This document shows positions 1 through 64,000 of a stretch of DNA of 64,000 nt, piece by piece. The stretch is from Dehalococcoidia bacterium (GTDB lineage Bacteria > Chloroflexota > Dehalococcoidia > Bin125). Both the position numbers and the translations under genes were made by a program. The stretch's first letter is position 1. Every line of letters starts with the position of its first letter. A model generated the notes under the pieces. That model had not been told where the DNA came from. It ran no database searches and saw nothing but the letters and a program-made list of their open reading frames with translations. The stretch lies in NCBI GenBank assembly GCA_963662615.2, contig CAXXSR010000001.1, positions 1,888,001 through 1,952,000 of the forward strand, read 5' to 3'.

Positions 1-442
1 GGATGCGCCGCGCCTGCAGCGGTGAAAAGGCGAAGATCGGAAACTGCACATCAGGATCGGAGTCCAGATCGTTGGGGTTCCGATGGTGAGCGTTATGCTT
101 GCTCACCCACCAGCTCGCGCTCACCCCCAGCAACAGATTGCCGATCCCCAGGTTGAGGACCTCGTTCATCCGCGCCCCGCGTCCCACCTGCCGATGCCCG
201 GCGTCATGGCCCAGGAACCCCAGCTGCGTGGACACGAAGGCGAAAAAGGCCGCGTTGATGATCTGCACCCACCACTGATCCACCATCACGACAATCGCCA
301 CGCCGGTCGCCGCCAAGGCCAAGGTGGAGACGAATTTAAACGCGTAATAGCGCGGCTGCGACTCCAGCAAGCCGCGCTCGCGGACAGCCTCGCGCAAGGC
401 AGCGAAGTCCGGAATCGCTGCCGCCGCCGTCGCTGATGTCAT
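1..442 (-). CDS. Membrane fatty acid (acyl-CoA) desaturase, 5' part; runs off the window
   Basis: Not in the ORF track. Manual translation from ATG at 442: MTSATAAAAIPDFAALREAVRERGLL...GFLGHDAGHRQ...WWVSKHNAHHRNPN...DPD, with His boxes HDAGH and HNAHH and TM segments. Confidence 0.9.
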   Translation of the reverse strand, partial: MTSATAAAAIPDFAALREAVRERGLLESQPRYYAFKFVSTLALAATGVAIVVMVDQWWVQIINAAFFAFVSTQLGFLGHDAGHRQVGRGARMNEVLNLGIGNLLLGVSASWWVSKHNAHHRNPNDLDSDPDVQFPIFAFSPLQARRI

Positions 443-454
443 GCGGCGCCCCCT

Positions 455-595
455 CCGCTCACCCTGACCCTGCCTGTCCTGACCAGTCCTTCCGTCCTCG
501 GAAGGAGCTTGCCGAAGGGCCCCAGGGTCCTGCCCAGCCTACCTGTCCTGACCGGCCCTTGCCTTCCTGGGAAGGAGCCTGCCGAAGGGCCCGTC
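455..595 (+). repeat. Composite REP-like repeat island (nested CCTGAGC..GAAGG units)
   Basis: Two cctgtcctga[cc..ccttcc..ggaagga]gc(t/c)tgccgaaggg units. Confidence 0.85.
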
Positions 596-1105
596 CGGAT
601 CTCAGCGCAACGGTCCCAGGACCAACGGCATCAACCACCGGCCACCCCGTCCGCCCAGGGCGGACGGGTGGGACCAAAGACAAGGAGTGGCGGGAGGCGG
701 CGCCGGGTCCCCACTCGCTCTTCGCCCACCGCATGCCGCTCTTCTTCCCCGCCTCGGCGACCGCCTTCACGGTCGGTTCGGAGCCGGACCTGGCCGGGGC
801 CCTCCCGATTCTTCGGAGAACGGTACGCGGTGGACTGGGTACGCTCAACGGCGCGGCCCGCCATCGACGCCATCCATCCCCTCGCGGCGGGAGCCCCGAC
901 GTTGGCGCCGCCACGGTCGCGAATAATCACCTGGGAGTTGGTCGAAATGGCCTCAACTCGGAACGCCCTGGGCGCATTACCGTCCGGCACATCGCTCCGA
1001 ATGGGCGCCCAGATCGACGCCCAGATTCACGCCCAGATGGACCCGATGCCACCCAGTTCATCGCTCCGCTCCGGCCTGGATACGCCCCTGACCCCGTCTC
1101 GATCG

Positions 1106-1470
1106 CGCCCCGCCCCCGTTCGTCCTGACCTGTCCTTCCCTTCGCGGAAGGAGCCTGCCGCAGGTCCTTCTGCGACCGCAGGGAGCCGAAGGATCGAAGG
1201 GCGAACCGTGAACGGCGCCCCGCCCCCGTTCGTCCTGACCTGTCCTTCCCTTCGCGGAAGGAGCCTGCCGCAGGTCCTTCTGCGACCGCAGGGAGCCGAA
1301 GGATCGAAGGGCGAACCGTGAACGGCGCCCCGCCCCCGTTCGTCCTGAGCTTGCCGAAGGACGACCCCCCGCGAACCCCGGCCCGTTCGTCCTGACCTGT
1401 CCTTCCCTTTGCGGAAGGAGCCTGCCGCAGGTCCTTCTGCGACCGCAGGGATCCGAAGGATCGAAGGGTC
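1106..1470 (+). repeat. Tandem 110-bp composite repeat units plus related copies
   Basis: cgcccccgttcgtcctga recurs at 1111, 1221 and 1331 (period 110). The third copy lacks the inserts, and a fourth related copy follows at about 1382-1470. Confidence 0.95.
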
Positions 1471-1561
1471 GATGGGCCAAGGACCAGCGGGGAGCCTATC
1501 GGGGGCCACGCCAGGAACGGGCGCGATCACGCGGACGCGCGCCGCCGGGACCACTGTCGTG

Positions 1562-1605
1562 AAAATGAAGAAGACCGGCCTGCATTGGCTCCCGCCAGGC
1601 CGGTC
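1562..1605 (-). terminator. Probable intrinsic terminator of the RRM gene
   Basis: 10-bp stem gaccggcctg/caggccggtc followed on the minus strand by ttcttcatttt. Confidence 0.6.
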
Positions 1606-1663
1606 CCTACCTCAGGTCTGTTGGGCTGCGCTCAGAGGACCGCAGCCCGCCGGACGTTCCATC

Positions 1664-1975
1664 CTACCAGCGACGACCGCCGCCGCCACCACCGCCCCCA
1701 CCGCCACCGCCACCGCCACCACCACGGTCCTCCCGCGGTCGTGCCTCATTTACCCGCAGGGCACGCCCCTGCATCTCGTGTCCGTTTAACCCATCAATCG
1801 CCTTGGTGGCGTCACCGGGCTGCATCTCAACGAAGCCGAAGCCCCGCGGTCGACCGGTGTCCCGGTCTGTTGGGAGCGCGCACGAAAGCACTTCGCCGTA
1901 TGCCGCAAATAGCGCCCGCACCTCTTCATCCGTGGCGGTGAAGGGTAAATTGCCTACGTAAATCTTCTGAACCAA
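1664..1975 (-). CDS. RRM RNA-binding protein with Gly-rich tail (Rbp-like)
   Basis: RNP2 KIYVGNLPF, RNP1 RGFGFVEM, LRVNEARPR, poly-Gly tail. Start taken as TTG at 1975 (ORF track gives 1993). Confidence 0.95.
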   Translation of the reverse strand: MVQKIYVGNLPFTATDEEVRALFAAYGEVLSCALPTDRDTGRPRGFGFVEMQPGDATKAIDGLNGHEMQGRALRVNEARPREDRGGGGGGGGGGGGGGGGRRW

Positions 1976-2179
1976 CTTCTGACTCTCTCTCACCGGCTCG
2001 CACCGGCGCCTCTAGCTGCGAGAATCGCAGCTCCATACTGGTACCGCAGAGTCGGCTGCGAGTCGTGCGGGAGAAGACGGCCGCGGTCGAGCCTGGGGCT
2101 GCGCTCATGGCTGAGCGTGCTCTCAGGGTAGCACGATGGCAACCGCCCACGCTCCACGGCCGGTCGCGGACCGCCATCA

Positions 2180-2655
2180 TCCGTTCGTCCTGACCTGTCC
2201 TTCCCACCTGGGAAGGCACCTGTCAAAGGGTCGAGGGACGAACGCGACATCGCCTAGACCATGAACCCTCGGCGCGAGCGGCCACGAACGTCGCGCTCCT
2301 TCGCACCCGCTGCGAGCGCGCGTGGAAAAAACCGTTCGTCCTGACCTGTCCTTCCCTCTTGGGAAGGAGCCCGTCGAAGTACGAACCCCCTTCTCCACTC
2401 CCTCATCCCCCTCTCCATCGCTCGCCCATCGAGAGGGGGTCAGGGGGTGAGGTGCCCAACCCGCTCACCCTGAACTTGCCTGTCCTGAGCCTGCCGAAGG
2501 GTCGAAGGGTCACCCTGACCTGTCCTTCCCTCCTGGGAAGGAGCCTGTCGAAGGACGAACGCCGACATCGCCCGGAGCATGAACCCTCGGCGCGAGCGGC
2601 CACCAACGTCGCGCTCCTTCACACCCGCCGCGAGCGCGCGTGGAAAAAAACCGCG
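2180..2655 (+). repeat. Composite repeat island (A units, two ~95-bp B spacers, one C hairpin)
   Basis: gttcgtcctga..gaaggacgaac units, B copies at about 2243-2333 and 2560-2652, and ccccctctccatcg..gagagggg..gggggtgagg at about 2404-2452. Confidence 0.9.
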
Positions 2656-2768
2656 CTCCCCGCGGATGCGCCCTCTACCTCCGCGCCGTATCATGCCATC
2701 GCTTCATCAGCAGCAGCTTCACCGGCAGCTGCTGCATCAGCAGCAAAGTTCCGGAAGGGTGTGAGGCC

Positions 2769-3968
2769 ATGGCGAGCAACAGAGGCGTTGCCTACATCAA
2801 GCCTGGTGTCGTGGAGGTCCGCGACATCGACGAGCCGGCGCTGACGCTCGGCGATCGCACCTGTGAGCACGGCGTGATCCTCAAGGTCATCTCCACCAAC
2901 ATCTGTGGATCGGATCAGCATATGGTTCGGGGACGGACCACCGCCCCCGAAGGGCTGATCCTGGGACACGAGATCACCGGCGAAGTGATCCAGCGCGGCC
3001 GCGACGTGGAGTTCATCAACGTCGGCGATCTCGTCTCCGTGCCTTTCAACATCGCCTGCGGTCGCTGCCGCAACTGCAAAGAACGGCTGACGGGCGTCTG
3101 CCTCAACGTCAACCCCGCCCGCCCCGGCGCCGCCTACGGCTACGTCGACATGGGCGGCTGGATCGGTGGGCAGGCCAACTACGTCATGGTCCCCTACGCG
3201 GACTTCAACCTGCTCAAGCTGCCGCCCAAAGACGAGACCATGGCCAAGATCCTGGATCTGACCTTGCTGTCGGACATCCTCCCAACCGGATTCCACGGCG
3301 CTTACAAGGCGGGCGTCGGTCCCGGCTCTACCGTCTACGTCGCCGGCGCCGGTCCCGTCGGCCTCGCCTGTGCGGCGTCCTGCCAGCTCATGGGCGCGGC
3401 CGTCGTCATCGTCGGCGATCTGATCGACGAGCGCTTGGCCCAGGCCCGCAGCTTCGGCTGCGCCACCGTCGACCTCAAGCAACCTGCCACCCTCGCCGAA
3501 CAGATCGATCAGATCCTCGGCCTGCCCGAAGTCGACTCCGCCGTCGACTGCGTCGGCTTCGAAGCGCGCGGGCACGGCGCCCAGGCCCAGGAAGAGCACC
3601 CCGCCACCGTCCTCAACTCCCTCATGGAAGTCACCCGCGCCGGCGGCGGCGTCGGCATCCCCGGCCTCTACGTCACCGGGGACCCGGGCGCCGCCACCGA
3701 GGCCGCCAGGGAAGGGCGGCTCGTCATCCGCATCGGCCTGGGCTGGGCCAGGAGCCATTCCTTCTACACCGGACAGTGCCCCGTCATGAGCTGCAACCGC
3801 CAGCTCATGCAGGCCATCCTCCACGACAGGATCCAGATCGCGAAGGCGGTCAACGCCACCGTCATCTCGCTGGACGCAGCGCCCGCCGGCTATCAAGACT
3901 TCGACCGCGGCGCCGCCAAAAAATACGTCCTCGACCCCCACGGCGACGTGGCCAAAGCGGTCGCCTAA
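2769..3968 (+). CDS. fdhA: Glutathione-independent formaldehyde dehydrogenase
   Basis: MASNRGVAY.., TNICGSDQHMVRGRT, GHEITGE, CGRCRNC Zn site, LSDILPTGFHGA, GAGPVG, FDRGAAKKYVLDPHG. Confidence 0.93.
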   Translation: MASNRGVAYIKPGVVEVRDIDEPALTLGDRTCEHGVILKVISTNICGSDQHMVRGRTTAPEGLILGHEITGEVIQRGRDVEFINVGDLVSVPFNIACGRCRNCKERLTGVCLNVNPARPGAAYGYVDMGGWIGGQANYVMVPYADFNLLKLPPKDETMAKILDLTLLSDILPTGFHGAYKAGVGPGSTVYVAGAGPVGLACAASCQLMGAAVVIVGDLIDERLAQARSFGCATVDLKQPATLAEQIDQILGLPEVDSAVDCVGFEARGHGAQAQEEHPATVLNSLMEVTRAGGGVGIPGLYVTGDPGAATEAAREGRLVIRIGLGWARSHSFYTGQCPVMSCNRQLMQAILHDRIQIAKAVNATVISLDAAPAGYQDFDRGAAKKYVLDPHGDVAKAVA

Positions 3969-3982
3969 ACACGCGCCTGCAT

Positions 3983-4068
3983 CCGCTCACCCTGAGCCCG
4001 CCGAAGGGCGAGGCTTCCTCCTCCCCCTCTCCATCGCTCACCGATGGAGAGGGGGAGGGGGGTGAGGT
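3983..4068 (+). repeat. A unit plus C hairpin between convergent genes
   Basis: ccgctcaccctgagcccgccgaaggg then ccccctctccatcgctcaccgatggagaggggg..gggggtgagg. Confidence 0.85.
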
Positions 4069-4125
4069 GCACAAACCACTCGCCCTGCCACTCTTCGCAG
4101 CGTCACTCTTCGGAGGGCTGCCGCC

Positions 4126-5130
4126 TCACACCTTGGCCAACTTGATGTAGCGACCCCCAATCAGCCACTCCGACACATAGAGGTTCCCCTCGGCGTCCGC
4201 CGCCAGCGCGTGCGGGCCGTTGAACTTCCCCGGCCTCAGCCGATTCGTGCGCATGGGAACGCCGTCCCCATCCAGCATGTTCGGCCACCCTGGCTCGTCG
4301 CCCACTTCGTGATTGTCGCCCAGGTACATGACCAGCTTGTCGTCCAAGTCCAGCACCGCCAGCCGGGCGTGCAGCTCCGCCACCACCAGATGCTCGCCGA
4401 CGCGCGCGAAGGCCGTGGGGCTGATCAGGAAATCCGAACCGAAGCTGCGCTTGTAACGGCCCTCCAGGTCGTAGACCTGGATGCGCGCGTTCGATCGATC
4501 GGCGATGTACAACTCCGGCTCCGCCTTCCGCGTGTCGATCCAGATCGCGTGGGGGCAAGCGAACGCGCCCGCCTTACCCTCGTCGCCGTTGATGCTGGCG
4601 ACGTACTCGCCACCCTTTGTGAACCGATGAATGTGGTTCTGCCCGTAGCCGTCGGTGACCCACACGTCATCGTCGCCCCCGTCCCCCGACGCATACACCG
4701 CCACCTGCGTCGGCGAATACGTGCCCGGCTTGTAGATCGGCAGCTCCGGCAGCACCAGCTCCATCTCGGTCGTCCCATCCAGCGCCGTCTTGATCACATG
4801 GCCGGCCTTCGGGCCCCAGTTGAAGTCGTACCCCTGATCGGGGTCCCGCTTGCGTCCAATGTCCGCAACCCACAGGCACTCCTTGGATCCGTCGCTGCAG
4901 ATCGTGATCCCGTGCGCCTCGCGGATCGGCAGATCCCAGCGCCGCAGCAGCGCACCGTCCCTACTCAGCTCCAGCACCGTGGGATTGGCGGGATGGAACG
5001 TCACCAGGGTCCCGCTCGCGGTCAGCGCCATGCCGTGGTGCGCCCAACCCCGCTTCGCCGCCTCTCGATCCGGGATCTCGGCGAAATCCTCAATCCATTC
5101 GTAGGTGAACTCTCCGCTGCCAATTCGCAT
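4126..5130 (-). CDS. NHL-repeat beta-propeller protein (peptidylglycine monooxygenase lyase-like)
   Basis: HGITI, VTDGYG, FACPHAIWID, IADRSNARIQVYDLEG, FNGPHALAAD, VSEW motifs. Confidence 0.85.
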   Translation of the reverse strand: MRIGSGEFTYEWIEDFAEIPDREAAKRGWAHHGMALTASGTLVTFHPANPTVLELSRDGALLRRWDLPIREAHGITICSDGSKECLWVADIGRKRDPDQGYDFNWGPKAGHVIKTALDGTTEMELVLPELPIYKPGTYSPTQVAVYASGDGGDDDVWVTDGYGQNHIHRFTKGGEYVASINGDEGKAGAFACPHAIWIDTRKAEPELYIADRSNARIQVYDLEGRYKRSFGSDFLISPTAFARVGEHLVVAELHARLAVLDLDDKLVMYLGDNHEVGDEPGWPNMLDGDGVPMRTNRLRPGKFNGPHALAADAEGNLYVSEWLIGGRYIKLAKV

Positions 5131-5267
5131 CGCTCCATCCTTCCAGCCAATGCAGCGCCATGTCTCGGCGCACCCGGATCAATGAGGGCCACAACCGCCA
5201 TCACCGCCCCATGAAAGCGCCACCGGCCCATGAAACCACCGCCCCATGAAACCACAGCGGCGGCCAT

Positions 5268-6146
5268 TCATCGACGGCCGGCCAGCCGCAGGCCTTCCTC
5301 CAGCGCTGACGTGTCGCGCACCGGCGGCGCCATGATGATCCGGAAGCCCTGCTCCAGTCGCATCGCCACATCATCCACTGTCGCGCCCACGGCACACGGA
5401 ACATCAAACTCCTGGCATGCGGCCAGGATCTGCAGCAGGCTCGCTTGCACCTCGGGATGTCGCGAGTCGCCGCGAAAGCCCATCTCCACCGACAGGTCGC
5501 CCGGCCCGGCCCAGATCGCGCCAATGCCCCGGACCTCTCGCAAAATCTCGCGAAGATTGCGGATCCCCTCCGGATCTTCCACGATTCCCATCAGCAGCAC
5601 GTTGCCATCGGGATCCAGCGGCCACAGGTCCGCGGCGTCGTAGTACTCCTGCGTCGTCAGCCCCCAGTACCGATGCGCGCTGCGCGACCACCACCCGCGC
5701 TGGCCCGCCGGCTCAAAGTCCGCCACCCCGGGGACCTGCGGATACCGCGCCGCCACCGCCGCCGCGCGCGCATCCTCCACCGTGCTCACGTGGGGCACCA
5801 CCAGCCCGTACGCGCCGGCGTCCAACGTCTGCTTGATGATCCACTGGTTCTGCTCCCGAGCGTTCGGGGGCACTCGCACCATCGGGATCACGTCCGGCTG
5901 CACGCTCCCCTTCTCCGCGATCCGCTTCCGATTCAGCAGGTACTGGAGCGAGACGCGAAGCGTGGGGAAGCTCAGCCCTTCATGCTCCATCTCAATGATC
6001 GCCATGTCATAGCGGGACTCCGCCAGCAACATCAGCTCGTCCAGGTCGCCGTTCCGGACGATCTCGGAGCTGAACACCGGCTTGCCCTGCTCCAGCAGCT
6101 CGATCACCTTGTTGTAGCGAATCTTGCCGGGCATCGTCTTCACCAT
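5268..6146 (-). CDS. HpcH/HpaI aldolase family protein
   Basis: IEMEH, PMVRVP, IKQTLDAGAYGLVVPHV, GIVED, AGPGDLS. Start could be 6134-6206. Confidence 0.88.
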   Translation of the reverse strand: MVKTMPGKIRYNKVIELLEQGKPVFSSEIVRNGDLDELMLLAESRYDMAIIEMEHEGLSFPTLRVSLQYLLNRKRIAEKGSVQPDVIPMVRVPPNAREQNQWIIKQTLDAGAYGLVVPHVSTVEDARAAAVAARYPQVPGVADFEPAGQRGWWSRSAHRYWGLTTQEYYDAADLWPLDPDGNVLLMGIVEDPEGIRNLREILREVRGIGAIWAGPGDLSVEMGFRGDSRHPEVQASLLQILAACQEFDVPCAVGATVDDVAMRLEQGFRIIMAPPVRDTSALEEGLRLAGRR

Positions 6147-6508
6147 CCGTCTCGGCGCACGGGCGTCCCCCACCTCGCGACGGTCCCTGTCCGCCTCCGT
6201 CCCCATGGCGGCCGGCGACGGCGCCGTAGTCCCCCGCGATCATGGGGAAGGACCGTGGGGAGGCTAGCCTCCACGCTGCCGCTATGCCAATCGCAGCCGC
6301 AGCCACAGCAACCACAGCCGCAGCCACTACCTCCTGGCCTACCTGCGATAGCCGCTGACTTGCACCCGATCACCAAGCGCCGAGATCGCCATCGCGACGC
6401 GGGGGAGTTCGCGGCATCAAGCGCCCATTGAGTCAGGGCGAAGCCCGACCTATACTCCCGCCCTCGCCACATCCGGACAGAGAAAGCCAGCAGAGAAAGG
6501 AATGGGTC

Positions 6509-7450
6509 ATGGTCCAAGCGACCCCCACCTTCACCACAGCCGACTTGGACGCCATGGCGCAGCAAGTCTCGAACTGGGGCCGCTGGGGCGCCGACGACGA
6601 GCGCGGCGCCCTCAACCTCATCACTGACGCCAAGCGCGCCGCCGCCGCCGCCCTCGTCACTGAGGGCGTGGCCGTGAGCTGCGCCCTCCCCCTCGCCGTG
6701 ACGCCCGCGCCGGATAATCCGACCCCGGTGGCGCACCTCATGGTCAAGACCGGCGACGCGACCGAACACGCCGCCATTCCCGGCCTCTTGTCAACGGGCG
6801 ACTACTTCGCCATGGCGCCCCACGGCATTGCCAATACCCACCTGGACGCGCTCTGTCATATCGTCGTTGCCGGCAAGATCTACAACGGCTTCGACGTCGC
6901 AGAGGTGCGCAGCAACGGCGCCCACCGCAACAGCATCATGGCCGCCAAGGACGGCATCGTCAGCCGCGGCGTGCTCCTCGACATCCCCGGCCTCCGCGGC
7001 GTCGACTGGCTCGAGCCGAGCGAGCGCATCGCCCGTGGCGAGCTGGAGGCCGCCGAGGATCGCCAGGGCGTGCGCGTGGAGGCCGGCGACGTCCTCCTCA
7101 TCGCGACCGGGCGCGACGCCCGCCGCGACGCGCATGGCCACTGGGGCATGCTCGACGGCATGGCCGGCCTCGGCGCCGACTGCATCCCCTGGCTGCGCGA
7201 GCGCGACGTCGCCGTCTTAGGCTGCGACGGCGTCTCCGACGCCGTCCTCAACGACACCGAGGGCTGGCCCATGCCCGTCCATCAGATCGTCATCCCCTAC
7301 CTCGGCGTCCACCTGATCGACAACCTGCAGCTGGGCCGGCTCTCGGCGGCCTGCCGCGAGCGCAACCGCTGGGCGTTCCTGTTCACACTCGCGCCCTTGC
7401 GTCTGGAGCGGGGCACCGCCTCGCCCGTCAATCCCATCGCAATGTTTTAG
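6509..7450 (+). CDS. Cyclase family (kynurenine formamidase-like) metallohydrolase
   Basis: NWGRWGADDERGALN, HGIANTHLDALCH, GIVSRGVLLDIP, GDVLLIATG, GTASPVNPIA. Confidence 0.9.
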   Translation: MVQATPTFTTADLDAMAQQVSNWGRWGADDERGALNLITDAKRAAAAALVTEGVAVSCALPLAVTPAPDNPTPVAHLMVKTGDATEHAAIPGLLSTGDYFAMAPHGIANTHLDALCHIVVAGKIYNGFDVAEVRSNGAHRNSIMAAKDGIVSRGVLLDIPGLRGVDWLEPSERIARGELEAAEDRQGVRVEAGDVLLIATGRDARRDAHGHWGMLDGMAGLGADCIPWLRERDVAVLGCDGVSDAVLNDTEGWPMPVHQIVIPYLGVHLIDNLQLGRLSAACRERNRWAFLFTLAPLRLERGTASPVNPIAMF

Positions 7451-7461
7451 AAGCGCCCCCA

Positions 7462-7755
7462 ACCCGCTCACCCTGACCAGTCCTTCCCTCCTAGGAAGGA
7501 GCCTATCGAAGGGCGCACCTTCCGTTCGTCCTGAGCTTGCCGAAGGACGAACCCTCCCGCCACTTCCTCCTCCCCCTCTCCATCGCCCACCGATGGAGAG
7601 GGGGCTAGGGGGTGAGGTTCCCTGTCCGTCCTGAGCTTGCCCAAGGGTCGAAGGACGAACGCCGCCGACATCGCCCCAAGCGTCAACCCTCAGCGCGAGC
7701 CGCCACCAACGCCGCGCGACCCCGCATGACCCGCGAGCGCGCGTCAAAAAAAGGC
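7462..7755 (+). repeat. Composite repeat island (A, C and B modules)
   Basis: A units at about 7463, 7523 and 7621, C hairpin at about 7567-7617, B spacer at about 7660-7753. Confidence 0.9.
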
Positions 7756-7781
7756 GCCACGCATTCCGACGATTCGCCGCG

Positions 7782-8357
7782 TCAGGATCCCCGCCGACGG
7801 ACCACCGACCGGAACGTCCCTCCCCGCTTGCTGGCTGTGCCGTCCATCGCCTGGCGCATCCGCTTCAGTCCCCGCTGCTGCAGCGCCCGCACCGCCTGTT
7901 CCGACTTCCCCATCTGGCGGGCGACTTGCGCGTGCGAGAGCTGCTCAAAGTAGCGAAGGACCAGCACCTGCCGCTGCGTCTCCGGCAGCACCAGCAGCGC
8001 GCTGCGGAGACGCTCGGCATCGATCTTGCCTTCCAGCAAGGCAACGGGGTTCCCGTACCTGCTCCCCTCGGCCCGCTCAGGAACGTCCGCCAGCGGCGCC
8101 ACCGGCCGCCGTCTCAACTCGCGCACGACTTGGTGATGCGCAATGCGAAAAAGCCACGCGTCGAACCGTCCCACCTGCCGCAGCTGGCGCAGGTCCCTCC
8201 ACGCAAGCAGGAACGTCTCCGCCACCACGTCCTGCGAGCGATCGACGTCCCGCAAGATCGAGCCAACGTAGCGCGACACGGCCCCTGCGCGCGCGCGGTA
8301 GAGCGCCGCGAACGCTTCGCGGTCGCCTCCCTTCGCACGGGCGACCAACTCTTCCAC
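7782..8357 (-). CDS. ECF RNA polymerase sigma-70 factor
   Basis: GDREAFAALY, DVVAETFLLAW, FDAWLFRIAH (region 2); LPETQRQVLVLRYFEQLSHAQVARQMGKSEQAVRALQQRGL (region 4). Confidence 0.93.
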   Translation of the reverse strand: MEELVARAKGGDREAFAALYRARAGAVSRYVGSILRDVDRSQDVVAETFLLAWRDLRQLRQVGRFDAWLFRIAHHQVVRELRRRPVAPLADVPERAEGSRYGNPVALLEGKIDAERLRSALLVLPETQRQVLVLRYFEQLSHAQVARQMGKSEQAVRALQQRGLKRMRQAMDGTASKRGGTFRSVVRRRGS

Positions 8358-8485
8358 TGGACTTTCGTGCCCTGCCTTTACGCCGCCTTCGTTGCCAGTG
8401 GCGCTAGCGTGCCTTCTCGTTTCGGTTCGATCCGGTGACGACGCTCTCCTCCCCGAAGCCGCCGCACGACCGTCCGCTCAACCGT

Positions 8486-8517
8486 AACAAGACGGACGGG
8501 GCCCTTGGGCCCCGCCC
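8486..8517 (-). terminator. Possible terminator after the surface-protein gene
   Basis: Stem gggcggggccc/gggccccgtcc followed by gtcttgtt on the minus strand, 25 nt after the stop. Confidence 0.45.
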
Positions 8518-8541
8518 CTCGATCGCTAATCGATAGCCGCG

Positions 8542-10716
8542 CTAGTCGTCGTCGTCGTCCTCCTCATTCTCGTCCTCGTCCTCCTCATCGTCGGCGTTGT
8601 CATCCAAGGCCAAGGCCTCGGGGCCGTCCGAATCCTCCTCACCGTCCTCCTCGATCTCGATTTGCATCTCACCATCTTCGATCTCGATCTCAATCTCCAT
8701 CCCACCGACGTGGATCTCCATCTCGAATTCGATCTCGCCGTCGCTGAGCGCTCCCGCTCCCGGGTCGATCCCCAGAGCGTCGAGGAGACTGCGCACGAAA
8801 GCCAGGATGTCGGCCGCCCCCAGGCTAGAGATGACGGGGCCGTCGTTGTCGAGGTTGGTGACCGCAACGTTGGCCGGGTTGATCCCGTCGAACGTGCCGT
8901 CCCCACTCACGGCCGCATCGGTGACAACCGTGTAGGCGATGTTGCCATCGTCCACCGCATCAGCAACACCGGTGACAGTGACCGTCTGCGGCGTCGAAAA
9001 GTTGACCGCAGTAAAGGTCAGGCTCGTCGGCGAGACCGTTCCCTCCGTCGTGTCATCGGAGGAGATACCGATCGTCACGTCCGCCGTCGGCTCGGACGTC
9101 AGGACCACGGTGAAGGTGTCCGTACCACCGCCCTCGGTCGTCTCCAAGCCCGTCGTGGGGGTCACCGTGATTCCGGCCCCCTCCACGATGGCCGTGACGG
9201 TGACCGTGCCCGACGTTGCCGGACCCGTACCGCTGGACAGGGCGCTCTGCTTGACAGTGACGTCCAGGGTGCGGTTCGCGTCGAAGTCCGTCCCATCGTA
9301 TTCCAGGGTGATCCTCGCCCGGGTATTACCGAGGCGGGTGACCGTCTCGATCGTCGTGCCCGGCACGGTGCCGCCAACGGCGAAATCGCCCGTAGCGAGC
9401 GCGGCGTCAAACGTGCCGCCGTCTATCTCGACCCTGACCGTCGCTCCGTCCAGGTCGTCCTCGCGCAGCGAGGCCGGGTTGGTCGATAAGATCGTTGCCG
9501 TCAACGCGCCTACTGCTGCCACATTGAAGGCGCTGCTGATGGCCGCTGTGAGCACGGGCGACGACGTGAACTTGAGCGTGTAGCCGGTCCCTGGGGTGTC
9601 AACCTCCAGGTTCGTGAACGTCACCACGCCGTTCACGGCCTCTACCGTCAGCGTGCCGCCCTCGGGGTTGGTCTCGATCGCCGCCGTCACTTCGGTAGTC
9701 GAGTCCGACGTCACGACGCTGCCGAACTGGTCCTGGATTGCAATGACCGGCTGTGGCGACAACGCCAACCCTGCGATGCCGTTGCCCGGTTGCGTCTGAA
9801 TTCCAAGCTGGGTAGCCGTCCCCGCCGACACGTTGAAGGGGCCGCTCGTGGCCGGCACCAGGCCCGTAGCCGTGAAATCCAGCGTGTAGCCGTCCCCGGC
9901 CTTGTCGATCTCCAGGTTCGTGAACGTCGCCACGCCGTCCGATACCATTACCGTCTGTGTCCCGCCCAGGACGCCCGTGCCCGGGTTGTTGTTGATCGCC
10001 GCCGTTACGTCAGTGGTCGAGTCCGAGGTCACGACGTTGCCGAACTGGTCCTGGATCTCAACGACCGGCTGTGCCGTGAAAGCGGTGCCGCCCGTCGCCC
10101 CGGCGGGTTGCGTCTGCACGGCGAGCTGTGTAGCCGCTCCATGCGTGACGGTGATGTTCGAGATACCGCTATTGATCTCCAGAACAGGAGCGCCCGCCGT
10201 TCCGGTCGCGGTGATCTCGCCCCCCTGCGCTCCCGGATTTGCTCCATTCGTCGGCTGGAGCAGGCTCGGCGTCCCGCCTCCGACGGTGATGGTGAGGGCG
10301 CCCGCTGCGCCCGCGCCGGTGAAGGTAATGACAACATCGCCGGAAACAATTGCTGCACTCGCGGCGGCAGTACCTACGCCTGCGCCCCCGACGACCACAT
10401 CAGGTGCCGGAGTGACAAAGACGAGGCCTGTTGGTGGATTCAGTACGACCGTCTCGCCGTCCCCGACCTCCGTGCCGTCCGCGAACGTGATGACGAGGTC
10501 CTGTGAGTTCGCGGCATTCAGATCCGTCGCCGCCGGAGACGTTGCGTCCTCGGCGGTATCGACGCTGATGGTGACGTCCCCAAAGCCCGTAGTGAGAGCG
10601 CCACCGGCATCAGCGATGACGATCATCACGAACAGCGCGACCGCCAGCGCGGCCACGCTGGCAGCCAGCGTCGCGATCAGCGGCGCCCTGAAGAGTCTCC
10701 GTCCTCGTGCTTCCAT
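8542..10716 (-). CDS. Large secreted/surface protein with two Ig-like repeats, a Calx-beta-like domain and an acidic C-terminus
   Basis: N-terminal hydrophobic signal; duplicated QL.IQTQP..QPV..IQDQFG.VVTSDSTT.VTAAI..TFTNL.ID..G.GYTL.FT; TEGGGTDTFTVVLTSEPTADVT..TPQTVTVTGV; D/E-rich tail. Confidence 0.8.
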   Translation of the reverse strand: MEARGRRLFRAPLIATLAASVAALAVALFVMIVIADAGGALTTGFGDVTISVDTAEDATSPAATDLNAANSQDLVITFADGTEVGDGETVVLNPPTGLVFVTPAPDVVVGGAGVGTAAASAAIVSGDVVITFTGAGAAGALTITVGGGTPSLLQPTNGANPGAQGGEITATGTAGAPVLEINSGISNITVTHGAATQLAVQTQPAGATGGTAFTAQPVVEIQDQFGNVVTSDSTTDVTAAINNNPGTGVLGGTQTVMVSDGVATFTNLEIDKAGDGYTLDFTATGLVPATSGPFNVSAGTATQLGIQTQPGNGIAGLALSPQPVIAIQDQFGSVVTSDSTTEVTAAIETNPEGGTLTVEAVNGVVTFTNLEVDTPGTGYTLKFTSSPVLTAAISSAFNVAAVGALTATILSTNPASLREDDLDGATVRVEIDGGTFDAALATGDFAVGGTVPGTTIETVTRLGNTRARITLEYDGTDFDANRTLDVTVKQSALSSGTGPATSGTVTVTAIVEGAGITVTPTTGLETTEGGGTDTFTVVLTSEPTADVTIGISSDDTTEGTVSPTSLTFTAVNFSTPQTVTVTGVADAVDDGNIAYTVVTDAAVSGDGTFDGINPANVAVTNLDNDGPVISSLGAADILAFVRSLLDALGIDPGAGALSDGEIEFEMEIHVGGMEIEIEIEDGEMQIEIEEDGEEDSDGPEALALDDNADDEEDEDENEEDDDDD

Positions 10717-10773
10717 TGCGGTTCCGTCCTTTCCGCGCAGACACGCTGCCAATGAGGCCAGGGGGAGTGCGCT

Positions 10774-11934
10774 CTAGTCGCCGTCTTCGCCGTCGTCCTC
10801 ACTTTGCACGCCGGCCCCATCCAGGGCCTCCTCACACGCCTCTTCCGCCTCCTCGTCGTCCAGTTCGTCGCACGCCTCCCTGAGCGCGTGGTACTCAGCC
10901 TTCGCCCCCTTCTCGACGTCATCGATCGCCTCTTCGCAGGCGCCCAGCTCCTCCTCGCTGCTGATTCCGCTGCACAGCTCCCCCACAAGCGGCAGCGGCG
11001 CCGTGGAGCCGGCCTCGCCCGCGGCGCCGGAATCCGCCGAGTTGAGCTGCGCCTCGACCGCCTCTTCAAGGTCGTCCAGGGTGTCTTGGCAAGCCTCCAG
11101 CGCGTCTCTGCTTGTCACCTCACTGCAGCTCTGCGCCACGATCTCAACCAGCTCCTCCACGTAGGCCTCTTCCACGCTGTTCACCACGGAGCCCAACGTC
11201 TCCAGTGAGGCGCCCAGCGAGTCCGAAAGGGTGGGCGCAGCCGTCACGGAGGCGCTCTCTCCAGGATCCGCGGCAGGCGGCGTGTCGGGCTTCGTTCCCG
11301 TTTCTGGTTCCGCTTCCGCCTCTCGCTCTGTCCCCTCCACCCCCGGGACCGACGCCAGCGAGCCCTGCACCTCGGCCAGGGTCGCCGCCACGCTCTTCAG
11401 ATCGTCAAGCGCAAGCTCGGAAAGGACGCCCCCGTCGTCGTCAAGCGCCGCTGCCAGCGCCCCCGCGCGCTCGTGCACCTCGGCACGCTCCGCCGCGGAG
11501 ATCTGCGCATCCAAAACGATCGCGTCGGTGAGCCGCGCCAGATCCTCAACGTCCCTGAAGAACTCGGCGCTGGCGTCGTCCTTCGGTATGAGCAGGAGCA
11601 CCGCGCTAACGGCCACGCCGATCAACACTGCGGCCGCCACCGCGGACGCGACCCGAGGCACCACCGCGGCGAAGGCGGGCAAGGGCGGCCCCCAGCCTGC
11701 CCATCCACGCTGCCGGGTCCGCTCAATGCCAGGCTCCACCTTGTCCCAAATGGCATCGACGTCAAGGCACGGACCGCTCGCAGCGAACTCCTCGATCGCC
11801 AGCGCTGCATCGGCCAGAGGGTCACGCTCCGCGTCCGCGGGGAGCGCCTCCCCCTGCCGACGCGCGGCGATCCGCCGCTCCACCGCGTCTAGGTCGTCTG
11901 CGTCCACGTCGGCGGCGTTGGGCTTGTCTGCCAT
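10774..11934 (-). CDS. Single-pass membrane protein, putative anti-sigma factor
   Basis: About 90-aa N-terminal domain with DAIWDKV, TM helix AAAVLIGVAVSAVLLL, acidic helical C-domain with repeated L.AC..A/T motifs. Anti-sigma role inferred from the neighbouring ECF gene. Confidence 0.55.
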   Translation of the reverse strand: MADKPNAADVDADDLDAVERRIAARRQGEALPADAERDPLADAALAIEEFAASGPCLDVDAIWDKVEPGIERTRQRGWAGWGPPLPAFAAVVPRVASAVAAAVLIGVAVSAVLLLIPKDDASAEFFRDVEDLARLTDAIVLDAQISAAERAEVHERAGALAAALDDDGGVLSELALDDLKSVAATLAEVQGSLASVPGVEGTEREAEAEPETGTKPDTPPAADPGESASVTAAPTLSDSLGASLETLGSVVNSVEEAYVEELVEIVAQSCSEVTSRDALEACQDTLDDLEEAVEAQLNSADSGAAGEAGSTAPLPLVGELCSGISSEEELGACEEAIDDVEKGAKAEYHALREACDELDDEEAEEACEEALDGAGVQSEDDGEDGD

Positions 11935-11994
11935 GTAGCCGGACCCCCGGCCCGCACCCTCTCTGCGACGGAGCGCTGGAGAGAGGAGGGCCTC

Positions 11995-12330
11995 CCCTGA
12001 CCGCTCCTTCCCTCCTGGGAAGGAGCCTGTCGAAGGGCCGAAGGAGCGAGCAGCGCTTGAGACTCGTCCCCTTTAACTGGTCCGGCGGAGCGGAGTTCGT
12101 GACGATCGATCAGGGGCGGCTTCTGTTAACCGCTTGACATCCATGACCGTCGCGCGACCCCGGATGACACACGAGCGCGCGTCCAATAACCGCTCACCCT
12201 GAGCCTGTCGAAGGGTCGAAGGGCGCCGACGTCGTCCTGATCATCAAGCCCCAGCGCGAGCGGTCACGAACGGCGCGCTGGCCCAGACGAGTCGCGAGCG
12301 CGGGCGAAAAAGTCGAAGGACGAACGCCGA
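11995..12330 (+). repeat. A units and degenerate B spacers
   Basis: cctga[ccgctccttccctcctgggaagga]gcctgtcgaaggg at about 11996, A unit at about 12190, degenerate B at about 12225-12312, half B at about 12148-12190. Confidence 0.75.
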
Positions 12331-12629
12331 TGGCGGGCAGGGAGCGGACTTGAGCCCACTTCGATCTGCTCATTCCCGGCCAGCGCTCCTTCGGCCCACG
12401 TCGCAATATCGTTGAAGTGGGCGGCCAGGTGCGGGCTCTCGTAGTCTCTCGACTGCAGGAGGCCGGCGATGGCGACCTCCCGGATCGAGCGCAGCGCCTC
12501 CAGCATCCCCTCGGAGGCGCTGCCGTCCATTCTTGCCGCGGACGGTGACAATCCCTCCTCAATGTCGTGCAGCCCTCGCAAGAGCCGGTCGCGCCATTCG
12601 ACGTACGGCGTCAGTGTGCGATTACGCAT
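12264..12629 (-). CDS. Hypothetical protein; C-terminus runs into repeat sequence
   Basis: ATG preceded by aaggag; GC3-like codon pattern in the first ~95 codons. Confidence 0.55.
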   Translation of the reverse strand: MRNRTLTPYVEWRDRLLRGLHDIEEGLSPSAARMDGSASEGMLEALRSIREVAIAGLLQSRDYESPHLAAHFNDIATWAEGALAGNEQIEVGSSPLPARHRRSSFDFFARARDSSGPARRS

Positions 12630-13189
12630 CGTTGGGCTCCTTCCCATCCCTATTCAAGCTCTGTCGTTCGCTCCTCGACTCCTGAACACGCTCGACCTGT
12701 CCCGCCTATAGCGCGGCGGCGCTTCCGCCTTCGGCCCCAGCGCGCTGCGCCGTCTGCGAATCCGCGAAGAAAGGTCTGGCCACGGGCGCCGGCCCGCCGC
12801 CGTGGAGAGGGCACGACCGCGGAGCGCCCTCTGCCGTGGCTCGAGCCACGCGGCAGCGAGCGCCCACCACGCGCCGTCGAGGGCCGGTTGCCGGACGCTG
12901 TGGAACCGGTTCTGTCGAACACAAAAGAAGGCAACCATCCGCGAAACGCCTCCTTGCGTAACGCGGCGCTGCCTTCTGCGTCTGTCTGTTGACAGCCGGC
13001 GCTCGGTACCTTCGCTGCCCCTTGACACGCGGGGAGGGGTCAGCGGAACGTCGGCTCGTCTATCTTCGCCCGCAGCCTAACGGCGCCTCCAGCCGTTATC
13101 AAAGGCGTGGACGCGGCGCTGCCCCGCCACTCCCCGCTCGCCCTGGGGCAGGTGGGTGGGACAAAAACCAAGGGCGGGGGGCGGGCATC

Positions 13190-13715
13190 CGCTCACCGTT
13201 CGCTGGCCTGTCCTGCGCTTGCCTGTCCTGAGCCTGTCGAAGGACCGAAGGATCGAAGAGCCTGCCCTGAGCTTGTCGAAGGGGCGAAGCGCCTCCTCCT
13301 CCCTCCCCACCTCCTCCCCCTCTCCATCGCTCGCCGATGGAGAGGGGCCGGGGGTGAGGTTCCCCCTCCGCCCTGCGCCTGCCTGCCCTAACCTGTCCTT
13401 CCCTCCTGGGAAGGAGCTTGCCGAAGGGTCGAAGCGCGCACCTTCCGTTCGTCCTGACCTGTCCTTCCCTCCTGGGAAGGAGCCTGTCGAAGGACGAACG
13501 CCGCCGACATCGCCCCGAGCATGAACCCTCGGCGCGAGCCGCCACCAACGCCGCGATCCTTAGCACCCGCTGCGAGCGCACGTGGAAAAAACCGTTCGTC
13601 CTGAGCCTGTCGAAGGACGAACGCCGCCGACATCGCCCAAAGCATGAACCCTCGGCGCGAGCGGCCACCAACGCCGCGATCCATCGCACCCGCTGCGAGC
13701 GCACGTGGAAAAGCC
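13190..13715 (+). repeat. Composite repeat island with nested A units and an A-B-A-B array
   Basis: Nested units at 13207-13252, C hairpin at about 13306-13358, B copies at about 13499-13592 and 13622-13713, each preceded by an A unit. Confidence 0.92.
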
Positions 13716-13725
13716 GCCCCGATGC

Positions 13726-14358
13726 CTAGGGGTGGATCCCGCCCCCGTCGATGCGGTTGAAGAACTCCGCCCGCGTTTTCGCGTCGTCCCGAAACGCACC
13801 CAACAGGGCGCTGGTTCGCATCCGCGCATTGGCCTTCTTGGCTCCCCGCATCGCCACGCACATGTGCAGCGCGTCCACCACCACGCCCACGCCCTGCGGC
13901 TTGATCAGCTCGTCCAGCAACTTCGCGATCTGATTGGTCATCCGCTCCTGCACCTGCATCCGACGCGCGAACGCATCCACCACCCGCGGAATCTTTGACA
14001 GCCCCACAACCGTCTTGTCGGGCACATAGGCCACGTGCGCCTCGCCAATGATGGGCAGGAGGTGATGCTCGCATAGGCTGTAGAACTCAATCTGGCTCAC
14101 CACCACCATCTGCTCATACTCTTCCACAAAAAGCGCGTTATTGAGCAGCGCCACGGGATCCACCGTGTAGCCCGCCAGCAATTCGTCGAACATGCGCGCC
14201 ACGCGCTCAGGCGTGCCCCGCAAGCCCTCGCGCTCAGGATCTTCGCCCACGCTGTCCAGGATGTGCAGCACCGAATTGGCGACCTCGCGTTTGCAGTCCG
14301 CTGCCAGCACCGGTCCATCCGTCAGCCGCGCCGAAAGTTCATCCGAAATGGTGTGCAC
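13726..14358 (-). CDS. folE: GTP cyclohydrolase I
   Basis: GEDPEREGLRGTPERVARM, FYSLCEHHLLP, GLSKIPRVV, QVQERMT, HMCVAMRG. GTG start after GGAGG. Confidence 0.97.
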   Translation of the reverse strand: MHTISDELSARLTDGPVLAADCKREVANSVLHILDSVGEDPEREGLRGTPERVARMFDELLAGYTVDPVALLNNALFVEEYEQMVVVSQIEFYSLCEHHLLPIIGEAHVAYVPDKTVVGLSKIPRVVDAFARRMQVQERMTNQIAKLLDELIKPQGVGVVVDALHMCVAMRGAKKANARMRTSALLGAFRDDAKTRAEFFNRIDGGGIHP

Positions 14359-14705
14359 TGCGATCCTCCATCTATCAACGCTCAGCTGGACGACCCCCCG
14401 CCGTGCGGGCAATCGCTGGAGACCATGTCCCCCAGCTCCCCGCGCGCGGTTGCAGAGTAGCCAAAAGCACGCCGACGGTGTGAGGCGCGATAGCAGCCTC
14501 TAAGCAGCCGGCATTTGGGAACGTGGAGACCGCAGCGAGGCGCCTGCCCGCTGCCTGGGACACCGCGCCGATGTCGACACCGCCGCCACGACGACACCGT
14601 CATCACACAGCGAACCGCGCAACGCCCCGGGCCGGCGATGATCGAAACCACGCAGGCTGCCCTCGCCCAGGCGATGCCGGGCTCCCCGGCGCCCGGGCGA
14701 GCTGC

Positions 14706-16082
14706 TTACTCCAGCAAGCGCACCACCGGGTCACCGCCGGGAATGACGTAGTTCACGAACTCGATCGCAATGTTCCCCGAGCCGGAAAGGTCGAACGTAT
14801 CGACGATGATCTGGACGGGCCCCAAGTTCCCGCTGCCGGACATCGCGAGCTCTGCGCCGGGGAGGTAGATGACACCGCCCAAGCTGTCGCCGCTGCCCTC
14901 CAGCGTCATGCTCTTGTCGCAAGCGATGTCCTGCCAAAAGACAATGTCCGTATAGGGCCCGCTGGCCGGACCCGTGAAGACATTGTTCCCCGAGCCGCGG
15001 AGATCGATCCGTTGGCAGCGCGCCGGGCTCGCCGGATTACCTTGGGGGACGTACGGGTCGTTGGTGTTGTAGATCATCACCCCGTTCCCGTTGAGGTCGC
15101 CCGATCCGCTGTACACGAAACCGCCGCCCGCCATCACGTAGATCCCGGAGGCAAAGACCAGATTGCCGCTGGCGGACATCTGGATGCCGCCGTAGTACAC
15201 GCCGGGCTGGATGACGGTCGGGCCCGAACCGGTGATATGGAGAGTCGCTGGGGACTCGGCGGTGCCGCCGGAGTCGGGCGAGATGCTGGCCGGCGACGTG
15301 CCCGGCGGCGTCAGGCTCGCAAGCGGATCGGGCACGCGCGCGCCGTACGGCTCCGGCCAGGGCGTGTAGACGCCCGACCCGCTGAGCGTCTCCGTCCCCT
15401 CGTAGTAGTAGTGGATCATCGACGCCTGCACGTCGCCGCTGCCCACGCCGTTCAAGGCCCCGTTCGACGGGTTGTTGCAGGCGGAATTCACCATGATGCC
15501 GCCGCCTTGAATGTCCAGAAGGCCGCTGCCGGACTTGTCGTAGGAGCGGCACTCGTCCTCATTCAACGTCAAGAGCGCGTAGCCGCCGCTCCCCCCTGGA
15601 ACGCTGCGCGCCACCGCGCGCGCGCTGCGATTCCCAAAGTCGTGAATCACGTACGACGGCGGCGCCGTCACCGTGACCTCAACGGCCATCGCGTCGCCCT
15701 GGTACGGCGTCACCACGGTCACGGGCGCGCCGTCCACACCGTCCCCGAAGCCGTTCCCCTCCGCATAATCCTGTGCCACCGCCGTCGCCAGCGAAGCGTT
15801 CGGGAGGTCCTGGGCCGCAGCGAGAGAGGCTGCATCGGCCGCGTTCTGCAACTCGCGCCGCGTGCTCAGCGCCATGCCGCCATCAATGACGATGCCCATG
15901 AACACAAGGAGGAGGGGAAACAGCAGCGCGACAAGGATGAGAGTCAGGCCCTGCTCATCGCCCCACAATCGCCCACGCCGGCAGACACGGAGATGCGCGC
16001 TCCCCCAGCGGCCTGCGGCCGCCAACGCCCGGCGCCAACGCCCCACTGGACGAGCTGACAATCGCGGTGGCCGAGCTGTCAT
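14706..16082 (-). CDS. TadG/TadE-like pilus-assembly (Tad domain) protein
   Basis: DEQG-hydrophobic-GIVIDGG..RRELQNAADAASLAAA; C-terminal GVIYLP/IIVDT beta-helix-like region. Confidence 0.85.
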   Translation of the reverse strand: MTARPPRLSARPVGRWRRALAAAGRWGSAHLRVCRRGRLWGDEQGLTLILVALLFPLLLVFMGIVIDGGMALSTRRELQNAADAASLAAAQDLPNASLATAVAQDYAEGNGFGDGVDGAPVTVVTPYQGDAMAVEVTVTAPPSYVIHDFGNRSARAVARSVPGGSGGYALLTLNEDECRSYDKSGSGLLDIQGGGIMVNSACNNPSNGALNGVGSGDVQASMIHYYYEGTETLSGSGVYTPWPEPYGARVPDPLASLTPPGTSPASISPDSGGTAESPATLHITGSGPTVIQPGVYYGGIQMSASGNLVFASGIYVMAGGGFVYSGSGDLNGNGVMIYNTNDPYVPQGNPASPARCQRIDLRGSGNNVFTGPASGPYTDIVFWQDIACDKSMTLEGSGDSLGGVIYLPGAELAMSGSGNLGPVQIIVDTFDLSGSGNIAIEFVNYVIPGGDPVVRLLE

Positions 16083-16191
16083 TCTCGCTCTCGATCGATA
16101 CGAGGACGCCGGCGCACTGACCCTGGATGGGTCGCGCGCAGGCGCGGGGCCGCGAACCCGCCGCCCTCCATATCAATGGTCGGCGCCCGGC

Positions 16192-16235
16192 ACGCCTCCT
16201 TGAGCCAACGCGTCCTTAAGCCAACGCCTCCTTGA
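16192..16235 (-). repeat. Three 16-bp-period direct repeats upstream of the TadG-like gene
   Basis: acgc(c/g)tcctt(g/a)a at 16192, 16208 and 16224. Confidence 0.75.
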
Positions 16236-16532
16236 ACCGACGCCACCACGCGTTGCTCCACGCGCAGCGGTCCTACGACTCTCGACACGAGCCAAACGCG
16301 AACACCGTCCGCCAAGGGGCCAGGGGCGGCCCGCCACCTCGCCCACGCGGGCAGCCTCCGGCGCGCCCGGCGAAGGGGTGAGGTCCTTACTTGGTCAGTC
16401 TGGAAATGCGCGATTCCCACCGCGATCGCCCGCGGAGTTTTGCCGGACGCGCCCGCACCCGCCGATGCGCCCGCACCCGCCGAAGCGCCAGCCGCGACCG
16501 GCGCCCGGGCGCTGTCCTGGCGGCGGACGGCC

Positions 16533-16751
16533 CTACCGCCGGTGGACGGCCTCCAAAATCGTGCTCAAGTGTCCAATGGCGCTGCGTTGCAGCAGGCGCA
16601 CATCCGCCACACTGCGCCCCAGCCGCGTCGCAATCGTCTCGGAGGAGAGCCCCTCAAACATGCGCAGCTCCACCACCACCCGCTCCCAGCGCGGCAGCGC
16701 AGAGAGCCCGCTCCCAAGGTCGGTCTCAGTCCAGGTCGTCACGGTCCCCAT
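16533..16751 (-). CDS. Stand-alone sigma-70 region 4 domain protein (72 aa)
   Basis: LSALPRWERVVVELRMFEGLSSETIATRLGRSVADVRLLQRSAIGHL; purine-rich RBS before the ATG. Confidence 0.75.
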   Translation of the reverse strand: MGTVTTWTETDLGSGLSALPRWERVVVELRMFEGLSSETIATRLGRSVADVRLLQRSAIGHLSTILEAVHRR

Positions 16752-16909
16752 CCCCTCTCCCTGGCACGTGCGCCTCCCGGCGCGGCTGCCCATCCCGACG
16801 GCGCATCGACGCCGCCTCGCTGTGCCCATCCATCTGTAAGACGCAGCCGCGCCCAGATCCTTACAATCGCACCGCCACGCCGCCCCACCGCCCTGCACGC
16901 CGCCACCCC

Positions 16910-17430
16910 CCGCTCACCCTGAGCTTGTCGAGGGGTCACCCTGAGCCTGTCCTTCCCCCCGCCGAAGGAGCCCGTCAAGGGCCTCCCCTGAGATTGTCGA
17001 AGGGCGAACGGCGGCTCCTAACCGTTCGTCCTGAGCCTGTCGAAGGGGCGAACGGCACTCCCCCTTTCCAGCGGTTTCCGGTGGAGAGGGGGTTAGGCGT
17101 GACGTGCAGAACCCGCTCACCCTGAGCTTGTCGAAGGGTCACCCTGACCTGTCCTTCCCTTTGCGGAAGGAGCCCGTCAAAGAGCCTGCCCTGAGCTTCC
17201 CGAAGGGGCGAAAGCCGCCGACATTGCCGCGAGCATCAACCCTTAGCGCGAGCGGCCGCCAACGCCGCGCTCCTTCGCACCCGCTGCGAGCGCGCATGGA
17301 AGAACCCGTTCGTCCTGAGCTTGTCGAAGGGGCGAACGGCACTCCCCCCCTCTCCACCAGCTTGCGGTGGACAGGGGCGACGCGGTGAGGTCATCCCCCC
17401 GTTCGTCCTGAGCCTGTCGACGGACGAACA
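16910..17430 (+). repeat. Composite repeat island (last one seen in the window)
   Basis: Multiple ccctgagcttgtcgaaggg / gttcgtcctgagc units, a B copy at about 17215-17305, C-like hairpins. Confidence 0.9.
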
Positions 17431-17569
17431 CTGGTCACCACCGGAACTCCCAGAGTGAGTGGGGCGGAAAAAACGGCGGGCGGGGGCGGCCCGTGCTGCA
17501 GTCGTACTGCAGTGACACGGCTAACCGAGGGGGCTGTTGTTCCGATTGCTCTCTCGCGGATAAGCGCAA

Positions 17570-18421
17570 CTAGCGCCTGCGTAAATCGTCACGCCAGAAC
17601 CGCATGCTGATATTCAAGCCAATCGAGTTGTACGCAGACTCCATCAGATTCACTGCCGGCTGGAACGGCCATCCAAATAACGTAACTTGCTCCCAGGCAG
17701 CCCGACTCAACCATGCGACCGAGCTGCCTACCAAGAACTCAATCGCTTCCCGCGTAACGATCTTCTCGATGAATCGTCCGTCTTTCCCGGTCCGTCTGCT
17801 CCCAAGACCCAGATATCCCCACGTCTCACCGTGAGACATCGCCGGGAGAAGCCTGTACGCACCTCCCGCGTTCAACGCAAGCCTCGCCAACTCAATGCGG
17901 GGTGGAGCCTTCTTCAGCGTAAGTCCGCGATGCTCCGCGATCTCCCGGATTTTACGGATACGAACCCTTGCATCGTCCTCCGCCCGATCGTCCTTGCTCT
18001 CCTTGTAGAATTTCGTTTGCTCCGTGACGTCGTGGTAACGAAAGCTCAGGCCTCTCAGCACCCGATCATCTACATCGATTGAGCGGTCGAGTAGATAGAC
18101 CACGCGCGATGCGTTCTCGAGGACCCCTCGAGCGCAACTCCAACTACTCGAGACGAGCGGAGGTTCCGCCAAACTTCGGTGCAAGCCGAAAATGTGGTCG
18201 CCTGCGACCTCTTGAGCTATCGCGGCCTGGCTATATGCAGTTTGTACGGCATCGGCATTGCCGTACTGCCGGAGCTCGGCCTCAGCCCGCGATCCTGGCT
18301 GAGGCTCGTAGCCGCATGTCTTGAGGTACGCTCCTAGCTCTTCTGGATAGCGTTTCAGCACACCCAGCAGCGTGTCGAAGTGTTCCTTGTTTATCTGCGA
18401 GAAAGGCTGCTGGTCGGCCAC
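17570..18421 (-). CDS. Hypothetical protein with atypical (more AT-rich) codon usage
   Basis: Long open frame, GTG start after gaggtgg; helical protein with ARGVLE..YLL and YRLL..MSHG motifs. Confidence 0.7.
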   Translation of the reverse strand: MADQQPFSQINKEHFDTLLGVLKRYPEELGAYLKTCGYEPQPGSRAEAELRQYGNADAVQTAYSQAAIAQEVAGDHIFGLHRSLAEPPLVSSSWSCARGVLENASRVVYLLDRSIDVDDRVLRGLSFRYHDVTEQTKFYKESKDDRAEDDARVRIRKIREIAEHRGLTLKKAPPRIELARLALNAGGAYRLLPAMSHGETWGYLGLGSRRTGKDGRFIEKIVTREAIEFLVGSSVAWLSRAAWEQVTLFGWPFQPAVNLMESAYNSIGLNISMRFWRDDLRRR

Positions 18422-18586
18422 GCCACCACCTCTAGAACCGAGAACAGTCGTTCGCATGGCAAACTGCCACAGCGGGTTTTCGCGCCCCCTTCCCCTCCCT
18501 TCCCCCCCTGTAACCCCCAACACACTCTTATGTCGCCTCTACTCTGGACCAAGACCGCGTACAGCGTTTATAACCCGCACTCCGCG

Positions 18587-18600
18587 TGCTATACTGAACC
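18587..18600 (+). promoter_or_regulatory. Extended -10 promoter, likely leaderless mRNA
   Basis: TGcTATACT five nt before ATG 18601; no SD. Confidence 0.6.
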
Positions 18601-19209
18601 ATGACCACCTCCACCCCTCTCCCCACCGCCCCCACCTCGCCCAACGGACAGACCCCCACCCTCGCCGCTGGACCCCCGCTTGCGGGCTCGTCGGCACACC
18701 CCGCGGTCGCGCCGGGCGGCACACCACCGCCTGTGCGAGATAGCCCCAAGCGCGACAGGTTGAGTGTCCGCGTCCGCCTCCCCCAAGTCCGCGACCTCGC
18801 CGCCCGGGGCCACACCCGCGCCCAGATCGCCCGCACCCTCGGCGTCTCCCCCCGCACCGTCACCGCCGACGTCGCCCGCCTCGCCACGCTCCAGGAGCAA
18901 GAGTTCGCCCGACGCGTCGGCCGCGACGGCCGCCTCCACGCCCTCGACGTCCACCGCCTCCTCCAGGCCTCCGCCTGGAAGGCCGTCGACGCCATCCTCG
19001 ACAACCAGACCGACGCCTACCGCAACCTCGCTCCCCTCCTCCGCACCATCGCCCTCTCCCAGCACGCCATGGACGGCCACCACACCGCCCAGCGCGACGA
19101 CGACAAAAACGCCGCCAGGATGCGCGACTGGCGGCGGACCAAGCGGCAACTCGACCAGGACACGCAGCGCCTCACCCGCGCCCTCACCGGCATCGACAAG
19201 CGCCTCTGA
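18601..19209 (+). CDS. Helix-turn-helix domain protein
   Basis: VRDLAARGHTRAQIARTLGVSPRTVTADVARL followed by a helical C-terminus. Confidence 0.75.
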   Translation: MTTSTPLPTAPTSPNGQTPTLAAGPPLAGSSAHPAVAPGGTPPPVRDSPKRDRLSVRVRLPQVRDLAARGHTRAQIARTLGVSPRTVTADVARLATLQEQEFARRVGRDGRLHALDVHRLLQASAWKAVDAILDNQTDAYRNLAPLLRTIALSQHAMDGHHTAQRDDDKNAARMRDWRRTKRQLDQDTQRLTRALTGIDKRL

Positions 19210-19272
19210 CGCCAATGGCGCCCACCGCTCCGACCACGCTCAGTGTCTCGGGATGAACGGAGCTCGCGCCGC

Positions 19273-20334
19273 CTAGACCGGCACGTCCAGCGCCATGCCC
19301 AGAAGCACCGCCGTCACGATCCGGCGCTCCGAGTACAGCCGCTCGGCTCGGTCGAACGAGCCCTCACACGTGACCAGCGTCAGCATCGACGTCGTCGTCG
19401 ACTGCAGGAATCGTCCTCCATCGGGATCGTCGTGCGGCACCGACAGCGTCTGCGTCACCAGGTACACGTGCGTCACGCCCGCCTCCCGATCGACAACCAG
19501 GATCTGATCGCCCAGCGCCACCTCCGGCAGCGCCCACGCCACCCCCAACCCCACGTTGCCATCCACATCCGTGTAGTCCCGGTGCCCGTCCAGCAGCACG
19601 TTGCCCGGCTCGCCCGGCATCGGACCGTCCTGCCACCAGCCAATCACATCCGGATTGTCCGGCGCGCCGAATGCCCCGTTCGGCAGCACCCCCAACCCAA
19701 CCACGTCCGCCCGCAGCTTTGCCGCTGGGATGATGACCTCCCACGCCGTCCGATTGTCCACGGACGGAAAGATCCCTGAGCCGCGCAGGTTCGACCCAGC
19801 CTCGCCGCTCCCGCCGTGGATCAGCGCATCGACGTCGAACTCCGGCAGCGCCACGATCGGAGGCCGCCAAGGCGTCGCCGCCGACGCCTCCACTCCCGTG
19901 GCCGCGTCGGAGCTGCGCTCCTGCGCGACGACGGGCAACGTCGCCGCGGTCGCCTCCCCCTTGATCGTCGATGGAGTCGCACCGTCACCAGCACCGTCGC
20001 CCGCACCGTCACCGTCGTAAAGAACCATCAGCAGCAGGACCGCCACGATTGCAGCGGCGAGCCCCCCCACCACGGATGCCGCCACCATCCGGCCTGCCCA
20101 TTTGGCGGTCGCTGCCGGCAGCCCGCGAGCGCTCTTGTGCGGGCCTCGCGCCGTGCGCAACGTCTCGACCGCGTCGCTCGGCACGCGATAGATCGGTCCC
20201 CACGGCCCCACGTCGCTCTCCGAGCGCAGACGCCCCTCTTCGATCCAACGGGTGACGTCGTCACTCGTGACGCCCAGACGGGCAGCCGCCTCTCGAACCG
20301 TCAGCTGCTCCGGCGAAGACGTTTCCTCGTGCAT
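19273..20334 (-). CDS. Excisionase/MerR-like HTH - TM - class F sortase fusion
   Basis: LTVREAAARLGVT..VTRWIEEGRL (HTH_17-like), TM GGLAAAIVAVLLLMVL, GWW..GPMPGEPGNVLLDGHRD, LTLVTCEGSFD, YSERRIV (His/Cys/Arg triad). Confidence 0.88.
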   Translation of the reverse strand: MHEETSSPEQLTVREAAARLGVTSDDVTRWIEEGRLRSESDVGPWGPIYRVPSDAVETLRTARGPHKSARGLPAATAKWAGRMVAASVVGGLAAAIVAVLLLMVLYDGDGAGDGAGDGATPSTIKGEATAATLPVVAQERSSDAATGVEASAATPWRPPIVALPEFDVDALIHGGSGEAGSNLRGSGIFPSVDNRTAWEVIIPAAKLRADVVGLGVLPNGAFGAPDNPDVIGWWQDGPMPGEPGNVLLDGHRDYTDVDGNVGLGVAWALPEVALGDQILVVDREAGVTHVYLVTQTLSVPHDDPDGGRFLQSTTTSMLTLVTCEGSFDRAERLYSERRIVTAVLLGMALDVPV

Positions 20335-20443
20335 CGCTTAGGCCTGACTTGCCGCTTCCCTGCGTCCCAGTCGCTATCCTCGGGCGCGCCCACGCGGTGG
20401 CCCGCGGGAGACCTGCTCCCCCTCAACAGTAGACTCGCACGAC

Positions 20444-20495
20444 CCACCGCTCGTTACGGCCACCGCTCGTTACGGCCACCGCTCGTTACGGCCAC
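20444..20495 (-). repeat. Three perfect 16-bp tandem repeats upstream of the HTH-sortase gene
   Basis: ccaccgctcgttacgg x3 plus ccac. Confidence 0.95.
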
Positions 20496-20522
20496 GGCCC
20501 GGAAGCGGACACGCCGGCTCCC

Positions 20523-21479
20523 TCAGCCCGCGTCCCCATTCGCTCGAAGCCACTCCAGAAGGCGTCGAACGCTTGCCGTCGCGACGGCCACGTAGGTGTC
20601 CGCGGCCCCATAGTAAAGACGCAACGTGTCGCCATCCGGCCCCACGGTCGCGCCGCATGCGAAGACCACGTTCCCCACGTCGCCCATTCGCTCATACGAC
20701 GCCTCCGGAGCAAAGATCCATTCTCGCCCACGTCGCAGGCAGCGGTCGGGCTGCTCCAAATCCAAGAGCGCGAGCCCCAACCGGTACTGCGGCCCCCCAG
20801 CCACCATCCGCACTCCGTGATAGATCAGAAGCCAGCCCTCGGGCGTTTCCAGCGGCGGCGGGCCAATGCCGATCTTCGTGGAATCCCACCACGGTCCCCT
20901 GCGCCGCGACATCACCTGGCGATGGCCACCCCAATCCTCCAGGTCAACGGAGGACGCGATCCAAACGTTACCCTCGTCACCGGGCATAGCCCGATGAAGG
21001 AGTGCCCAGCGGTCGCCGAAGCGTCTCGGGAGCAAGGCGCCGTTCTTGTTGGGCGGCGCCAGCAAGCCGCCCCGACGCTCGAAATGGCGAAAGTCCTCCG
21101 TCAGCGCCAGCGCCAGCGTCGGCCCCGCGGCGGAATAGGCCGTATACAGCACGGCGAACCGGCCCAGTTCAGGAACGTAGACGACCCGCGGATCTTCCAG
21201 GCCGAACTCCTCCTCCCTGCGCTCCGGATCCGGCGCCAGCGTGGGCGCGGGATCGATCTCCCAGCCGTCAATGCCGTTCGCGGAGCGGGCCACGGTGAGA
21301 TGCGAGACCCCGCGTCGGTCCTCTACACGGCAAAGGAGGCACGTCGTGCCGTCCGGCAGCGTCGCCGCCGCCGGATTGAAGACCGCCGCGACGGGGTACG
21401 GCCAATCCGCCGGGCTCAGGATGGGATTGTCAGGATGCCGCTCGAACAGCTCGCACCGCTCCAGCAGTTCCGCCATCAC
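20523..21479 (-). CDS. GH130-family glycosidase/phosphorylase
   Basis: NPIL, VFNPAA, GLEDPRV, NKNGALLP, LHR, KIGIGPPP, WLLIYHGV, NVVFACG, YYGAADT. Confidence 0.92.
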   Translation of the reverse strand: MMAELLERCELFERHPDNPILSPADWPYPVAAVFNPAAATLPDGTTCLLCRVEDRRGVSHLTVARSANGIDGWEIDPAPTLAPDPERREEEFGLEDPRVVYVPELGRFAVLYTAYSAAGPTLALALTEDFRHFERRGGLLAPPNKNGALLPRRFGDRWALLHRAMPGDEGNVWIASSVDLEDWGGHRQVMSRRRGPWWDSTKIGIGPPPLETPEGWLLIYHGVRMVAGGPQYRLGLALLDLEQPDRCLRRGREWIFAPEASYERMGDVGNVVFACGATVGPDGDTLRLYYGAADTYVAVATASVRRLLEWLRANGDAG

Positions 21480-21663
21480 CGCGCCTCCTCATCTCGATCC
21501 TTACGAACGGAGCGCCGCTCACCTCAACACCACCCGCCATCGATCGCCACGCCCCAATCATCATCGCCCGTAGCGCTCGACCGCTCGCGGACGGATCCGC
21601 GGCGTTCATCTGCCGCGCCGCTCGCAATGATCGAGGTGTCGCACGTCGGACGGTCCAGCAGTA

Positions 21664-22341
21664 TCAGTTGCTGACCTCGGCCGCGGCCCGCAGATGCGAA
21701 GCCGTTACGTGTGCCAGATCGCCAATGGACTCTAGTGTGAGATCGGCTTCTGGAAAATCGTGGTGCGCGGGGTCGGCGGCGTAGTGTCCCTGGCAGACCA
21801 TCACCGTCGTCACCAGGTCGCCCAGGATCGCCTTCATTGCCGCGTGGATACGCGCCTTGTCGTCCACGACGACGTAGTGGGCAGCCGGGTACCGTCCGCG
21901 GATGTCGTCCGTGCTCTGCTCCTTGTGGACGTACACCAGGACGCGGCCGTCAACCGCCGCCTCCAGACCCGCGCTGCGAATCTTGTAGCGCTGGAAGAGC
22001 TGATCGCCGTCGGTCAGGATGACCGGCAGCCCCAACGACTTCACATGTTCGATCGCTTGCAACGCTTGCGGGTAGAGGCACGCGGCGAAGCGGAAATCAT
22101 AGAGGATCGAACTCAGCCGGCCCAGGCACTCCATCTCGTCACATTCCCGGCCGAACCGCTCCACCGCCTCCGGAAAATCGACATGGTCAAGCTCCTCGCG
22201 AACCGCCTCGTAGATCTCCCAGAACCGCGCGGCCCGGCGCGGTCCAACACCGTCCACGACCGCCGCTTCCAGCTCCACTCTCACGCGGTCGTTGTCCAGC
22301 AGCGTGTTGTCCACATCCAGCAGGACCACCATGTCATGCAT
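21664..22341 (-). CDS. HAD-family hydrolase
   Basis: LLDVDNTLLD, TDGD, VVVDDK, QGHYA. Confidence 0.88.
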   Translation of the reverse strand: MHDMVVLLDVDNTLLDNDRVRVELEAAVVDGVGPRRAARFWEIYEAVREELDHVDFPEAVERFGRECDEMECLGRLSSILYDFRFAACLYPQALQAIEHVKSLGLPVILTDGDQLFQRYKIRSAGLEAAVDGRVLVYVHKEQSTDDIRGRYPAAHYVVVDDKARIHAAMKAILGDLVTTVMVCQGHYAADPAHHDFPEADLTLESIGDLAHVTASHLRAAAEVSN

Positions 22342-22749
22342 GACTGATCACCTCCCTCGCGTCGTGAGGTTGTGTCCAGAGCTTCTCGCGCCGCCCCTCT
22401 CCGCACGCCGGCAACGGTTCGATACCGCCGGAATCGACGCGGCGCTTCCAAGCGCAGCCCCGCCCGCTCTGGCCATGGAGCCCCAGCGGCGCGAGTCTAC
22501 TCCGTCCGACCGATTCGACGCCCCTGCGGGCGAATCGTGCCTTTGGTTCCGCGGCGCGCCCCACGACGAATCGACCACTCAAGCGGAGTCCTCTGAGCGC
22601 TCTGCGCCGCCCTGCTGGATCATCAATGAGCCCGGCGCAGCTTGCGAGGGCAGAGACAGCTCGTGCTCCGCCGCGGATGGGAGACTTGCAGGGCGTAGTG
22701 GTGGCAGCCTACCCTCGCCGGACCCCCGCCTCGGAAGGAGGCGAGCCCC

Positions 22750-24768
22750 ATGGCGACCCAGCCCTTGGACCAGCTCTGCATCAATACCATTCGCACCTTG
22801 GCCATGGACGCCGTTCAGAAGGCGAATTCAGGCCATCCCGGCACGCCCATGGGCGCGGCGGCCATCGCCTACACGATCTGGACTCGCTTTCTGCGTCACA
22901 ATCCCGCCAACCCGCGCTGGCCCGACCGCGATCGATTCGTGCTCTCGCCGGGTCATGCCTCCATGCTGCTCTACAGCCTCCTCGCCCTGACCGGATACGA
23001 CCTGCCAATGGAGGAGCTGCAGCGCTTCCGCCAATGGGGGAGCAAGACGCCCGGACACCCGGAATACGGTCTCACCCCGGGCGTCGAGCTTACGACCGGA
23101 CCGCTCGGCGCTGGCTTCGCCATGGGCATCGGCATGGCCGTTGTCGAACGCTTCCTGGCCGAGCACTTCAACCGGCCGGGGCACGAGATTGTGGACCACT
23201 ACGTGTAAGGCATCGTCAGCGACGGCGACCTCATGGAGGGCGTCGCGGCCGAGGCGGCCTCCCTCGCCGGCACTCTGCGCCTCGGCAAGCTCATCTATCT
23301 GTACGACGACAACGAGATCTCCATCGAAGGCAGCACCGACATCGCCTTCACCGAGCAGGTGGGCCGGCGCTTCGAAGCGTACGACTGGCACGTCCAGCGC
23401 GTTGACGGCAACGACGTGGACGCCGTCGCCACGGCCATCAACACAGCCCGCGCCCACGCCGAGCGGCCCTCCCTGATCATGGCGCGGACGGTGATCGGAT
23501 TCGGCAGTCCCCATGCGGCTGGGACGGCCCAGGTGCACGGCGCTCCGCTGGGTGAGGAGGAGATTCGCCTAACCAAGCGGGCCCTGGGCTGGCCGGAGCA
23601 GCCACCGTTCCACGTGCCGGACGAAGCGCTCGGAGAGTTCCGCAAGGCGCTCAACCGTGGTCGCGCCTGGGAAGAGGAGTGGAACGGGCGCTTCGCGTCA
23701 TACGAAGCGGCCTTCCCGGATGACGCCCGGCTGTGGCGCGTCGTCTCGGCCGGCGACCTCCCTGAGAACTGGGACGCAGCGGTACCAACATTCACCTCCG
23801 CCGACGGCCCCATGGCGACCCGCCAGGCGTCCGGCAAGGTGCTCAACGGCCTCATTGAGGGGCTGCCCACATTGCTGGGCGGATCGGCGGACTTGGCTCC
23901 GTCCACGAACACCTATCTCAAGGGCTACGGCGATCTCGGCTTCGACGAATGGTGCGGACACAACATGCATTTCGGCGTCCGCGAGCATGCCATGGGCAAC
24001 ATTGCGAACGGCATGGCCCTGCATGGCGGTGTCATCCCCTACACTGCCACATTTCTGGTCTTTTCGGACTACATGCGGCCGGCGCTGCGGCTCGCCGCGC
24101 TACAGCGCGCCCACGTCATCTTCATCTTCACCCACGACAGCATCGGCATGGGCGAGGACGGGCCGACCCACCAGCCCGTCGAGCACCTGGCGTCCCTGCG
24201 AGCGATGCCCGACTTCACGCTCTTCCGCCCAGCCGACGCCAATGAGACCGCCGAGTGCTGGCGCCTCGCGGTCGCCCGTCCGGGTCCGGCAGCCATCGTC
24301 CTGAGCCGCCAGAGTTTGCCCGTCTTTGACGACATTAAGCGGATTCGCGACGGCGTCCGCCGCGGCGCCTACGTCTTCGCCGATGCGGATGCCGCTTCGC
24401 CCGATCTCGTCCTGCTCGCGAGCGGATCCGAAGTCTCGCTGGTTCTCGCCGCCCGCACTCTCCTCGGCGAGCGCGGGATTCAGGCACGGGTGGTCAGCAT
24501 GCCGAGTTGGGATCTGTTTGAGGAGCAGCCCCAGGCGTACAAGAACGCGGTGATCCCGTCCGGCGTACGTGCCCGTCTGGCCGTCGAGGCGGCCTCCCCC
24601 CTGGGCTGGCACCGGTACGTGGGCGACGCGGGCGATATCGTGGCCCTCGCTCACTTCGGCGCATCGGCGCCCGCGGATCAACTGTTCCAGGCGTTCGGCT
24701 TCACACCGGAGCAGGTGGCGGATCGCGCCGCGGCGCTGGTGGGACAGCCGGCCCGGCAGGGCGCCTAG
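22750..24768 (+). pseudogene. tkt: Transketolase with one in-frame TAA at 23206-23208
   Basis: [25 protein letters not shown], then [15 protein letters not shown] continuing in the same frame to [23 protein letters not shown]. Confidence 0.9.
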
Positions 24769-24770
24769 CC

Positions 24771-25229
24771 ATGCGCATCGCCGTCGGCGCGGACCACGCG
24801 GGGTTCCCCTTGAAAGGGCAGCTCATCGCTGAGCTGCAGCGGCTCGGTCACGAAGTCGTCGACGTGGGGACCCACAGCACGGACCCGGTTGACTATCCTG
24901 ACGTTGCTGAGGCGGTGGGGAAAGCCGTCATTGGTGGCGAGGCGCACCGAGGCCTGCTCGTGTGCGGTAGTGGCGTCGGCGCGGCCGTGGCCGCGAATAA
25001 GATTCCCGGAATCCGTGCAAGCGTCTGCCACGACACCTTTTCCGCGCATCAAGGTGTGGAGGACGACGACATGAACGTCCTCTGCCTGGGCGCACGCGTC
25101 GTGGGACCGCAGCTCGCCGCGGAGATCGTGCGGACATGGCAGCAGGTGTCCTTCTCCCACGCCGAGCGCCACGTTCGCCGCCTGAGCAAGGTCTTGGCGT
25201 TAGAGAAGCGGTACCAGCAAGGAGTCTGA
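24771..25229 (+). CDS. rpiB: Ribose-5-phosphate isomerase B
   Basis: [33 protein letters not shown]. Confidence 0.96.
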
Positions 25230-25232
25230 GCC

Positions 25233-27863
25233 GTGCCCACAGCCATTGAGGAACTTCGCCAGGCAGGACAGAGCGTCTGGCTCGACTTCATTCGGCGCGG
25301 CTTCCTGCGCTCCGGCGGATTGGAGCGCTATGTCCGCGAAGGCTTGGTAAGCGGCGTGACCTCCAACCCATCGATCTTTGCGAAAGCCGTGTCCGGCTCT
25401 CCCGATTACGACGACGCTCTGCACGAAATCGCCCAGGCAGGCAAAGCGGAACCGTACGACGCGTTCGTGCAGCTTGCCGTGGACGACATTCAGCTGGCAG
25501 CGGACATTCTGCGCCCGGTCTACGACAGTACCGGCGGCGCCGACGGATACGTCTCGCTGGAGGTGGCGCCAGGAATTGAGGACGACACCGCCCGCACCGT
25601 CGCCGAGGCGACGCGCTTGTATCGATTGGTGGACCGGCCCAACGCGATGATCAAGGTCCCGGGAACGGGCGCTGGGATCCGAGCGCTGGAGGATCTCATC
25701 GCCGCCGGGATCAACATCAACGTCACGCTGCTGTTCAACGTGGCCGTGTACGAGGAGGTCGCGCGTGGGTACATGGCCGGCCTGGAGCGGCGCCTGGAGC
25801 AGGGCCAACTGCTCGCCGGTCTCGCCAGCGTCGCCTCCTTTTTCGTGTCGCGAATTGACACCGCCGTCGAGACGCGCCTGCCCGCCGATTCCCCTCTGCG
25901 CGGCGCCGTCGCGGTTGCCAACGCACGGGTCGCCTACGGGCGTTTTCGGGAGATCTTCAGCGGGCAGCGATGGGAGCGGCTCGCCGGTGCGGGGGCGCGG
26001 GTGCAGCGCCCGCTCTGGGCCTCTACCAGCACGAAGAACAAGGCGTACTCGGACGTCCTCTACGTCGAAGCGCTCATCGCACCCGACACGGTCAACACGA
26101 TGCCGGAAACAACGTTGGCGGCGTTCGCGGACCATGGCCGTGTCAATCCAGGCGCAGTGGAGGACGGGATTGAAGCGGCGGCGGAAACGCTGAGAGGTGT
26201 CCGCTCTGCCGGCATTGACTTTGAAGCCGTCACGGATCGGTTGTTGCAGGAGGGCCTCGCCTCATTCGGCGCCGATTTCGACAACTTGCTTCACTGCGTC
26301 AGTGATTCGTTGGCAGCGGTACCGGCCGGCAGAGCGCGTCACTCCGCGAACCTGGGCGAACTGGCTCCGCAGCTGGAAGCGCGATTGCAGACACTGGAGC
26401 AGAACGACGTCGTGGGACGGCTCTGGGCCGGGGACTATACGTTGTGGAAGCCGGAACCGGGGCAGATCCCGGACCGGCTGGGGTGGCTCACCGTGGTCGA
26501 TGAGATGCTCGACCAGGTCCCTCTCCTCGAGCGGTTTGCGGCGGAGGCGGCTGACGATGGCTACGACACGGCCGTCCTCCTGGGCATGGGCGGCTCCAGC
26601 CTTGCGCCCGAGGTGTTGCAGGCCACCAGCGGCACGACCGCCGGCGCGCTGCGGTTGGAGGTGCTGGATACCACCTTGCCCGCGAGCATCCTTGCTCTCG
26701 AGCAGCGAATCGATCCGCAACGCACGCTGTTCATCGTTGCGAGCAAGTCCGGCACCACCATCGAACCGCTCTCGCACCTCGCCTATTTCTTTGAAAAGAT
26801 CCCGAACAGTCGGCAATTCATCGCCATCACCGATCCCGGAACTCCGCTGGCGGACGAGGCGCGCGCCCGACAGTTTCGGCAGCTCTTTCTGAACCGGACC
26901 GATATCGGCGGGCGCTATTCCGCCTTGTCCCACTTCGGCTTGGTGCCGACTGCCCTGATTGGCGCGGACATCCGCGGCCTGTTGAATCGCGCACTTGAGA
27001 TGCTCCACGCGAGCCACGCCTGCGTGCCCGTGCACGACAATCCGGGGGCGTGGCTCGGCGCCGTCCTCGGCGCGGCGGCACTGGCCGGGCGCGACAAGCT
27101 CACCCTCGTCCTACCAGAGTCGATTGCGACGTTCGGATACTGGGTGGAGCAGCTCATCGCCGAATCGACCGGGAAAGAGGGCACCGGCATCTTGCCGGTG
27201 GAGGGCGAAGCGCTGGGGTCGCCGGACGTGTACGGCGACGACCGGATCTTCGTCGCGCTCGGTGACGACGACGCGGTGGCGCCTCTTGAAGCGGCGGGCC
27301 ATCCCGTGGTCCGCCTCCCCTATAGCGAGCCGTCCCAGATCGGCGGTGAGTTCTTCCGCTGGGAGTTTGCGACAGCCGTGGCGGGCTACCTCCTCGGGAT
27401 CGACCCTTTTGACCAGCCCAACGTCCAGGAAGCCAAAGAGGCCACGGCGCGCATCCTCGCGGGCGGGGCGGAGACGCCCGAGACTCCCGCCCTGGCCGAC
27501 GTCCTCTCCCAGATCCGCCCCGGCGACTACATTGCGATCCAGGCCTACCTCCCCAAGACGCAAGGGACGGAGGCGGAGCTGCAGGCCGTGCGCCACGCCC
27601 TGCGCGATCGCTTCCATGTGGCCACGACGATCGGGTACGGGCCGCGCTTCCTGCACTCCACCGGGCAGTACCACAAGGGCGGCCGCAACAACGGCATCTT
27701 CATCCAAGTCGTCGGTGAGGACAGCGTGGACGTGCCCATCCCGGGACAGCACTACACCTTTGGCGAGCTTTCCCGCGCCCAAGCCCTGGGCGACCTCCAG
27801 TCATTGCAAGCGCACGACCGGCGGGTCACGCGCGTCGCACTGGATGAATTGAAAGGGCTGTAG
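25233..27863 (+). CDS. Bifunctional transaldolase / phosphoglucose isomerase
   Basis: GQSVWLD, GVTSNPSIF, MIKVP, NVTLLF, RPLWAST; then GMGGSSL, SKSGTT, GGRYS, EQLIAESTGK, FDQPNVQEAK, HSTGQYHKGG. Confidence 0.94.
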   Translation: MPTAIEELRQAGQSVWLDFIRRGFLRSGGLERYVREGLVSGVTSNPSIFAKAVSGSPDYDDALHEIAQAGKAEPYDAFVQLAVDDIQLAADILRPVYDSTGGADGYVSLEVAPGIEDDTARTVAEATRLYRLVDRPNAMIKVPGTGAGIRALEDLIAAGININVTLLFNVAVYEEVARGYMAGLERRLEQGQLLAGLASVASFFVSRIDTAVETRLPADSPLRGAVAVANARVAYGRFREIFSGQRWERLAGAGARVQRPLWASTSTKNKAYSDVLYVEALIAPDTVNTMPETTLAAFADHGRVNPGAVEDGIEAAAETLRGVRSAGIDFEAVTDRLLQEGLASFGADFDNLLHCVSDSLAAVPAGRARHSANLGELAPQLEARLQTLEQNDVVGRLWAGDYTLWKPEPGQIPDRLGWLTVVDEMLDQVPLLERFAAEAADDGYDTAVLLGMGGSSLAPEVLQATSGTTAGALRLEVLDTTLPASILALEQRIDPQRTLFIVASKSGTTIEPLSHLAYFFEKIPNSRQFIAITDPGTPLADEARARQFRQLFLNRTDIGGRYSALSHFGLVPTALIGADIRGLLNRALEMLHASHACVPVHDNPGAWLGAVLGAAALAGRDKLTLVLPESIATFGYWVEQLIAESTGKEGTGILPVEGEALGSPDVYGDDRIFVALGDDDAVAPLEAAGHPVVRLPYSEPSQIGGEFFRWEFATAVAGYLLGIDPFDQPNVQEAKEATARILAGGAETPETPALADVLSQIRPGDYIAIQAYLPKTQGTEAELQAVRHALRDRFHVATTIGYGPRFLHSTGQYHKGGRNNGIFIQVVGEDSVDVPIPGQHYTFGELSRAQALGDLQSLQAHDRRVTRVALDELKGL

Positions 27864-27866
27864 GTC

Positions 27867-28736
27867 ATGAAAATCGGAATCGTCGGATTGGGACGGATGG
27901 GCGCCGGGATCGCCGAGCGGTTGCGCCGCCACGGGCATGAGGTGGTGGGATACGACCGCAACCCTGCCGTCACCGAAGTGGCGTCATACCAAGAGCTTCT
28001 GGAGGCGCTCTCGCCACCCCGCGTGGTCTGGCTGATGGTGCCCTCGGGCGACGCCACCGAGGCGACGATCAACGACCTGAGCCCGCTGCTCTCGCGCAGG
28101 GACATCATCGTTGAGGGCGGCAACAGCTACTACAAGGACTCGATCCGGCGCGCCTCGGAGCAGGCGGAGCGAGGTCTGGAGTTCCTTGATGTGGGAACGT
28201 CCGGCGGCGTCTGGGGACTGGAGGTCGGCTTCTGCCTGATGGTCGGCGGTTCGCCTGCAGTCTTCGAGACTGTGGAGCCGATCTTCAAAGCGCTCGCGCC
28301 TGAGGGAGGCTACGCCCACGTGGGGCCGGCCGGGGCGGGCCATTACACGAAGATGGTCCACAACGGTGTCGAGTACGGGATGCTCCAGGCCTACGCCGAG
28401 GGCTTCGAGCTCCTGCGCCAATCCGCCTTCGACATTGACCTGCCCCAGGTGGCCGCGCTCTGGAACCACGGCAGCGTGGTGCGCTCCTGGCTGCTGGAGC
28501 TGGCAGAGGACGCGTTCGCCAAGGACCCGAAACTCGAAAAGCTGCGCGGCTACGTGGAGGACTCGGGTGAAGGACGTTGGATCGTCCTGGAGGCGGTGGA
28601 ACGGGGAGTCCCCGCCGGAGTGATCGCACATTCGCTCTTCAGTCCCTTCGAATCGCGTAACGCCGATCCGTTCGCCATGCGCTTCATCGCGGCGCTTCGC
28701 AACGAGTTCGGCGGGCACCCGGTCAAGCAGTCGTGA
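27867..28736 (+). CDS. gnd: 6-phosphogluconate dehydrogenase (decarboxylating, short form)
   Basis: GLGRMG, VWLMVP, GGNS, GTSGG, KMVHNGVEYG, DSGEGRW, RNEFGGH. Confidence 0.95.
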   Translation: MKIGIVGLGRMGAGIAERLRRHGHEVVGYDRNPAVTEVASYQELLEALSPPRVVWLMVPSGDATEATINDLSPLLSRRDIIVEGGNSYYKDSIRRASEQAERGLEFLDVGTSGGVWGLEVGFCLMVGGSPAVFETVEPIFKALAPEGGYAHVGPAGAGHYTKMVHNGVEYGMLQAYAEGFELLRQSAFDIDLPQVAALWNHGSVVRSWLLELAEDAFAKDPKLEKLRGYVEDSGEGRWIVLEAVERGVPAGVIAHSLFSPFESRNADPFAMRFIAALRNEFGGHPVKQS

Positions 28737-29023
28737 GCCTCGCGGCGCCGGAACCGCAAGATCTGCTGCTGGTCGGCGCCACGGGTTACCTCGCCCGCCG
28801 CAAACTATTGCCGGCATTAAATGAGCTGGGGCAGGATGGACTGCTCCCCCGGGAAGGCCGAATCATTGAATACGGCCGTACCGATTACTCCGACGACCAA
28901 TTCCGCAGTCTCGCCGGCGAAGCGGTGCGCGCAGCCGGCAGCAGTACAGCCGGCGACGCCAGGGCGCGATTCGCCGAGCGCCAAACAGGTACACGTGAGA
29001 GTGATCGTCATCAGCTGAATTGA
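28733..29023 (+). pseudogene. zwf: Truncated glucose-6-phosphate dehydrogenase (N-terminal ~85 aa)
   Basis: LVGATGYLARRKLLPAL..LLP..RIIEYGR..SDDQFR matches the G6PD N-terminus; overlaps the gnd stop; remainder absent. Confidence 0.85.
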
Positions 29024-29324
29024 GGCTGCCAAGATCGTCGAAGAGTGGGGGACACTCAGTTGCGAGTAGGCTGGGCAATCAGCGCTGGCGCCCACAACGC
29101 CACTCGCGCGCGCCAACCTCACGCACCGCCCAGCAAGAGCAGAAAGACGCCTTCCCGACGTCATGCGCCTGGGCCCGCGGATCACGCTGTCGCTGCACGG
29201 CGAGGAAACACGCCGGCTCCGTTCGGGGGTGCATCTGCAGGCCCCAGGAAGTACGCTTGCCCGTGAACTTGGAGGATGCATTGGGCCCGCGATCGACGCG
29301 GTGTCGGCGGAACGGGGACGGCAC

Positions 29325-29570
29325 ATGACGCGCATCTACGTGGGCAACCTGCCGTTCGAGATGAGTGACGAAGAGTTGCGAGAGTTCTTTGTGCCCTACG
29401 GAGAGATCACCACCTGCGACGTGGTGGCGGACCGCGATACGGGTCGGTCGCGCGGCTTCGGGTTCGTGGAAATGAACGGTGCAGACGCGGCCCGCGCCAT
29501 CGAGGCGCTGGACGGCCAAGATGCGGGCGGGAGGGCGTTGCGCGTCAACGAAGCGCACGAACGCCGCTAG
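29325..29570 (+). CDS. RRM RNA-binding protein (second paralogue, no Gly tail)
   Basis: RIYVGNLPF, DRDTGRSRGFGFVEM, LRVNEA. Confidence 0.93.
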   Translation: MTRIYVGNLPFEMSDEELREFFVPYGEITTCDVVADRDTGRSRGFGFVEMNGADAARAIEALDGQDAGGRALRVNEAHERR

Positions 29571-29666
29571 GGAAGCCACGAACGCCACGATCCGCCGCCT
29601 CAGCCGGCTCCGTTCGCGAGCACGAGCCCACACTCCTCAGCGACCTTTGAGATGAGGTGACAGAGC

Positions 29667-30860
29667 GTGTCCGTCCGGATCCGCCCCGTGCCGCTTGGTC
29701 GGGGGGCTCAGCCCTTCATTGATGTCATGTGGCGCGTATACCGTGCGGACTCGCAGTGGATTCCACCGCTGCGTCGGCAACTGACGGCGCTGTTCGATTC
29801 TCGACACAACCCCTTCCTCCGCTACGGGCAAGCGCAACTCTTCGTCGCCGAGCGTGACGGGGAGGTGGTTGGGCGCATCTCCGCCCACATCAACCCCGAC
29901 CACGACGGCTACCATCGCGAGCGCGGCGGCTTCTTTGGGTTTTTCGAGTGCACCGACGACGAAGCGGCTTCCAAAGCACTGCTCGAGTCCGCGGAAGACT
30001 GGCTGCAGGGGCACGCCGTGGACTGGATCCGCGGCCCTGTCTCCTTCACGATGAATCAAGAGGCTGGCACCCTCGTCGACGGTTTCGACACGCCGCCGAT
30101 GGTGGCGATGCCGCACGGGCGGCCCTATTACGACCGCCTTCTCACAGCGGCGGGCTACGCCAAGGCCAAAGATCTCCTGGCGTGGCAATACCCCGTTGTC
30201 CAGCTCCACCCCCGCGCCCAGGCAGCGTACGCCCGCATCCGCGCGATGGACGGCGTCACGGTGCGGGAGTTCGAGCGCAACCATTTCCGTCGCGATGTCG
30301 GCCTTGCCATTGAGATCTTCAACGACGCCTGGGCGGACAACTGGGGTTTCGTTCCCGTGCGGGCCGAGGAGGCCGACCAGCTCGCGGCCGACCTCGACCA
30401 ATTCGCCGATCCCGACCTCACGGCGCTCGTCTTCGTCGACGGCGAACCCGCAGCGATGGTCGTGGCGATTCCAAACCTGAACGAGGCCGCCCGCGACGCG
30501 AATGGCCGCCTGTTCCCCTGGGGTGGCCTCAAGATCAAGTGGCGCTTATGGCGCGGCGTCCGCACCGGACGCGTGATCCTCCTTGGTATCAAACAGGCGT
30601 ATCGCACGCGCGCGTACAACGGGCTCTTTCTCCTGCTCTTCGCGGAGGTCCACCTGCGCGGGGAGCGACGCGGTTACGACTGGGCGGAGCTCGGCTGGGT
30701 GCTGGAAGACAACGCCCGTCTGAACGTGGCGTTGCCCCGCATGGGCGCGCGCGTCTACAAGACATACCGGCTCTACCAGAAATCCGCTACCGCCGGCGAG
30801 AATGTGCCCCAGCCCCGGGCTGCCGACATCGCCCCGCCGGCCGACATCGCCCCAGACTGA
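29667..30860 (+). CDS. GNAT-fold N-acetyltransferase (YghO-like)
   Basis: WIPPL, VVGRISA, GFFGFFEC, RGP, FNDAWADNWGFVP, ELGWVLEDN, YKTYRLYQK. Confidence 0.85.
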   Translation: MSVRIRPVPLGRGAQPFIDVMWRVYRADSQWIPPLRRQLTALFDSRHNPFLRYGQAQLFVAERDGEVVGRISAHINPDHDGYHRERGGFFGFFECTDDEAASKALLESAEDWLQGHAVDWIRGPVSFTMNQEAGTLVDGFDTPPMVAMPHGRPYYDRLLTAAGYAKAKDLLAWQYPVVQLHPRAQAAYARIRAMDGVTVREFERNHFRRDVGLAIEIFNDAWADNWGFVPVRAEEADQLAADLDQFADPDLTALVFVDGEPAAMVVAIPNLNEAARDANGRLFPWGGLKIKWRLWRGVRTGRVILLGIKQAYRTRAYNGLFLLLFAEVHLRGERRGYDWAELGWVLEDNARLNVALPRMGARVYKTYRLYQKSATAGENVPQPRAADIAPPADIAPD

Positions 30861-30884
30861 AGATCGCGTCCAGGTCACGCTCCC

Positions 30885-30900
30885 GGGGGGGGGGGGGGGG
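30885..30900 (+). repeat. G16 homopolymer
   Basis: 16 consecutive G. Confidence 0.95.
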
Positions 30901-30979
30901 CGAAGCTCGCACGGCCGATACCCGACAACGCGGGCGCGGGCCAGAACCTGATCAGTACGGCATCTGCCGGTGCGAACGG

Positions 30980-31127
30980 CTGGGTGGCGCTTGTGGTGAT
31001 GCCGCTGAGCGTGTTCATGGTGTTCGTGGACGGGACGGTGATGCAGACGGCGCTTCCGCCGATCTCACGCGACAGCCAGACGCCGACACCGATTCGGAGC
31101 AAGGCGTCTCAGAGCCCGAGCAGCTGA
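30980..31127 (+). pseudogene. N-terminal remnant of a DHA2-type MFS transporter
   Basis: Manual translation WVALVVMPLSVFMVFVDGTVMQTALPPISRD resembles TM1/motif D1 of EmrB/QacA transporters. Confidence 0.65.
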
Positions 31128-32665
31128 GGCTCCGCTAACGCACGCACTGTGTACACGAGCCCGATAGTGATCAGAACGAGCGCGCCGCCGAGCGGAAGAA
31201 TCCGCAGCAGCCGTCCGTCGAGGCTCACCGTCAAGAAAGGCAGCCAGGCCGTCGCGGGGGAGATCCACGTTCCCCGTGCGGAGCCGAGCCAGTCCAGGAG
31301 CCGACGGACGTAGACGACTATCAGCGCCATGAACGTGAGAACGGCGGCGAGGCCGATGCTAAAGGCCAGGATCAGGAGCAGTCCTAGGCCAATGCGGTTG
31401 AGCGAGATGGCAGCCACGAGCACCACCAATGTGGAAGGGCTGGGAACCATCCCGTCAATCAGACCGATGGCGAACAGGCTCTTGCGGGAGGGGACCGTTA
31501 CAGCGGCCGTGGTCGTTGAGCCGGGGACGTGTCGGTGGGCATGGTGGTGCGGGTGCAGATGACGGAGTCGATGGTCCAGCAAGCCGGCGAGGCCCTGGAA
31601 TCCGCCCACCCGCGCGAGGAAGAGTCGGATGCCCACGGCAACCACCAACAATCCCGCAACGAGGGTGAGCCACGGATAGAGGTGTTCCGGCAGGATGTAG
31701 CGTGAGCCAAAGAGGACAACCAAGCCGATCACGAAGACGCCAACGGTGTGGCTCACCGCGACCACGAAGCCCAGCAACATTGCGTGCCGGACCGATCCAC
31801 CGGCGCCCACGAAATAGGCGGCAACGAACACCTTGCCGTGACCGGGCTCCAGGGCGTGCAGAGCGTCGAAGCCCAGCGCGACGAAGAACGAGATCAGGAT
31901 CACGGCCAGACTGACGTTTTCGACGTTGACGAGGGACGCAAATGCGTTGCCGGGCCGTGGCGGGGCCACGTCCAGCGCGGCGACTTGGGCTGGTTCCAGC
32001 GGTGGAGCGCTCACGCCGGCGCCGGGAGCAAAGTCGACAGTGACCGCACGTACGTTCAGCGGGCTCGTCAGCAGATCGTCGGGGTAGGTCCGGAGTTCAT
32101 TCGTCAGGTCGGCCGCGGGCGCAGTGGAGCTGATTAGCGTGACACCTTCCGCGGGACGAACCACGATCTCGCGCCAGCCTAGGCGATCGCCGAAATTGTC
32201 ATCGCGGTATTCCAGGGAGAGCCGCTCAGCGACCGCCGGCGCTTCAAAGGTAAGGACGAGCCTGAGAGTCTTGAGCCCGGCCTGGCCGCTAGGAAAGCTG
32301 AGTTCGTGGGAGAGGAGAGCGAGCGGAAGGGACGACCCCTCTGCGACAAGATGGAGCCCGCCCCTGAGCTCGACCGCCTTGGCCGAGAGGTAGGCGCGCC
32401 GCTCGGCGTCGCTCACGCGGCCGTCGGCGTTCGTGTCGATGGCGTCCATCTCTTGGAACGTGGGGATCTCCGCCATGTCGACGATGTAGCGGACACGGAT
32501 CACATCGGCATAGAGGTCGAGACGGCTGTAACTGTTGATGGTGAAGTTGCCCAAGGGATGCGCCGCCGCGCGGGCCGGCTGGATGAGCGAGAGGACGAAG
32601 AAGGCGACGAGCCCCAGCAGCGCCGCCGCGCCCACGAGCCTCCAGGGCCAAGTTCCGCTTCGCAT
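31109..32665 (-). CDS. Ni/Co transporter-like protein (RcnA/NiCoT-like) with N-terminal extracytoplasmic domain
   Basis: AHPLGNFTIN after a signal peptide; HALEPGHGK, SHT, His-rich loop, GMVPSPS, FSIGLA. Confidence 0.85.
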   Translation of the reverse strand: MRSGTWPWRLVGAAALLGLVAFFVLSLIQPARAAAHPLGNFTINSYSRLDLYADVIRVRYIVDMAEIPTFQEMDAIDTNADGRVSDAERRAYLSAKAVELRGGLHLVAEGSSLPLALLSHELSFPSGQAGLKTLRLVLTFEAPAVAERLSLEYRDDNFGDRLGWREIVVRPAEGVTLISSTAPAADLTNELRTYPDDLLTSPLNVRAVTVDFAPGAGVSAPPLEPAQVAALDVAPPRPGNAFASLVNVENVSLAVILISFFVALGFDALHALEPGHGKVFVAAYFVGAGGSVRHAMLLGFVVAVSHTVGVFVIGLVVLFGSRYILPEHLYPWLTLVAGLLVVAVGIRLFLARVGGFQGLAGLLDHRLRHLHPHHHAHRHVPGSTTTAAVTVPSRKSLFAIGLIDGMVPSPSTLVVLVAAISLNRIGLGLLLILAFSIGLAAVLTFMALIVVYVRRLLDWLGSARGTWISPATAWLPFLTVSLDGRLLRILPLGGALVLITIGLVYTVRALAEPQLLGL

Positions 32666-32668
32666 GGC

Positions 32669-34006
32669 CTACTGCGCCCGTACCGACGACTGCAGCGTGC
32701 GGAGGAGGCGGTCCGCCTCATCCCGGTACAGCCAAGAGAAATGAGGGTTGAGTTCCGTCGTCCGCTCCAAGTAGCCGCGGGCCTCGTCGTCGTCTCCAAG
32801 CGCGTAGTGGATCATCCCGGCGTGGAAGAGCATGCGGGCGTCCTTGGTGCCCAGCCGTAGCGCCTCCCGGGCGTAGTCCAGCGCCTCCGCGTGCCGGCCT
32901 CTCTTGTAGAGAGCCCAGGCGAGCGCGTCGGCGGCCTGAATGCTGGGACGGTCTTCGTAGACCGCGCGGGCTTGCAGCAGCGCCTCGTCCAGGCGCACGT
33001 CATGGTCGGCGAAGAAGAGGGCCATCTGCAGATCCGTGTTGATGCCGTTGGCCTTGTAAAGCTGGTCGATGGCGTCAACCAGCGCGTATTGCCTGGCAGC
33101 CTCTTCCACGCGCCCGGCGACCTGCAAGATGTCCCCGAACGCGATGACGTACTCAGGCGTCGGATAACGGGCGACGACGTCGCCGTAGAGTGCGACGGCC
33201 TCGTCGTATTCGGAGCGCGCGGCGCGGACGTTGGCCAGGCCGGCGAGCGCATGGACGTAAGTCGGAACCGCCTCCAAGGCGTGGTTGTACGCCGTCTCGG
33301 CTGCACGCAAGTCACCGGTCTTGAAGTAGAAATGCCCGAGCTGCACGCGGGCCCAAGCCGAGTTCTCGGGGAGACGGCCGCCGTCGATCCGCACCGCGTT
33401 CCGCCACATCAGCTCGGCCCCCTCAAGGTCGCCGCGCAACTCAAGGAGATAGGCGAAGCGGCTGAACGACGCGAGGCCCGGCGCCATGCCCGTCATCGTG
33501 TTGTAGGACTCTGCCCCCTCTTCGTATTTGCCCAAGGCGAGTTGGGCGTCGCCCAGAACCGCATATCCAAACGGCTTGCAGGGGCGAAGGGCGACGGCTC
33601 TTTCGGCGAGCGTCAACGCGTCGGCAAATTCATGCTGGGCGCCGTAGACCAGCGAGAGCTGCACCAGCGCCTCATAGTTCTCGGTGGGCAATGATTCGAG
33701 CGAGGCCGTGAGCGCCGCTTCGGCTCGATCGTAGTCGCCAACGTCGCCGGTCTGGCGCGCTCGCCGGATATACGCGTCCGCCAGCTTGTTGTAGCTAATG
33801 AAGTCGCGCGGGTCGCGCTGGGCCCGCTGGCGCCAGAAACGGATCGTGGCATCGATCGTCGCGGTGGAGTCGACCGAAACGTCGGCGGAGGTCGGCTTCG
33901 GATCCGAACCTCCGCAGCTCGCCAGGAGAAGCGCGAGGGCGAGAGCCGCCAGCACACCTCCGAGGATCGACCCACGCTTCGCCAACGCGTCCACCCTCCG
34001 GCTCAC
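32669..34006 (-). CDS. Tetratricopeptide-repeat lipoprotein
   Basis: Lipobox LLASC, multiple TPR helices (YAVLGDAQLALGKYEE, DALAWALY, HAGMIH). Confidence 0.85.
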   Translation of the reverse strand: MSRRVDALAKRGSILGGVLAALALALLLASCGGSDPKPTSADVSVDSTATIDATIRFWRQRAQRDPRDFISYNKLADAYIRRARQTGDVGDYDRAEAALTASLESLPTENYEALVQLSLVYGAQHEFADALTLAERAVALRPCKPFGYAVLGDAQLALGKYEEGAESYNTMTGMAPGLASFSRFAYLLELRGDLEGAELMWRNAVRIDGGRLPENSAWARVQLGHFYFKTGDLRAAETAYNHALEAVPTYVHALAGLANVRAARSEYDEAVALYGDVVARYPTPEYVIAFGDILQVAGRVEEAARQYALVDAIDQLYKANGINTDLQMALFFADHDVRLDEALLQARAVYEDRPSIQAADALAWALYKRGRHAEALDYAREALRLGTKDARMLFHAGMIHYALGDDDEARGYLERTTELNPHFSWLYRDEADRLLRTLQSSVRAQ

Positions 34007-34055
34007 AGGCTCTCGCCCCACGCTTCGACGTTCGTACGTCGCCCGATTCACCTCC

Positions 34056-35442
34056 CTAGGGCAGCTCAACCTGGATCGTCGTCGCTCGGGAGGTGAGGAC
34101 GAAGAACCCCATGCCTCGCGTGATCTCGATGGTGGGTCGGATCCCGGACGGCAGCTCTTCCGTGTCCAGGATGTACTGTCCCGTGCTCGAATCGAACGTC
34201 CAGATCCGCAGGATTGCGGGGTTGGCAGCCAGCAGCTCCGCCGACGTCGTGTCACGCCCGAACCAGCCCACCAAGCTCAAGCCGCTGGGGAGCGACATAC
34301 TAACGACGACCGCCGGCTGGTGGGGTGGCGCCAGGTACGGGAACGAGTCGAGGAAGGGCACGTCGTTGGCGTCAATGGCGTCGCCGACCGTGCGATCGAG
34401 CACCAGCGCCAGGGCGATATCGATGACGTCGTCGGTGAGCGTCCGGCCGTTGAGGTTGGGGAAGTCGACCGGCTTGGAGAAGTCGATCGTCACGACATCA
34501 GGCAGAACAGCCGCCGCAACACCCCCGGCAGACACGTCTCCGAGCGGTCCCCCATCTGGGGCCGGCAGCACCGCATCGACGGCGTCACGGAGCCGCTGGA
34601 TCTCGTCGGTCGCCGCGGCGAGGAAGGCCTCGACGTCGTTGACCGGGTCGCCTTGATTGTACGTGTCCTTGCTGCCACTGGGCACGGCGGCGGTATTGAT
34701 GGCGGGGATCGCCATCCGATCGATCCGCACGCCGCCACGTGAAGTGGTCGCCCAGGCCCGGATCACGCCGGTGTCGGAGGTGGCTTCGCCGGTGAGCGCC
34801 GTAATCGGCAACTCGACCACGATCGCGGAGACGTTGAGGCCCGCGAGGGTGTCCGATGGCGTCTCGCCCGCCGGCCGCAGGCCCGCGGCGGGAACGAACG
34901 GCGCCGCGACGAAGTTGTTGAACCCGACGAGGTCGAAGAAGAAGGGGTCATCGCGCTGGCCGGCGAACACCTTGACCCCGCCGGCCTCGGTGATGATGGG
35001 GGCCGGTGCAGTCGGGTCCGTAGAAGGCGGCGTCACCGGGCCGCTCATCTCGAGCCCGAGGGCGGCAACGGTCAGGGTGAACTCCAGGGGGTCGCCGCCG
35101 AAGGTGACGGTGACCGTGGCATCCGCGACGAAGTCTGCCGTGTTGTCCACGTGGATCTCGTAGGCCACGTCGGTGGCGAAGTTCCTGGTGTCGTTCTCTG
35201 GCGGCGCGGTCAGTGGGTTGACCGTGAGAGCGACCACCAGATTGTCGGGGTTCTCGGGACTGCGGAAGGCGTAGATGTCGTTTATGTCCGCCTGGGGGTC
35301 AGCGAGAACACCTGGCGCCTCGGCGTGATCGGCCCCTTCCAACAGACCCGTCAACCAGATGGTGATGACGGTGGCAGCGATCCCCAGCCCAACGAGCAGG
35401 ATTCAGCGGGGTCCGGGGCGTGACTCGACTCAGGACTCGCAT
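34056..35442 (-). pseudogene. DUF4331-family secreted protein with an apparent +1 frameshift in the signal peptide
   Basis: ADHAEAP..DINDIYAF, FAGQRDDPFFFDL, IDRMAIPAIN, NGRTLTDDVID, FPYLAPP. GGAGG-ATG at 35442 is one base out of frame with ILLVGLG.. near 35403. Confidence 0.75.
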
Positions 35443-35502
35443 CGGTTTCCTCCGTCTCATGGTGGGACGCGAGCGCGTCGTGCGGCGCGGTCCCGCCGGT
35501 AG

Positions 35503-35528
35503 TTCGGTTGAGACGACCGGCCGGATCA
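35503..35528 (-). promoter_or_regulatory. SigK-type ECF promoter of the DUF4331 operon
   Basis: TGATCC-N15-CCGAA, close to the mycobacterial SigK consensus CCATCC-N15-CCGAA (recalled). Confidence 0.65.
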
Positions 35529-35548
35529 CAAGGCTCAAGGGAGTGACG

Positions 35549-36265
35549 TCAGAACTCTTCCAGCGGGGCCACGATCAAGGGATCGCTCGTGGGCTGCTCG
35601 CTCCCGCCCGAGGGCTCCTCGCTAAGCGCTATCGCCGTCGTCAGATCGCGCTCAAGCGAGACAACGATGCGCGCCACACCGTCCGCGCTGGCATTGAAGA
35701 TGCCGGCGGACGCCGCCCCTTCAGGCCCAATCGTCCAAACCTGATAGACGCGATCGGCCGGAAGTGGCGACAGTCCCCGAAATTGGAGTACGGCAAGGGC
35801 TTCGCTTTCAAGGAAGAGGACGCGCCCGCTTGCTCCGGAGGCGCCTTCGAATTCGTAAACCACAGGAACGGCGGCGGCGCCGTCGTCCGACACCTGCAAG
35901 ACGACGTTCCAGCTCAGCAGCCCGATTGCGAGCAGGGCCAGGGCAGCGGCCACGGCGACCGCATTGAGGCGGATGCGTCCCAAGGAGGGTCGACGCCCGG
36001 TGGCGATCGTTGTCGGCTGATGGCTGATCCCAGGGGCCGGGCCCGCCTCTCCCGAGACGGCGTCCAGCAGTCGGTCCCGCAGCGCCGGTGGCGGCGTGCG
36101 CTCCGGCGTCGAGGCGGCGAGGCTGAGCGCGGCCGCCCGCAGCGCCACGACGTCCTCGTGAGCGTCGCAGCTTGAGAGGTGCCTGAGCAGCTCGTGGTGG
36201 GCGTCAGGGGGTAGCGCGCCGAGCGCGAATGCGCCCAGGAGATCCTCTACCTCAGCGCACGTCAC
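35549..36265 (-). CDS. Anti-sigma factor, RskA family, with zinc-finger N-terminus
   Basis: CAEVEDLLGAFALGAL..HLSSC, PPPALRDRLL, TM, DRVYQVWTI, ALSEEPSGGSEQPT. Confidence 0.92.
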   Translation of the reverse strand: MTCAEVEDLLGAFALGALPPDAHHELLRHLSSCDAHEDVVALRAAALSLAASTPERTPPPALRDRLLDAVSGEAGPAPGISHQPTTIATGRRPSLGRIRLNAVAVAAALALLAIGLLSWNVVLQVSDDGAAAVPVVYEFEGASGASGRVLFLESEALAVLQFRGLSPLPADRVYQVWTIGPEGAASAGIFNASADGVARIVVSLERDLTTAIALSEEPSGGSEQPTSDPLIVAPLEEF

Positions 36266-36892
36266 TGCTTGTTCTCGCTTTCAGCGCTTCGCGCAACTTC
36301 TCAAGTCCCAGTCGCAGCCGGCTCTTGACTGTGCCCAATGGGAGTTCCAGCCGTTCCGCGATCTCCACGTGGGTGAAACCGTCGAAGTAGGCCAGTTCAA
36401 TGACGCGGCGCTGGTCGTCGGGCAGCAGATCCATGCTGCGGTGCGCCGCGGCGCCGTCCAGCGTGGCGATGGCCGCGGCGGCGACGTCCACCTCGTCCAG
36501 CGCGTCGACTTCCGGCTGCAGCGACACCTCGTGCACTGCCCGCTTCCGGCGCGCCCGCGCAGAGTCGATAGCGCGCCGGTGGACGATGGTCAGGAGGAGT
36601 GCGGCGACGCTCCCGCGCTCCGAGTCGAGCCGGTCGCTCTGTCGCCAAACAGCGAGGAACGCATCTTGGACCACGTCTTCCGCTTCCGGTCCGTCCCCAA
36701 GAATCCGGTAGGCGAGGCCGAAGGCCCGGCGACCCAGCGCCTCGAACAGGAGGGGCATCGCCTGGGGATCGCGGCGCCGGAGGAGCTCAATGAGCTTCTC
36801 GACGTCCTGATCGGTAGTTCCGCCAGCGCCGGGCATCGGATCACTCGCCTTCGCGCGTATGGGCGGCAAGGTTATCGCCTGGAGCCTCTCCA
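36252..36892 (-). CDS. ECF sigma factor, SigK-like
   Basis: AEDVVQDAFLAVWR..ERGS..LLTIVHRRAID; LPDDQRRVIELAYFDGFTHVEIAERLELPLGTVKSRLRLGL. Start is 36836 or 36892. Confidence 0.92.
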
Positions 36893-37789
36893 TTTCCAGG
36901 TGGCGCACCGAGGCTGAGCCGCGATCGGTAACGTCTGACCCGGCGCGCAGGTAGCGGGCGGTCCCCCTCCTTGAGGCGCCGCTGGCGTTGCATTTAGTGT
37001 CCGTGGCCCACCGGACTACCCCGTCGACGGTCCGCCTCGCCTGCGGAGGGTCGCGGGTTCGACCGGCGGCCCTAGAGCGGTAGACACTTCGGCGGCGGCG
37101 GACAAGGCACGGCCGCGACGTACGGGCAAGCGCGCTCGAGAAACTTGCGGACGAGCAAGCGGAGCATGTGGGGTAGCAGCGCGCTAACCGGTGGGGGCGA
37201 AGGCCGCGGCGCTTGGCGGCTGCAACCACAACGTCGGCGCGTCTACGCGGACCCAATAAGCTCCCCCGTGGACGAGGGGCGCGAGGTCGTTCAGCGTTGC
37301 CGGGCGGCCTGGCGCAAAAGATGTGAAGGCCTGCGAGGCGGCGTCGAACGCGAACGTGACGGTGAGGGCGTCGCCCAGCAACGAGAACGCCTCGAGCGGA
37401 TTCATCCTCGGGGGGCCGGTCCACGTCAGCAGATTGAAGCCTGACTCCAGCTGATGCGGGCCGGGCTCTCCGATCAGCGGCTGGTCCCAGACGATCGGTT
37501 CGGCGACGCGCAGCCAGAGTGCCGATCCTCGCGCGATGTGGTCGAGTGAATTGAGGAAGCTCGGAGCCGAGGCGTTCCAGATCCGGTAGGACTGACGAGT
37601 GGCATCGAAATTAGCTGCCGCTACCGTCTGATCCACGATCGAGGCGATGGCGTCATCGAACGGGGTCGCCAGCCCCGTCCAGCCGACAAGGTTCCATCCC
37701 TCCACCAACGAGACAGGTCGCTTCACACGCCGGGCAGAAGCAGGCGCGGCGGCGGCTGGAGCGATCGGGACGGTTTCGTTGCTGTCGGC

Positions 37790-37862
37790 CGCGGGCGCCG
37801 TTGGCTCGGCCGCAGGCGCCGTTGGCTCGGCCGCAGGCGCTGTTGGCTCGGCCGCAGGCGCG
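37790..37862 (-). repeat. 21-bp coding tandem repeat (PAAEPTA) x3
   Basis: gttggctcggccgcaggcgc(c/t) repeated. Confidence 0.9.
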
Positions 37863-37964
37863 GCGGCGGCGGGGGTAGTCGGTGCCGTCGGGGCGGCGGC
37901 GGCCGGTGCAGTCGGGGCAGGTTCTTCGCTCTCGCCGCCGCAGGCAGCGAGGAGGAGGGCGAGG

Positions 37965-38023
37965 GCGGTGGCGAAGACGGTGGCGAAGCGGTGGCGAAGA
38001 CGGTGGCGAAGACGGTGGCGAAG
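37965..38023 (-). repeat. 12-bp tandem repeat TTCGCCACCGTC x5, third copy 11 bp
   Basis: Read directly from the sequence. Confidence 0.92.
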
Positions 38024-38084
38024 GCGGGGGCCCGGGGACGTCTATGCAGGTGCTGCCGCCTGCGCGGTGTCAAAACCTCATCCG

Positions 38085-38170
38085 CTGTCAGGTCGCGGGG
38101 GACGGCGATGCGGCGCCAGATTGGAGGGTCCACGTTACTCGGTGTGACCTGGAGTTCACAGACCTCCCGG
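38085..38170 (-). pseudogene. Remnant of a plasmid pRiA4b ORF-3 family gene
   Basis: VCELQVTPSNVDPPIWRRIAVPRDLT matches the family N-terminal motif. Confidence 0.7.
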
Positions 38171-38262
38171 CCGTACCTGGCGTCGTGGTTCGTCGTCACA
38201 CCGTGCTCGCACCTCGCGGATGCCACCAGGAGAGCGTATCCCGTCCCCGCGGCTCCGACAGT

Positions 38263-38610
38263 TCAGGCAGGGGCCGATGGGGTTGTGAGACACCACAGCC
38301 CCCGCCGATGCTCCAGGTGGCCATCGACGTACGCCTGTCGGGGCCGCCGTCGCGGCGGGGCGCCAGCGGGCGATCCAGGTACCGTCGCGCTGATCCCGAA
38401 GACGCGGGCGGTCCATTGCACCGTGGCAGCAACTCCCTCATGCAGCCAGTCCTGGAGAGGGAACAGCTCGCGCCCGGCAAGCGTGATCAGGATGGTGGCG
38501 CCGCCGGCCCCCAGGAGGTAGTACGGGAGCCATGCGCCCGCGCGCCAGAAGAAGAACGCTCCGCACACCCATGCCGCAGTCAAGACCCCGAGGATCATGA
38601 TCTCCGTCAT
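38263..38610 (-). pseudogene. Degenerate exosortase XrtG-like N-terminal fragment
   Basis: WVCGAFFFWRAGAWLPYYLLGAGG TM pattern; ATGA-coupled to the PTPS-like gene; a shifted frame gives WSIGGGCG where IxxECSG is expected. Confidence 0.5.
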
Positions 38611-39169
38611 GGGGGTGAGACCCGGATGGAGCTGGACGGGTTTTCCCACAGGGTCACCGCGGTCAGCTCGGGGCCGCGAGGGAAGCGCTGCGCTACGGCG
38701 ACGCTGAGGTCACGGAATATCACCGCGGCGATGTTCTCGCCGGTAGGTCGGATCACGGTGAACGGCTCGACCTCATTGATGAACCGTTTCGCATAGCGCC
38801 GCGCTTGCAGCTCGAGCAGATCTGAGACTTCCCGGTACCCGATGATCATGCCGCTGTCGTCCACGGCGCTGGCAACGAAGGTCGCCTGAATCCGAAACGA
38901 GTGCACATGCTGATCACCGTCCGGGCGCATGGCGTGGGACGCGCCAAAGAATGAGTCAATTGCGACCTCAAAGGAGAGGCCCGCAGTAATGGCACTCTGA
39001 TCGCGTCCGCGATCGACGCGGACTTCGCGCGGCCGCCCGAGCCCGAGCCGACCCTCTCAGGCGCGACCGCGTGCGGCTGAGGCGCGCTGCTTCCGTTGTT
39101 GAAGGGCTGATCCGGGGCTCCCGGCACCATGAGCAGCGACACCACGCCACGGCCGAACTCCGCGACCAT
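38607..39169 (-). pseudogene. 6-pyruvoyl-tetrahydropterin synthase (QueD)-related protein, 5' end out of frame
   Basis: FEVAIDSFFGASH..HVHSF, INEVEPF, PTGENIA, VTLWENP. No in-frame start upstream of the conserved N-terminus; GGAGA-ATG at 39169 is in another frame. Confidence 0.7.
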
Positions 39170-39392
39170 GCGGCGTCTCCCGCTGCATCACAGCCCGTGA
39201 GTCAGAGGACGTTGGCAAACCGGTTGCTACGGTTCGCAGCCAGGCCGAGGGCTCTACTGTTGGGGATCTACTTAGGCTCGGCACGGCAACAACGGGGATA
39301 TCCCTGGAGCAATTCACTATTCCGCCTGGGATAGTTGTATTTCAAGGGCCAGAGGAGGCGCCCGGCAAGCCGAAGGGCTAGGCCAGACGGTC

Positions 39393-40857
39393 ATGCAGCG
39401 ATCCGCTACGTTCTTGCCGCCGGCGCCACTGACATCGCGCCGATGGGTGCGGGCGATGCATGCGCTCGCGCTGCTCAGCGTCGCGGTCAGCACCTACTAT
39501 CTGACCTGGCGCGGCCTCTCCACGCTCGACACGGACGTGCCGGCGTTGGCCGGGGTGCTCTACGTTGCTGAAATCTACATCTTCCTGAGGCTCGTCGGAT
39601 TCTTGGTCGTCACTTGGGAGACCGACAGGCACGCGCCTTTCGCCCTGCGCGACGATGCGTCGGTCGATGTGTTCATTACGACCTACGACGAGCCGGCGGA
39701 CATCGTGCGCGCCACCGCGCTCGGCGCGCTCGCGATGGAGCATCCCCACCGGACCGTCATTCTGGATGACGGTCGCCGCAAGGAGATCCGCGCCATCGCG
39801 GCGGAGCTAGGCTGCGACTATCTCACGCGTGCGGACAACACGGGCCACAAGGCGGGCAATCTCAACAACGCGCTGCAACACTCCAGCGCGGACTTCATTG
39901 CCGTCTTTGACGCCGATCACGTGCCCCAGCAAGCGTTCCTCCGGCGAACCCTAGGCTACTTCGTGGACCCGGCCATGGCGCTGGTCCAGACGCCACAGGA
40001 GTTCTACAACCGCGACTCCCGACAGCATCCGGACGCGGCGTCGGCGTGGCACGAACAGACGCTCTTCTACCGCGTCATCCAAGCGGGGAAGAATCAGAGC
40101 AATTCGGCGTTCTGGTGCGGATCGTGCGGCGTTCTCAGGCGTGCGGCCTTGGACAGCATCGGCGGTGTCGCCAGCGAGTATCTCACCGAGGATCTGCACA
40201 CCACGCTTCGTCTGCACCGTGCCGGCTGGAAGACGTTCTATCACCGTGAGCCGCTGGCCTACGGCATCGCTCCGGACGATTTTGCAGCCTTCCGGACGCA
40301 ACGGCTGCGGTGGGGACGAGGCACCATGCAGATTCTGCGCACGCGAGAAAATCCCGCGGTCGCGCGGGGTCTCACGGTCTGGCAACGGATCAGCTACCTC
40401 TCCTCCATGCTGACCTATTTCGATGCGCACATCCGCTTGGTCCTCCTCACCTTTCCCGCCCTCGTGCTCCTCTCTGGCCTCAGCCCCATGGCGACCTCAG
40501 CCCCGGAATTCTTCCTCCGCTTCGCACCCCATCTCGTCTTGAGCGTCGTGGCGGCGACCCTCGCGCAGCGAGGCGCCAATCGCATCGTCTGGTCGGAGCG
40601 CTTCGCGGTCGCGCGAATGTTCATCTTCCTTCGCGCCAGCGTGACCCTCGTGACCGGCGGCCGGCGGTTCGGCGTTCACGGTCACGCCCAAGGTTGCTTC
40701 CGTGTCGGCGGGCGGCACCGCAGGAGTGCGATTCACCGAGGCGACGCAATCCACGCGGGACAAGCTGACGCTCGCGCTGGTGACGGCAGGCGCGGCCGAT
40801 CAAGATCGCGAATCAACGGCGGCATGGCGCCAGATTGAGCGAACGAGGGCGGCATAG
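39393..40857 (+). pseudogene. Cellulose-synthase-like GT2 glycosyltransferase, frameshifted/shortened at the 3' end
   Basis: DVFITTYDE, DDG, HKAGNLN, FDADH, QTPQEFYN, TED, QRLRW; the conserved FTVTPK lies in a shifted frame near 40670. Confidence 0.82.
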
Positions 40858-40869
40858 GGCGGCCGCCTG

Positions 40870-41545
40870 ATGACACAACTCGGCGACCGCTTGCCACCCC
40901 TCCCGCTTGTCTGTCAGCGGACGCTCGCGCCGGCCGAGGATTCCGACACGGGCGCACGCGATCTGGCGGCGGTCGTTGCTGGGGACGTGCGGATGTCGCT
41001 TGAGACCATCCGGGTTGCCAACTCCGCATACTTCGCGCGGCGGGAGCCGGCCGTTTCCGTAGCGGACGCTGTGGTGACGATTGGAATTGACAACGCACGG
41101 CACATTGCGCTGGGCGCGGCGCTCCTGTCGACGTTTCGCGGCGTCAGGGATCATCTCGATCAGAAGGATCTCTTGCGCCTGGGGATGTCCGTAGCGAGGC
41201 ATTGGCGACCTCTCGGCGACCATGCGGCCACCGCGGGGATCCTGCAACACGCCGGGCTGCTGGCAATGGCGACCGCGCAGGAGCAGTTTCACGCCTATGC
41301 CGCCGCCGTTCCTGCAACCAGCGACTACGAGTCGTTGCACGACCGCGAGCGAGAGCTTTTTGGAGGGACGCGCTGCGATCTTCACGTGCGCCGTTACTGA
41401 ATACTGGAACCTCCCGCGCTCGGTGGTGGACATCCTCCGCTCCTGGCATCTTTGCGGGGCCGCTCACTCCGCGCTCTATGTGCCCTATGTGGATGCGGCG
41501 TCTACCGTTGCGTCACCGCTGCTGCAGGCGGTCACGCGCAGGTAG
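40870..41545 (+). pseudogene. HDOD-domain protein, frameshift near 41385
   Basis: LPPLP, IRVANSAYF, SVADAVVTIG, AGILQHAG; EYWNLP..WH continues in another frame. Confidence 0.75.
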
Positions 41546-41570
41546 GCCGGAACCCGTGGCGGGCAGCGGC

Positions 41571-41960
41571 TCAGATTTCCTGCGCAGAGGGCCCGCTCAC
41601 TGCATTTTGGGCGCGCCTGATCGCGTCAAGGAGCCGCTGTCGAGATACTCCCCTTAGGAGGAACTCCTGGGCTCCTACCTCTTTGGCGCGGGCCAAGTAC
41701 TCTTCGCTCTCAAAGCTCGAGAGGATGATCACGGCCGTTTCGGGACGTTCCTCCCTTATGCGCCTGGTCGCTTCCAATCCGTCCATCCCGGATAGGCGGA
41801 TGTCCATGAGGATGACATGCGGGCGCAGCTCGCGCGCCGCTGCCAGCGCCTCCTCACCGGTAACAACCTCACCGATGACCCGAATATCGGCAGCGGTGCC
41901 CAACATTGCTCGCAGGGCGTCTCGGATGATCACATGGTCATCCACGAGAAGAACGGTCGT
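41571..41960 (-). CDS. Receiver-domain-only response regulator (NarL-type REC)
   Basis: TTVLLVDDH, ILMDIRL, DGLEATRRI, ILSS. No clear start upstream of the first beta-strand. Confidence 0.75.
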   Translation of the reverse strand, partial: TTVLLVDDHVIIRDALRAMLGTAADIRVIGEVVTGEEALAAARELRPHVILMDIRLSGMDGLEATRRIREERPETAVIILSSFESEEYLARAKEVGAQEFLLRGVSRQRLLDAIRRAQNAVSGPSAQEI

Positions 41961-41997
41961 GTGCCCGGTCTGGGAAGGCCCGGCGCCCGGGCCCCTC

Positions 41998-44900
41998 TCA
42001 AGCAGAAGGCGTACCCAGGATCGGCTCGGCCGGCGCTGCCACCGTGGCCGGCGCGCCGTTCAGGGGGATGCGGACGTGGACGGTTGTGCCATGCAGGGGG
42101 GTTGAATCGACGCGGAAGACGCCCCCGGCCAGCTCCGCCCGCTCTCGCATGCCGATCAGTCCGACATGCTGCCCCCGCTGCCAGTCCGGCGCCCGCGCCG
42201 CGGCATCAAATCCCTGGCCCCAGTCGCGGATCTCCAGAACGGCATCCGCATCGCGAACCGCCAGGACGACGCGGATCTTGGGCGAGCCGGAGTGCCTGAT
42301 CGCGTTTGCGGTCCCCTCTTGCGCGATGCGGTACAGCGCCAGCTCCGCCGCGGGGTCAAGGCGGACGCCGTCCATGGTGGCGCGGAATTCGATCTCGGAC
42401 TCAGTCCGCTCCTGGGTGTCTTTCAAGAGCCCTCGTATGGCCTCGACGAGTCCAACGTCATCGAGATCGCCGGGACGGAGGCCGGCCATGATCCGACGCG
42501 TGTCAGCCAGGACCGTATCCAGGTGCTCGCGAGCGAGCTGGAGATAGCGCTCGGCACTCTCCACATCGCCCTTCTGCCGCTCCGCGACGAAGCTGTCGAG
42601 GAACATGCCGGCCCCGGCCAGCCACTGGATCGGGCCATCGTGCAGTTCTGACGCCACCCGCTTCCGTTCCGCCTCTTGGGACTGGAACAGGCGCTGGACG
42701 AGCTGCTGCTTTTCTTCCAGGAGGCGTGTCCGCTCCGCCTCCGCGTGGACCTGCTCAGTGATGTCCCGCACCGTACCGATCAGCTGAACGGGCCGACCGT
42801 CCTTATCGAGGATCGGTTCACCTTGGGTGTACACCACCCGCTCGGTGCCATCAGCTCGGATCACGGTGGTCCTGTGGGCGAATGCTTCCCGCCGATCGAC
42901 TGCCGCCTGGTGAGCAGCTCGCGCTTGCTCGCGCTCGGCCGGATGAACCAGGGCTATGGCGTCGTCATGGCTGAGCGGGAATTCCTGTGACTGTGTGCCG
43001 AAGATCCGGTAGGTCTCATCCGACCACCGCATATCGTCCGTGGCAAGGTCCCACTCCCAGCTGCCCAGGTGAGCGATCTCCTGCGCGTGAGCGAGGGAGG
43101 CTTCACTTTGCCGCAGGGCCTCCTCCGCGTGGACCCGCTCGGTGATGTCCTGCACGGCGCCAATCATCCGAACGGGCCGGTCCTCCTTGCCGTGGAGCAC
43201 CCGGCCTTGGGCGTACACAACTCGCTCAGTGCCGTCGGGCACGATCACAACAGTTTGCAAGGCAAATCCTTCACGCCGGTCAATCGCGCCCTGGATAATG
43301 GCTTGCACGCGGTCGCGATCGGCCGGAAGAACGTGGGCCAGGAAGGTGCGCATGGCCGGCGGGGATTTCTGGGGCTCTTCGCCGAGGATCCGGTAGGTCT
43401 CGTCCGACCACCGCATATCGTCCGTGGCAAGGTCCCACTCCCAGCTGCCCAGATGAGCGATCTCCTGCGCGCGGGCGAGGGAGGCTTCACTTTGCCGCAG
43501 GGCCTCAGCGGCGCGGCTCCGCTCCGTGACGTCGCGGAGGATGGCGGTGAACACGGGGCCGTCCGGCAGGTCCAGCCGGGAAACGGAGGCCTCCGCGGGA
43601 AACTCCGACCCATCCTTGCGGCGTCCGCGAATCCCCTCCTCTTCCCTGATGTATCGCGCCGTCTCGGCTGAGGCCATGAAGGCGTGGAGGCCTGCATGCT
43701 GGGAGTCGCGACGCGACCCGGGGACGAGCATGTCCAGCGGCCGGCCGTTCACCTCCGCCGCGCTGTAACCGAACGTCGCCTCCGCACCCCGATTGAAGAG
43801 ACGGATCCGTCGTTGCGAGTCGGCCGAAATGATGGCGTCGGGTGCGGTGTCGAGGATGCCGGCCAGGCGGCGACGCGTCGACGTCACCTCCACGCGACGG
43901 CGACGCTCCCGCAGGAGCGCCGTCACGGCGAGGCCCAGCGCCAGCCAGATCAGGGCCACGAGTACGGGTCCCCCCACTCGGATCCGCAGAGGCAGGCCGG
44001 CCGTGAAGGCAGCAGTCGGGACGCCGCTGACACTCCAGGTAGACGCGGCGACGTCAACCTCGGCGGCCAGGCTGGGCCCGCCCGCTTCTCCCTGGCCGGT
44101 TCCGGCGGAGTACAGCTGGAAGTCCGGCCCCAGGATCGACTCGCCACGTATCGTGATCTCGAAGAGCGCCGCAGCGTTCAACCCTTGCAGGGTTTGATGC
44201 ATCAGTCCGCTCACGTCGAGCGTCAGCACCACGAAACCAACGAGCTGCTCGCTCCGCTCGGCCGCGCCGGCCGGCACGGCGCCACCCGCGTAGACGGGAA
44301 AGAAAATCGGTAGGAGAGTGTTCGTGAGGTCCGCCGGAGACATGGGGACGGTGGGGTGAGCCTCAGGGGCACCGCTCTCGGCGGCGCGTGTCAACGCCGC
44401 TTGCCCGGCGGGATGGGCGCCGAAATCAAAGCCGTGCCCCAAGGCGGTCGGCCTGAACGGCTCCATGTATGTCAGCGGGAAATACTCCGCCCGCGTCCCC
44501 GCCGGGACGAGCCTCCCTGCCTTGAGATCGACTTCGTGAAGGGCGTAGTCGGTGAACCCCTCCTCCCTGCGTTCACGCTCGTGATCGGCCCGATCGGCGA
44601 AGGCGAGCCGGGGCACCCAAGCGATCAACTGGATCTCGGGGCGCGCCGCAACCAGCTCTTGGTTGAAGAGATGGAACGTTTCGCCCGAGACGACCGGGGG
44701 CGTGGCGACGCCGGCCGGGTCGAGCCGCTGCGCCTCCTCCGCCCCGGCGAACGCCAAGTGGAAAAAGGCCCGTGTGCCGCTGCCGATCGTCTCCAAGACA
44801 GCCACTTCCTGGGCGAGCTTATCGACGATCTCCTTGAACTCCTCCCGAAGTTCGCTCTCGCGGCGATCGTCGTGGACCGACTGCAGGCGCAGCGCCACCC

Positions 44901-45051
44901 CCGCGGTCAGGGCGACGCCTAGGCCAAGAAAGACGGTGAAGGCGAGGAGGTTACGGCGGGATCCCATCGGCAGTGCGATGGTCCTGAACCGCCCTCGGCG
45001 TGGGTGGAAGGGTCGGATGACCACTGCTCCCGTGCGCCCCGGTCGGGGCAT
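41998..45051 (-). CDS. CHASE-PAS x3-HisKA_3 sensor histidine kinase
   Basis: TM-CHASE (EYFPLTYMEP, GFD)-TM, three PAS/PAC domains, ERKRVASELHD, QEGTANAIRH, DWGQGFD, GLIGMRERA. Confidence 0.92.
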   Translation of the reverse strand: MPRPGRTGAVVIRPFHPRRGRFRTIALPMGSRRNLLAFTVFLGLGVALTAGVALRLQSVHDDRRESELREEFKEIVDKLAQEVAVLETIGSGTRAFFHLAFAGAEEAQRLDPAGVATPPVVSGETFHLFNQELVAARPEIQLIAWVPRLAFADRADHERERREEGFTDYALHEVDLKAGRLVPAGTRAEYFPLTYMEPFRPTALGHGFDFGAHPAGQAALTRAAESGAPEAHPTVPMSPADLTNTLLPIFFPVYAGGAVPAGAAERSEQLVGFVVLTLDVSGLMHQTLQGLNAAALFEITIRGESILGPDFQLYSAGTGQGEAGGPSLAAEVDVAASTWSVSGVPTAAFTAGLPLRIRVGGPVLVALIWLALGLAVTALLRERRRRVEVTSTRRRLAGILDTAPDAIISADSQRRIRLFNRGAEATFGYSAAEVNGRPLDMLVPGSRRDSQHAGLHAFMASAETARYIREEEGIRGRRKDGSEFPAEASVSRLDLPDGPVFTAILRDVTERSRAAEALRQSEASLARAQEIAHLGSWEWDLATDDMRWSDETYRILGEEPQKSPPAMRTFLAHVLPADRDRVQAIIQGAIDRREGFALQTVVIVPDGTERVVYAQGRVLHGKEDRPVRMIGAVQDITERVHAEEALRQSEASLAHAQEIAHLGSWEWDLATDDMRWSDETYRIFGTQSQEFPLSHDDAIALVHPAEREQARAAHQAAVDRREAFAHRTTVIRADGTERVVYTQGEPILDKDGRPVQLIGTVRDITEQVHAEAERTRLLEEKQQLVQRLFQSQEAERKRVASELHDGPIQWLAGAGMFLDSFVAERQKGDVESAERYLQLAREHLDTVLADTRRIMAGLRPGDLDDVGLVEAIRGLLKDTQERTESEIEFRATMDGVRLDPAAELALYRIAQEGTANAIRHSGSPKIRVVLAVRDADAVLEIRDWGQGFDAAARAPDWQRGQHVGLIGMRERAELAGGVFRVDSTPLHGTTVHVRIPLNGAPATVAAPAEPILGTPSA

Positions 45052-45270
45052 TCATCGGACCAAGAGGCGGCGCGACTGCTCGCTCCTCGCCCGACTGGAT
45101 CAACCCTGCACCGTGCCGGCGCAGGCCTAGCGCAGGCGCGGCCGGGCACCAGCATAGCGCCACTCCGCTCGTTTCAAGTCACTTCAGGCTGCGCGTCGCG
45201 GGAGAGCCGAGCATCCGCGCCAGGCGTCTCCCGGCGGAGAGCGCCGTGCAGGCGAGCCTCATGGCGCAGC

Positions 45271-45495
45271 TCAGGAGGCCTGGCGCGTGCGGCCCTCCGC
45301 CTCCAGCGCTGAGATCACCGCCTCAACCCGCTGGGCGCACGCCGGGCAGGTGTAATAGGAGCGAAGCCGGCGTCGCTCCACCAGCCGCGGCACCCCTTCT
45401 TCGCTGGGAACCGCGCGAGCGTTGAACATGTCGAGAGCGAAGCCCTCCTTGTGGATGGCGAACCCGCAAAAGTCACAGACGAACGCAAGTGGCAT
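45271..45495 (-). CDS. Small CxxC...CxxC zinc-binding protein
   Basis: FVCDFCG ... YTCPACA, 74 aa. Confidence 0.6.
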   Translation of the reverse strand: MPLAFVCDFCGFAIHKEGFALDMFNARAVPSEEGVPRLVERRRLRSYYTCPACAQRVEAVISALEAEGRTRQAS

Positions 45496-45586
45496 AACGC
45501 ACACGGCTCCGTTTGCTCGCCGTCCCGCGTCCGTGGCCGCGGGGCGCCGCCTCGCACTCCGGACAGCCTCGGACGATGTCCCGGCA

Positions 45587-45805
45587 CTAGGCGCTCAGGG
45601 CGGAAGGTTCCACTTCGTGGCGAAGAGCGCGGACCGCGATCTGCGTGCGGTTGGTCACGTCCCATTTGATCATCACGTTGGCCACATGCCGCTTGACCGT
45701 CGCCATACTGACGCCCAGGATCTCCGCGATCTCCGCGTTGGACAGCCCCTGGCTGATGAGCTGCACCATCGCGCGCTCACGCTCCGTCAACTCTCGCCGT
45801 GTCAT
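45587..45805 (-). CDS. Stand-alone LuxR-type HTH regulator
   Basis: LTERERAMVQLISQGLSNAEIAEILGVSMATVKRHVANV..NRTQ; GGAGG RBS. Confidence 0.9.
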   Translation of the reverse strand: MTRRELTERERAMVQLISQGLSNAEIAEILGVSMATVKRHVANVMIKWDVTNRTQIAVRALRHEVEPSALSA

Positions 45806-46143
45806 TTCCGAATCCTCCCTTGGCTGCGCCACCCCAACTGGTGAGACCCCTGTCCGCGGGGCCAGCCTCACTGATCCACGAGGCGGGCCCTGACGGATGC
45901 GTCCCTGATTCTCAGCGATCGCTCGGCATCATCCGTCACTGCGTTGCGCTCCATAAGAGGCACATGGCCATCCGAGTGGCCAGATAGACAAGTTATGTCG
46001 GCCCAGCCGAAGGCCAAGGACACTTGCGCCGATCCAATGGCGGGCCGACGCGGAGTGGGGCGGTCGCTGTAGGGCCGGCCAGCGGAGACGACGGCGGTCG
46101 CAGATCGCCCGAGCGAGCCGTACGCCAGCGGGGAGGGAGGCGG

Positions 46144-46821
46144 CTAGTCAATATTCAACCCGGCGCGGATCGCCAACACCGCCGCCTGCGTGCGGTCCGA
46201 AACGCCGAGCTTTGCGATCATCTCTTGGACGACGTTCTTGATTGTGCCCACGCTGTAGCCCAGCTCGTCCGCGATCTCCCGGTTCGTCATCCCCTGCGCG
46301 ACGAGGCGGAGGGTGAGGAGTTCGCGCTCCACCAGCACGTCAAGCAGGCGTGGCTGCCTGTCCTGCCCCTGTGCGAGATCCTGTCCCAGGGAGCCAAGCA
46401 GTTTGAGATCGAATATGGAGCCGCCGTCTCGGACCACCCGAAGGCTATTGAGCAGGAGGTCGCGGCCCGTTCCTTTGAGCAGATAGCCGGCGGCTCCGGC
46501 CGCGATCGCCTGGCGCAGGTACGCCTCACTCTCAAAGCTCGTCACCATCACTACGGCGACGGTGGGAAGCTCTTTTTTGATCAGCCGCGTGGCGGTGAGC
46601 CCGTCCATGTCCGGCATGTGGACGTCCATGAGCACGATGTCGGGGTGCAGCGTCTTCGCTTTCGCCGCCGCCTCGGAACCGGAAGACGCCTCGCCCGCAA
46701 CCTGAACGCCAGAGGCGTTGAGCATCGCGCGCAACCCGCTGCGGACCACGGGATGGTCGTCCGCAATCAGGACCCGGATGTCGGGAGAGGACTCGGTCGA
46801 GGCCTCTCGATCAGGAACCAT
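46144..46821 (-). CDS. NarL/LuxR-family response regulator
   Basis: IRVLIADDH, LMDVHMP, GYLLK; GMTNREIA..TIKN..KLGVSDRTQA. Confidence 0.93.
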   Translation of the reverse strand: MVPDREASTESSPDIRVLIADDHPVVRSGLRAMLNASGVQVAGEASSGSEAAAKAKTLHPDIVLMDVHMPDMDGLTATRLIKKELPTVAVVMVTSFESEAYLRQAIAAGAAGYLLKGTGRDLLLNSLRVVRDGGSIFDLKLLGSLGQDLAQGQDRQPRLLDVLVERELLTLRLVAQGMTNREIADELGYSVGTIKNVVQEMIAKLGVSDRTQAAVLAIRAGLNID

Positions 46822-47075
46822 TGTCCCCCGCTCCCGCGCACGCCGCCTCCAGGCAGCGCCGCTAGAGGGTATTGCGTTGCAGTCCAGGGCGGCGAGCAAA
46901 GGGCGTCCTCCCTTCGAGTCAGCGCCGCTCGGACCGGCGCTCGCGGACCCGATCGAACCAGGGACCCGCAGCCGCCGGGTGCTCGCGATCAAATGCGTAT
47001 GCCGCGCTCGTCGGGTCCGTCGCCGAGAGCGTCCCGACGGGGACGGCCGGCGGGGGGGCGGTGATGCTGCAGTTG

Positions 47076-48251
47076 CTATTGGCGGGGCAAGCCGAGCCCC
47101 CGCGTCGCCATGATGTTGCGCTGAATCTCGCTCGTCCCGGCGTAAATGGTGTAGGGAATCGAGTTCAGATACATGCGCCCGATCTTGGCCTTGAGCGAGG
47201 CGTGCGGATCGTTGGCGTCGAGCTGCTGAACGGGCAGGCCGATCAAGTTCGTGCCGAAACGGAAGACCCGCTGGTTCAACTCCGTACCGAACAGTTTGGA
47301 CATGGAGGCTTGATGGTTGGGGACCAGGTCCTGGCTCTGCATCCAGACGACGCGGTAGGAGATCAGACGCGCGATCTCCGTCTCAATGTAGAGCTCGGCG
47401 AGCCCGCGCTGGACTCGATCGTCGTCCCAGACGCGAACGCCGTTGCGCTTGGTGTCCTTGGCCCAGCGGACGAGCTCCTCGACCGTCCGCCTCGCCTGCG
47501 CCGGGTAGTGGATGCCGGATCGCTCGAAATCCAGAAGGGTGGCGGCCACGTACCAGCCACGGTTCACCTCCCCCAGCATTTGGTCGGCGGGGACGCGCAC
47601 ATCGGTGAGGAACGTGTCATTGAGGACGTGATTGCCGGCCATGTCAATGACGGGGCGCACCTCGATCCCCGGCGACGTCATGTCAACCAGGAAGTAGGAG
47701 AGCCCTTTGTGCTTGGGGGCGCCGGGATCGGTGCGAACTAGGATGTGCATCCATTCGCAGTGTTGGGCGTTGGAGGTCCAGCTCTTCTGCCCGTTGATGA
47801 TGAAATCGTCGCCGTCACGAACAGCGCTCGTCCGCAACGAGGCCAAGTCGGAACCGGCGCCCGGTTCGCTGAAGCCCTGGCACCACGTCACCTCGGCCCT
47901 GGCGATGGGCGGCAAGAAGCGCCGCTTCTGGTCTTCCGTGCCATGGACCATGAGGCTGGGGCCGACCATGGTGATGCCTTGGCCGTCGCCGCCGGACGCG
48001 CCGGCGTAGGCGCTCTCCTCGCGGAAGATGAGCTGCTGCATATGGGAGGCGCCCAGACCGCCATATTCCCGCGGCCAGGCCAGGGTCAGCCATCCACGCT
48101 GCGCCAGCTCGCGCTCGTAGGCCCGGCGAATCGGCCAGACCTCCTCTGAGTACGGCTCAAATGAGGCAGGCGGTTCCGCCCAGTGGCGACTGATGAAGTC
48201 GCGCACCTCGGCCCGGAAGGCCTCCTCCTGCTCCGTGAACTTGAACTCCAT
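47076..48251 (-). CDS. Acyl-CoA dehydrogenase
   Basis: WCQGFSEPGAGSDLASL, NGQKSWTS, TLLDFER, TIYAGTSEIQRNI. Confidence 0.95.
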   Translation of the reverse strand: MEFKFTEQEEAFRAEVRDFISRHWAEPPASFEPYSEEVWPIRRAYERELAQRGWLTLAWPREYGGLGASHMQQLIFREESAYAGASGGDGQGITMVGPSLMVHGTEDQKRRFLPPIARAEVTWCQGFSEPGAGSDLASLRTSAVRDGDDFIINGQKSWTSNAQHCEWMHILVRTDPGAPKHKGLSYFLVDMTSPGIEVRPVIDMAGNHVLNDTFLTDVRVPADQMLGEVNRGWYVAATLLDFERSGIHYPAQARRTVEELVRWAKDTKRNGVRVWDDDRVQRGLAELYIETEIARLISYRVVWMQSQDLVPNHQASMSKLFGTELNQRVFRFGTNLIGLPVQQLDANDPHASLKAKIGRMYLNSIPYTIYAGTSEIQRNIMATRGLGLPRQ

Positions 48252-48371
48252 TCAATGTCCTCCGGCGCAGACGCAAGCTGAAGCAGGCAGGGGAGACGCG
48301 ACGCGGGCCGAGTATCGGGAGGGGGCCGACCCTGCGGCCAGCACTGGCAGCGTCAAAGGCGCTTGGCCCCG

Positions 48372-49508
48372 TTACCGCTTCAAGACCAGGACGTTCATCC
48401 CACCAATGCCGGAATTATAGATGAGCCCCACCTTGGGGTCGCCGGACACCTGGCGCGGGCCCGCCCGGCCGCTGAGCTGCGCCAGGATTTCGGCGATCAT
48501 GGCGCAGCCCGTGGCGCCAATGGGGTGGCCGCGGCTGAGCAAGCCGCCGTCGGTGTTGACGGGGATGTCGCCGTCGATCTCCGTGCGCCCCTCGCAGACG
48601 GCCTGCGCGCCTGCGCCCATGTCCACCAGACCCAGCGCCTCAATGGCGAAGATTTCGCCGGGAGTGAACGCGTCGTGCACTTGCGTCACGTGGACGTCTT
48701 CCGGGCCAATGCCGGCGCGTTCGTACGCCGTGCGCGCCAGCTTCGCCAGTTCGAGCCGGTTCAGTTCGCCGTCGTGAGACTCCCCATCCTTCGCCGCCGG
48801 GACGTATTCGCCGGTCCCAGAGGCCCAGCCCGCCACAGTGATGTAGTCCGACGTGTGCTGGCGGGCCACCTCCTCGGCACAGAGGACCACCGCCGCTGCG
48901 CCGTCAGTGGTGGGCGAGCACTGCAGCAGCGTGATCGGCGCGGCGATCATCCGCGAGTTGAGAACTTCCTCCAGCGTGACGGCCTTCTGGTACTGCGCGT
49001 TGGGATTGAGCGCCCCGTTCTTATGTGCCTTCACGGACACCTGGGCGAACATCTCCGGCGTGGCGCCGTATTCATGCATGTAGCGATTGGCCGCGAGCGC
49101 GTAGCCCGCCGGCATGACCGCAAGACCCATCACGGTCTCGTACGCCTGCTTGTCGCTGGTCTGCAGGAGGCCGCGCTCCATCTTCTCGAAGCCGACCACG
49201 AGCACGCGGTCGTAGAAGCCGCCGGCAATTGCCATGGCAGCCTCGCGAAACGCTGTGGTGGAGCTGGCGCAGGCCTGCTCAATGTTGGTGACCGGGATGC
49301 CCGTCTGGCCTAGCTCGGTCACGACGCGCAATCCGGCCCCCATGCCCTGAAGGACGCGGCCCGTATAGGCGGCGTCAATCTCCTGGAAGGAGATGTTGGC
49401 CTGCTCTAACGCAGCGACGATCGCTTCCCGGCCCAGCTCCTCCGTGCTCTTCTCCGGGAATCGCCCGAATGGGTGCAGTCCTGCTCCAACGACGGCGACG
49501 CTACGCAT
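48372..49508 (-). CDS. Thiolase family protein (SCP2/lipid-transfer type)
   Basis: NIEQACASS, CSPTTDGAAA, QVHDAF, NTDGGLLSRGHPIGATG. Confidence 0.92.
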   Translation of the reverse strand: MRSVAVVGAGLHPFGRFPEKSTEELGREAIVAALEQANISFQEIDAAYTGRVLQGMGAGLRVVTELGQTGIPVTNIEQACASSTTAFREAAMAIAGGFYDRVLVVGFEKMERGLLQTSDKQAYETVMGLAVMPAGYALAANRYMHEYGATPEMFAQVSVKAHKNGALNPNAQYQKAVTLEEVLNSRMIAAPITLLQCSPTTDGAAAVVLCAEEVARQHTSDYITVAGWASGTGEYVPAAKDGESHDGELNRLELAKLARTAYERAGIGPEDVHVTQVHDAFTPGEIFAIEALGLVDMGAGAQAVCEGRTEIDGDIPVNTDGGLLSRGHPIGATGCAMIAEILAQLSGRAGPRQVSGDPKVGLIYNSGIGGMNVLVLKR

Positions 49509-49965
49509 GGCTTTCCTCGTGCTGAGCTAGGGGCCGGAAGAAGTAGTTGATTAGGCTAACACCGTCCTCGTCGGTCAGGACCGTGCGGGCGATCGCCTCG
49601 ACCGACATTCCAACGGTGACGTCCTGCGGGTCCGCGTCCACCAAGACCGATTGGGCGCTGACGCCTCCGTCCATCGCGACGACGACGATGGCGTAGGGGG
49701 GATCGACGGCCGCGCCAGGGAGTCGCTGATGGACCACCGTGAAAGTGTGCACCACGCCGCGGGGTCCGAACGTCTGGCGCTCCAACGTGGCGCTGCTGCA
49801 ATTGGCGCAGTAATGGCGTGCAGGAAAGAACGCCTCGCCGCATTCCAGGCAGCGATTCCCCGTCAGAGAGACCGGTGCCCCCTCCCGCTCCGGCATCTGG
49901 AAGAGGCCCTCTTGGAGGGGGCGCCTCTGGCCCCGCCGCGGCGCCGCGGAACTTGTCATCGGCAC
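49501..49965 (-). CDS. Zn-ribbon/OB-fold (DUF35) protein
   Basis: RCLECG..FPAR.YCANC, GVVHTFTVV, PPYA; overlaps the thiolase start. Confidence 0.9.
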   Translation of the reverse strand: MPMTSSAAPRRGQRRPLQEGLFQMPEREGAPVSLTGNRCLECGEAFFPARHYCANCSSATLERQTFGPRGVVHTFTVVHQRLPGAAVDPPYAIVVVAMDGGVSAQSVLVDADPQDVTVGMSVEAIARTVLTDEDGVSLINYFFRPLAQHEESHA

Positions 49966-49970
49966 CTTCC

Positions 49971-50001
49971 CCCCAGCACCCAGCTCCCAGCACCCAGCAC
50001 T
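49971..50001 (+). repeat. Short tandem repeat (cccagca-like, 7-bp period)
   Basis: ccccagcacccagctcccagcacccagcact. Confidence 0.7.
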
Positions 50002-50297
50002 GAGTTTGTGACGACGCAGGGTCGGCGGCGCCCATCGCGCCTTCCGGCGTCCGCACTCCTATCATTGCATAGGCCAGGGCGCGCGACGGCTGCCCCGATC
50101 CCGTTCTCTCCCGCTCGTTACGGCGCCGCCAACTGCCCCGGCGCAGCCCAGGCTACGGCGCCTCCACTGCGCCGATCAGATCCAACGCGCCACGTCGCTG
50201 CCCTGTAGAGCTGGTGGTAGACGCGTGACAAGGAGACACGAACGCGCTAGCACGATGGGACCGTCCGCCGGGCGGGCAAGGAAGCGAGGATGCAACG

Positions 50298-51419
50298 ATG
50301 ACGATGATTACGGCCGTGCGGACGCGGCTGGTGCGGATTCCCTTGGAGCGACCAACCTCGTTGTCCAATCGCACCCTGACGCATCGCGATTACCCACTGG
50401 TGCAAGTGGAAACCGAAGACGGCGAGACGGGCATCGGGTTCTGCTACGCGGGCGGTTCGGGCGGGGAGCTCGTGACGACGGCGATCCGCAACTTGTTCGC
50501 GCCCATGCTGATCGGTCGGGACCCATACCAGGTCGAGGGGCTATGGCAGGAGATGTACCAAGAGGCGTTGCTGCACGGCCGGGTGGGCTCGGTCATGCGC
50601 GCCATCAGCGCAATCGACATCGCGCTCTGGGATCGCAACGCGAAAGCAGTGGGCTTACCGCTCTGGCGCTATCTGGGCGCCTGCGCCGACGGTTCCGTCC
50701 CGGCCTATGCCAGCGGTGGCTACTATCTCGAGGGTGACCCGGCGGCGATGCTGGCCGAAGAGTTCAGCAGCTATGTGGCGCAGGGCTTCACGGCGGTGAA
50801 GATGAAGGTTGGCCGGCTCGATCCAGGGGGTGAGGAAGCGAGGATCCGGGCAGCGCGCGAAGCGATTGGCAAGGACGTGCTGCTCATGCTGGATGCCAAC
50901 AACGCATTCCCCAACCTTGAGTCGGCGCTGCGCGCCATGGCGATCTACGAGCGCTACGACCCCTACTGGATCGAGGAGCCTTTCAGCCCTGACGACATCG
51001 ACAACCACGCCCGTCTGGCCCGGTTAACCGCGGTGCCCGTGGCGACGGGGGAGATTGAGGCCGGGCGCTGGCGTTTCAAAGAGCTGCTGGAGAAGGAGGC
51101 CGCGACGATCCTACAACCGGACGCCGCGGTCTGCGGAGGGATCACCGAGTTTCGCCGGATCGCGGCCACGGCGGCCAGCTTCGGGATCTCGCTCTGTCCC
51201 CACTGGTTCCACGACCTGCACCTGCACCTCGTCGCGTCAACGCCCAACGCGACGTTCGTCGAATTTTTCCCTGACGACCAGGTGCTCAACTTCCGCCGCC
51301 TGATCGACCGGCAGAGCGAAGTCGTGAACGGGCGCCTGTTGCTACCGGATCGACCTGGACTCGGCTTCGGCTTCGTTCCGGGCAAGGTCGAAGAGTATGC
51401 GGTTGACGCCTGGTCCTGA
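50298..51419 (+). CDS. Mandelate racemase/muconate lactonizing enzyme family protein
   Basis: AIDIALWD, YASGGYY, KMKVG, MLDAN, WIEEP, ATGE, QPD, CPH. Confidence 0.93.
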   Translation: MTMITAVRTRLVRIPLERPTSLSNRTLTHRDYPLVQVETEDGETGIGFCYAGGSGGELVTTAIRNLFAPMLIGRDPYQVEGLWQEMYQEALLHGRVGSVMRAISAIDIALWDRNAKAVGLPLWRYLGACADGSVPAYASGGYYLEGDPAAMLAEEFSSYVAQGFTAVKMKVGRLDPGGEEARIRAAREAIGKDVLLMLDANNAFPNLESALRAMAIYERYDPYWIEEPFSPDDIDNHARLARLTAVPVATGEIEAGRWRFKELLEKEAATILQPDAAVCGGITEFRRIAATAASFGISLCPHWFHDLHLHLVASTPNATFVEFFPDDQVLNFRRLIDRQSEVVNGRLLLPDRPGLGFGFVPGKVEEYAVDAWS

Positions 51420-51579
51420 ACGGCGACGAAGCCGCAGGCTTGGGTCGCAAGAGAGTAGGGCCCGTCATGCGCCCTGATGACTACGCACAGTACGAGTCTG
51501 GCAGCTGAGTGCCACCGGGGCGCCTACGGATCGTATAGGCAGGAATTGCGTGGTCCAACGTGCCCGTGAACTCGCGCTG

Positions 51580-51682
51580 CGAGGCAGCCGCCGAGGCAAC
51601 GCTGTTTCGCTTCGCCTCGCAATTGGAGGAGGCCCGGCCGTGGGCCGGCCGCAAGCCCGAGGTCAGCAGCGGGCAGCCGTGA
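51580..51682 (+). pseudogene. C-terminal remnant of an amidase
   Basis: Manual translation EATLFRFASQLEEARPWAGRKP..* matches amidase-signature C-termini. Confidence 0.75.
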
Positions 51683-51725
51683 CGCGGCCACCGTTTCCCA
51701 CGGAGAGAGCGATGGCGATCACCTC

Positions 51726-52442
51726 TCAACGAACCGTCTGGTTGGCACCATCATCGTCGGGCGTGCTCGCGGTGGCAGGCAGATAGCGTAGGAACCAGTC
51801 GCGCGCCCGGCTCGCCACCCGGTCCAGCGCGCCCGGCTCTTCGAAGAGGTGCGTGGCGCCGGGGACGATTTCCAGTTTCTTCTCTGTGCGCAACTTCGCC
51901 AGCGCGTCCCGGTTCATCGCGATGACCGGGACGTCGGCTCCTCCAACGATGAGCAGCGTGGAGGCGCGGACCTGCGAGAGCGCGGCGCCGGCGAGGTCCG
52001 GCCTGCCGCCGCGGGACACGACCGCGCGGACGTTCGCAGGGCGCTCCACCGCCGCCATCAGCGCCGCCGCCGCGCCGGTGCTGGCGCCGAACATGCCAAT
52101 ATCGAGCGCGCGCGTGTGAGGATGCTCCGCCAGCCACTCGACCGCGCCGGCCAATCGGGTCGCGAGTAACTTCACGTCGAAGCGCAGCTCGGCGGTACGA
52201 GCGTCAATCCGCTCTTCTGCCGGGGTCAGGAGGTCCATGAGGAGCGTCGCCAGGCCGGCCTCACGGAGCGTCGCGGCCACCGCTCGATTCCGGGGGCTCA
52301 AGCGGCTGCTCCCGCTTCCGTGCGCGAAGAGAACGACGCCCAGCGGCCTTGCGGGCAGGCCCAAGGCGCCTGCCAGCGACAAGCCGGCGGCGGGGACCTG
52401 AACGTCCCGCACGTCGTGACTCTCGGCCGCCGCCTCAGTCAT
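51726..52442 (-). CDS. Dienelactone hydrolase-like alpha/beta hydrolase
   Basis: FAHGSGSSRLSPRN, FGASTGAAAA, SRGGRPDL, GATHLFEEPG. Confidence 0.92.
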   Translation of the reverse strand: MTEAAAESHDVRDVQVPAAGLSLAGALGLPARPLGVVLFAHGSGSSRLSPRNRAVAATLREAGLATLLMDLLTPAEERIDARTAELRFDVKLLATRLAGAVEWLAEHPHTRALDIGMFGASTGAAAALMAAVERPANVRAVVSRGGRPDLAGAALSQVRASTLLIVGGADVPVIAMNRDALAKLRTEKKLEIVPGATHLFEEPGALDRVASRARDWFLRYLPATASTPDDDGANQTVR

Positions 52443-53232
52443 GGCCCAGCGCCCGTGGCGGCGAGCCGGCGGAGGCATCAGGCCCGCGATCGGGGCGCCT
52501 GAGACGCGCCAGAATCCGGGCCGGATAATCGCCGCAGATCGCGTCGACGCCGGCATCGCGGACCCGCTCGATGTCGGCGGGCTCGTCCACGCTCCAGGTG
52601 TAGACCTGCAGGCCACGCCCGTGGGCCTCTTCTACCGCGGCAGGGCTGACCATGGCATGTGCCAGGCTCACCGCTGCGAAGCCCGCTCGCGCCGCCACAT
52701 CGATGTGCGACCGGTACCCGTATCGGGGGGCGGAGTCCGGCGCGACCAGCAGGGCGACCGGCACCTGCGGCATCTCGCTTCGGCAGGCGACGCCGATGTC
52801 GGGATCGAACGCCCAGATCCAGCACCAATCGGCGGCGGCGGCATCGTTGACCAGCCGCCCCACTGTGCTCTCAATCCCGGCTTCCTTGATTTCCATGACC
52901 AGCAGGCAGCGGCCCACCGTCCGGGCGAGCGCCTCCGCCAGAGTGGGGACGGGCTGCGGTGCGACCCGGCCATGCGGGTCGGTCACGCGCAGCGATCGCA
53001 AGGCGCGGGCGGAGAGCGCGGAAAGTTCGCGTGGGTCGCCCGTCGTTCGCGCCAACGAGGAGTCGTGGAGGAGGACGGGGCGGCCGTCTCGGGTCGCGCG
53101 GACGTCGACCTCCACGCCGTCGGCGCGGTCCGCGATCGCCGCATCAATCCCCGCCAGGGTGTTCTCCGGCATGGCGCCGGCGTTCGTGCGGTGAGAGATC
53201 ACGAGCGGGCGTCGGCTGGGCTGTTGGCTCAC
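52435..53232 (-). CDS. Glycerophosphodiester phosphodiesterase
   Basis: ISHR, PENTL, EVDV..TRDG..LLHD..RTT, EIK, YTWSVD, GVDAICGDYP. Confidence 0.92.
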   Translation of the reverse strand: MSQQPSRRPLVISHRTNAGAMPENTLAGIDAAIADRADGVEVDVRATRDGRPVLLHDSSLARTTGDPRELSALSARALRSLRVTDPHGRVAPQPVPTLAEALARTVGRCLLVMEIKEAGIESTVGRLVNDAAAADWCWIWAFDPDIGVACRSEMPQVPVALLVAPDSAPRYGYRSHIDVAARAGFAAVSLAHAMVSPAAVEEAHGRGLQVYTWSVDEPADIERVRDAGVDAICGDYPARILARLRRPDRGPDASAGSPPRALGHD

Positions 53233-53438
53233 GTCTGCTCCTCGCCGCCTCGGACCCCTTGAGGGACCAGGCCCCTTCACTCGCGGCGCTCGCCCGGTTC
53301 GGCTGCGATGACACGAGCGCCGGCGAAGTGCTCCTCAGCCTCATCGGGAGACCAGAGTAGCGCGATCGTGCGCCGGCGACGGCGAGCCGGGGTCCCGACC
53401 GCTGGTCGCGCGCCGACCGGCTCAGCTACGCTTCGGGA

Positions 53439-54545
53439 GTGACAGCGAGCGTCGTCCCCACGCGCTACTGGCATGCGCTGCCCGACGGGCGGGTCCAGTG
53501 CGATATCTGCCCGCGTGCCTGCAAGCTGCACGAGGGGCAGCGGGGATTCTGTTTCGTCCGTGCGCGCCAGGACGACCAGGTGGTCCTAACTTCCTACGGC
53601 CGCTCGAGCGGGTTCTGCGTCGATCCGATCGAGAAGAAGCCGCTCGATCATTTCCTGCCCGGCACCTCGGTCCTCTCCTTCGGCACCGCAGGGTGCAACT
53701 TGGGCTGCGGCTTCTGCCAGAACTGGGACATCAGCAAGTCCCGCGAGATCGACACACTTGCCGACGCCGCAGCGCCGGAGACGATCGCGCGGGCGGCGCG
53801 GGAGCTGGGCTGCCGCAGCGTCGCCTTCACCTACAACGACCCGGTGATCTTCCACGAGTACGCGATCGACGTGGCGCAGGCGTGTCACGAGGCCGGGATC
53901 AAGTCCGTGGCCGTCACCGCCGGATACATGTGCGCCGAGCCACGCGTGGAGTTCTACCGCTACATGGACGCCGTCAACGTCGATCTCAAAGGCTTCACGG
54001 AGGATTTCTACCACCGCGTCTGCATGGGTCATCTGGAGCCGGTGCTGGAGACGCTGGAGTACATCCACCACGAGACCGATGTCTGGTTGGAACTGACCAC
54101 ACTACTCATCCCCGGCCTTAACGATTCCGCAGAGGAGATCGACCGGCTCAGCAACTGGGTCGCGGAGCATCTGGGGCCATTGGTGCCGATCCATTTCACC
54201 GCCTTCCACCCGGATTGGAAGATGCTGGACCGTCCGCCCACGCCCCCGGAGACGTTGCAACGAGCGCGCCGCGTGGCGATGGAGAACGGGCTGCGCTACG
54301 TCTACACCGGCAACGTTCACGATCCCGAAGGCAACAGCACCTCCTGCGACCGATGCGGGACGCAGATCATTGGGCGGGTTGGGTACACGATTACCGCCTG
54401 GGAACTCAGCGACGACGGCCGCTGTCTCGCCTGCGACGCGCCCTGCCCGGGTGTCTTCGACGGTCCTCCAGGATCCTGGGGCTCCCGTCGGTTGCCCGTG
54501 CGCCTGGCCGACTTCGCGGAGAGCGATCGCCGTTCCCGTCCCTGA
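53439..54545 (+). CDS. amrS: AmmeMemoRadiSam system radical SAM enzyme
   Basis: CDICPRAC, DPIEKKPL, GCNLGCGFCQNW, FTYNDP, NVDLK, YVYTGNV. Confidence 0.93.
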   Translation: MTASVVPTRYWHALPDGRVQCDICPRACKLHEGQRGFCFVRARQDDQVVLTSYGRSSGFCVDPIEKKPLDHFLPGTSVLSFGTAGCNLGCGFCQNWDISKSREIDTLADAAAPETIARAARELGCRSVAFTYNDPVIFHEYAIDVAQACHEAGIKSVAVTAGYMCAEPRVEFYRYMDAVNVDLKGFTEDFYHRVCMGHLEPVLETLEYIHHETDVWLELTTLLIPGLNDSAEEIDRLSNWVAEHLGPLVPIHFTAFHPDWKMLDRPPTPPETLQRARRVAMENGLRYVYTGNVHDPEGNSTSCDRCGTQIIGRVGYTITAWELSDDGRCLACDAPCPGVFDGPPGSWGSRRLPVRLADFAESDRRSRP

Positions 54546-54715
54546 TTAGACGACGTTCTGCAGGGGATGCCCCCGTCTGAGATTTTCGACGTTCTTGGCC
54601 ACGGCTCGCGCCATTAGGTCGTACGAGTAGTCCGTCACCCCGGCGATGTGCGGTGAGGCGATGCGGACGGGTGGCCGCTGCCCAGATCTTCCCGTCCGGC
54701 CCCGGCGAGGCCGCC
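54546..54715 (-). pseudogene. C-terminal remnant of a D-2-hydroxyacid dehydrogenase
   Basis: SPHIAGVTDYSY..VAKNVENLRRGHPLQNVV*; a shifted frame upstream gives GLAGAG. Confidence 0.7.
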
Positions 54716-54805
54716 GACGCCGTGGGCAATCGCTCATGTGCGAAGCGGTTGCCTCCCTGGCGCGGTGAAGCGACACGCCGGCGACCTGCCCGTCAGAATC
54801 GGCTC

Positions 54806-54855
54806 TTGACGCCTGCTCGCGCTCAGGATTATTGTTCACTATATGGTTAACTATT
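54806..54855 (+). promoter_or_regulatory. Promoter and probable ArsR auto-operator overlapping the start codon
   Basis: TTGACG...TATTGT and an AT-rich imperfect palindrome gttcactatatggttaac across the ATG. Confidence 0.55.
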
Positions 54856-55169
54856 CGGCCAGCCTCGATCGCAGCTTTCTCGCCCTGGCCCACCCCCTGC
54901 GGCGGGGCATCATAGAGCGGCTGGCCCGCGGCCCAGCCAGCGTGGGCGAAGCGACCCAGGGCTTCGCCATCTCCAAGCCGGCGATCAGCAGGCACCTCAA
55001 GGTGCTGGAGGACGCCGGGATCCTCGTTCGCGAGGTCCAAGGGCGAACCCATCGGCTCGACGTCGACCAAGGACCTCTGACCGAGGCCGCGACGTGGATC
55101 GAGCATCACCGAGGTATCTGGGAAAGAACGTTCGACGCCGTCGAACGGCATCTATCCGAGCAACCGTAG
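54843..55169 (+). CDS. ArsR/SmtB family regulator
   Basis: FLALAHPLRRGIIERL, SKPAISRHLKVLEDAGIL. Confidence 0.93.
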   Translation: MVNYSASLDRSFLALAHPLRRGIIERLARGPASVGEATQGFAISKPAISRHLKVLEDAGILVREVQGRTHRLDVDQGPLTEAATWIEHHRGIWERTFDAVERHLSEQP

Positions 55170-55196
55170 CCTCCAGAAACTGGGAAGGAGATTGGC

Positions 55197-55664
55197 ATGG
55201 CGGAAACAGGGGCGGAGACCGAGATCAGCTTGCGGCTCTCGCGCAGCTTCGACGCACCCAGGGAGAGGGTCTTCGAGGCCTGGACCGACCCCTCAGTCCT
55301 GAAGCGCTGGTGGAGCGCGCAAGAGAGTTGGGACTGTCCGCTGGCGGAGGTCGACCTGCGTGTCGGCGGCCAGTACAAGCTCTCCATGCGGGATCCGGAC
55401 AGCGGCCAGGTGCACACCGTCAGCGGGGAGTACACCTCGATCCGGCCGCCGGAGCATCTCGCCTACACCTGGTCGTGGGAGGGAGACGTCCAGGGGCACG
55501 GGGGAGGCGAAGCGACGCTCGTGACCGTGGACTTCATAGAGGAAGGCGAGCGCACAACCGTCGTGCTCACCCACCGCGGATTCCAAAGCGAAGAGGTCCG
55601 GGACAGACACAGCCAAGGCTGGGGCGGCTGCTTCGCCAATCTCGGCCGGCGCGTCTTCGCCTGA
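55197..55664 (+). CDS. SRPBCC/AHSA1 domain protein
   Basis: RSFDAPRERVFEAWTDP, DLRVGG, YTWSW, QGW. Confidence 0.92.
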   Translation: MAETGAETEISLRLSRSFDAPRERVFEAWTDPSVLKRWWSAQESWDCPLAEVDLRVGGQYKLSMRDPDSGQVHTVSGEYTSIRPPEHLAYTWSWEGDVQGHGGGEATLVTVDFIEEGERTTVVLTHRGFQSEEVRDRHSQGWGGCFANLGRRVFA

Positions 55665-55696
55665 GGAGTTCAGCGGCGCCAATTGTCGATGGCGCG

Positions 55697-56683
<987 letters not shown>

Positions 56684-56766
56684 TTCGTTATCTCTCCTGC
56701 CTCAGACACGCGTCTCCCGTCCCCAGCCGTCCCCCGTCCCTTCGGATCGCAGGCAGCTTGCAAGGC

Positions 56767-57492
56767 CTACGCATCGCGCTGCTTCCCGGTCTTCTCCGCG
56801 AACAGCCGCCACGTCCGGTCGTTGAACGGGTAGTATCGCCCCGGCGAGCACTGCTCGCGTTGCAGCTGCTCTTTTACCACCTCTTCGACCTCTTCGTGCT
56901 CACGCGCCGTGGCGATCACCTCATCGACCATGCCGGCGGGGACGATGACAACGCCGTCATCGTCGCCGACGACCGCGTCCCCCGGCCGCACCAGCACGCG
57001 CCCGCACTGGGTGGCATCGTTGACCTGCCAAGGCCAGAACTCTCCGGGGCCTTGCTTGGCGGTGGTACCGGCCGAATACACCGGGAATCCATACCCCTTC
57101 AGGACCACGCTATCCCTGACAGATCCGTCGGTGACCAGACCGGCCGCACGGCGTTGCGCGAGACGCAGAAACTTGATGTCGCCGCCAATTGAGCTGCTGC
57201 TCCAGCCCATGGCGTCCACCACCAGCACTTCGCCGGGACCGCACAGCTCAAAGGCGACGTATTCGGCGGACTGCTCGCCCTGCGGCTTGTCTTCCGCGAT
57301 GTCGGGGCGGTGGGGCACGAAGCGCAAGGTCACGGCCCTTCCCGCCATCTTCTGGCCAAGCTGCAGCGGCCGCGCTCCCTCCACATAGCTCATGGGCCAC
57401 CCCTTCACCCAGAGTGCGTCGATAAGAGTCGCCGTGGGGATCGTGCGGAGCGCCGCGAGGGCGTCGTCACTGATCGATGGACGTTCAGGCAT
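56767..57492 (-). CDS. RraA/HMG-CHA aldolase family protein
   Basis: GRAVTLRF, VLVVDA, GDI, VTDGSVRD, PGDAVVGDDDGVVIVP. Confidence 0.9.
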   Translation of the reverse strand: MPERPSISDDALAALRTIPTATLIDALWVKGWPMSYVEGARPLQLGQKMAGRAVTLRFVPHRPDIAEDKPQGEQSAEYVAFELCGPGEVLVVDAMGWSSSSIGGDIKFLRLAQRRAAGLVTDGSVRDSVVLKGYGFPVYSAGTTAKQGPGEFWPWQVNDATQCGRVLVRPGDAVVGDDDGVVIVPAGMVDEVIATAREHEEVEEVVKEQLQREQCSPGRYYPFNDRTWRLFAEKTGKQRDA

Positions 57493-57684
57493 CGGGGCAC
57501 CTCCAAGCCGTTCGCTTTGATCGTGGCCGTCATTCTATGCAGTCGCCGCATCGGACGGCGAAACGCCCTGGCGCCGACAGCACGGAGCCGCGGCGCTGCA
57601 GCCGCTCCGGTGAGCAATCAGACCTCACCTGCGTGGCCCCGATGGCGCACGATCGTGAAATATACTGCTCTCTCTTTCAGGGCA

Positions 57685-57896
57685 CGAGTCTAGGCGGCTC
57701 TTCTAGGCCCCATTGGGATTTACCAGTGTTCCGGCGCTGGGAGCGGAGGGTGAGCTGGACCTGGACGCACCAGGTCCGGCACGCGCTGGTTCGGCATGTG
57801 ATCGTCACCCGGCGCTTCGGCATCGAGGAGATCAACGAGGCGGCAGCGGCGTTGGAAGCCGGCGAGATCGCGGGGCTCGCCATCTTGGAGTTCTGA
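57685..57896 (+). pseudogene. C-terminal remnant of a Zn-dependent alcohol dehydrogenase
   Basis: SLGGSSRPHWDLP.. / GELDLDA (shifted frame) / VTRRFGIEEINEA..LEAGEIAG.AILEF*. Confidence 0.7.
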
Positions 57897-58029
57897 GGGA
57901 GCGCCGCATCTCATCAATGAGCGACCCATACGCAACAGGACCGGGCTGGCCGAGACGGGAGCGCGACCTCTACGATTCGTGCGCGGTCGTGTGTCCGAGG
58001 CAAGCGGTCGATCAAAGTGAGGTAGCGGC

Positions 58030-58812
58030 GTGGCCCTTCCCCAAGATCGCGCGGAGGCCGCCGAGCTGCTCGGCGTCGCCGCCGACGCGTCCGAGAGCCT
58101 GATCAGCAGCCGCTATCGCACCCTGGCGCAGATCTTCCATCCCGATCTGAATCCCAACGCGCCCAGCGCCGACCTGCGGATGCAAGAGTTGAACGCTGCG
58201 CGCGACCTGCTGCTGCGGGGTCTGCGCCCGACCGGTTCGGCAGAGGACCCCCCGCAACAGGAGCGCCCGGGCGAGCAGGGGGCGTTGCAGACGAAGGAAG
58301 AGGCGCAGCGCATTCGCACGGTGATGCACCAGATGCCGTACGGCATCTACATCATTGGCACCACACGGGATGACGAGCCCAACGCCATGATCGCCGACTG
58401 GGTGATGCAAGTCTCTTTTGAGCCGCGTCTGGTGGCCGTGTCCATCGAGAACGACGCCTACAGCCTGGAGAGCGTCCGTCGGCACAAGGCCTTCACGATC
58501 AACTTGCTCCCCGAAGACGGGATGGAAGTCGCTGCCCGCTTCTTGCAGCCGCGAGACGGCTCGAAGATCCGGGGACGCAGCCCTGCAGTCGCCGCGCAGA
58601 CCCATAACAAGCTTGCCGGCACTGTCTATCGCACGACAGATCGCGGCTGCCCGATTCTTGAAGAGGCTCTCACCTGGCTCGAATGCGAGCCGGAACAGTT
58701 CGTCCCGGCTGGCGATCACACTTTGGTCGTGGGCCGCGTGGTCGACGGCGCCGTCTTGCGGGCGAGCGAGGCGCTCACCTCAACGTACACGGGATGGAAC
58801 TACAGCGGCTGA
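58030..58812 (+). CDS. J-domain (DnaJ) - flavin reductase-like fusion
   Basis: LLGV..YRTLAQIFHPDLN..MQELNAARDLL; MPYGIYIIGT, WVMQVSFEP, FTINLL, GCPIL, GDHTLVVGRV. Confidence 0.88.
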   Translation: MALPQDRAEAAELLGVAADASESLISSRYRTLAQIFHPDLNPNAPSADLRMQELNAARDLLLRGLRPTGSAEDPPQQERPGEQGALQTKEEAQRIRTVMHQMPYGIYIIGTTRDDEPNAMIADWVMQVSFEPRLVAVSIENDAYSLESVRRHKAFTINLLPEDGMEVAARFLQPRDGSKIRGRSPAVAAQTHNKLAGTVYRTTDRGCPILEEALTWLECEPEQFVPAGDHTLVVGRVVDGAVLRASEALTSTYTGWNYSG

Positions 58813-59061
58813 CACGAAGTCAGCCCGTGTGGTCCGCAAGCGGCCCGGTGGGTGCGGAGACGGTGGAATCGCCGCTCGGGGGCCGGACACCTCATAGGAC
58901 AAAGGACGGGCTCTCGCTATATTTGCCGGGGCGCCGCTTGCGACCCCACCGGCGTCTCTCCCCTCACGGGGCAGGGCGCAGGGCCCCGCCGAGTTCCAGA
59001 ATCGGCCACGGCAGGTAAGCGCACCGGAACAGCCGCCAGGCTTCGCGCTTCGGGAGCCGTC

Positions 59062-60216
59062 ATGGATCTGCAAAGCTTTGATATCGATCCTGAGCGCGGA
59101 TTCCTGCCGCTCAGGGATCCGCTGCCCGCCCTGCCCTCGAACTACAGCGCCTGGGAGGAGATCGCGGCCGACCTGCCGAAGCTGCTGAGCGCCGGCGCCA
59201 TTCGCCGCGCGATTCAGCGCCTGCCGGCCCTCGACGCCGATGGTCTGGACGGTGACGTGCAGCGGCGACGGGCCATGCTCCTGCTCTCGTACCTGGGCCA
59301 CGCCTTCGTCTGGGGAGAGAGCCCGCCGTCGGATTCCCTCCCCGCCAGCGTCGCCATCCCGTGGCACGCGGTCGCCACCGCGCTGGGCCGCGCTCCTGTT
59401 CTTTCCTACGCCTCTTACGCGCTGGACAACTGGCGCCGGCTGGAACCGGCCGGTCCGATCGCCCTGGGGAACGTGGTGCTGCTCCAAAACTTCCTGGGCG
59501 GCATGGACGAAGAGTGGTTCATCCTGGTGCACGTTGAGATCGAATCGAAAGCCGCCGTCGCCATCAGCGCCATCTTTCAGGCAGCCACGTCAACGCCCGC
59601 TGACGACCTCTCGCAACTGGAAGATCATCTGTCGCGAGTAACGGCGGCCCTCGATCGGTTGAACGCCACGCTGGACCGCGTGCCGGAGCGTTGTGACCCC
59701 TACATCTACTACCGCCGCGTGAGGCCGTACATCCACGGCTGGAAGGACCATCCGGCCCTACCCAACGGCCTGACATACGAAGGGGTAGAGAAGTATCGCG
59801 GCGAGCCCCAGCGCTTTCGCGGTGAGACCGGTGCCCAAAGCTCCATCGTTCCGTTGCTCGACGCGGGGTTGGGGATTACGCATCAGGACGATGCGCTGGC
59901 GACGTACCTCCAGGAGATGCGACAGTACATGCCGCCGCGACACCGCGAGCTGATCGCGCACGTGGAGCGTCGGTCCGCCGTGCGAGAAGCCGTGCGAGAC
60001 TCCGGCAGCGCCGCCCTGCGGGAGGCCTACAACGCCTGCGTGCAGGCGCTGGCCGACTTTCGAAGCCGGCACCTGGAATACGCCAATCGCTACATCCATG
60101 AACAGAGCGAAGAAGAGCCGGCCAACCCCAGCACGGTCGGAACGGGCGGCACGCCCTTCATGCCGTACCTGAAGAAGCATCGCGACGAGACGTTGGCGCA
60201 CCTGATCCCGGAATAG
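59062..60216 (+). CDS. Indoleamine 2,3-dioxygenase family heme enzyme
   Basis: RGFLP, PVLSYASY..NW, DEEWFILVH, RPYIHGW, GETGAQSS, MRQYMP..HR, FRSRH, GTGGT. Confidence 0.92.
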   Translation: MDLQSFDIDPERGFLPLRDPLPALPSNYSAWEEIAADLPKLLSAGAIRRAIQRLPALDADGLDGDVQRRRAMLLLSYLGHAFVWGESPPSDSLPASVAIPWHAVATALGRAPVLSYASYALDNWRRLEPAGPIALGNVVLLQNFLGGMDEEWFILVHVEIESKAAVAISAIFQAATSTPADDLSQLEDHLSRVTAALDRLNATLDRVPERCDPYIYYRRVRPYIHGWKDHPALPNGLTYEGVEKYRGEPQRFRGETGAQSSIVPLLDAGLGITHQDDALATYLQEMRQYMPPRHRELIAHVERRSAVREAVRDSGSAALREAYNACVQALADFRSRHLEYANRYIHEQSEEEPANPSTVGTGGTPFMPYLKKHRDETLAHLIPE

Positions 60217-60297
60217 CCTGCCGCCGGCCTGAGGCGCTGGCGCATCCGCGCCGGCTCGGCCCGTCCTCCTCCCGCCCCCTCGCTCGCGACACTACGC

Positions 60298-60326
60298 TTG
60301 ATATGGAACGTATGTTCTATTATGAT
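60298..60326 (+). promoter_or_regulatory. Sigma-70 promoter with a LexA (SOS) box in the spacer
   Basis: TTGATA-N17-TATGAT with GAACgtatGTTC at 60306-60317. Confidence 0.88.
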
Positions 60327-60355
60327 TCCCTCCGCCTGCCCGGGAGATTGCGACG

Positions 60356-61540
60356 ATGCAAATTGCTTGTCTCCTTGTGCCTGACTTCGGTCTGGCCTGT
60401 GAGCTGACGCGGCAGCCAACCCTGGCGGCCCAACCCGTGGCGCTCGCGGACGAAAGCGGCCGCCGGGTGGCTGAGGCCACGGCCGCCGCCCAGATGCGGG
60501 GGGTCCATCCCGGCATCAGCCTCCGCGAGGCGGTGGGCTACTGCCCCTTGCTGGCCGTCCTGGAGCCCCGCCCGGCCCGGCAGGCGCAGGCGCGGCAGTC
60601 GCTCGCGGCTGCGCTGGCCGCCATCAGTCCCCTTGTGGAAGAAACGGCGCCGGGCCTCCTCTACGCCGATTTGGGGGGGCTGCAGCGGCTCTATCCCGCC
60701 GTGGCCGATCTGGACCGCGCCATCCGCGCCCACACGCCCGCAGAGCTGCACCCGCGCTTGGGCATCGCCGCGCGAAAGTTCACGGCCTCCGTGGCCGCAC
60801 AGGCCGCCGGTGCTGACGGGACGCAGGCCGTGGCCGCCCAGGACTCCGCCACATTCCTGGCGCCACAGCCGATTGACTGGTTGCCGCTTGAGGAGGAGAT
60901 GCGATCCCGTCTGCGGCTCCTTGGTCTAGAGACCTTGGGCGCCTTGGCCGCGCTACCACGGCACGCCGTGGAAGCCCAGTTCGGCCTGATTGGAGGCTGG
61001 GCGTGGCAGGCCGCAAACGGGCTCGACCCCTCTCCAATCATTCCGCGCCGGGCCGAGGAGGGAATCAGCGAGGCTCTGGAAGCGCAGCCGCCGCTGGTGA
61101 GCAGAGAGGCCGTGGAGCACGGCGCAAAGCAGTTGCTTGCCCGCGCTCTCCGCCATCCGGCGGCTCAGGGCCGGTTCGTCCGCGCCCTCCAGCTCCACGC
61201 CATCACCGAAAACGAGCGGGTGTGGACGCACCGACACGTGCTGAAGGAGCCCTCAAGCGACCGCAGCCGCTTGTGGACCGTGATCCGTGCGGTCCTGGAG
61301 ACCGCCTCGTACCCAGGCCCCATTGCCACGCTGTCACTTGAACTTCTTGGGCTCACCGTTGAGAGCGGGATCCAGGCCAGCCTGTTCCCCGGCCAAATCC
61401 GGCATCGGGAGCGGCTGGGCGTCATGGTCCGGCAGCTGAAAGCCCGCTACAGGGAGAGCCCTGTGAAGCAACTGGTGGAGGTGGCGCCGTGCAGCCGAAT
61501 TCCCGAACGCCGTTACGCCCTCATGGACTACGACCCGTAG
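60356..61540 (+). CDS. imuB: Inactive Y-family polymerase-like protein ImuB
   Basis: GVHPGISLREA, SPLVE, RLGIA..KFTA, LGLETLGALA, Q.SLF clamp-like motif; lacks the DinB catalytic motifs; precedes dnaE2. Confidence 0.8.
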   Translation: MQIACLLVPDFGLACELTRQPTLAAQPVALADESGRRVAEATAAAQMRGVHPGISLREAVGYCPLLAVLEPRPARQAQARQSLAAALAAISPLVEETAPGLLYADLGGLQRLYPAVADLDRAIRAHTPAELHPRLGIAARKFTASVAAQAAGADGTQAVAAQDSATFLAPQPIDWLPLEEEMRSRLRLLGLETLGALAALPRHAVEAQFGLIGGWAWQAANGLDPSPIIPRRAEEGISEALEAQPPLVSREAVEHGAKQLLARALRHPAAQGRFVRALQLHAITENERVWTHRHVLKEPSSDRSRLWTVIRAVLETASYPGPIATLSLELLGLTVESGIQASLFPGQIRHRERLGVMVRQLKARYRESPVKQLVEVAPCSRIPERRYALMDYDP

Positions 61541-61791
61541 GCCTGCCCACACCGATCAACGTCCGCGCCGATCCGTCCGGCGCGCCGCGCTCCATCGCCC
61601 GGCGGAGCGGTCGTGGGTGGGGCCTTGCTCACGCCGTCGATCGCGTGGACGAACGGTGGCGCATTGTGGACGAGTGGTGGCGGGAGACAGGCATCGCCCG
61701 GAGCTACTACCGCGTCGTGCTGGAGGACGGCCGCATGCTCACCCTTTTCCATGATGACGCCCACGACGGCTGGTTCCTCCAGCGTTACTAA
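61489..61791 (+). CDS. Small mutasome-associated protein (DUF6504-like)
   Basis: RWRIVDEWW..RSYYRVVLEDGRMLTLFHD..WFLQR. Start uncertain. Confidence 0.7.
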   Translation: MQPNSRTPLRPHGLRPVGLPTPINVRADPSGAPRSIARRSGRGWGLAHAVDRVDERWRIVDEWWRETGIARSYYRVVLEDGRMLTLFHDDAHDGWFLQRY

Positions 61792-61818
61792 GGCGGAGCA
61801 GGGAAGGGGAGAGATCTG

Positions 61819-64000
61819 GTGGCGCGGGAAGGCCGAACGCGGCAACTGGCCCAAGTGGAGCGAGACACCCCCCGATCGCGACCGGTGCGACCGGCGCCGC
61901 CGCCGGGGCTGGACGACACCCCCTACGTGGAGCTTCATCTGCACTCCTGCTTCTCGCTGCTGGACGGCGCCTCCCACATTGACGACCTCGTGGCCGCCGC
62001 CCGGCGCTTTGGGTACCGCGCCCTGGCGCTGACGGACCACAACGGCCTTTACGGTGCCATGGAGTTTGCCCAAGCGCTCCGGGAAGCGGGCATCCGTCCC
62101 ATTACCGGCGTGGAACTGACGGTGGCGGATGCGGACGACCCCGCCGCCGCCCGTTCCCACCTGACGCTGCTGGCCGAGAGTCGCGCCGGCTATCGCAACC
62201 TCTGCCGCCTGGTGAGCATTGCCTACGGCTTGCGCTTGGAAGACGCGCGGGCGAAGGAGCGTCGCCGCCGCGATCCCTGGGTGGCGATGGCGGAGATACC
62301 GCAGCATAGCGCCGGGCTGATCGCGCTGACGGGGTGCCGCCAGGGCCGCGTCCCCTCGCTCCTCCACAGCGGCGACAGCGCCGAAGCCGCCGCTGCGCTG
62401 CGACAGCTCATTGCCTGGTTCGGCCGCCGCAACGTCTTCGTTGAACTGCAGGACAACCTGGTCTACGGCGACGCCCCTCGCAACCGGGCGCTCGTGGCGC
62501 TGGGGGAGCGCTTGGGGATCGGCGTGGTGGGAACGGGGAACGTGCACTACCACGAACGGGCACGGCACCGTCTCCAGGACGTGCTCGTCGCCATCCGACA
62601 TCGCAAGACGCTGGATGAATCGCACCAAGAGCGCCGCCCCAACGACGAGTTCTTCTTGCGCTCACCGGAAGAGCAGGCTCAGCGCTTCAGCGCGTATCAC
62701 CCGGAGGCGGCGCGGAACGCCGTGCGCATCGCCCAGCGATGCGCCTTCGACATCACCGAGGACCTGGGCTACCGCCTCCCCTCGCCACTGCTGCCCAACG
62801 GCCAGTCGCCGCTGGACCGTCTCCAGCAGATCTGCACGGCGGCGTTGCGGGAGCGCTACACCACGCCGCCTGAGCGAGAGCGCGCCGCGGCGCGGCTACA
62901 AGAGGAGCTGCAATTGATCGCCCAGCACGACCTGGGCGGGTTTTTCCTCATCTATCACGAGGTGTTCGAACTGGCCAAGCAGGTTGCAGAAGAGGTGCGA
63001 GGCGAGAGCCGGGCCCGCCGCGCCGCCAACCTCCCCGTGGGCCGGGGCCGCGGCTCCTCGGTGGCGTCGATCGTCTGCTACTTGATCGGGCTCTCACACA
63101 TCGACCCTGTCCGCAACAACCTTTTCCTGGGCCGGTTCCTCAACCAAGAGCTGCACTCCCTCCCCGACATTGACCTGGATTTCCCCCGCGACATCCGCGA
63201 ACGGCTGATCGAGCGTGTCTACGAGCGCTGGGGGCGAGAGCACGCCACGCTGGTCGCTTCCTTCCCGACCTATCGAATGCGGAGCGCGATCCGTGATGTG
63301 GGCAAGGCGCTCGGTTTGCCCCTCGTGGAGCTGGGCCGGTTGGGTCGGCTCACCGGGCCCTATCAGTCCGTGCAGGATCTCCGCCAGGAACTGCGCCGCT
63401 GTCCGGAGTTCGCCCATCGGGAGGAGGCGCCCGTCTGGCGCGACCTCATTGCGATCGCGCCGCAGCTGGAGGGGTTCCCCCGTCACCTCTCGGAGCACGT
63501 GGGGGGCATGGTGATCGCCTCGGAACCACTCATTGACTGCGTGCCCTGCCAGCCGGCCGCGTGGCCGGGCCGCTACGTCTGTCAGTGGGACAAAGACAGC
63601 GTGGACGACGCGCGCATGGTGAAGATCGACTTCCTCGCGCTGGGCATGCTCTCCGCGGTGGAAGAGACGATCGCCCTGATCGCGGAGAGCCACGGACACG
63701 TTGAGGATCTCTCCCGCATCGATTTCGACGACCCGGCCGTCTACGACGACATCCGCAACGGGGATACTGTGGGCGTCTTCCAGATCGAATCCCGGGCGCA
63801 GATCGCCATGTTGCCGCGAACGCAGCCACGAAATCTTGACGATCTCGCGGTGCAGGTGGCCATTGTCCGGCCCGGCCCCATTGTTGGCGGCGCCGTGAAC
63901 CCCTACGTCCGGCAGCGTGAGCGCCAGCGCGCTGATCCCAGCCACGTTCCCGTGATGCCGCACGAGTGTCTCCGCCCTGTCTTGAAGGAGACGCTGGGAG
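61819..64000 (+). CDS. dnaE2: Error-prone DNA polymerase III alpha (DnaE2/ImuC), 5' part
   Basis: Manual translation: YVELHLHSCFSLLDGAS, ALTDH, GRGRGSS, PDIDLDF, QWDKDSVDD..KIDFLALGML, GVFQIESRAQ, VRPGP; runs off the window. Confidence 0.93.
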   Translation, partial: MAREGRTRQLAQVERDTPRSRPVRPAPPPGLDDTPYVELHLHSCFSLLDGASHIDDLVAAARRFGYRALALTDHNGLYGAMEFAQALREAGIRPITGVELTVADADDPAAARSHLTLLAESRAGYRNLCRLVSIAYGLRLEDARAKERRRRDPWVAMAEIPQHSAGLIALTGCRQGRVPSLLHSGDSAEAAAALRQLIAWFGRRNVFVELQDNLVYGDAPRNRALVALGERLGIGVVGTGNVHYHERARHRLQDVLVAIRHRKTLDESHQERRPNDEFFLRSPEEQAQRFSAYHPEAARNAVRIAQRCAFDITEDLGYRLPSPLLPNGQSPLDRLQQICTAALRERYTTPPERERAAARLQEELQLIAQHDLGGFFLIYHEVFELAKQVAEEVRGESRARRAANLPVGRGRGSSVASIVCYLIGLSHIDPVRNNLFLGRFLNQELHSLPDIDLDFPRDIRERLIERVYERWGREHATLVASFPTYRMRSAIRDVGKALGLPLVELGRLGRLTGPYQSVQDLRQELRRCPEFAHREEAPVWRDLIAIAPQLEGFPRHLSEHVGGMVIASEPLIDCVPCQPAAWPGRYVCQWDKDSVDDARMVKIDFLALGMLSAVEETIALIAESHGHVEDLSRIDFDDPAVYDDIRNGDTVGVFQIESRAQIAMLPRTQPRNLDDLAVQVAIVRPGPIVGGAVNPYVRQRERQRADPSHVPVMPHECLRPVLKETLG

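Follow-up and report, generated by a model that had tools for sequence, protein, structure and literature searches.

The window, a stretch of 64,000 nucleotides of the Dehalococcoidia genome under study (G000), carries three related kinds of short repeat in the interval examined (positions 455-17430). These are a REP-like core (CCTGAGCYTGYCGAAGG), a 23-nt unit termed U (CCTG + YCCT + GAGCYTGYCGA + AGGR), and a lineage-specific 24-nt hairpin termed S (CCTG + TCCTTCCC..GGGAAGGA). The interval contains 16 REP-like cores, at least 12 copies of S at CCTGA^GC, in line with the count of about a dozen in the first-pass annotation, and two copies of U at GAGCYTG^YCGAAGG, all on a single strand. A regular-expression search of the window for contiguous cores with up to two mismatches gave 16 matches on the plus strand and 0 on the minus strand; with up to one mismatch, no core was found past 20 kb. 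Twelve S hairpins were detected by regular expression in the first 20 kb, and two further variants were recognized by eye (2185-2208 and approximately 12006-12030). The solo REP is a short imperfect palindrome, intergenic and present in many copies; its reference empty form at 13592..13624 has a DNA fold of -10.6 kcal/mol (z -4.2). The description of the inserts as hairpins applies to S, which folds stably on its own (-8.3 kcal/mol, z -3.9), but not to U, for which no stable hairpin was predicted for the isolated 23 nt (-1.0 kcal/mol, z -0.3).

All features are located on the plus strand. At the left end, one unit (477..519) is split by a 24-nt S (483-506) at CCTGA^GC and another (546..589) by a 25-nt variant of S (552-576). 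The tandem array of approximately 110-bp repeats at 1118..1473 comprises three filled composites and one empty REP (1336-1366, core 1344-1360). Each composite is a REP with an S (1129-1152, 1239-1262, 1396-1419) and a 36-nt filling (1158-1193 and copies). The empty REP has the same left flank as the filled copies 1118-1206 and 1228-1316; empty and filled sites do lie next to each other, as had been noticed before. REPs with S are found at 2333..2385 (S 2345-2368) and 2513..2560 (S 2519-2542, flanked by CCCTGA and GCCTGTCGAAGG), and between them a host unit of the GCTCACCC type (2463..2509) contains a U (2479-2501) at GAACTTG^TCGAAGG. A solo unit is located at 3983..4012 (core 3991-4007). The region 7463..7660 includes a host with S (7477-7500) and a solo REP with its core at 7530-7546; the core of a further unit, which bears an additional 3' half, lies at 7630-7646. 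At 11995..12050, a host with an S variant is followed by two 3' halves, and the unit at 12190..12225 (core 12198-12214) has a doubled 3' half, TCGAAGGG, giving the form A-B-B (A, 5' half; B, 3' half). The segment 13207..13290 contains a U within a U (insert 13222-13244, host 13207-13221 and 13245-13252) and then another U (core 13266-13282). Two hosts with S (13392-13415 and 13458-13481) follow at 13378..13500, the second of which folds with its insert as a single coaxial hairpin (-17.8 kcal/mol, z -5.7). The remaining units form a cluster at 16910..17050 (cores 16918-16934, 16987-17003, and 17030-17046; S 16946-16969), a second one at 17113..17215 with a core (17121-17137), a host with S (17148-17171), and a U after ...AAGAG (core 17190-17206), and a pair of solo REPs at 17306..17431 (cores 17314-17330 and 17407-17423).

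In the whole genome, 67 exact cores were counted versus 0 in a reversed-pattern control, which places the repeat number far above chance. The genome-wide tabulation of insertion positions revealed a non-random distribution. Among 36 matches to the 23-mer, 19 sit at GAGCYTG^YCGAAG; the remaining 17 comprise five ordinary REP stems, four matches in one other repeat family, two at the S site, three after ...AAGAG or ...AAGGG, and three with one flank only. CCTGA directly precedes 50 of the 68 matches to the S expression, and a one-letter variant of it precedes seven more. The inserts are not accompanied by a target duplication, as the first-pass annotation had stated, with borders that leave an ambiguity of 1 nt (G) in the case of U and of 2 nt (GA) in that of S.

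The window includes a nest at 13207..13290. Excision of 13222-13244 (CCTGTCCTGAGCCTGTCGAAGGA) joins 13207-13221 (CCTGTCCTGCGCTTG) with 13245-13252 (CCGAAGGA) and leaves another unit, and the identical 23-mer is present at 2479-2501 between GAACTTG and TCGAAGG; both cases had been reported earlier and agree in every coordinate. The nest is spanned by contigs of all four public sequencing runs with 0-1 differences; no filled/empty polymorphism of the source organism was found in the contigs of these runs. Letter for letter, the 29-nt junction of a U in a loop recurs in over 115 stretches from many phyla among the matches listed. In other genomes, such nests are mostly of the form A-A-B-B and up to four deep: two 3' halves are present in 80 of the 98 cores that have two 5' halves, and the maximum depth is 4/4. 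The inner unit is constant, whereas the outer stems are variable. The inner loop GAGCTTGCCGA was found in 10 of 19 inner units versus 6 of 71 solo cores, and the mean pairwise difference was 0.092 for inner and 0.235 for outer units. When the inner stem was left free in the search pattern, it read NCCT in all 42 nests of five genomes (38 TCCT, 3 CCCT, 1 GCCT), while the outer stems of the same nests varied (GTGCT, GCCCT, GTCCT). Insertion sites are fixed, and the numbers of 5' and 3' halves are matched.

It is highly improbable that these nests arose without insertion, through slipped replication or local duplications between the short direct repeats CCTG and CGAAGG. Such a process predicts A-B-A-B or unequal halves and not the A-A-B-B order seen in 80 of 98 cores; moreover, the sequence of the inner unit differs from that of its host, S has no counterpart in the host, and neither the S nests nor those of a U with a different loop can be rebuilt from the host sequence alone. 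Slippage is nevertheless also at work, since 15 of 96 cores bear extra tandem 8-nt 3' halves (ten of the (1,2) and five of the (1,3) form, including A-B-B-B), and tandem arrays of entire repeats exist.

Not every filled hairpin represents a separate insertion. The 36-nt filling, regarded in the first-pass annotation as a sister element, is indeed present at 1158-1193 but is confined to one composite of approximately 110 bp with five copies, three in tandem in the window and two elsewhere (G000:C1:1874959 and 886874), and thus does not constitute a set of independent insertions. Similarly, U occurs inside a G-rich repeat, H2, in four copies, two with the same odd loop variant, GAGCTAG, and one with the related GAGCGAG. 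These composites were copied whole. The earlier view of small non-autonomous elements that target their own hairpins is partly supported: the units are very small and lie one within another at fixed sites, but some of the proposed insertions have to be counted as copied composites. Precise empty alleles were found among relatives in another Chloroflexota lineage with the same unit. There, a hairpin approximately 70 nt upstream of one gene is filled with 23 nt in genome G054, without target duplication, and the orthologous hairpin is empty in five of five relatives (G055, G059, G069, G061, and G053). In the nuclease cassette, the terminal hairpin has the filling in G055 but is empty in both G061 and G054, so that there are two precise 23-nt filled/empty pairs. 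At two further G054 loci, the relatives lack the entire nested hairpin, indicating that whole composites move or originate as well.

These observations bear on the possibility that only composite subfamilies exist, that is, that an accident produced a nest on one or a few occasions, the composite hairpin was then amplified and spread in one piece, and the fixed sites reflect common descent instead of repeated insertion. The single composite behind the 36-nt filling, the shared loop variants in H2, and the two G054 loci would be expected under such a history. We nevertheless regard it as unlikely, because the filled/empty pairs differ by exactly 23 nt within otherwise homologous hairpins, the constant inner unit is combined with diverse outer stems, and the depth ranges from 2 to 4.

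The orientation of the units followed the sign of the local GC skew in 91 of 93 units and 18 of 19 clusters of the genome, regardless of the direction of neighboring genes (plus-strand units by gene context: ++ 11, -- 10, -+ 15). Unrelated repeat families obey the same rule (H2, 29 of 29; R100 end, 51 of 51), which is therefore not specific to these units. The independence from gene direction is one argument against selected structural modules (terminators, RNA stabilizers, or protein-binding sites) whose loop center tolerates extra sequence and whose fixed sites are a matter of survivorship. The center between CTGAGC and TCGAAG is variable in other taxa (GAAG, GCGA, GTAG, long fillings), and G069 has a different 20-nt filling inside the same outer hairpin as the G054 locus, both of which would suit such modules. 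However, no Rfam match was obtained for the units, and an identical 23-mer filling across many phyla would be left unexplained. This explanation is considered improbable.

The window contains no mobilizing enzyme, as had been recognized. Among the enzyme genes that the first-pass annotation had suggested looking for, one of the GIY-YIG type with inverted units on its flanks was found 805 kb away. The intact cassette (G000:C1:1083270-1083640) encodes P0001, a single-domain GIY-YIG nuclease of 102 amino acids; a decayed second copy lies at about 1498105. P0001 matches PF01541 (E 7.3e-19, residues 3-74) and no other Pfam family, with GIY at residues 5-7 and YIG at residues 15-18. No family match was obtained in NCBIfam, and the nearest solved relatives in the PDB are the UPF0213 proteins 1zg2 and 1ywl. 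Upstream, a forward REP ends 25 nt short of the start codon ATG; downstream, an inverted one extends over the 3' end of the gene and its stop codon. At 80 homologue loci in other phyla, units were found on both flanks in 24 cases, at nearly fixed distances, only downstream in 11 and only upstream in one. The strict unit motif was missing at 44 loci; of six inspected, five differed in the loop that separates CTGAGC from TCGAAG, and the sixth had a longer filling between CTGAG and TCGAAG. In the lineage that has fresh nests, all five genomes encode a homologue of P0001. In contrast, none was found in G044 (31 cores) or G041 (8 cores), the assemblies of which are 84-87% complete, and G009 (22 cores) has only a GIY-YIG protein with 39% identity. 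Unit counts and nuclease track poorly within the family, which counts against the explanation favored below.

The first-pass annotation had favored a REP/RAYT or IS200/IS605 mechanism, in which hairpins in single-stranded DNA are the substrate of a trans-acting Y1 HUH transposase that cleaves at a tetranucleotide foot and then pastes the unit. The anatomy of foot and stem, the lack of target duplication, the insertion after CCTG, and the strand bias would fit, and PF01797 matches exist in five other nest-bearing genomes. Yet the same search, positive in 6 of 14 control genomes, returned 0 matches in G000, no unit lies within 1.5 kb of any of the five Y1 loci inspected except for two chance matches with two mismatches, and the GTAG-type tag is absent. 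The proposal is not supported, and we judge it very improbable.

The explanation we favor, as slightly more likely than not, is that the units are very small non-autonomous elements whose targets are the single-stranded loops of hairpins from the same family; they may depend on the nuclease. The units belong to a cross-phylum hairpin family in which the loop CTGAGC-YTGY-CGAAG is constant in type and the stem enclosing it varies. In other settings, this hairpin bounds, in inverted orientation at either end, a compact cassette for a single-domain GIY-YIG nuclease of about 100 amino acids. U, the minimal 23-nt derivative, and S would behave as non-autonomous insertions that create no target duplication, U between the loop halves (GAGCYTG^YCGAAG) and S 6 nt earlier (CCTGA^GC). 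Because U carries the loop of its own family, it is itself a target, which leads to A-A-B-B nests. By analogy with Ssn nucleases, the enzyme may cut the hairpin in single-stranded DNA, an activity at which the strand rule hints indirectly, and the cut might open the loop or trigger copying from a filled copy. Joining could be left to host repair; we know of no joining activity of GIY-YIG nucleases. Composites, once formed, would also be copied entire.

As nesting occurs in many phyla beside a small nuclease gene, the units may be among the smallest mobile DNA elements known. A bolder version, which we put forward as a tentative and rather doubtful possibility, takes the 23-nt DNA, found nearly letter for letter in more than 10 phyla among the matches listed, as the smallest known true mobile element. 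It would target the loops of its own family and so build recursive nests, driven by a small single-strand GIY-YIG nuclease that cuts the loop so that a filled copy is copied into it, in the manner of a homing drive that acts on repeats instead of genes. If this were true, mobile DNA would extend far below the size thought possible, the recently described single-strand GIY-YIG nucleases would gain a role in spreading their own hairpins, and both the occurrence of one short hairpin in distant phyla and the mosaic intergenic repeat clusters would be accounted for. The nests would offer a natural record of insertion order and site, and the pair of enzyme and hairpin could add specificity to tools for single-stranded DNA.

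No published account of hairpin nesting was found in the literature searched. The Ssn proteins are single-strand-specific GIY-YIG nucleases, widespread across phyla, that are associated with NTS/SRM hairpin repeats; inverted directional copies lie on both sides of the gene, and tens to hundreds of further copies are dispersed elsewhere, a layout that the authors themselves compared to insertion sequences (Chenal et al., 2025, PMC11893778). P0001 resembles these systems as a single-domain GIY-YIG protein of about 100 amino acids whose gene lies between inverted copies of a dispersed hairpin, but judged by its sequence the hairpin falls outside the published SRM consensus. The CGTC-tagged SRM search sequence HGTCWY...RNCYNB fits none of 68 REPs and none of the 80 homologue loci, and gave 26 matches in the entire genome versus 18 in the reversed control. 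The main text of Chenal et al. (2025, PMC11893778) mentions neither nesting nor 23-nt derivative units, and the words "nested" and "inserted" do not occur in it.

REP and REPIN sequences, which are associated with RAYT (TnpA-REP) transposases, are imperfect palindromes of 20-40 nt that occupy intergenic regions in many copies and flank the associated gene (Bertels & Rainey, 2011, PMC3116915). The units described here share the short intergenic palindrome in many copies, the repeat-flanked gene, and the suspected single-stranded DNA mechanism, but lack a Y1 transposase and the GTAG tag. Unlike REPINs, those of G000 are co-oriented singlets and not inverted doublets. Insertion into one another's loops is not described as a property of REPs in the parts of the REP literature searched. 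Further REP/RAYT studies were reportedly published by Nunvar in 2010 and Messing in 2012.

The small dispersed repeats SDR4-6 of Nostocaceae, reportedly described by Elhai and coworkers in 2008, are said to be mobile-looking units of 21-27 nt, and we know of no enzyme for them. For SDR5, the point of insertion lies exactly between nucleotides 3 and 4 of HIP1 (Elhai, 2015, PMC4390886). The behavior is alike, as 23- and 24-nt units occupy an exact point inside another short palindromic repeat and exact empty/filled pairs exist. Sequences and phylum differ, the target here is the own family, which results in recursion, and a candidate nuclease cassette is present.

IS200/IS605 elements have hairpin ends, cause no target duplication, insert beside a short specific word, and show a replication-linked strand bias. 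U follows CYTG and S follows CCTGA without duplication, a pattern that fits other mechanisms too, and the GC skew is obeyed by 91 of 93 units and also by unrelated families; a Y1 TnpA is absent from G000. To our knowledge, the unit is an order of magnitude smaller than the known miniature IS200/IS605 derivatives. The BIMEs of enterobacteria, on which Nunvar in 2010 is reportedly among the sources, are mosaic intergenic clusters of REPs and other short motifs in which REP orientation alternates side by side. The clusters described here are likewise mosaic and intergenic, but their units share one orientation (16 of 16 window cores on the plus strand) and lie one inside another.

The intergenic regions in the first 17.4 kb of the window contain many copies of a REP-like hairpin with the loop CTGAGC-YTGY-CGAAG (hereafter REP or unit). 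The simple form, CCGTTCGTCCTGAGCCTGTCGAAGGACGAACGG (window 13592-13624), is predicted to fold as single-stranded DNA with -10.6 kcal/mol (z -4.2 versus shuffled sequences). Its core CCTGAGCYTGYCGAAGG occurs in 67 exact copies in the genome G000 (2.66 Mb, two contigs, 68% G+C; the window corresponds to G000:C1:1888001-1952000), the reversed pattern in none. Sixteen contiguous cores (up to two mismatches), all on the plus strand, are located in the first 20 kb of the window; no core was found on its minus strand, and none with up to one mismatch beyond 20 kb. Within the family of G000 the core is patchily distributed: it occurs in 8 of 41 genomes, and the four with the highest counts have 67, 31, 22, and 8 copies. 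A Rfam scan of window 1-18000 with E-values up to 1 yielded only chance microRNA-like matches on another repeat. The first-pass annotation had described micro-hairpins inserted into each other at fixed sites; all its coordinates were correct on re-checking, and this observation is real and far beyond chance.

Each of two fillings has its own site. The first, U, is a 23-mer (CCTG-YCCT-GAGCYTGYCGA-AGGR) with 36 matches in G000 (up to two mismatches), 19 of which lie exactly at GAGCYTG^YCGAAG, between the loop halves of another unit. The other 17 comprise five ordinary REPs with GCTCG stems, four copies within an unrelated G-rich repeat, two at the site of the second filling, three following ...AAGAG or ...AAGGG, and three with one flank only. 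At G000:C1:691995 and 1451271, a U variant, CCTGYCCCGAGCTTGTCGAGGGA, occupies the S site (CCTGAA^GC) and not the site typical of U. On its own, U is not stable as a hairpin (-1.0 kcal/mol, z -0.3). The second filling, S, is a strong 24-nt hairpin, CCTG-TCCTTCCC-TCCT-GGGAAGGA (-8.3 kcal/mol, z -3.9), the stem top of which varies with compensating changes. CCTGA directly precedes and GC.. follows 50 of the 68 S matches; in seven more, the preceding letters depart from CCTGA at one position. The pattern of S within its host had no match in the genome collection outside G000, so S appears to be lineage-specific. Insertion borders are ambiguous by 1 nt (U) or 2 nt (S) and larger duplications are absent, which bears out the earlier statement that the target is not duplicated. 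The 36-nt "sister" element is part of one composite of approximately 110 bp with three tandem copies here and two elsewhere, and thus reflects a single event with later copying, not a series of insertions. Both U and S start with CCTG-TCCT and end with AGGR; this points to the foot and stem base, rather than the loop, as the marks of the mobile unit.

Tandem slippage would yield the order A-B-A-B of the 5' (A) and 3' (B) halves of the unit, and A-A-B-B is the order produced when an entire unit inserts at the A^B junction. Both halves were counted around every innermost core in G000 and at 115 loci of other genomes. The (A,B) counts in G000 were (1,1) 68, (1,2) 10, (1,3) 5, (2,2) 11, and (2,3) 2; in several (1,2) cases, the outer A is only interrupted by S. 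In the other genomes, cores with two A halves were accompanied by two B halves in 80 of 98 cases (one B in 12, three in 5, four in 1), and nests with depths of 3/3 and 4/4 are present. The extra B halves indicate that slippage acts as well. The inner units of G000 differ less among themselves (mean pairwise difference 0.092) than do the outer units (0.235). They favor the loop GAGCTTGCCGA, found in 10 of 19 inner units but in few solo cores (6 of 71). With a search pattern that left the four inner stem letters open, the inner stem was NCCT in all 42 nests of five other genomes (38 TCCT, 3 CCCT, 1 GCCT); the outer stems of these nests varied (GTGCT, GCCCT, GTCCT, and others), and their 3' sides changed in a compensating manner. 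Judged by these sequence features, the inner unit is a distinct entity. A search for orphan 5' halves, such as a long element interrupted at the A^B junction would leave, gave only chance coding matches. The output of an unbiased indel screen (12+12-mer junctions) was dominated by tandem and coding repeats, and it provides no independent proof, because its few clean 23/24-nt cases use other repeat copies as "empty" sites.

The nested arrangement is widespread. The 29-nt junction GAGCYTGCCTGYCCTGAGCYTGYCGAAGG was found exactly in more than 115 stretches of species-representative genomes, which is a lower bound; by record title, the matches listed include Chloroflexota, Planctomycetota, Verrucomicrobiota, Lentisphaeria, Acidobacteriota, Bacteroidota, Actinomycetota, several classes of Pseudomonadota, and others. 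In two metagenome-assembled genomes (loci L063 and L094), a unit pair lies in frame within Ser/Thr-kinase-like genes at the same protein position and is apparently translated as an extra loop.

The nearest relatives of G000 share approximately 80% identity in one gene and have no alignable spacers, and the only empty/filled comparison within G000 is paralogous (tandem array 1118-1473). As the collections contain no close relative of G000, alleles were compared in another, nest-rich Chloroflexota lineage (G053-G069). In G054, a hairpin located about 70 nt upstream of a conserved gene reads CCGTTCGCCCTGAGCTTG-(23 nt)-TCGAAGGGTG; the orthologous hairpin is empty of the 23 nt in all five relatives compared (G055, G059, G069, G061, and G053). 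Likewise, the terminal hairpin of a nuclease cassette, a GIY-YIG gene with flanking inverted units, contains the 23 nt in G055 and lacks them in G061 and G054. At two further G054 nests (sites 3 and 4), the relatives have no hairpin at all, so these sites are uninformative on nesting and indicate gain or loss of complete nested hairpins as well. At site 2, the arrays are rearranged between relatives and a clean filled/empty pair is absent. The outer hairpin CCGTTCGTGCTGAG...TCGAAGCATGAACAG of G069 at this site (L245) holds a different 20-nt filling instead of U; hence, the loop center accepts other inserts. An assembly artifact is not the explanation for the U-in-U structure, because independently assembled contigs of all four public runs span window 12290-13282 with 0-1 differences. 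No filled/empty polymorphism was seen in the Logan contigs of these four runs, which break at repeats and drop rare variants, so that this absence is uninformative on mobility. Contigs of two of the four runs contain a 15-nt insertion at window 6299, CAGCCACAGCAACCA, an extra copy of a local tandem unit.

The units follow a strand rule. The CCTGAGC strand is the locally C-rich strand in 91 of 93 units and in 18 of 19 clusters separated by more than 20 kb. The direction of neighboring genes does not account for the orientation: plus-strand units are spread over all four gene contexts (++ 11, -- 10, +- 7, -+ 15). The 28 of 132 20-kb windows that bear units have a higher absolute GC skew than the rest (0.099 versus 0.052, Mann-Whitney p 6e-6); in the window studied here, the skew ranges from -0.07 to -0.23 up to approximately 24 kb and is near 0 beyond, where units are absent. 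However, the rule is not specific to the units, since it is also obeyed by S (49 of 50), the G-rich repeat H2 (29 of 29), and the end of a 100-bp repeat (51 of 51). H2 (window 2407-2453, 4023-4068, 7572-7618, and 13316-13360) combines the hairpin CCCCCTCTCCATCGC...GGAGAGGGGG with a subsequent G-rich tail, GGGGGTGAGGT. This repeat is also present in the relatives G004, G008, G009, G015, and G024, and internal fillings were found in G000 copies (four with U, one with S). The repeat of about 100 bp (window 2560-2650, 7663-7750, 12224-12310, 13502-13590, 13625-13710, and 17216-17305) starts with CGCCGACATCGCCC and ends with GCGAGCGCGCGT plus an A run, which is usually directly followed by a REP. 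Contig C1 displays a mosaic GC skew with more than 10 sign changes, and all repeat families lie in high-skew blocks, co-oriented with the skew. The sole strong dnaA match (G000:C2:407705-408178) is located on the smaller of the two contigs (653 kb), not on the 2.0-Mb one. Because of the mosaic and the position of dnaA on the small contig, skew is not equated with replication direction here. The strand rule is consistent with a process that acts on one single strand, and it may also be a property of the repeat-rich blocks as wholes.

An HUH mechanism of the REP/RAYT or IS200/IS605 type, as initially proposed, is unsupported. The Y1 HUH transposase family PF01797, which includes the RAYTs, had no match in G000 and was found in 6 of 14 control genomes; Y1 matches exist in five other nest-bearing genomes, and none of the five loci examined carried units. 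A GIY-YIG gene flanked by units, which the first-pass annotation had also suggested looking for, is present at G000:C1:1083325-1083630 (102 aa, P0001; PF01541, E 1.6e-18). A forward REP ends 25 nt ahead of its ATG, and its last codons overlap with an inverted REP that has a different type of stem. In a second gene copy at approximately 1498105, the upstream REP is preserved together with 37 similar residues, beyond which the sequence diverges. Eighty loci of P0001 homologues from many phyla were scored with the strict loop motif: 24 have an upstream forward and a downstream inverted unit, 11 only the downstream unit, one only the upstream unit, and 44 neither. In the 24 loci with both, the upstream units are mostly located 33-56 nt ahead of the start, and the downstream inverted units mostly 278-316 nt past it. 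Six of the "neither" loci were inspected; five carry hairpins with other centers between CTGAGC and TCGAAG, the sixth a longer filling between CTGAG and TCGAAG. A homologue was found in all five genomes of the G053-G061 lineage (48-52% identity in four, 41% in G059); within the family of G000, co-occurrence of P0001 and units is weak.

The "Russian doll" nesting is supported by the fixed sites, the A-A-B-B order, the constant inner unit, and the precise 23-nt gain in filled/empty pairs, and the nuclease cassette bears the same terminal hairpins. By analogy with the Ssn nucleases, the enzyme might recognize the hairpin in single-stranded DNA and cut beside or within it. The cut loop could be filled by ligation of a released unit. 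Alternatively, repair synthesis templated on a filled copy, with the hairpin arms as homology, would result in a homing-like conversion. Repair synthesis appears more plausible than ligation, because the enzyme has no joining activity. Once formed, composites are copied whole.

Ssn nucleases are single-domain GIY-YIG proteins that cut single-stranded DNA exclusively, next to a directional hairpin to which they bind (Chenal 2025, PMC11893778). The G000 gene shares the nuclease-plus-hairpin layout published there for Ssn and its NTS/SRM hairpins. The published SRM search sequence fits none of the 68 REPs and none of the 80 homologue loci, which speaks against membership. The nearest solved proteins to P0001 belong to UPF0213. 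Most likely, the enzyme tied to the units is a small Ssn-type GIY-YIG nuclease whose hairpin differs from that of the published system. In Chenal 2025, the words "nested" and "inserted" are both absent from the main text, and the loop halves CTGAGC and TCGAAGG from the supplements (PMC11893778). The literature searched describes neither this hairpin nor any repeats with insertions into one another's loops; the nesting behavior itself is undescribed there. The nearest behavioral precedent is reportedly found in the cyanobacterial SDR elements (Elhai, 2008). One of these, SDR5, inserts precisely within HIP1, as stated in a further report (PMC4390886).
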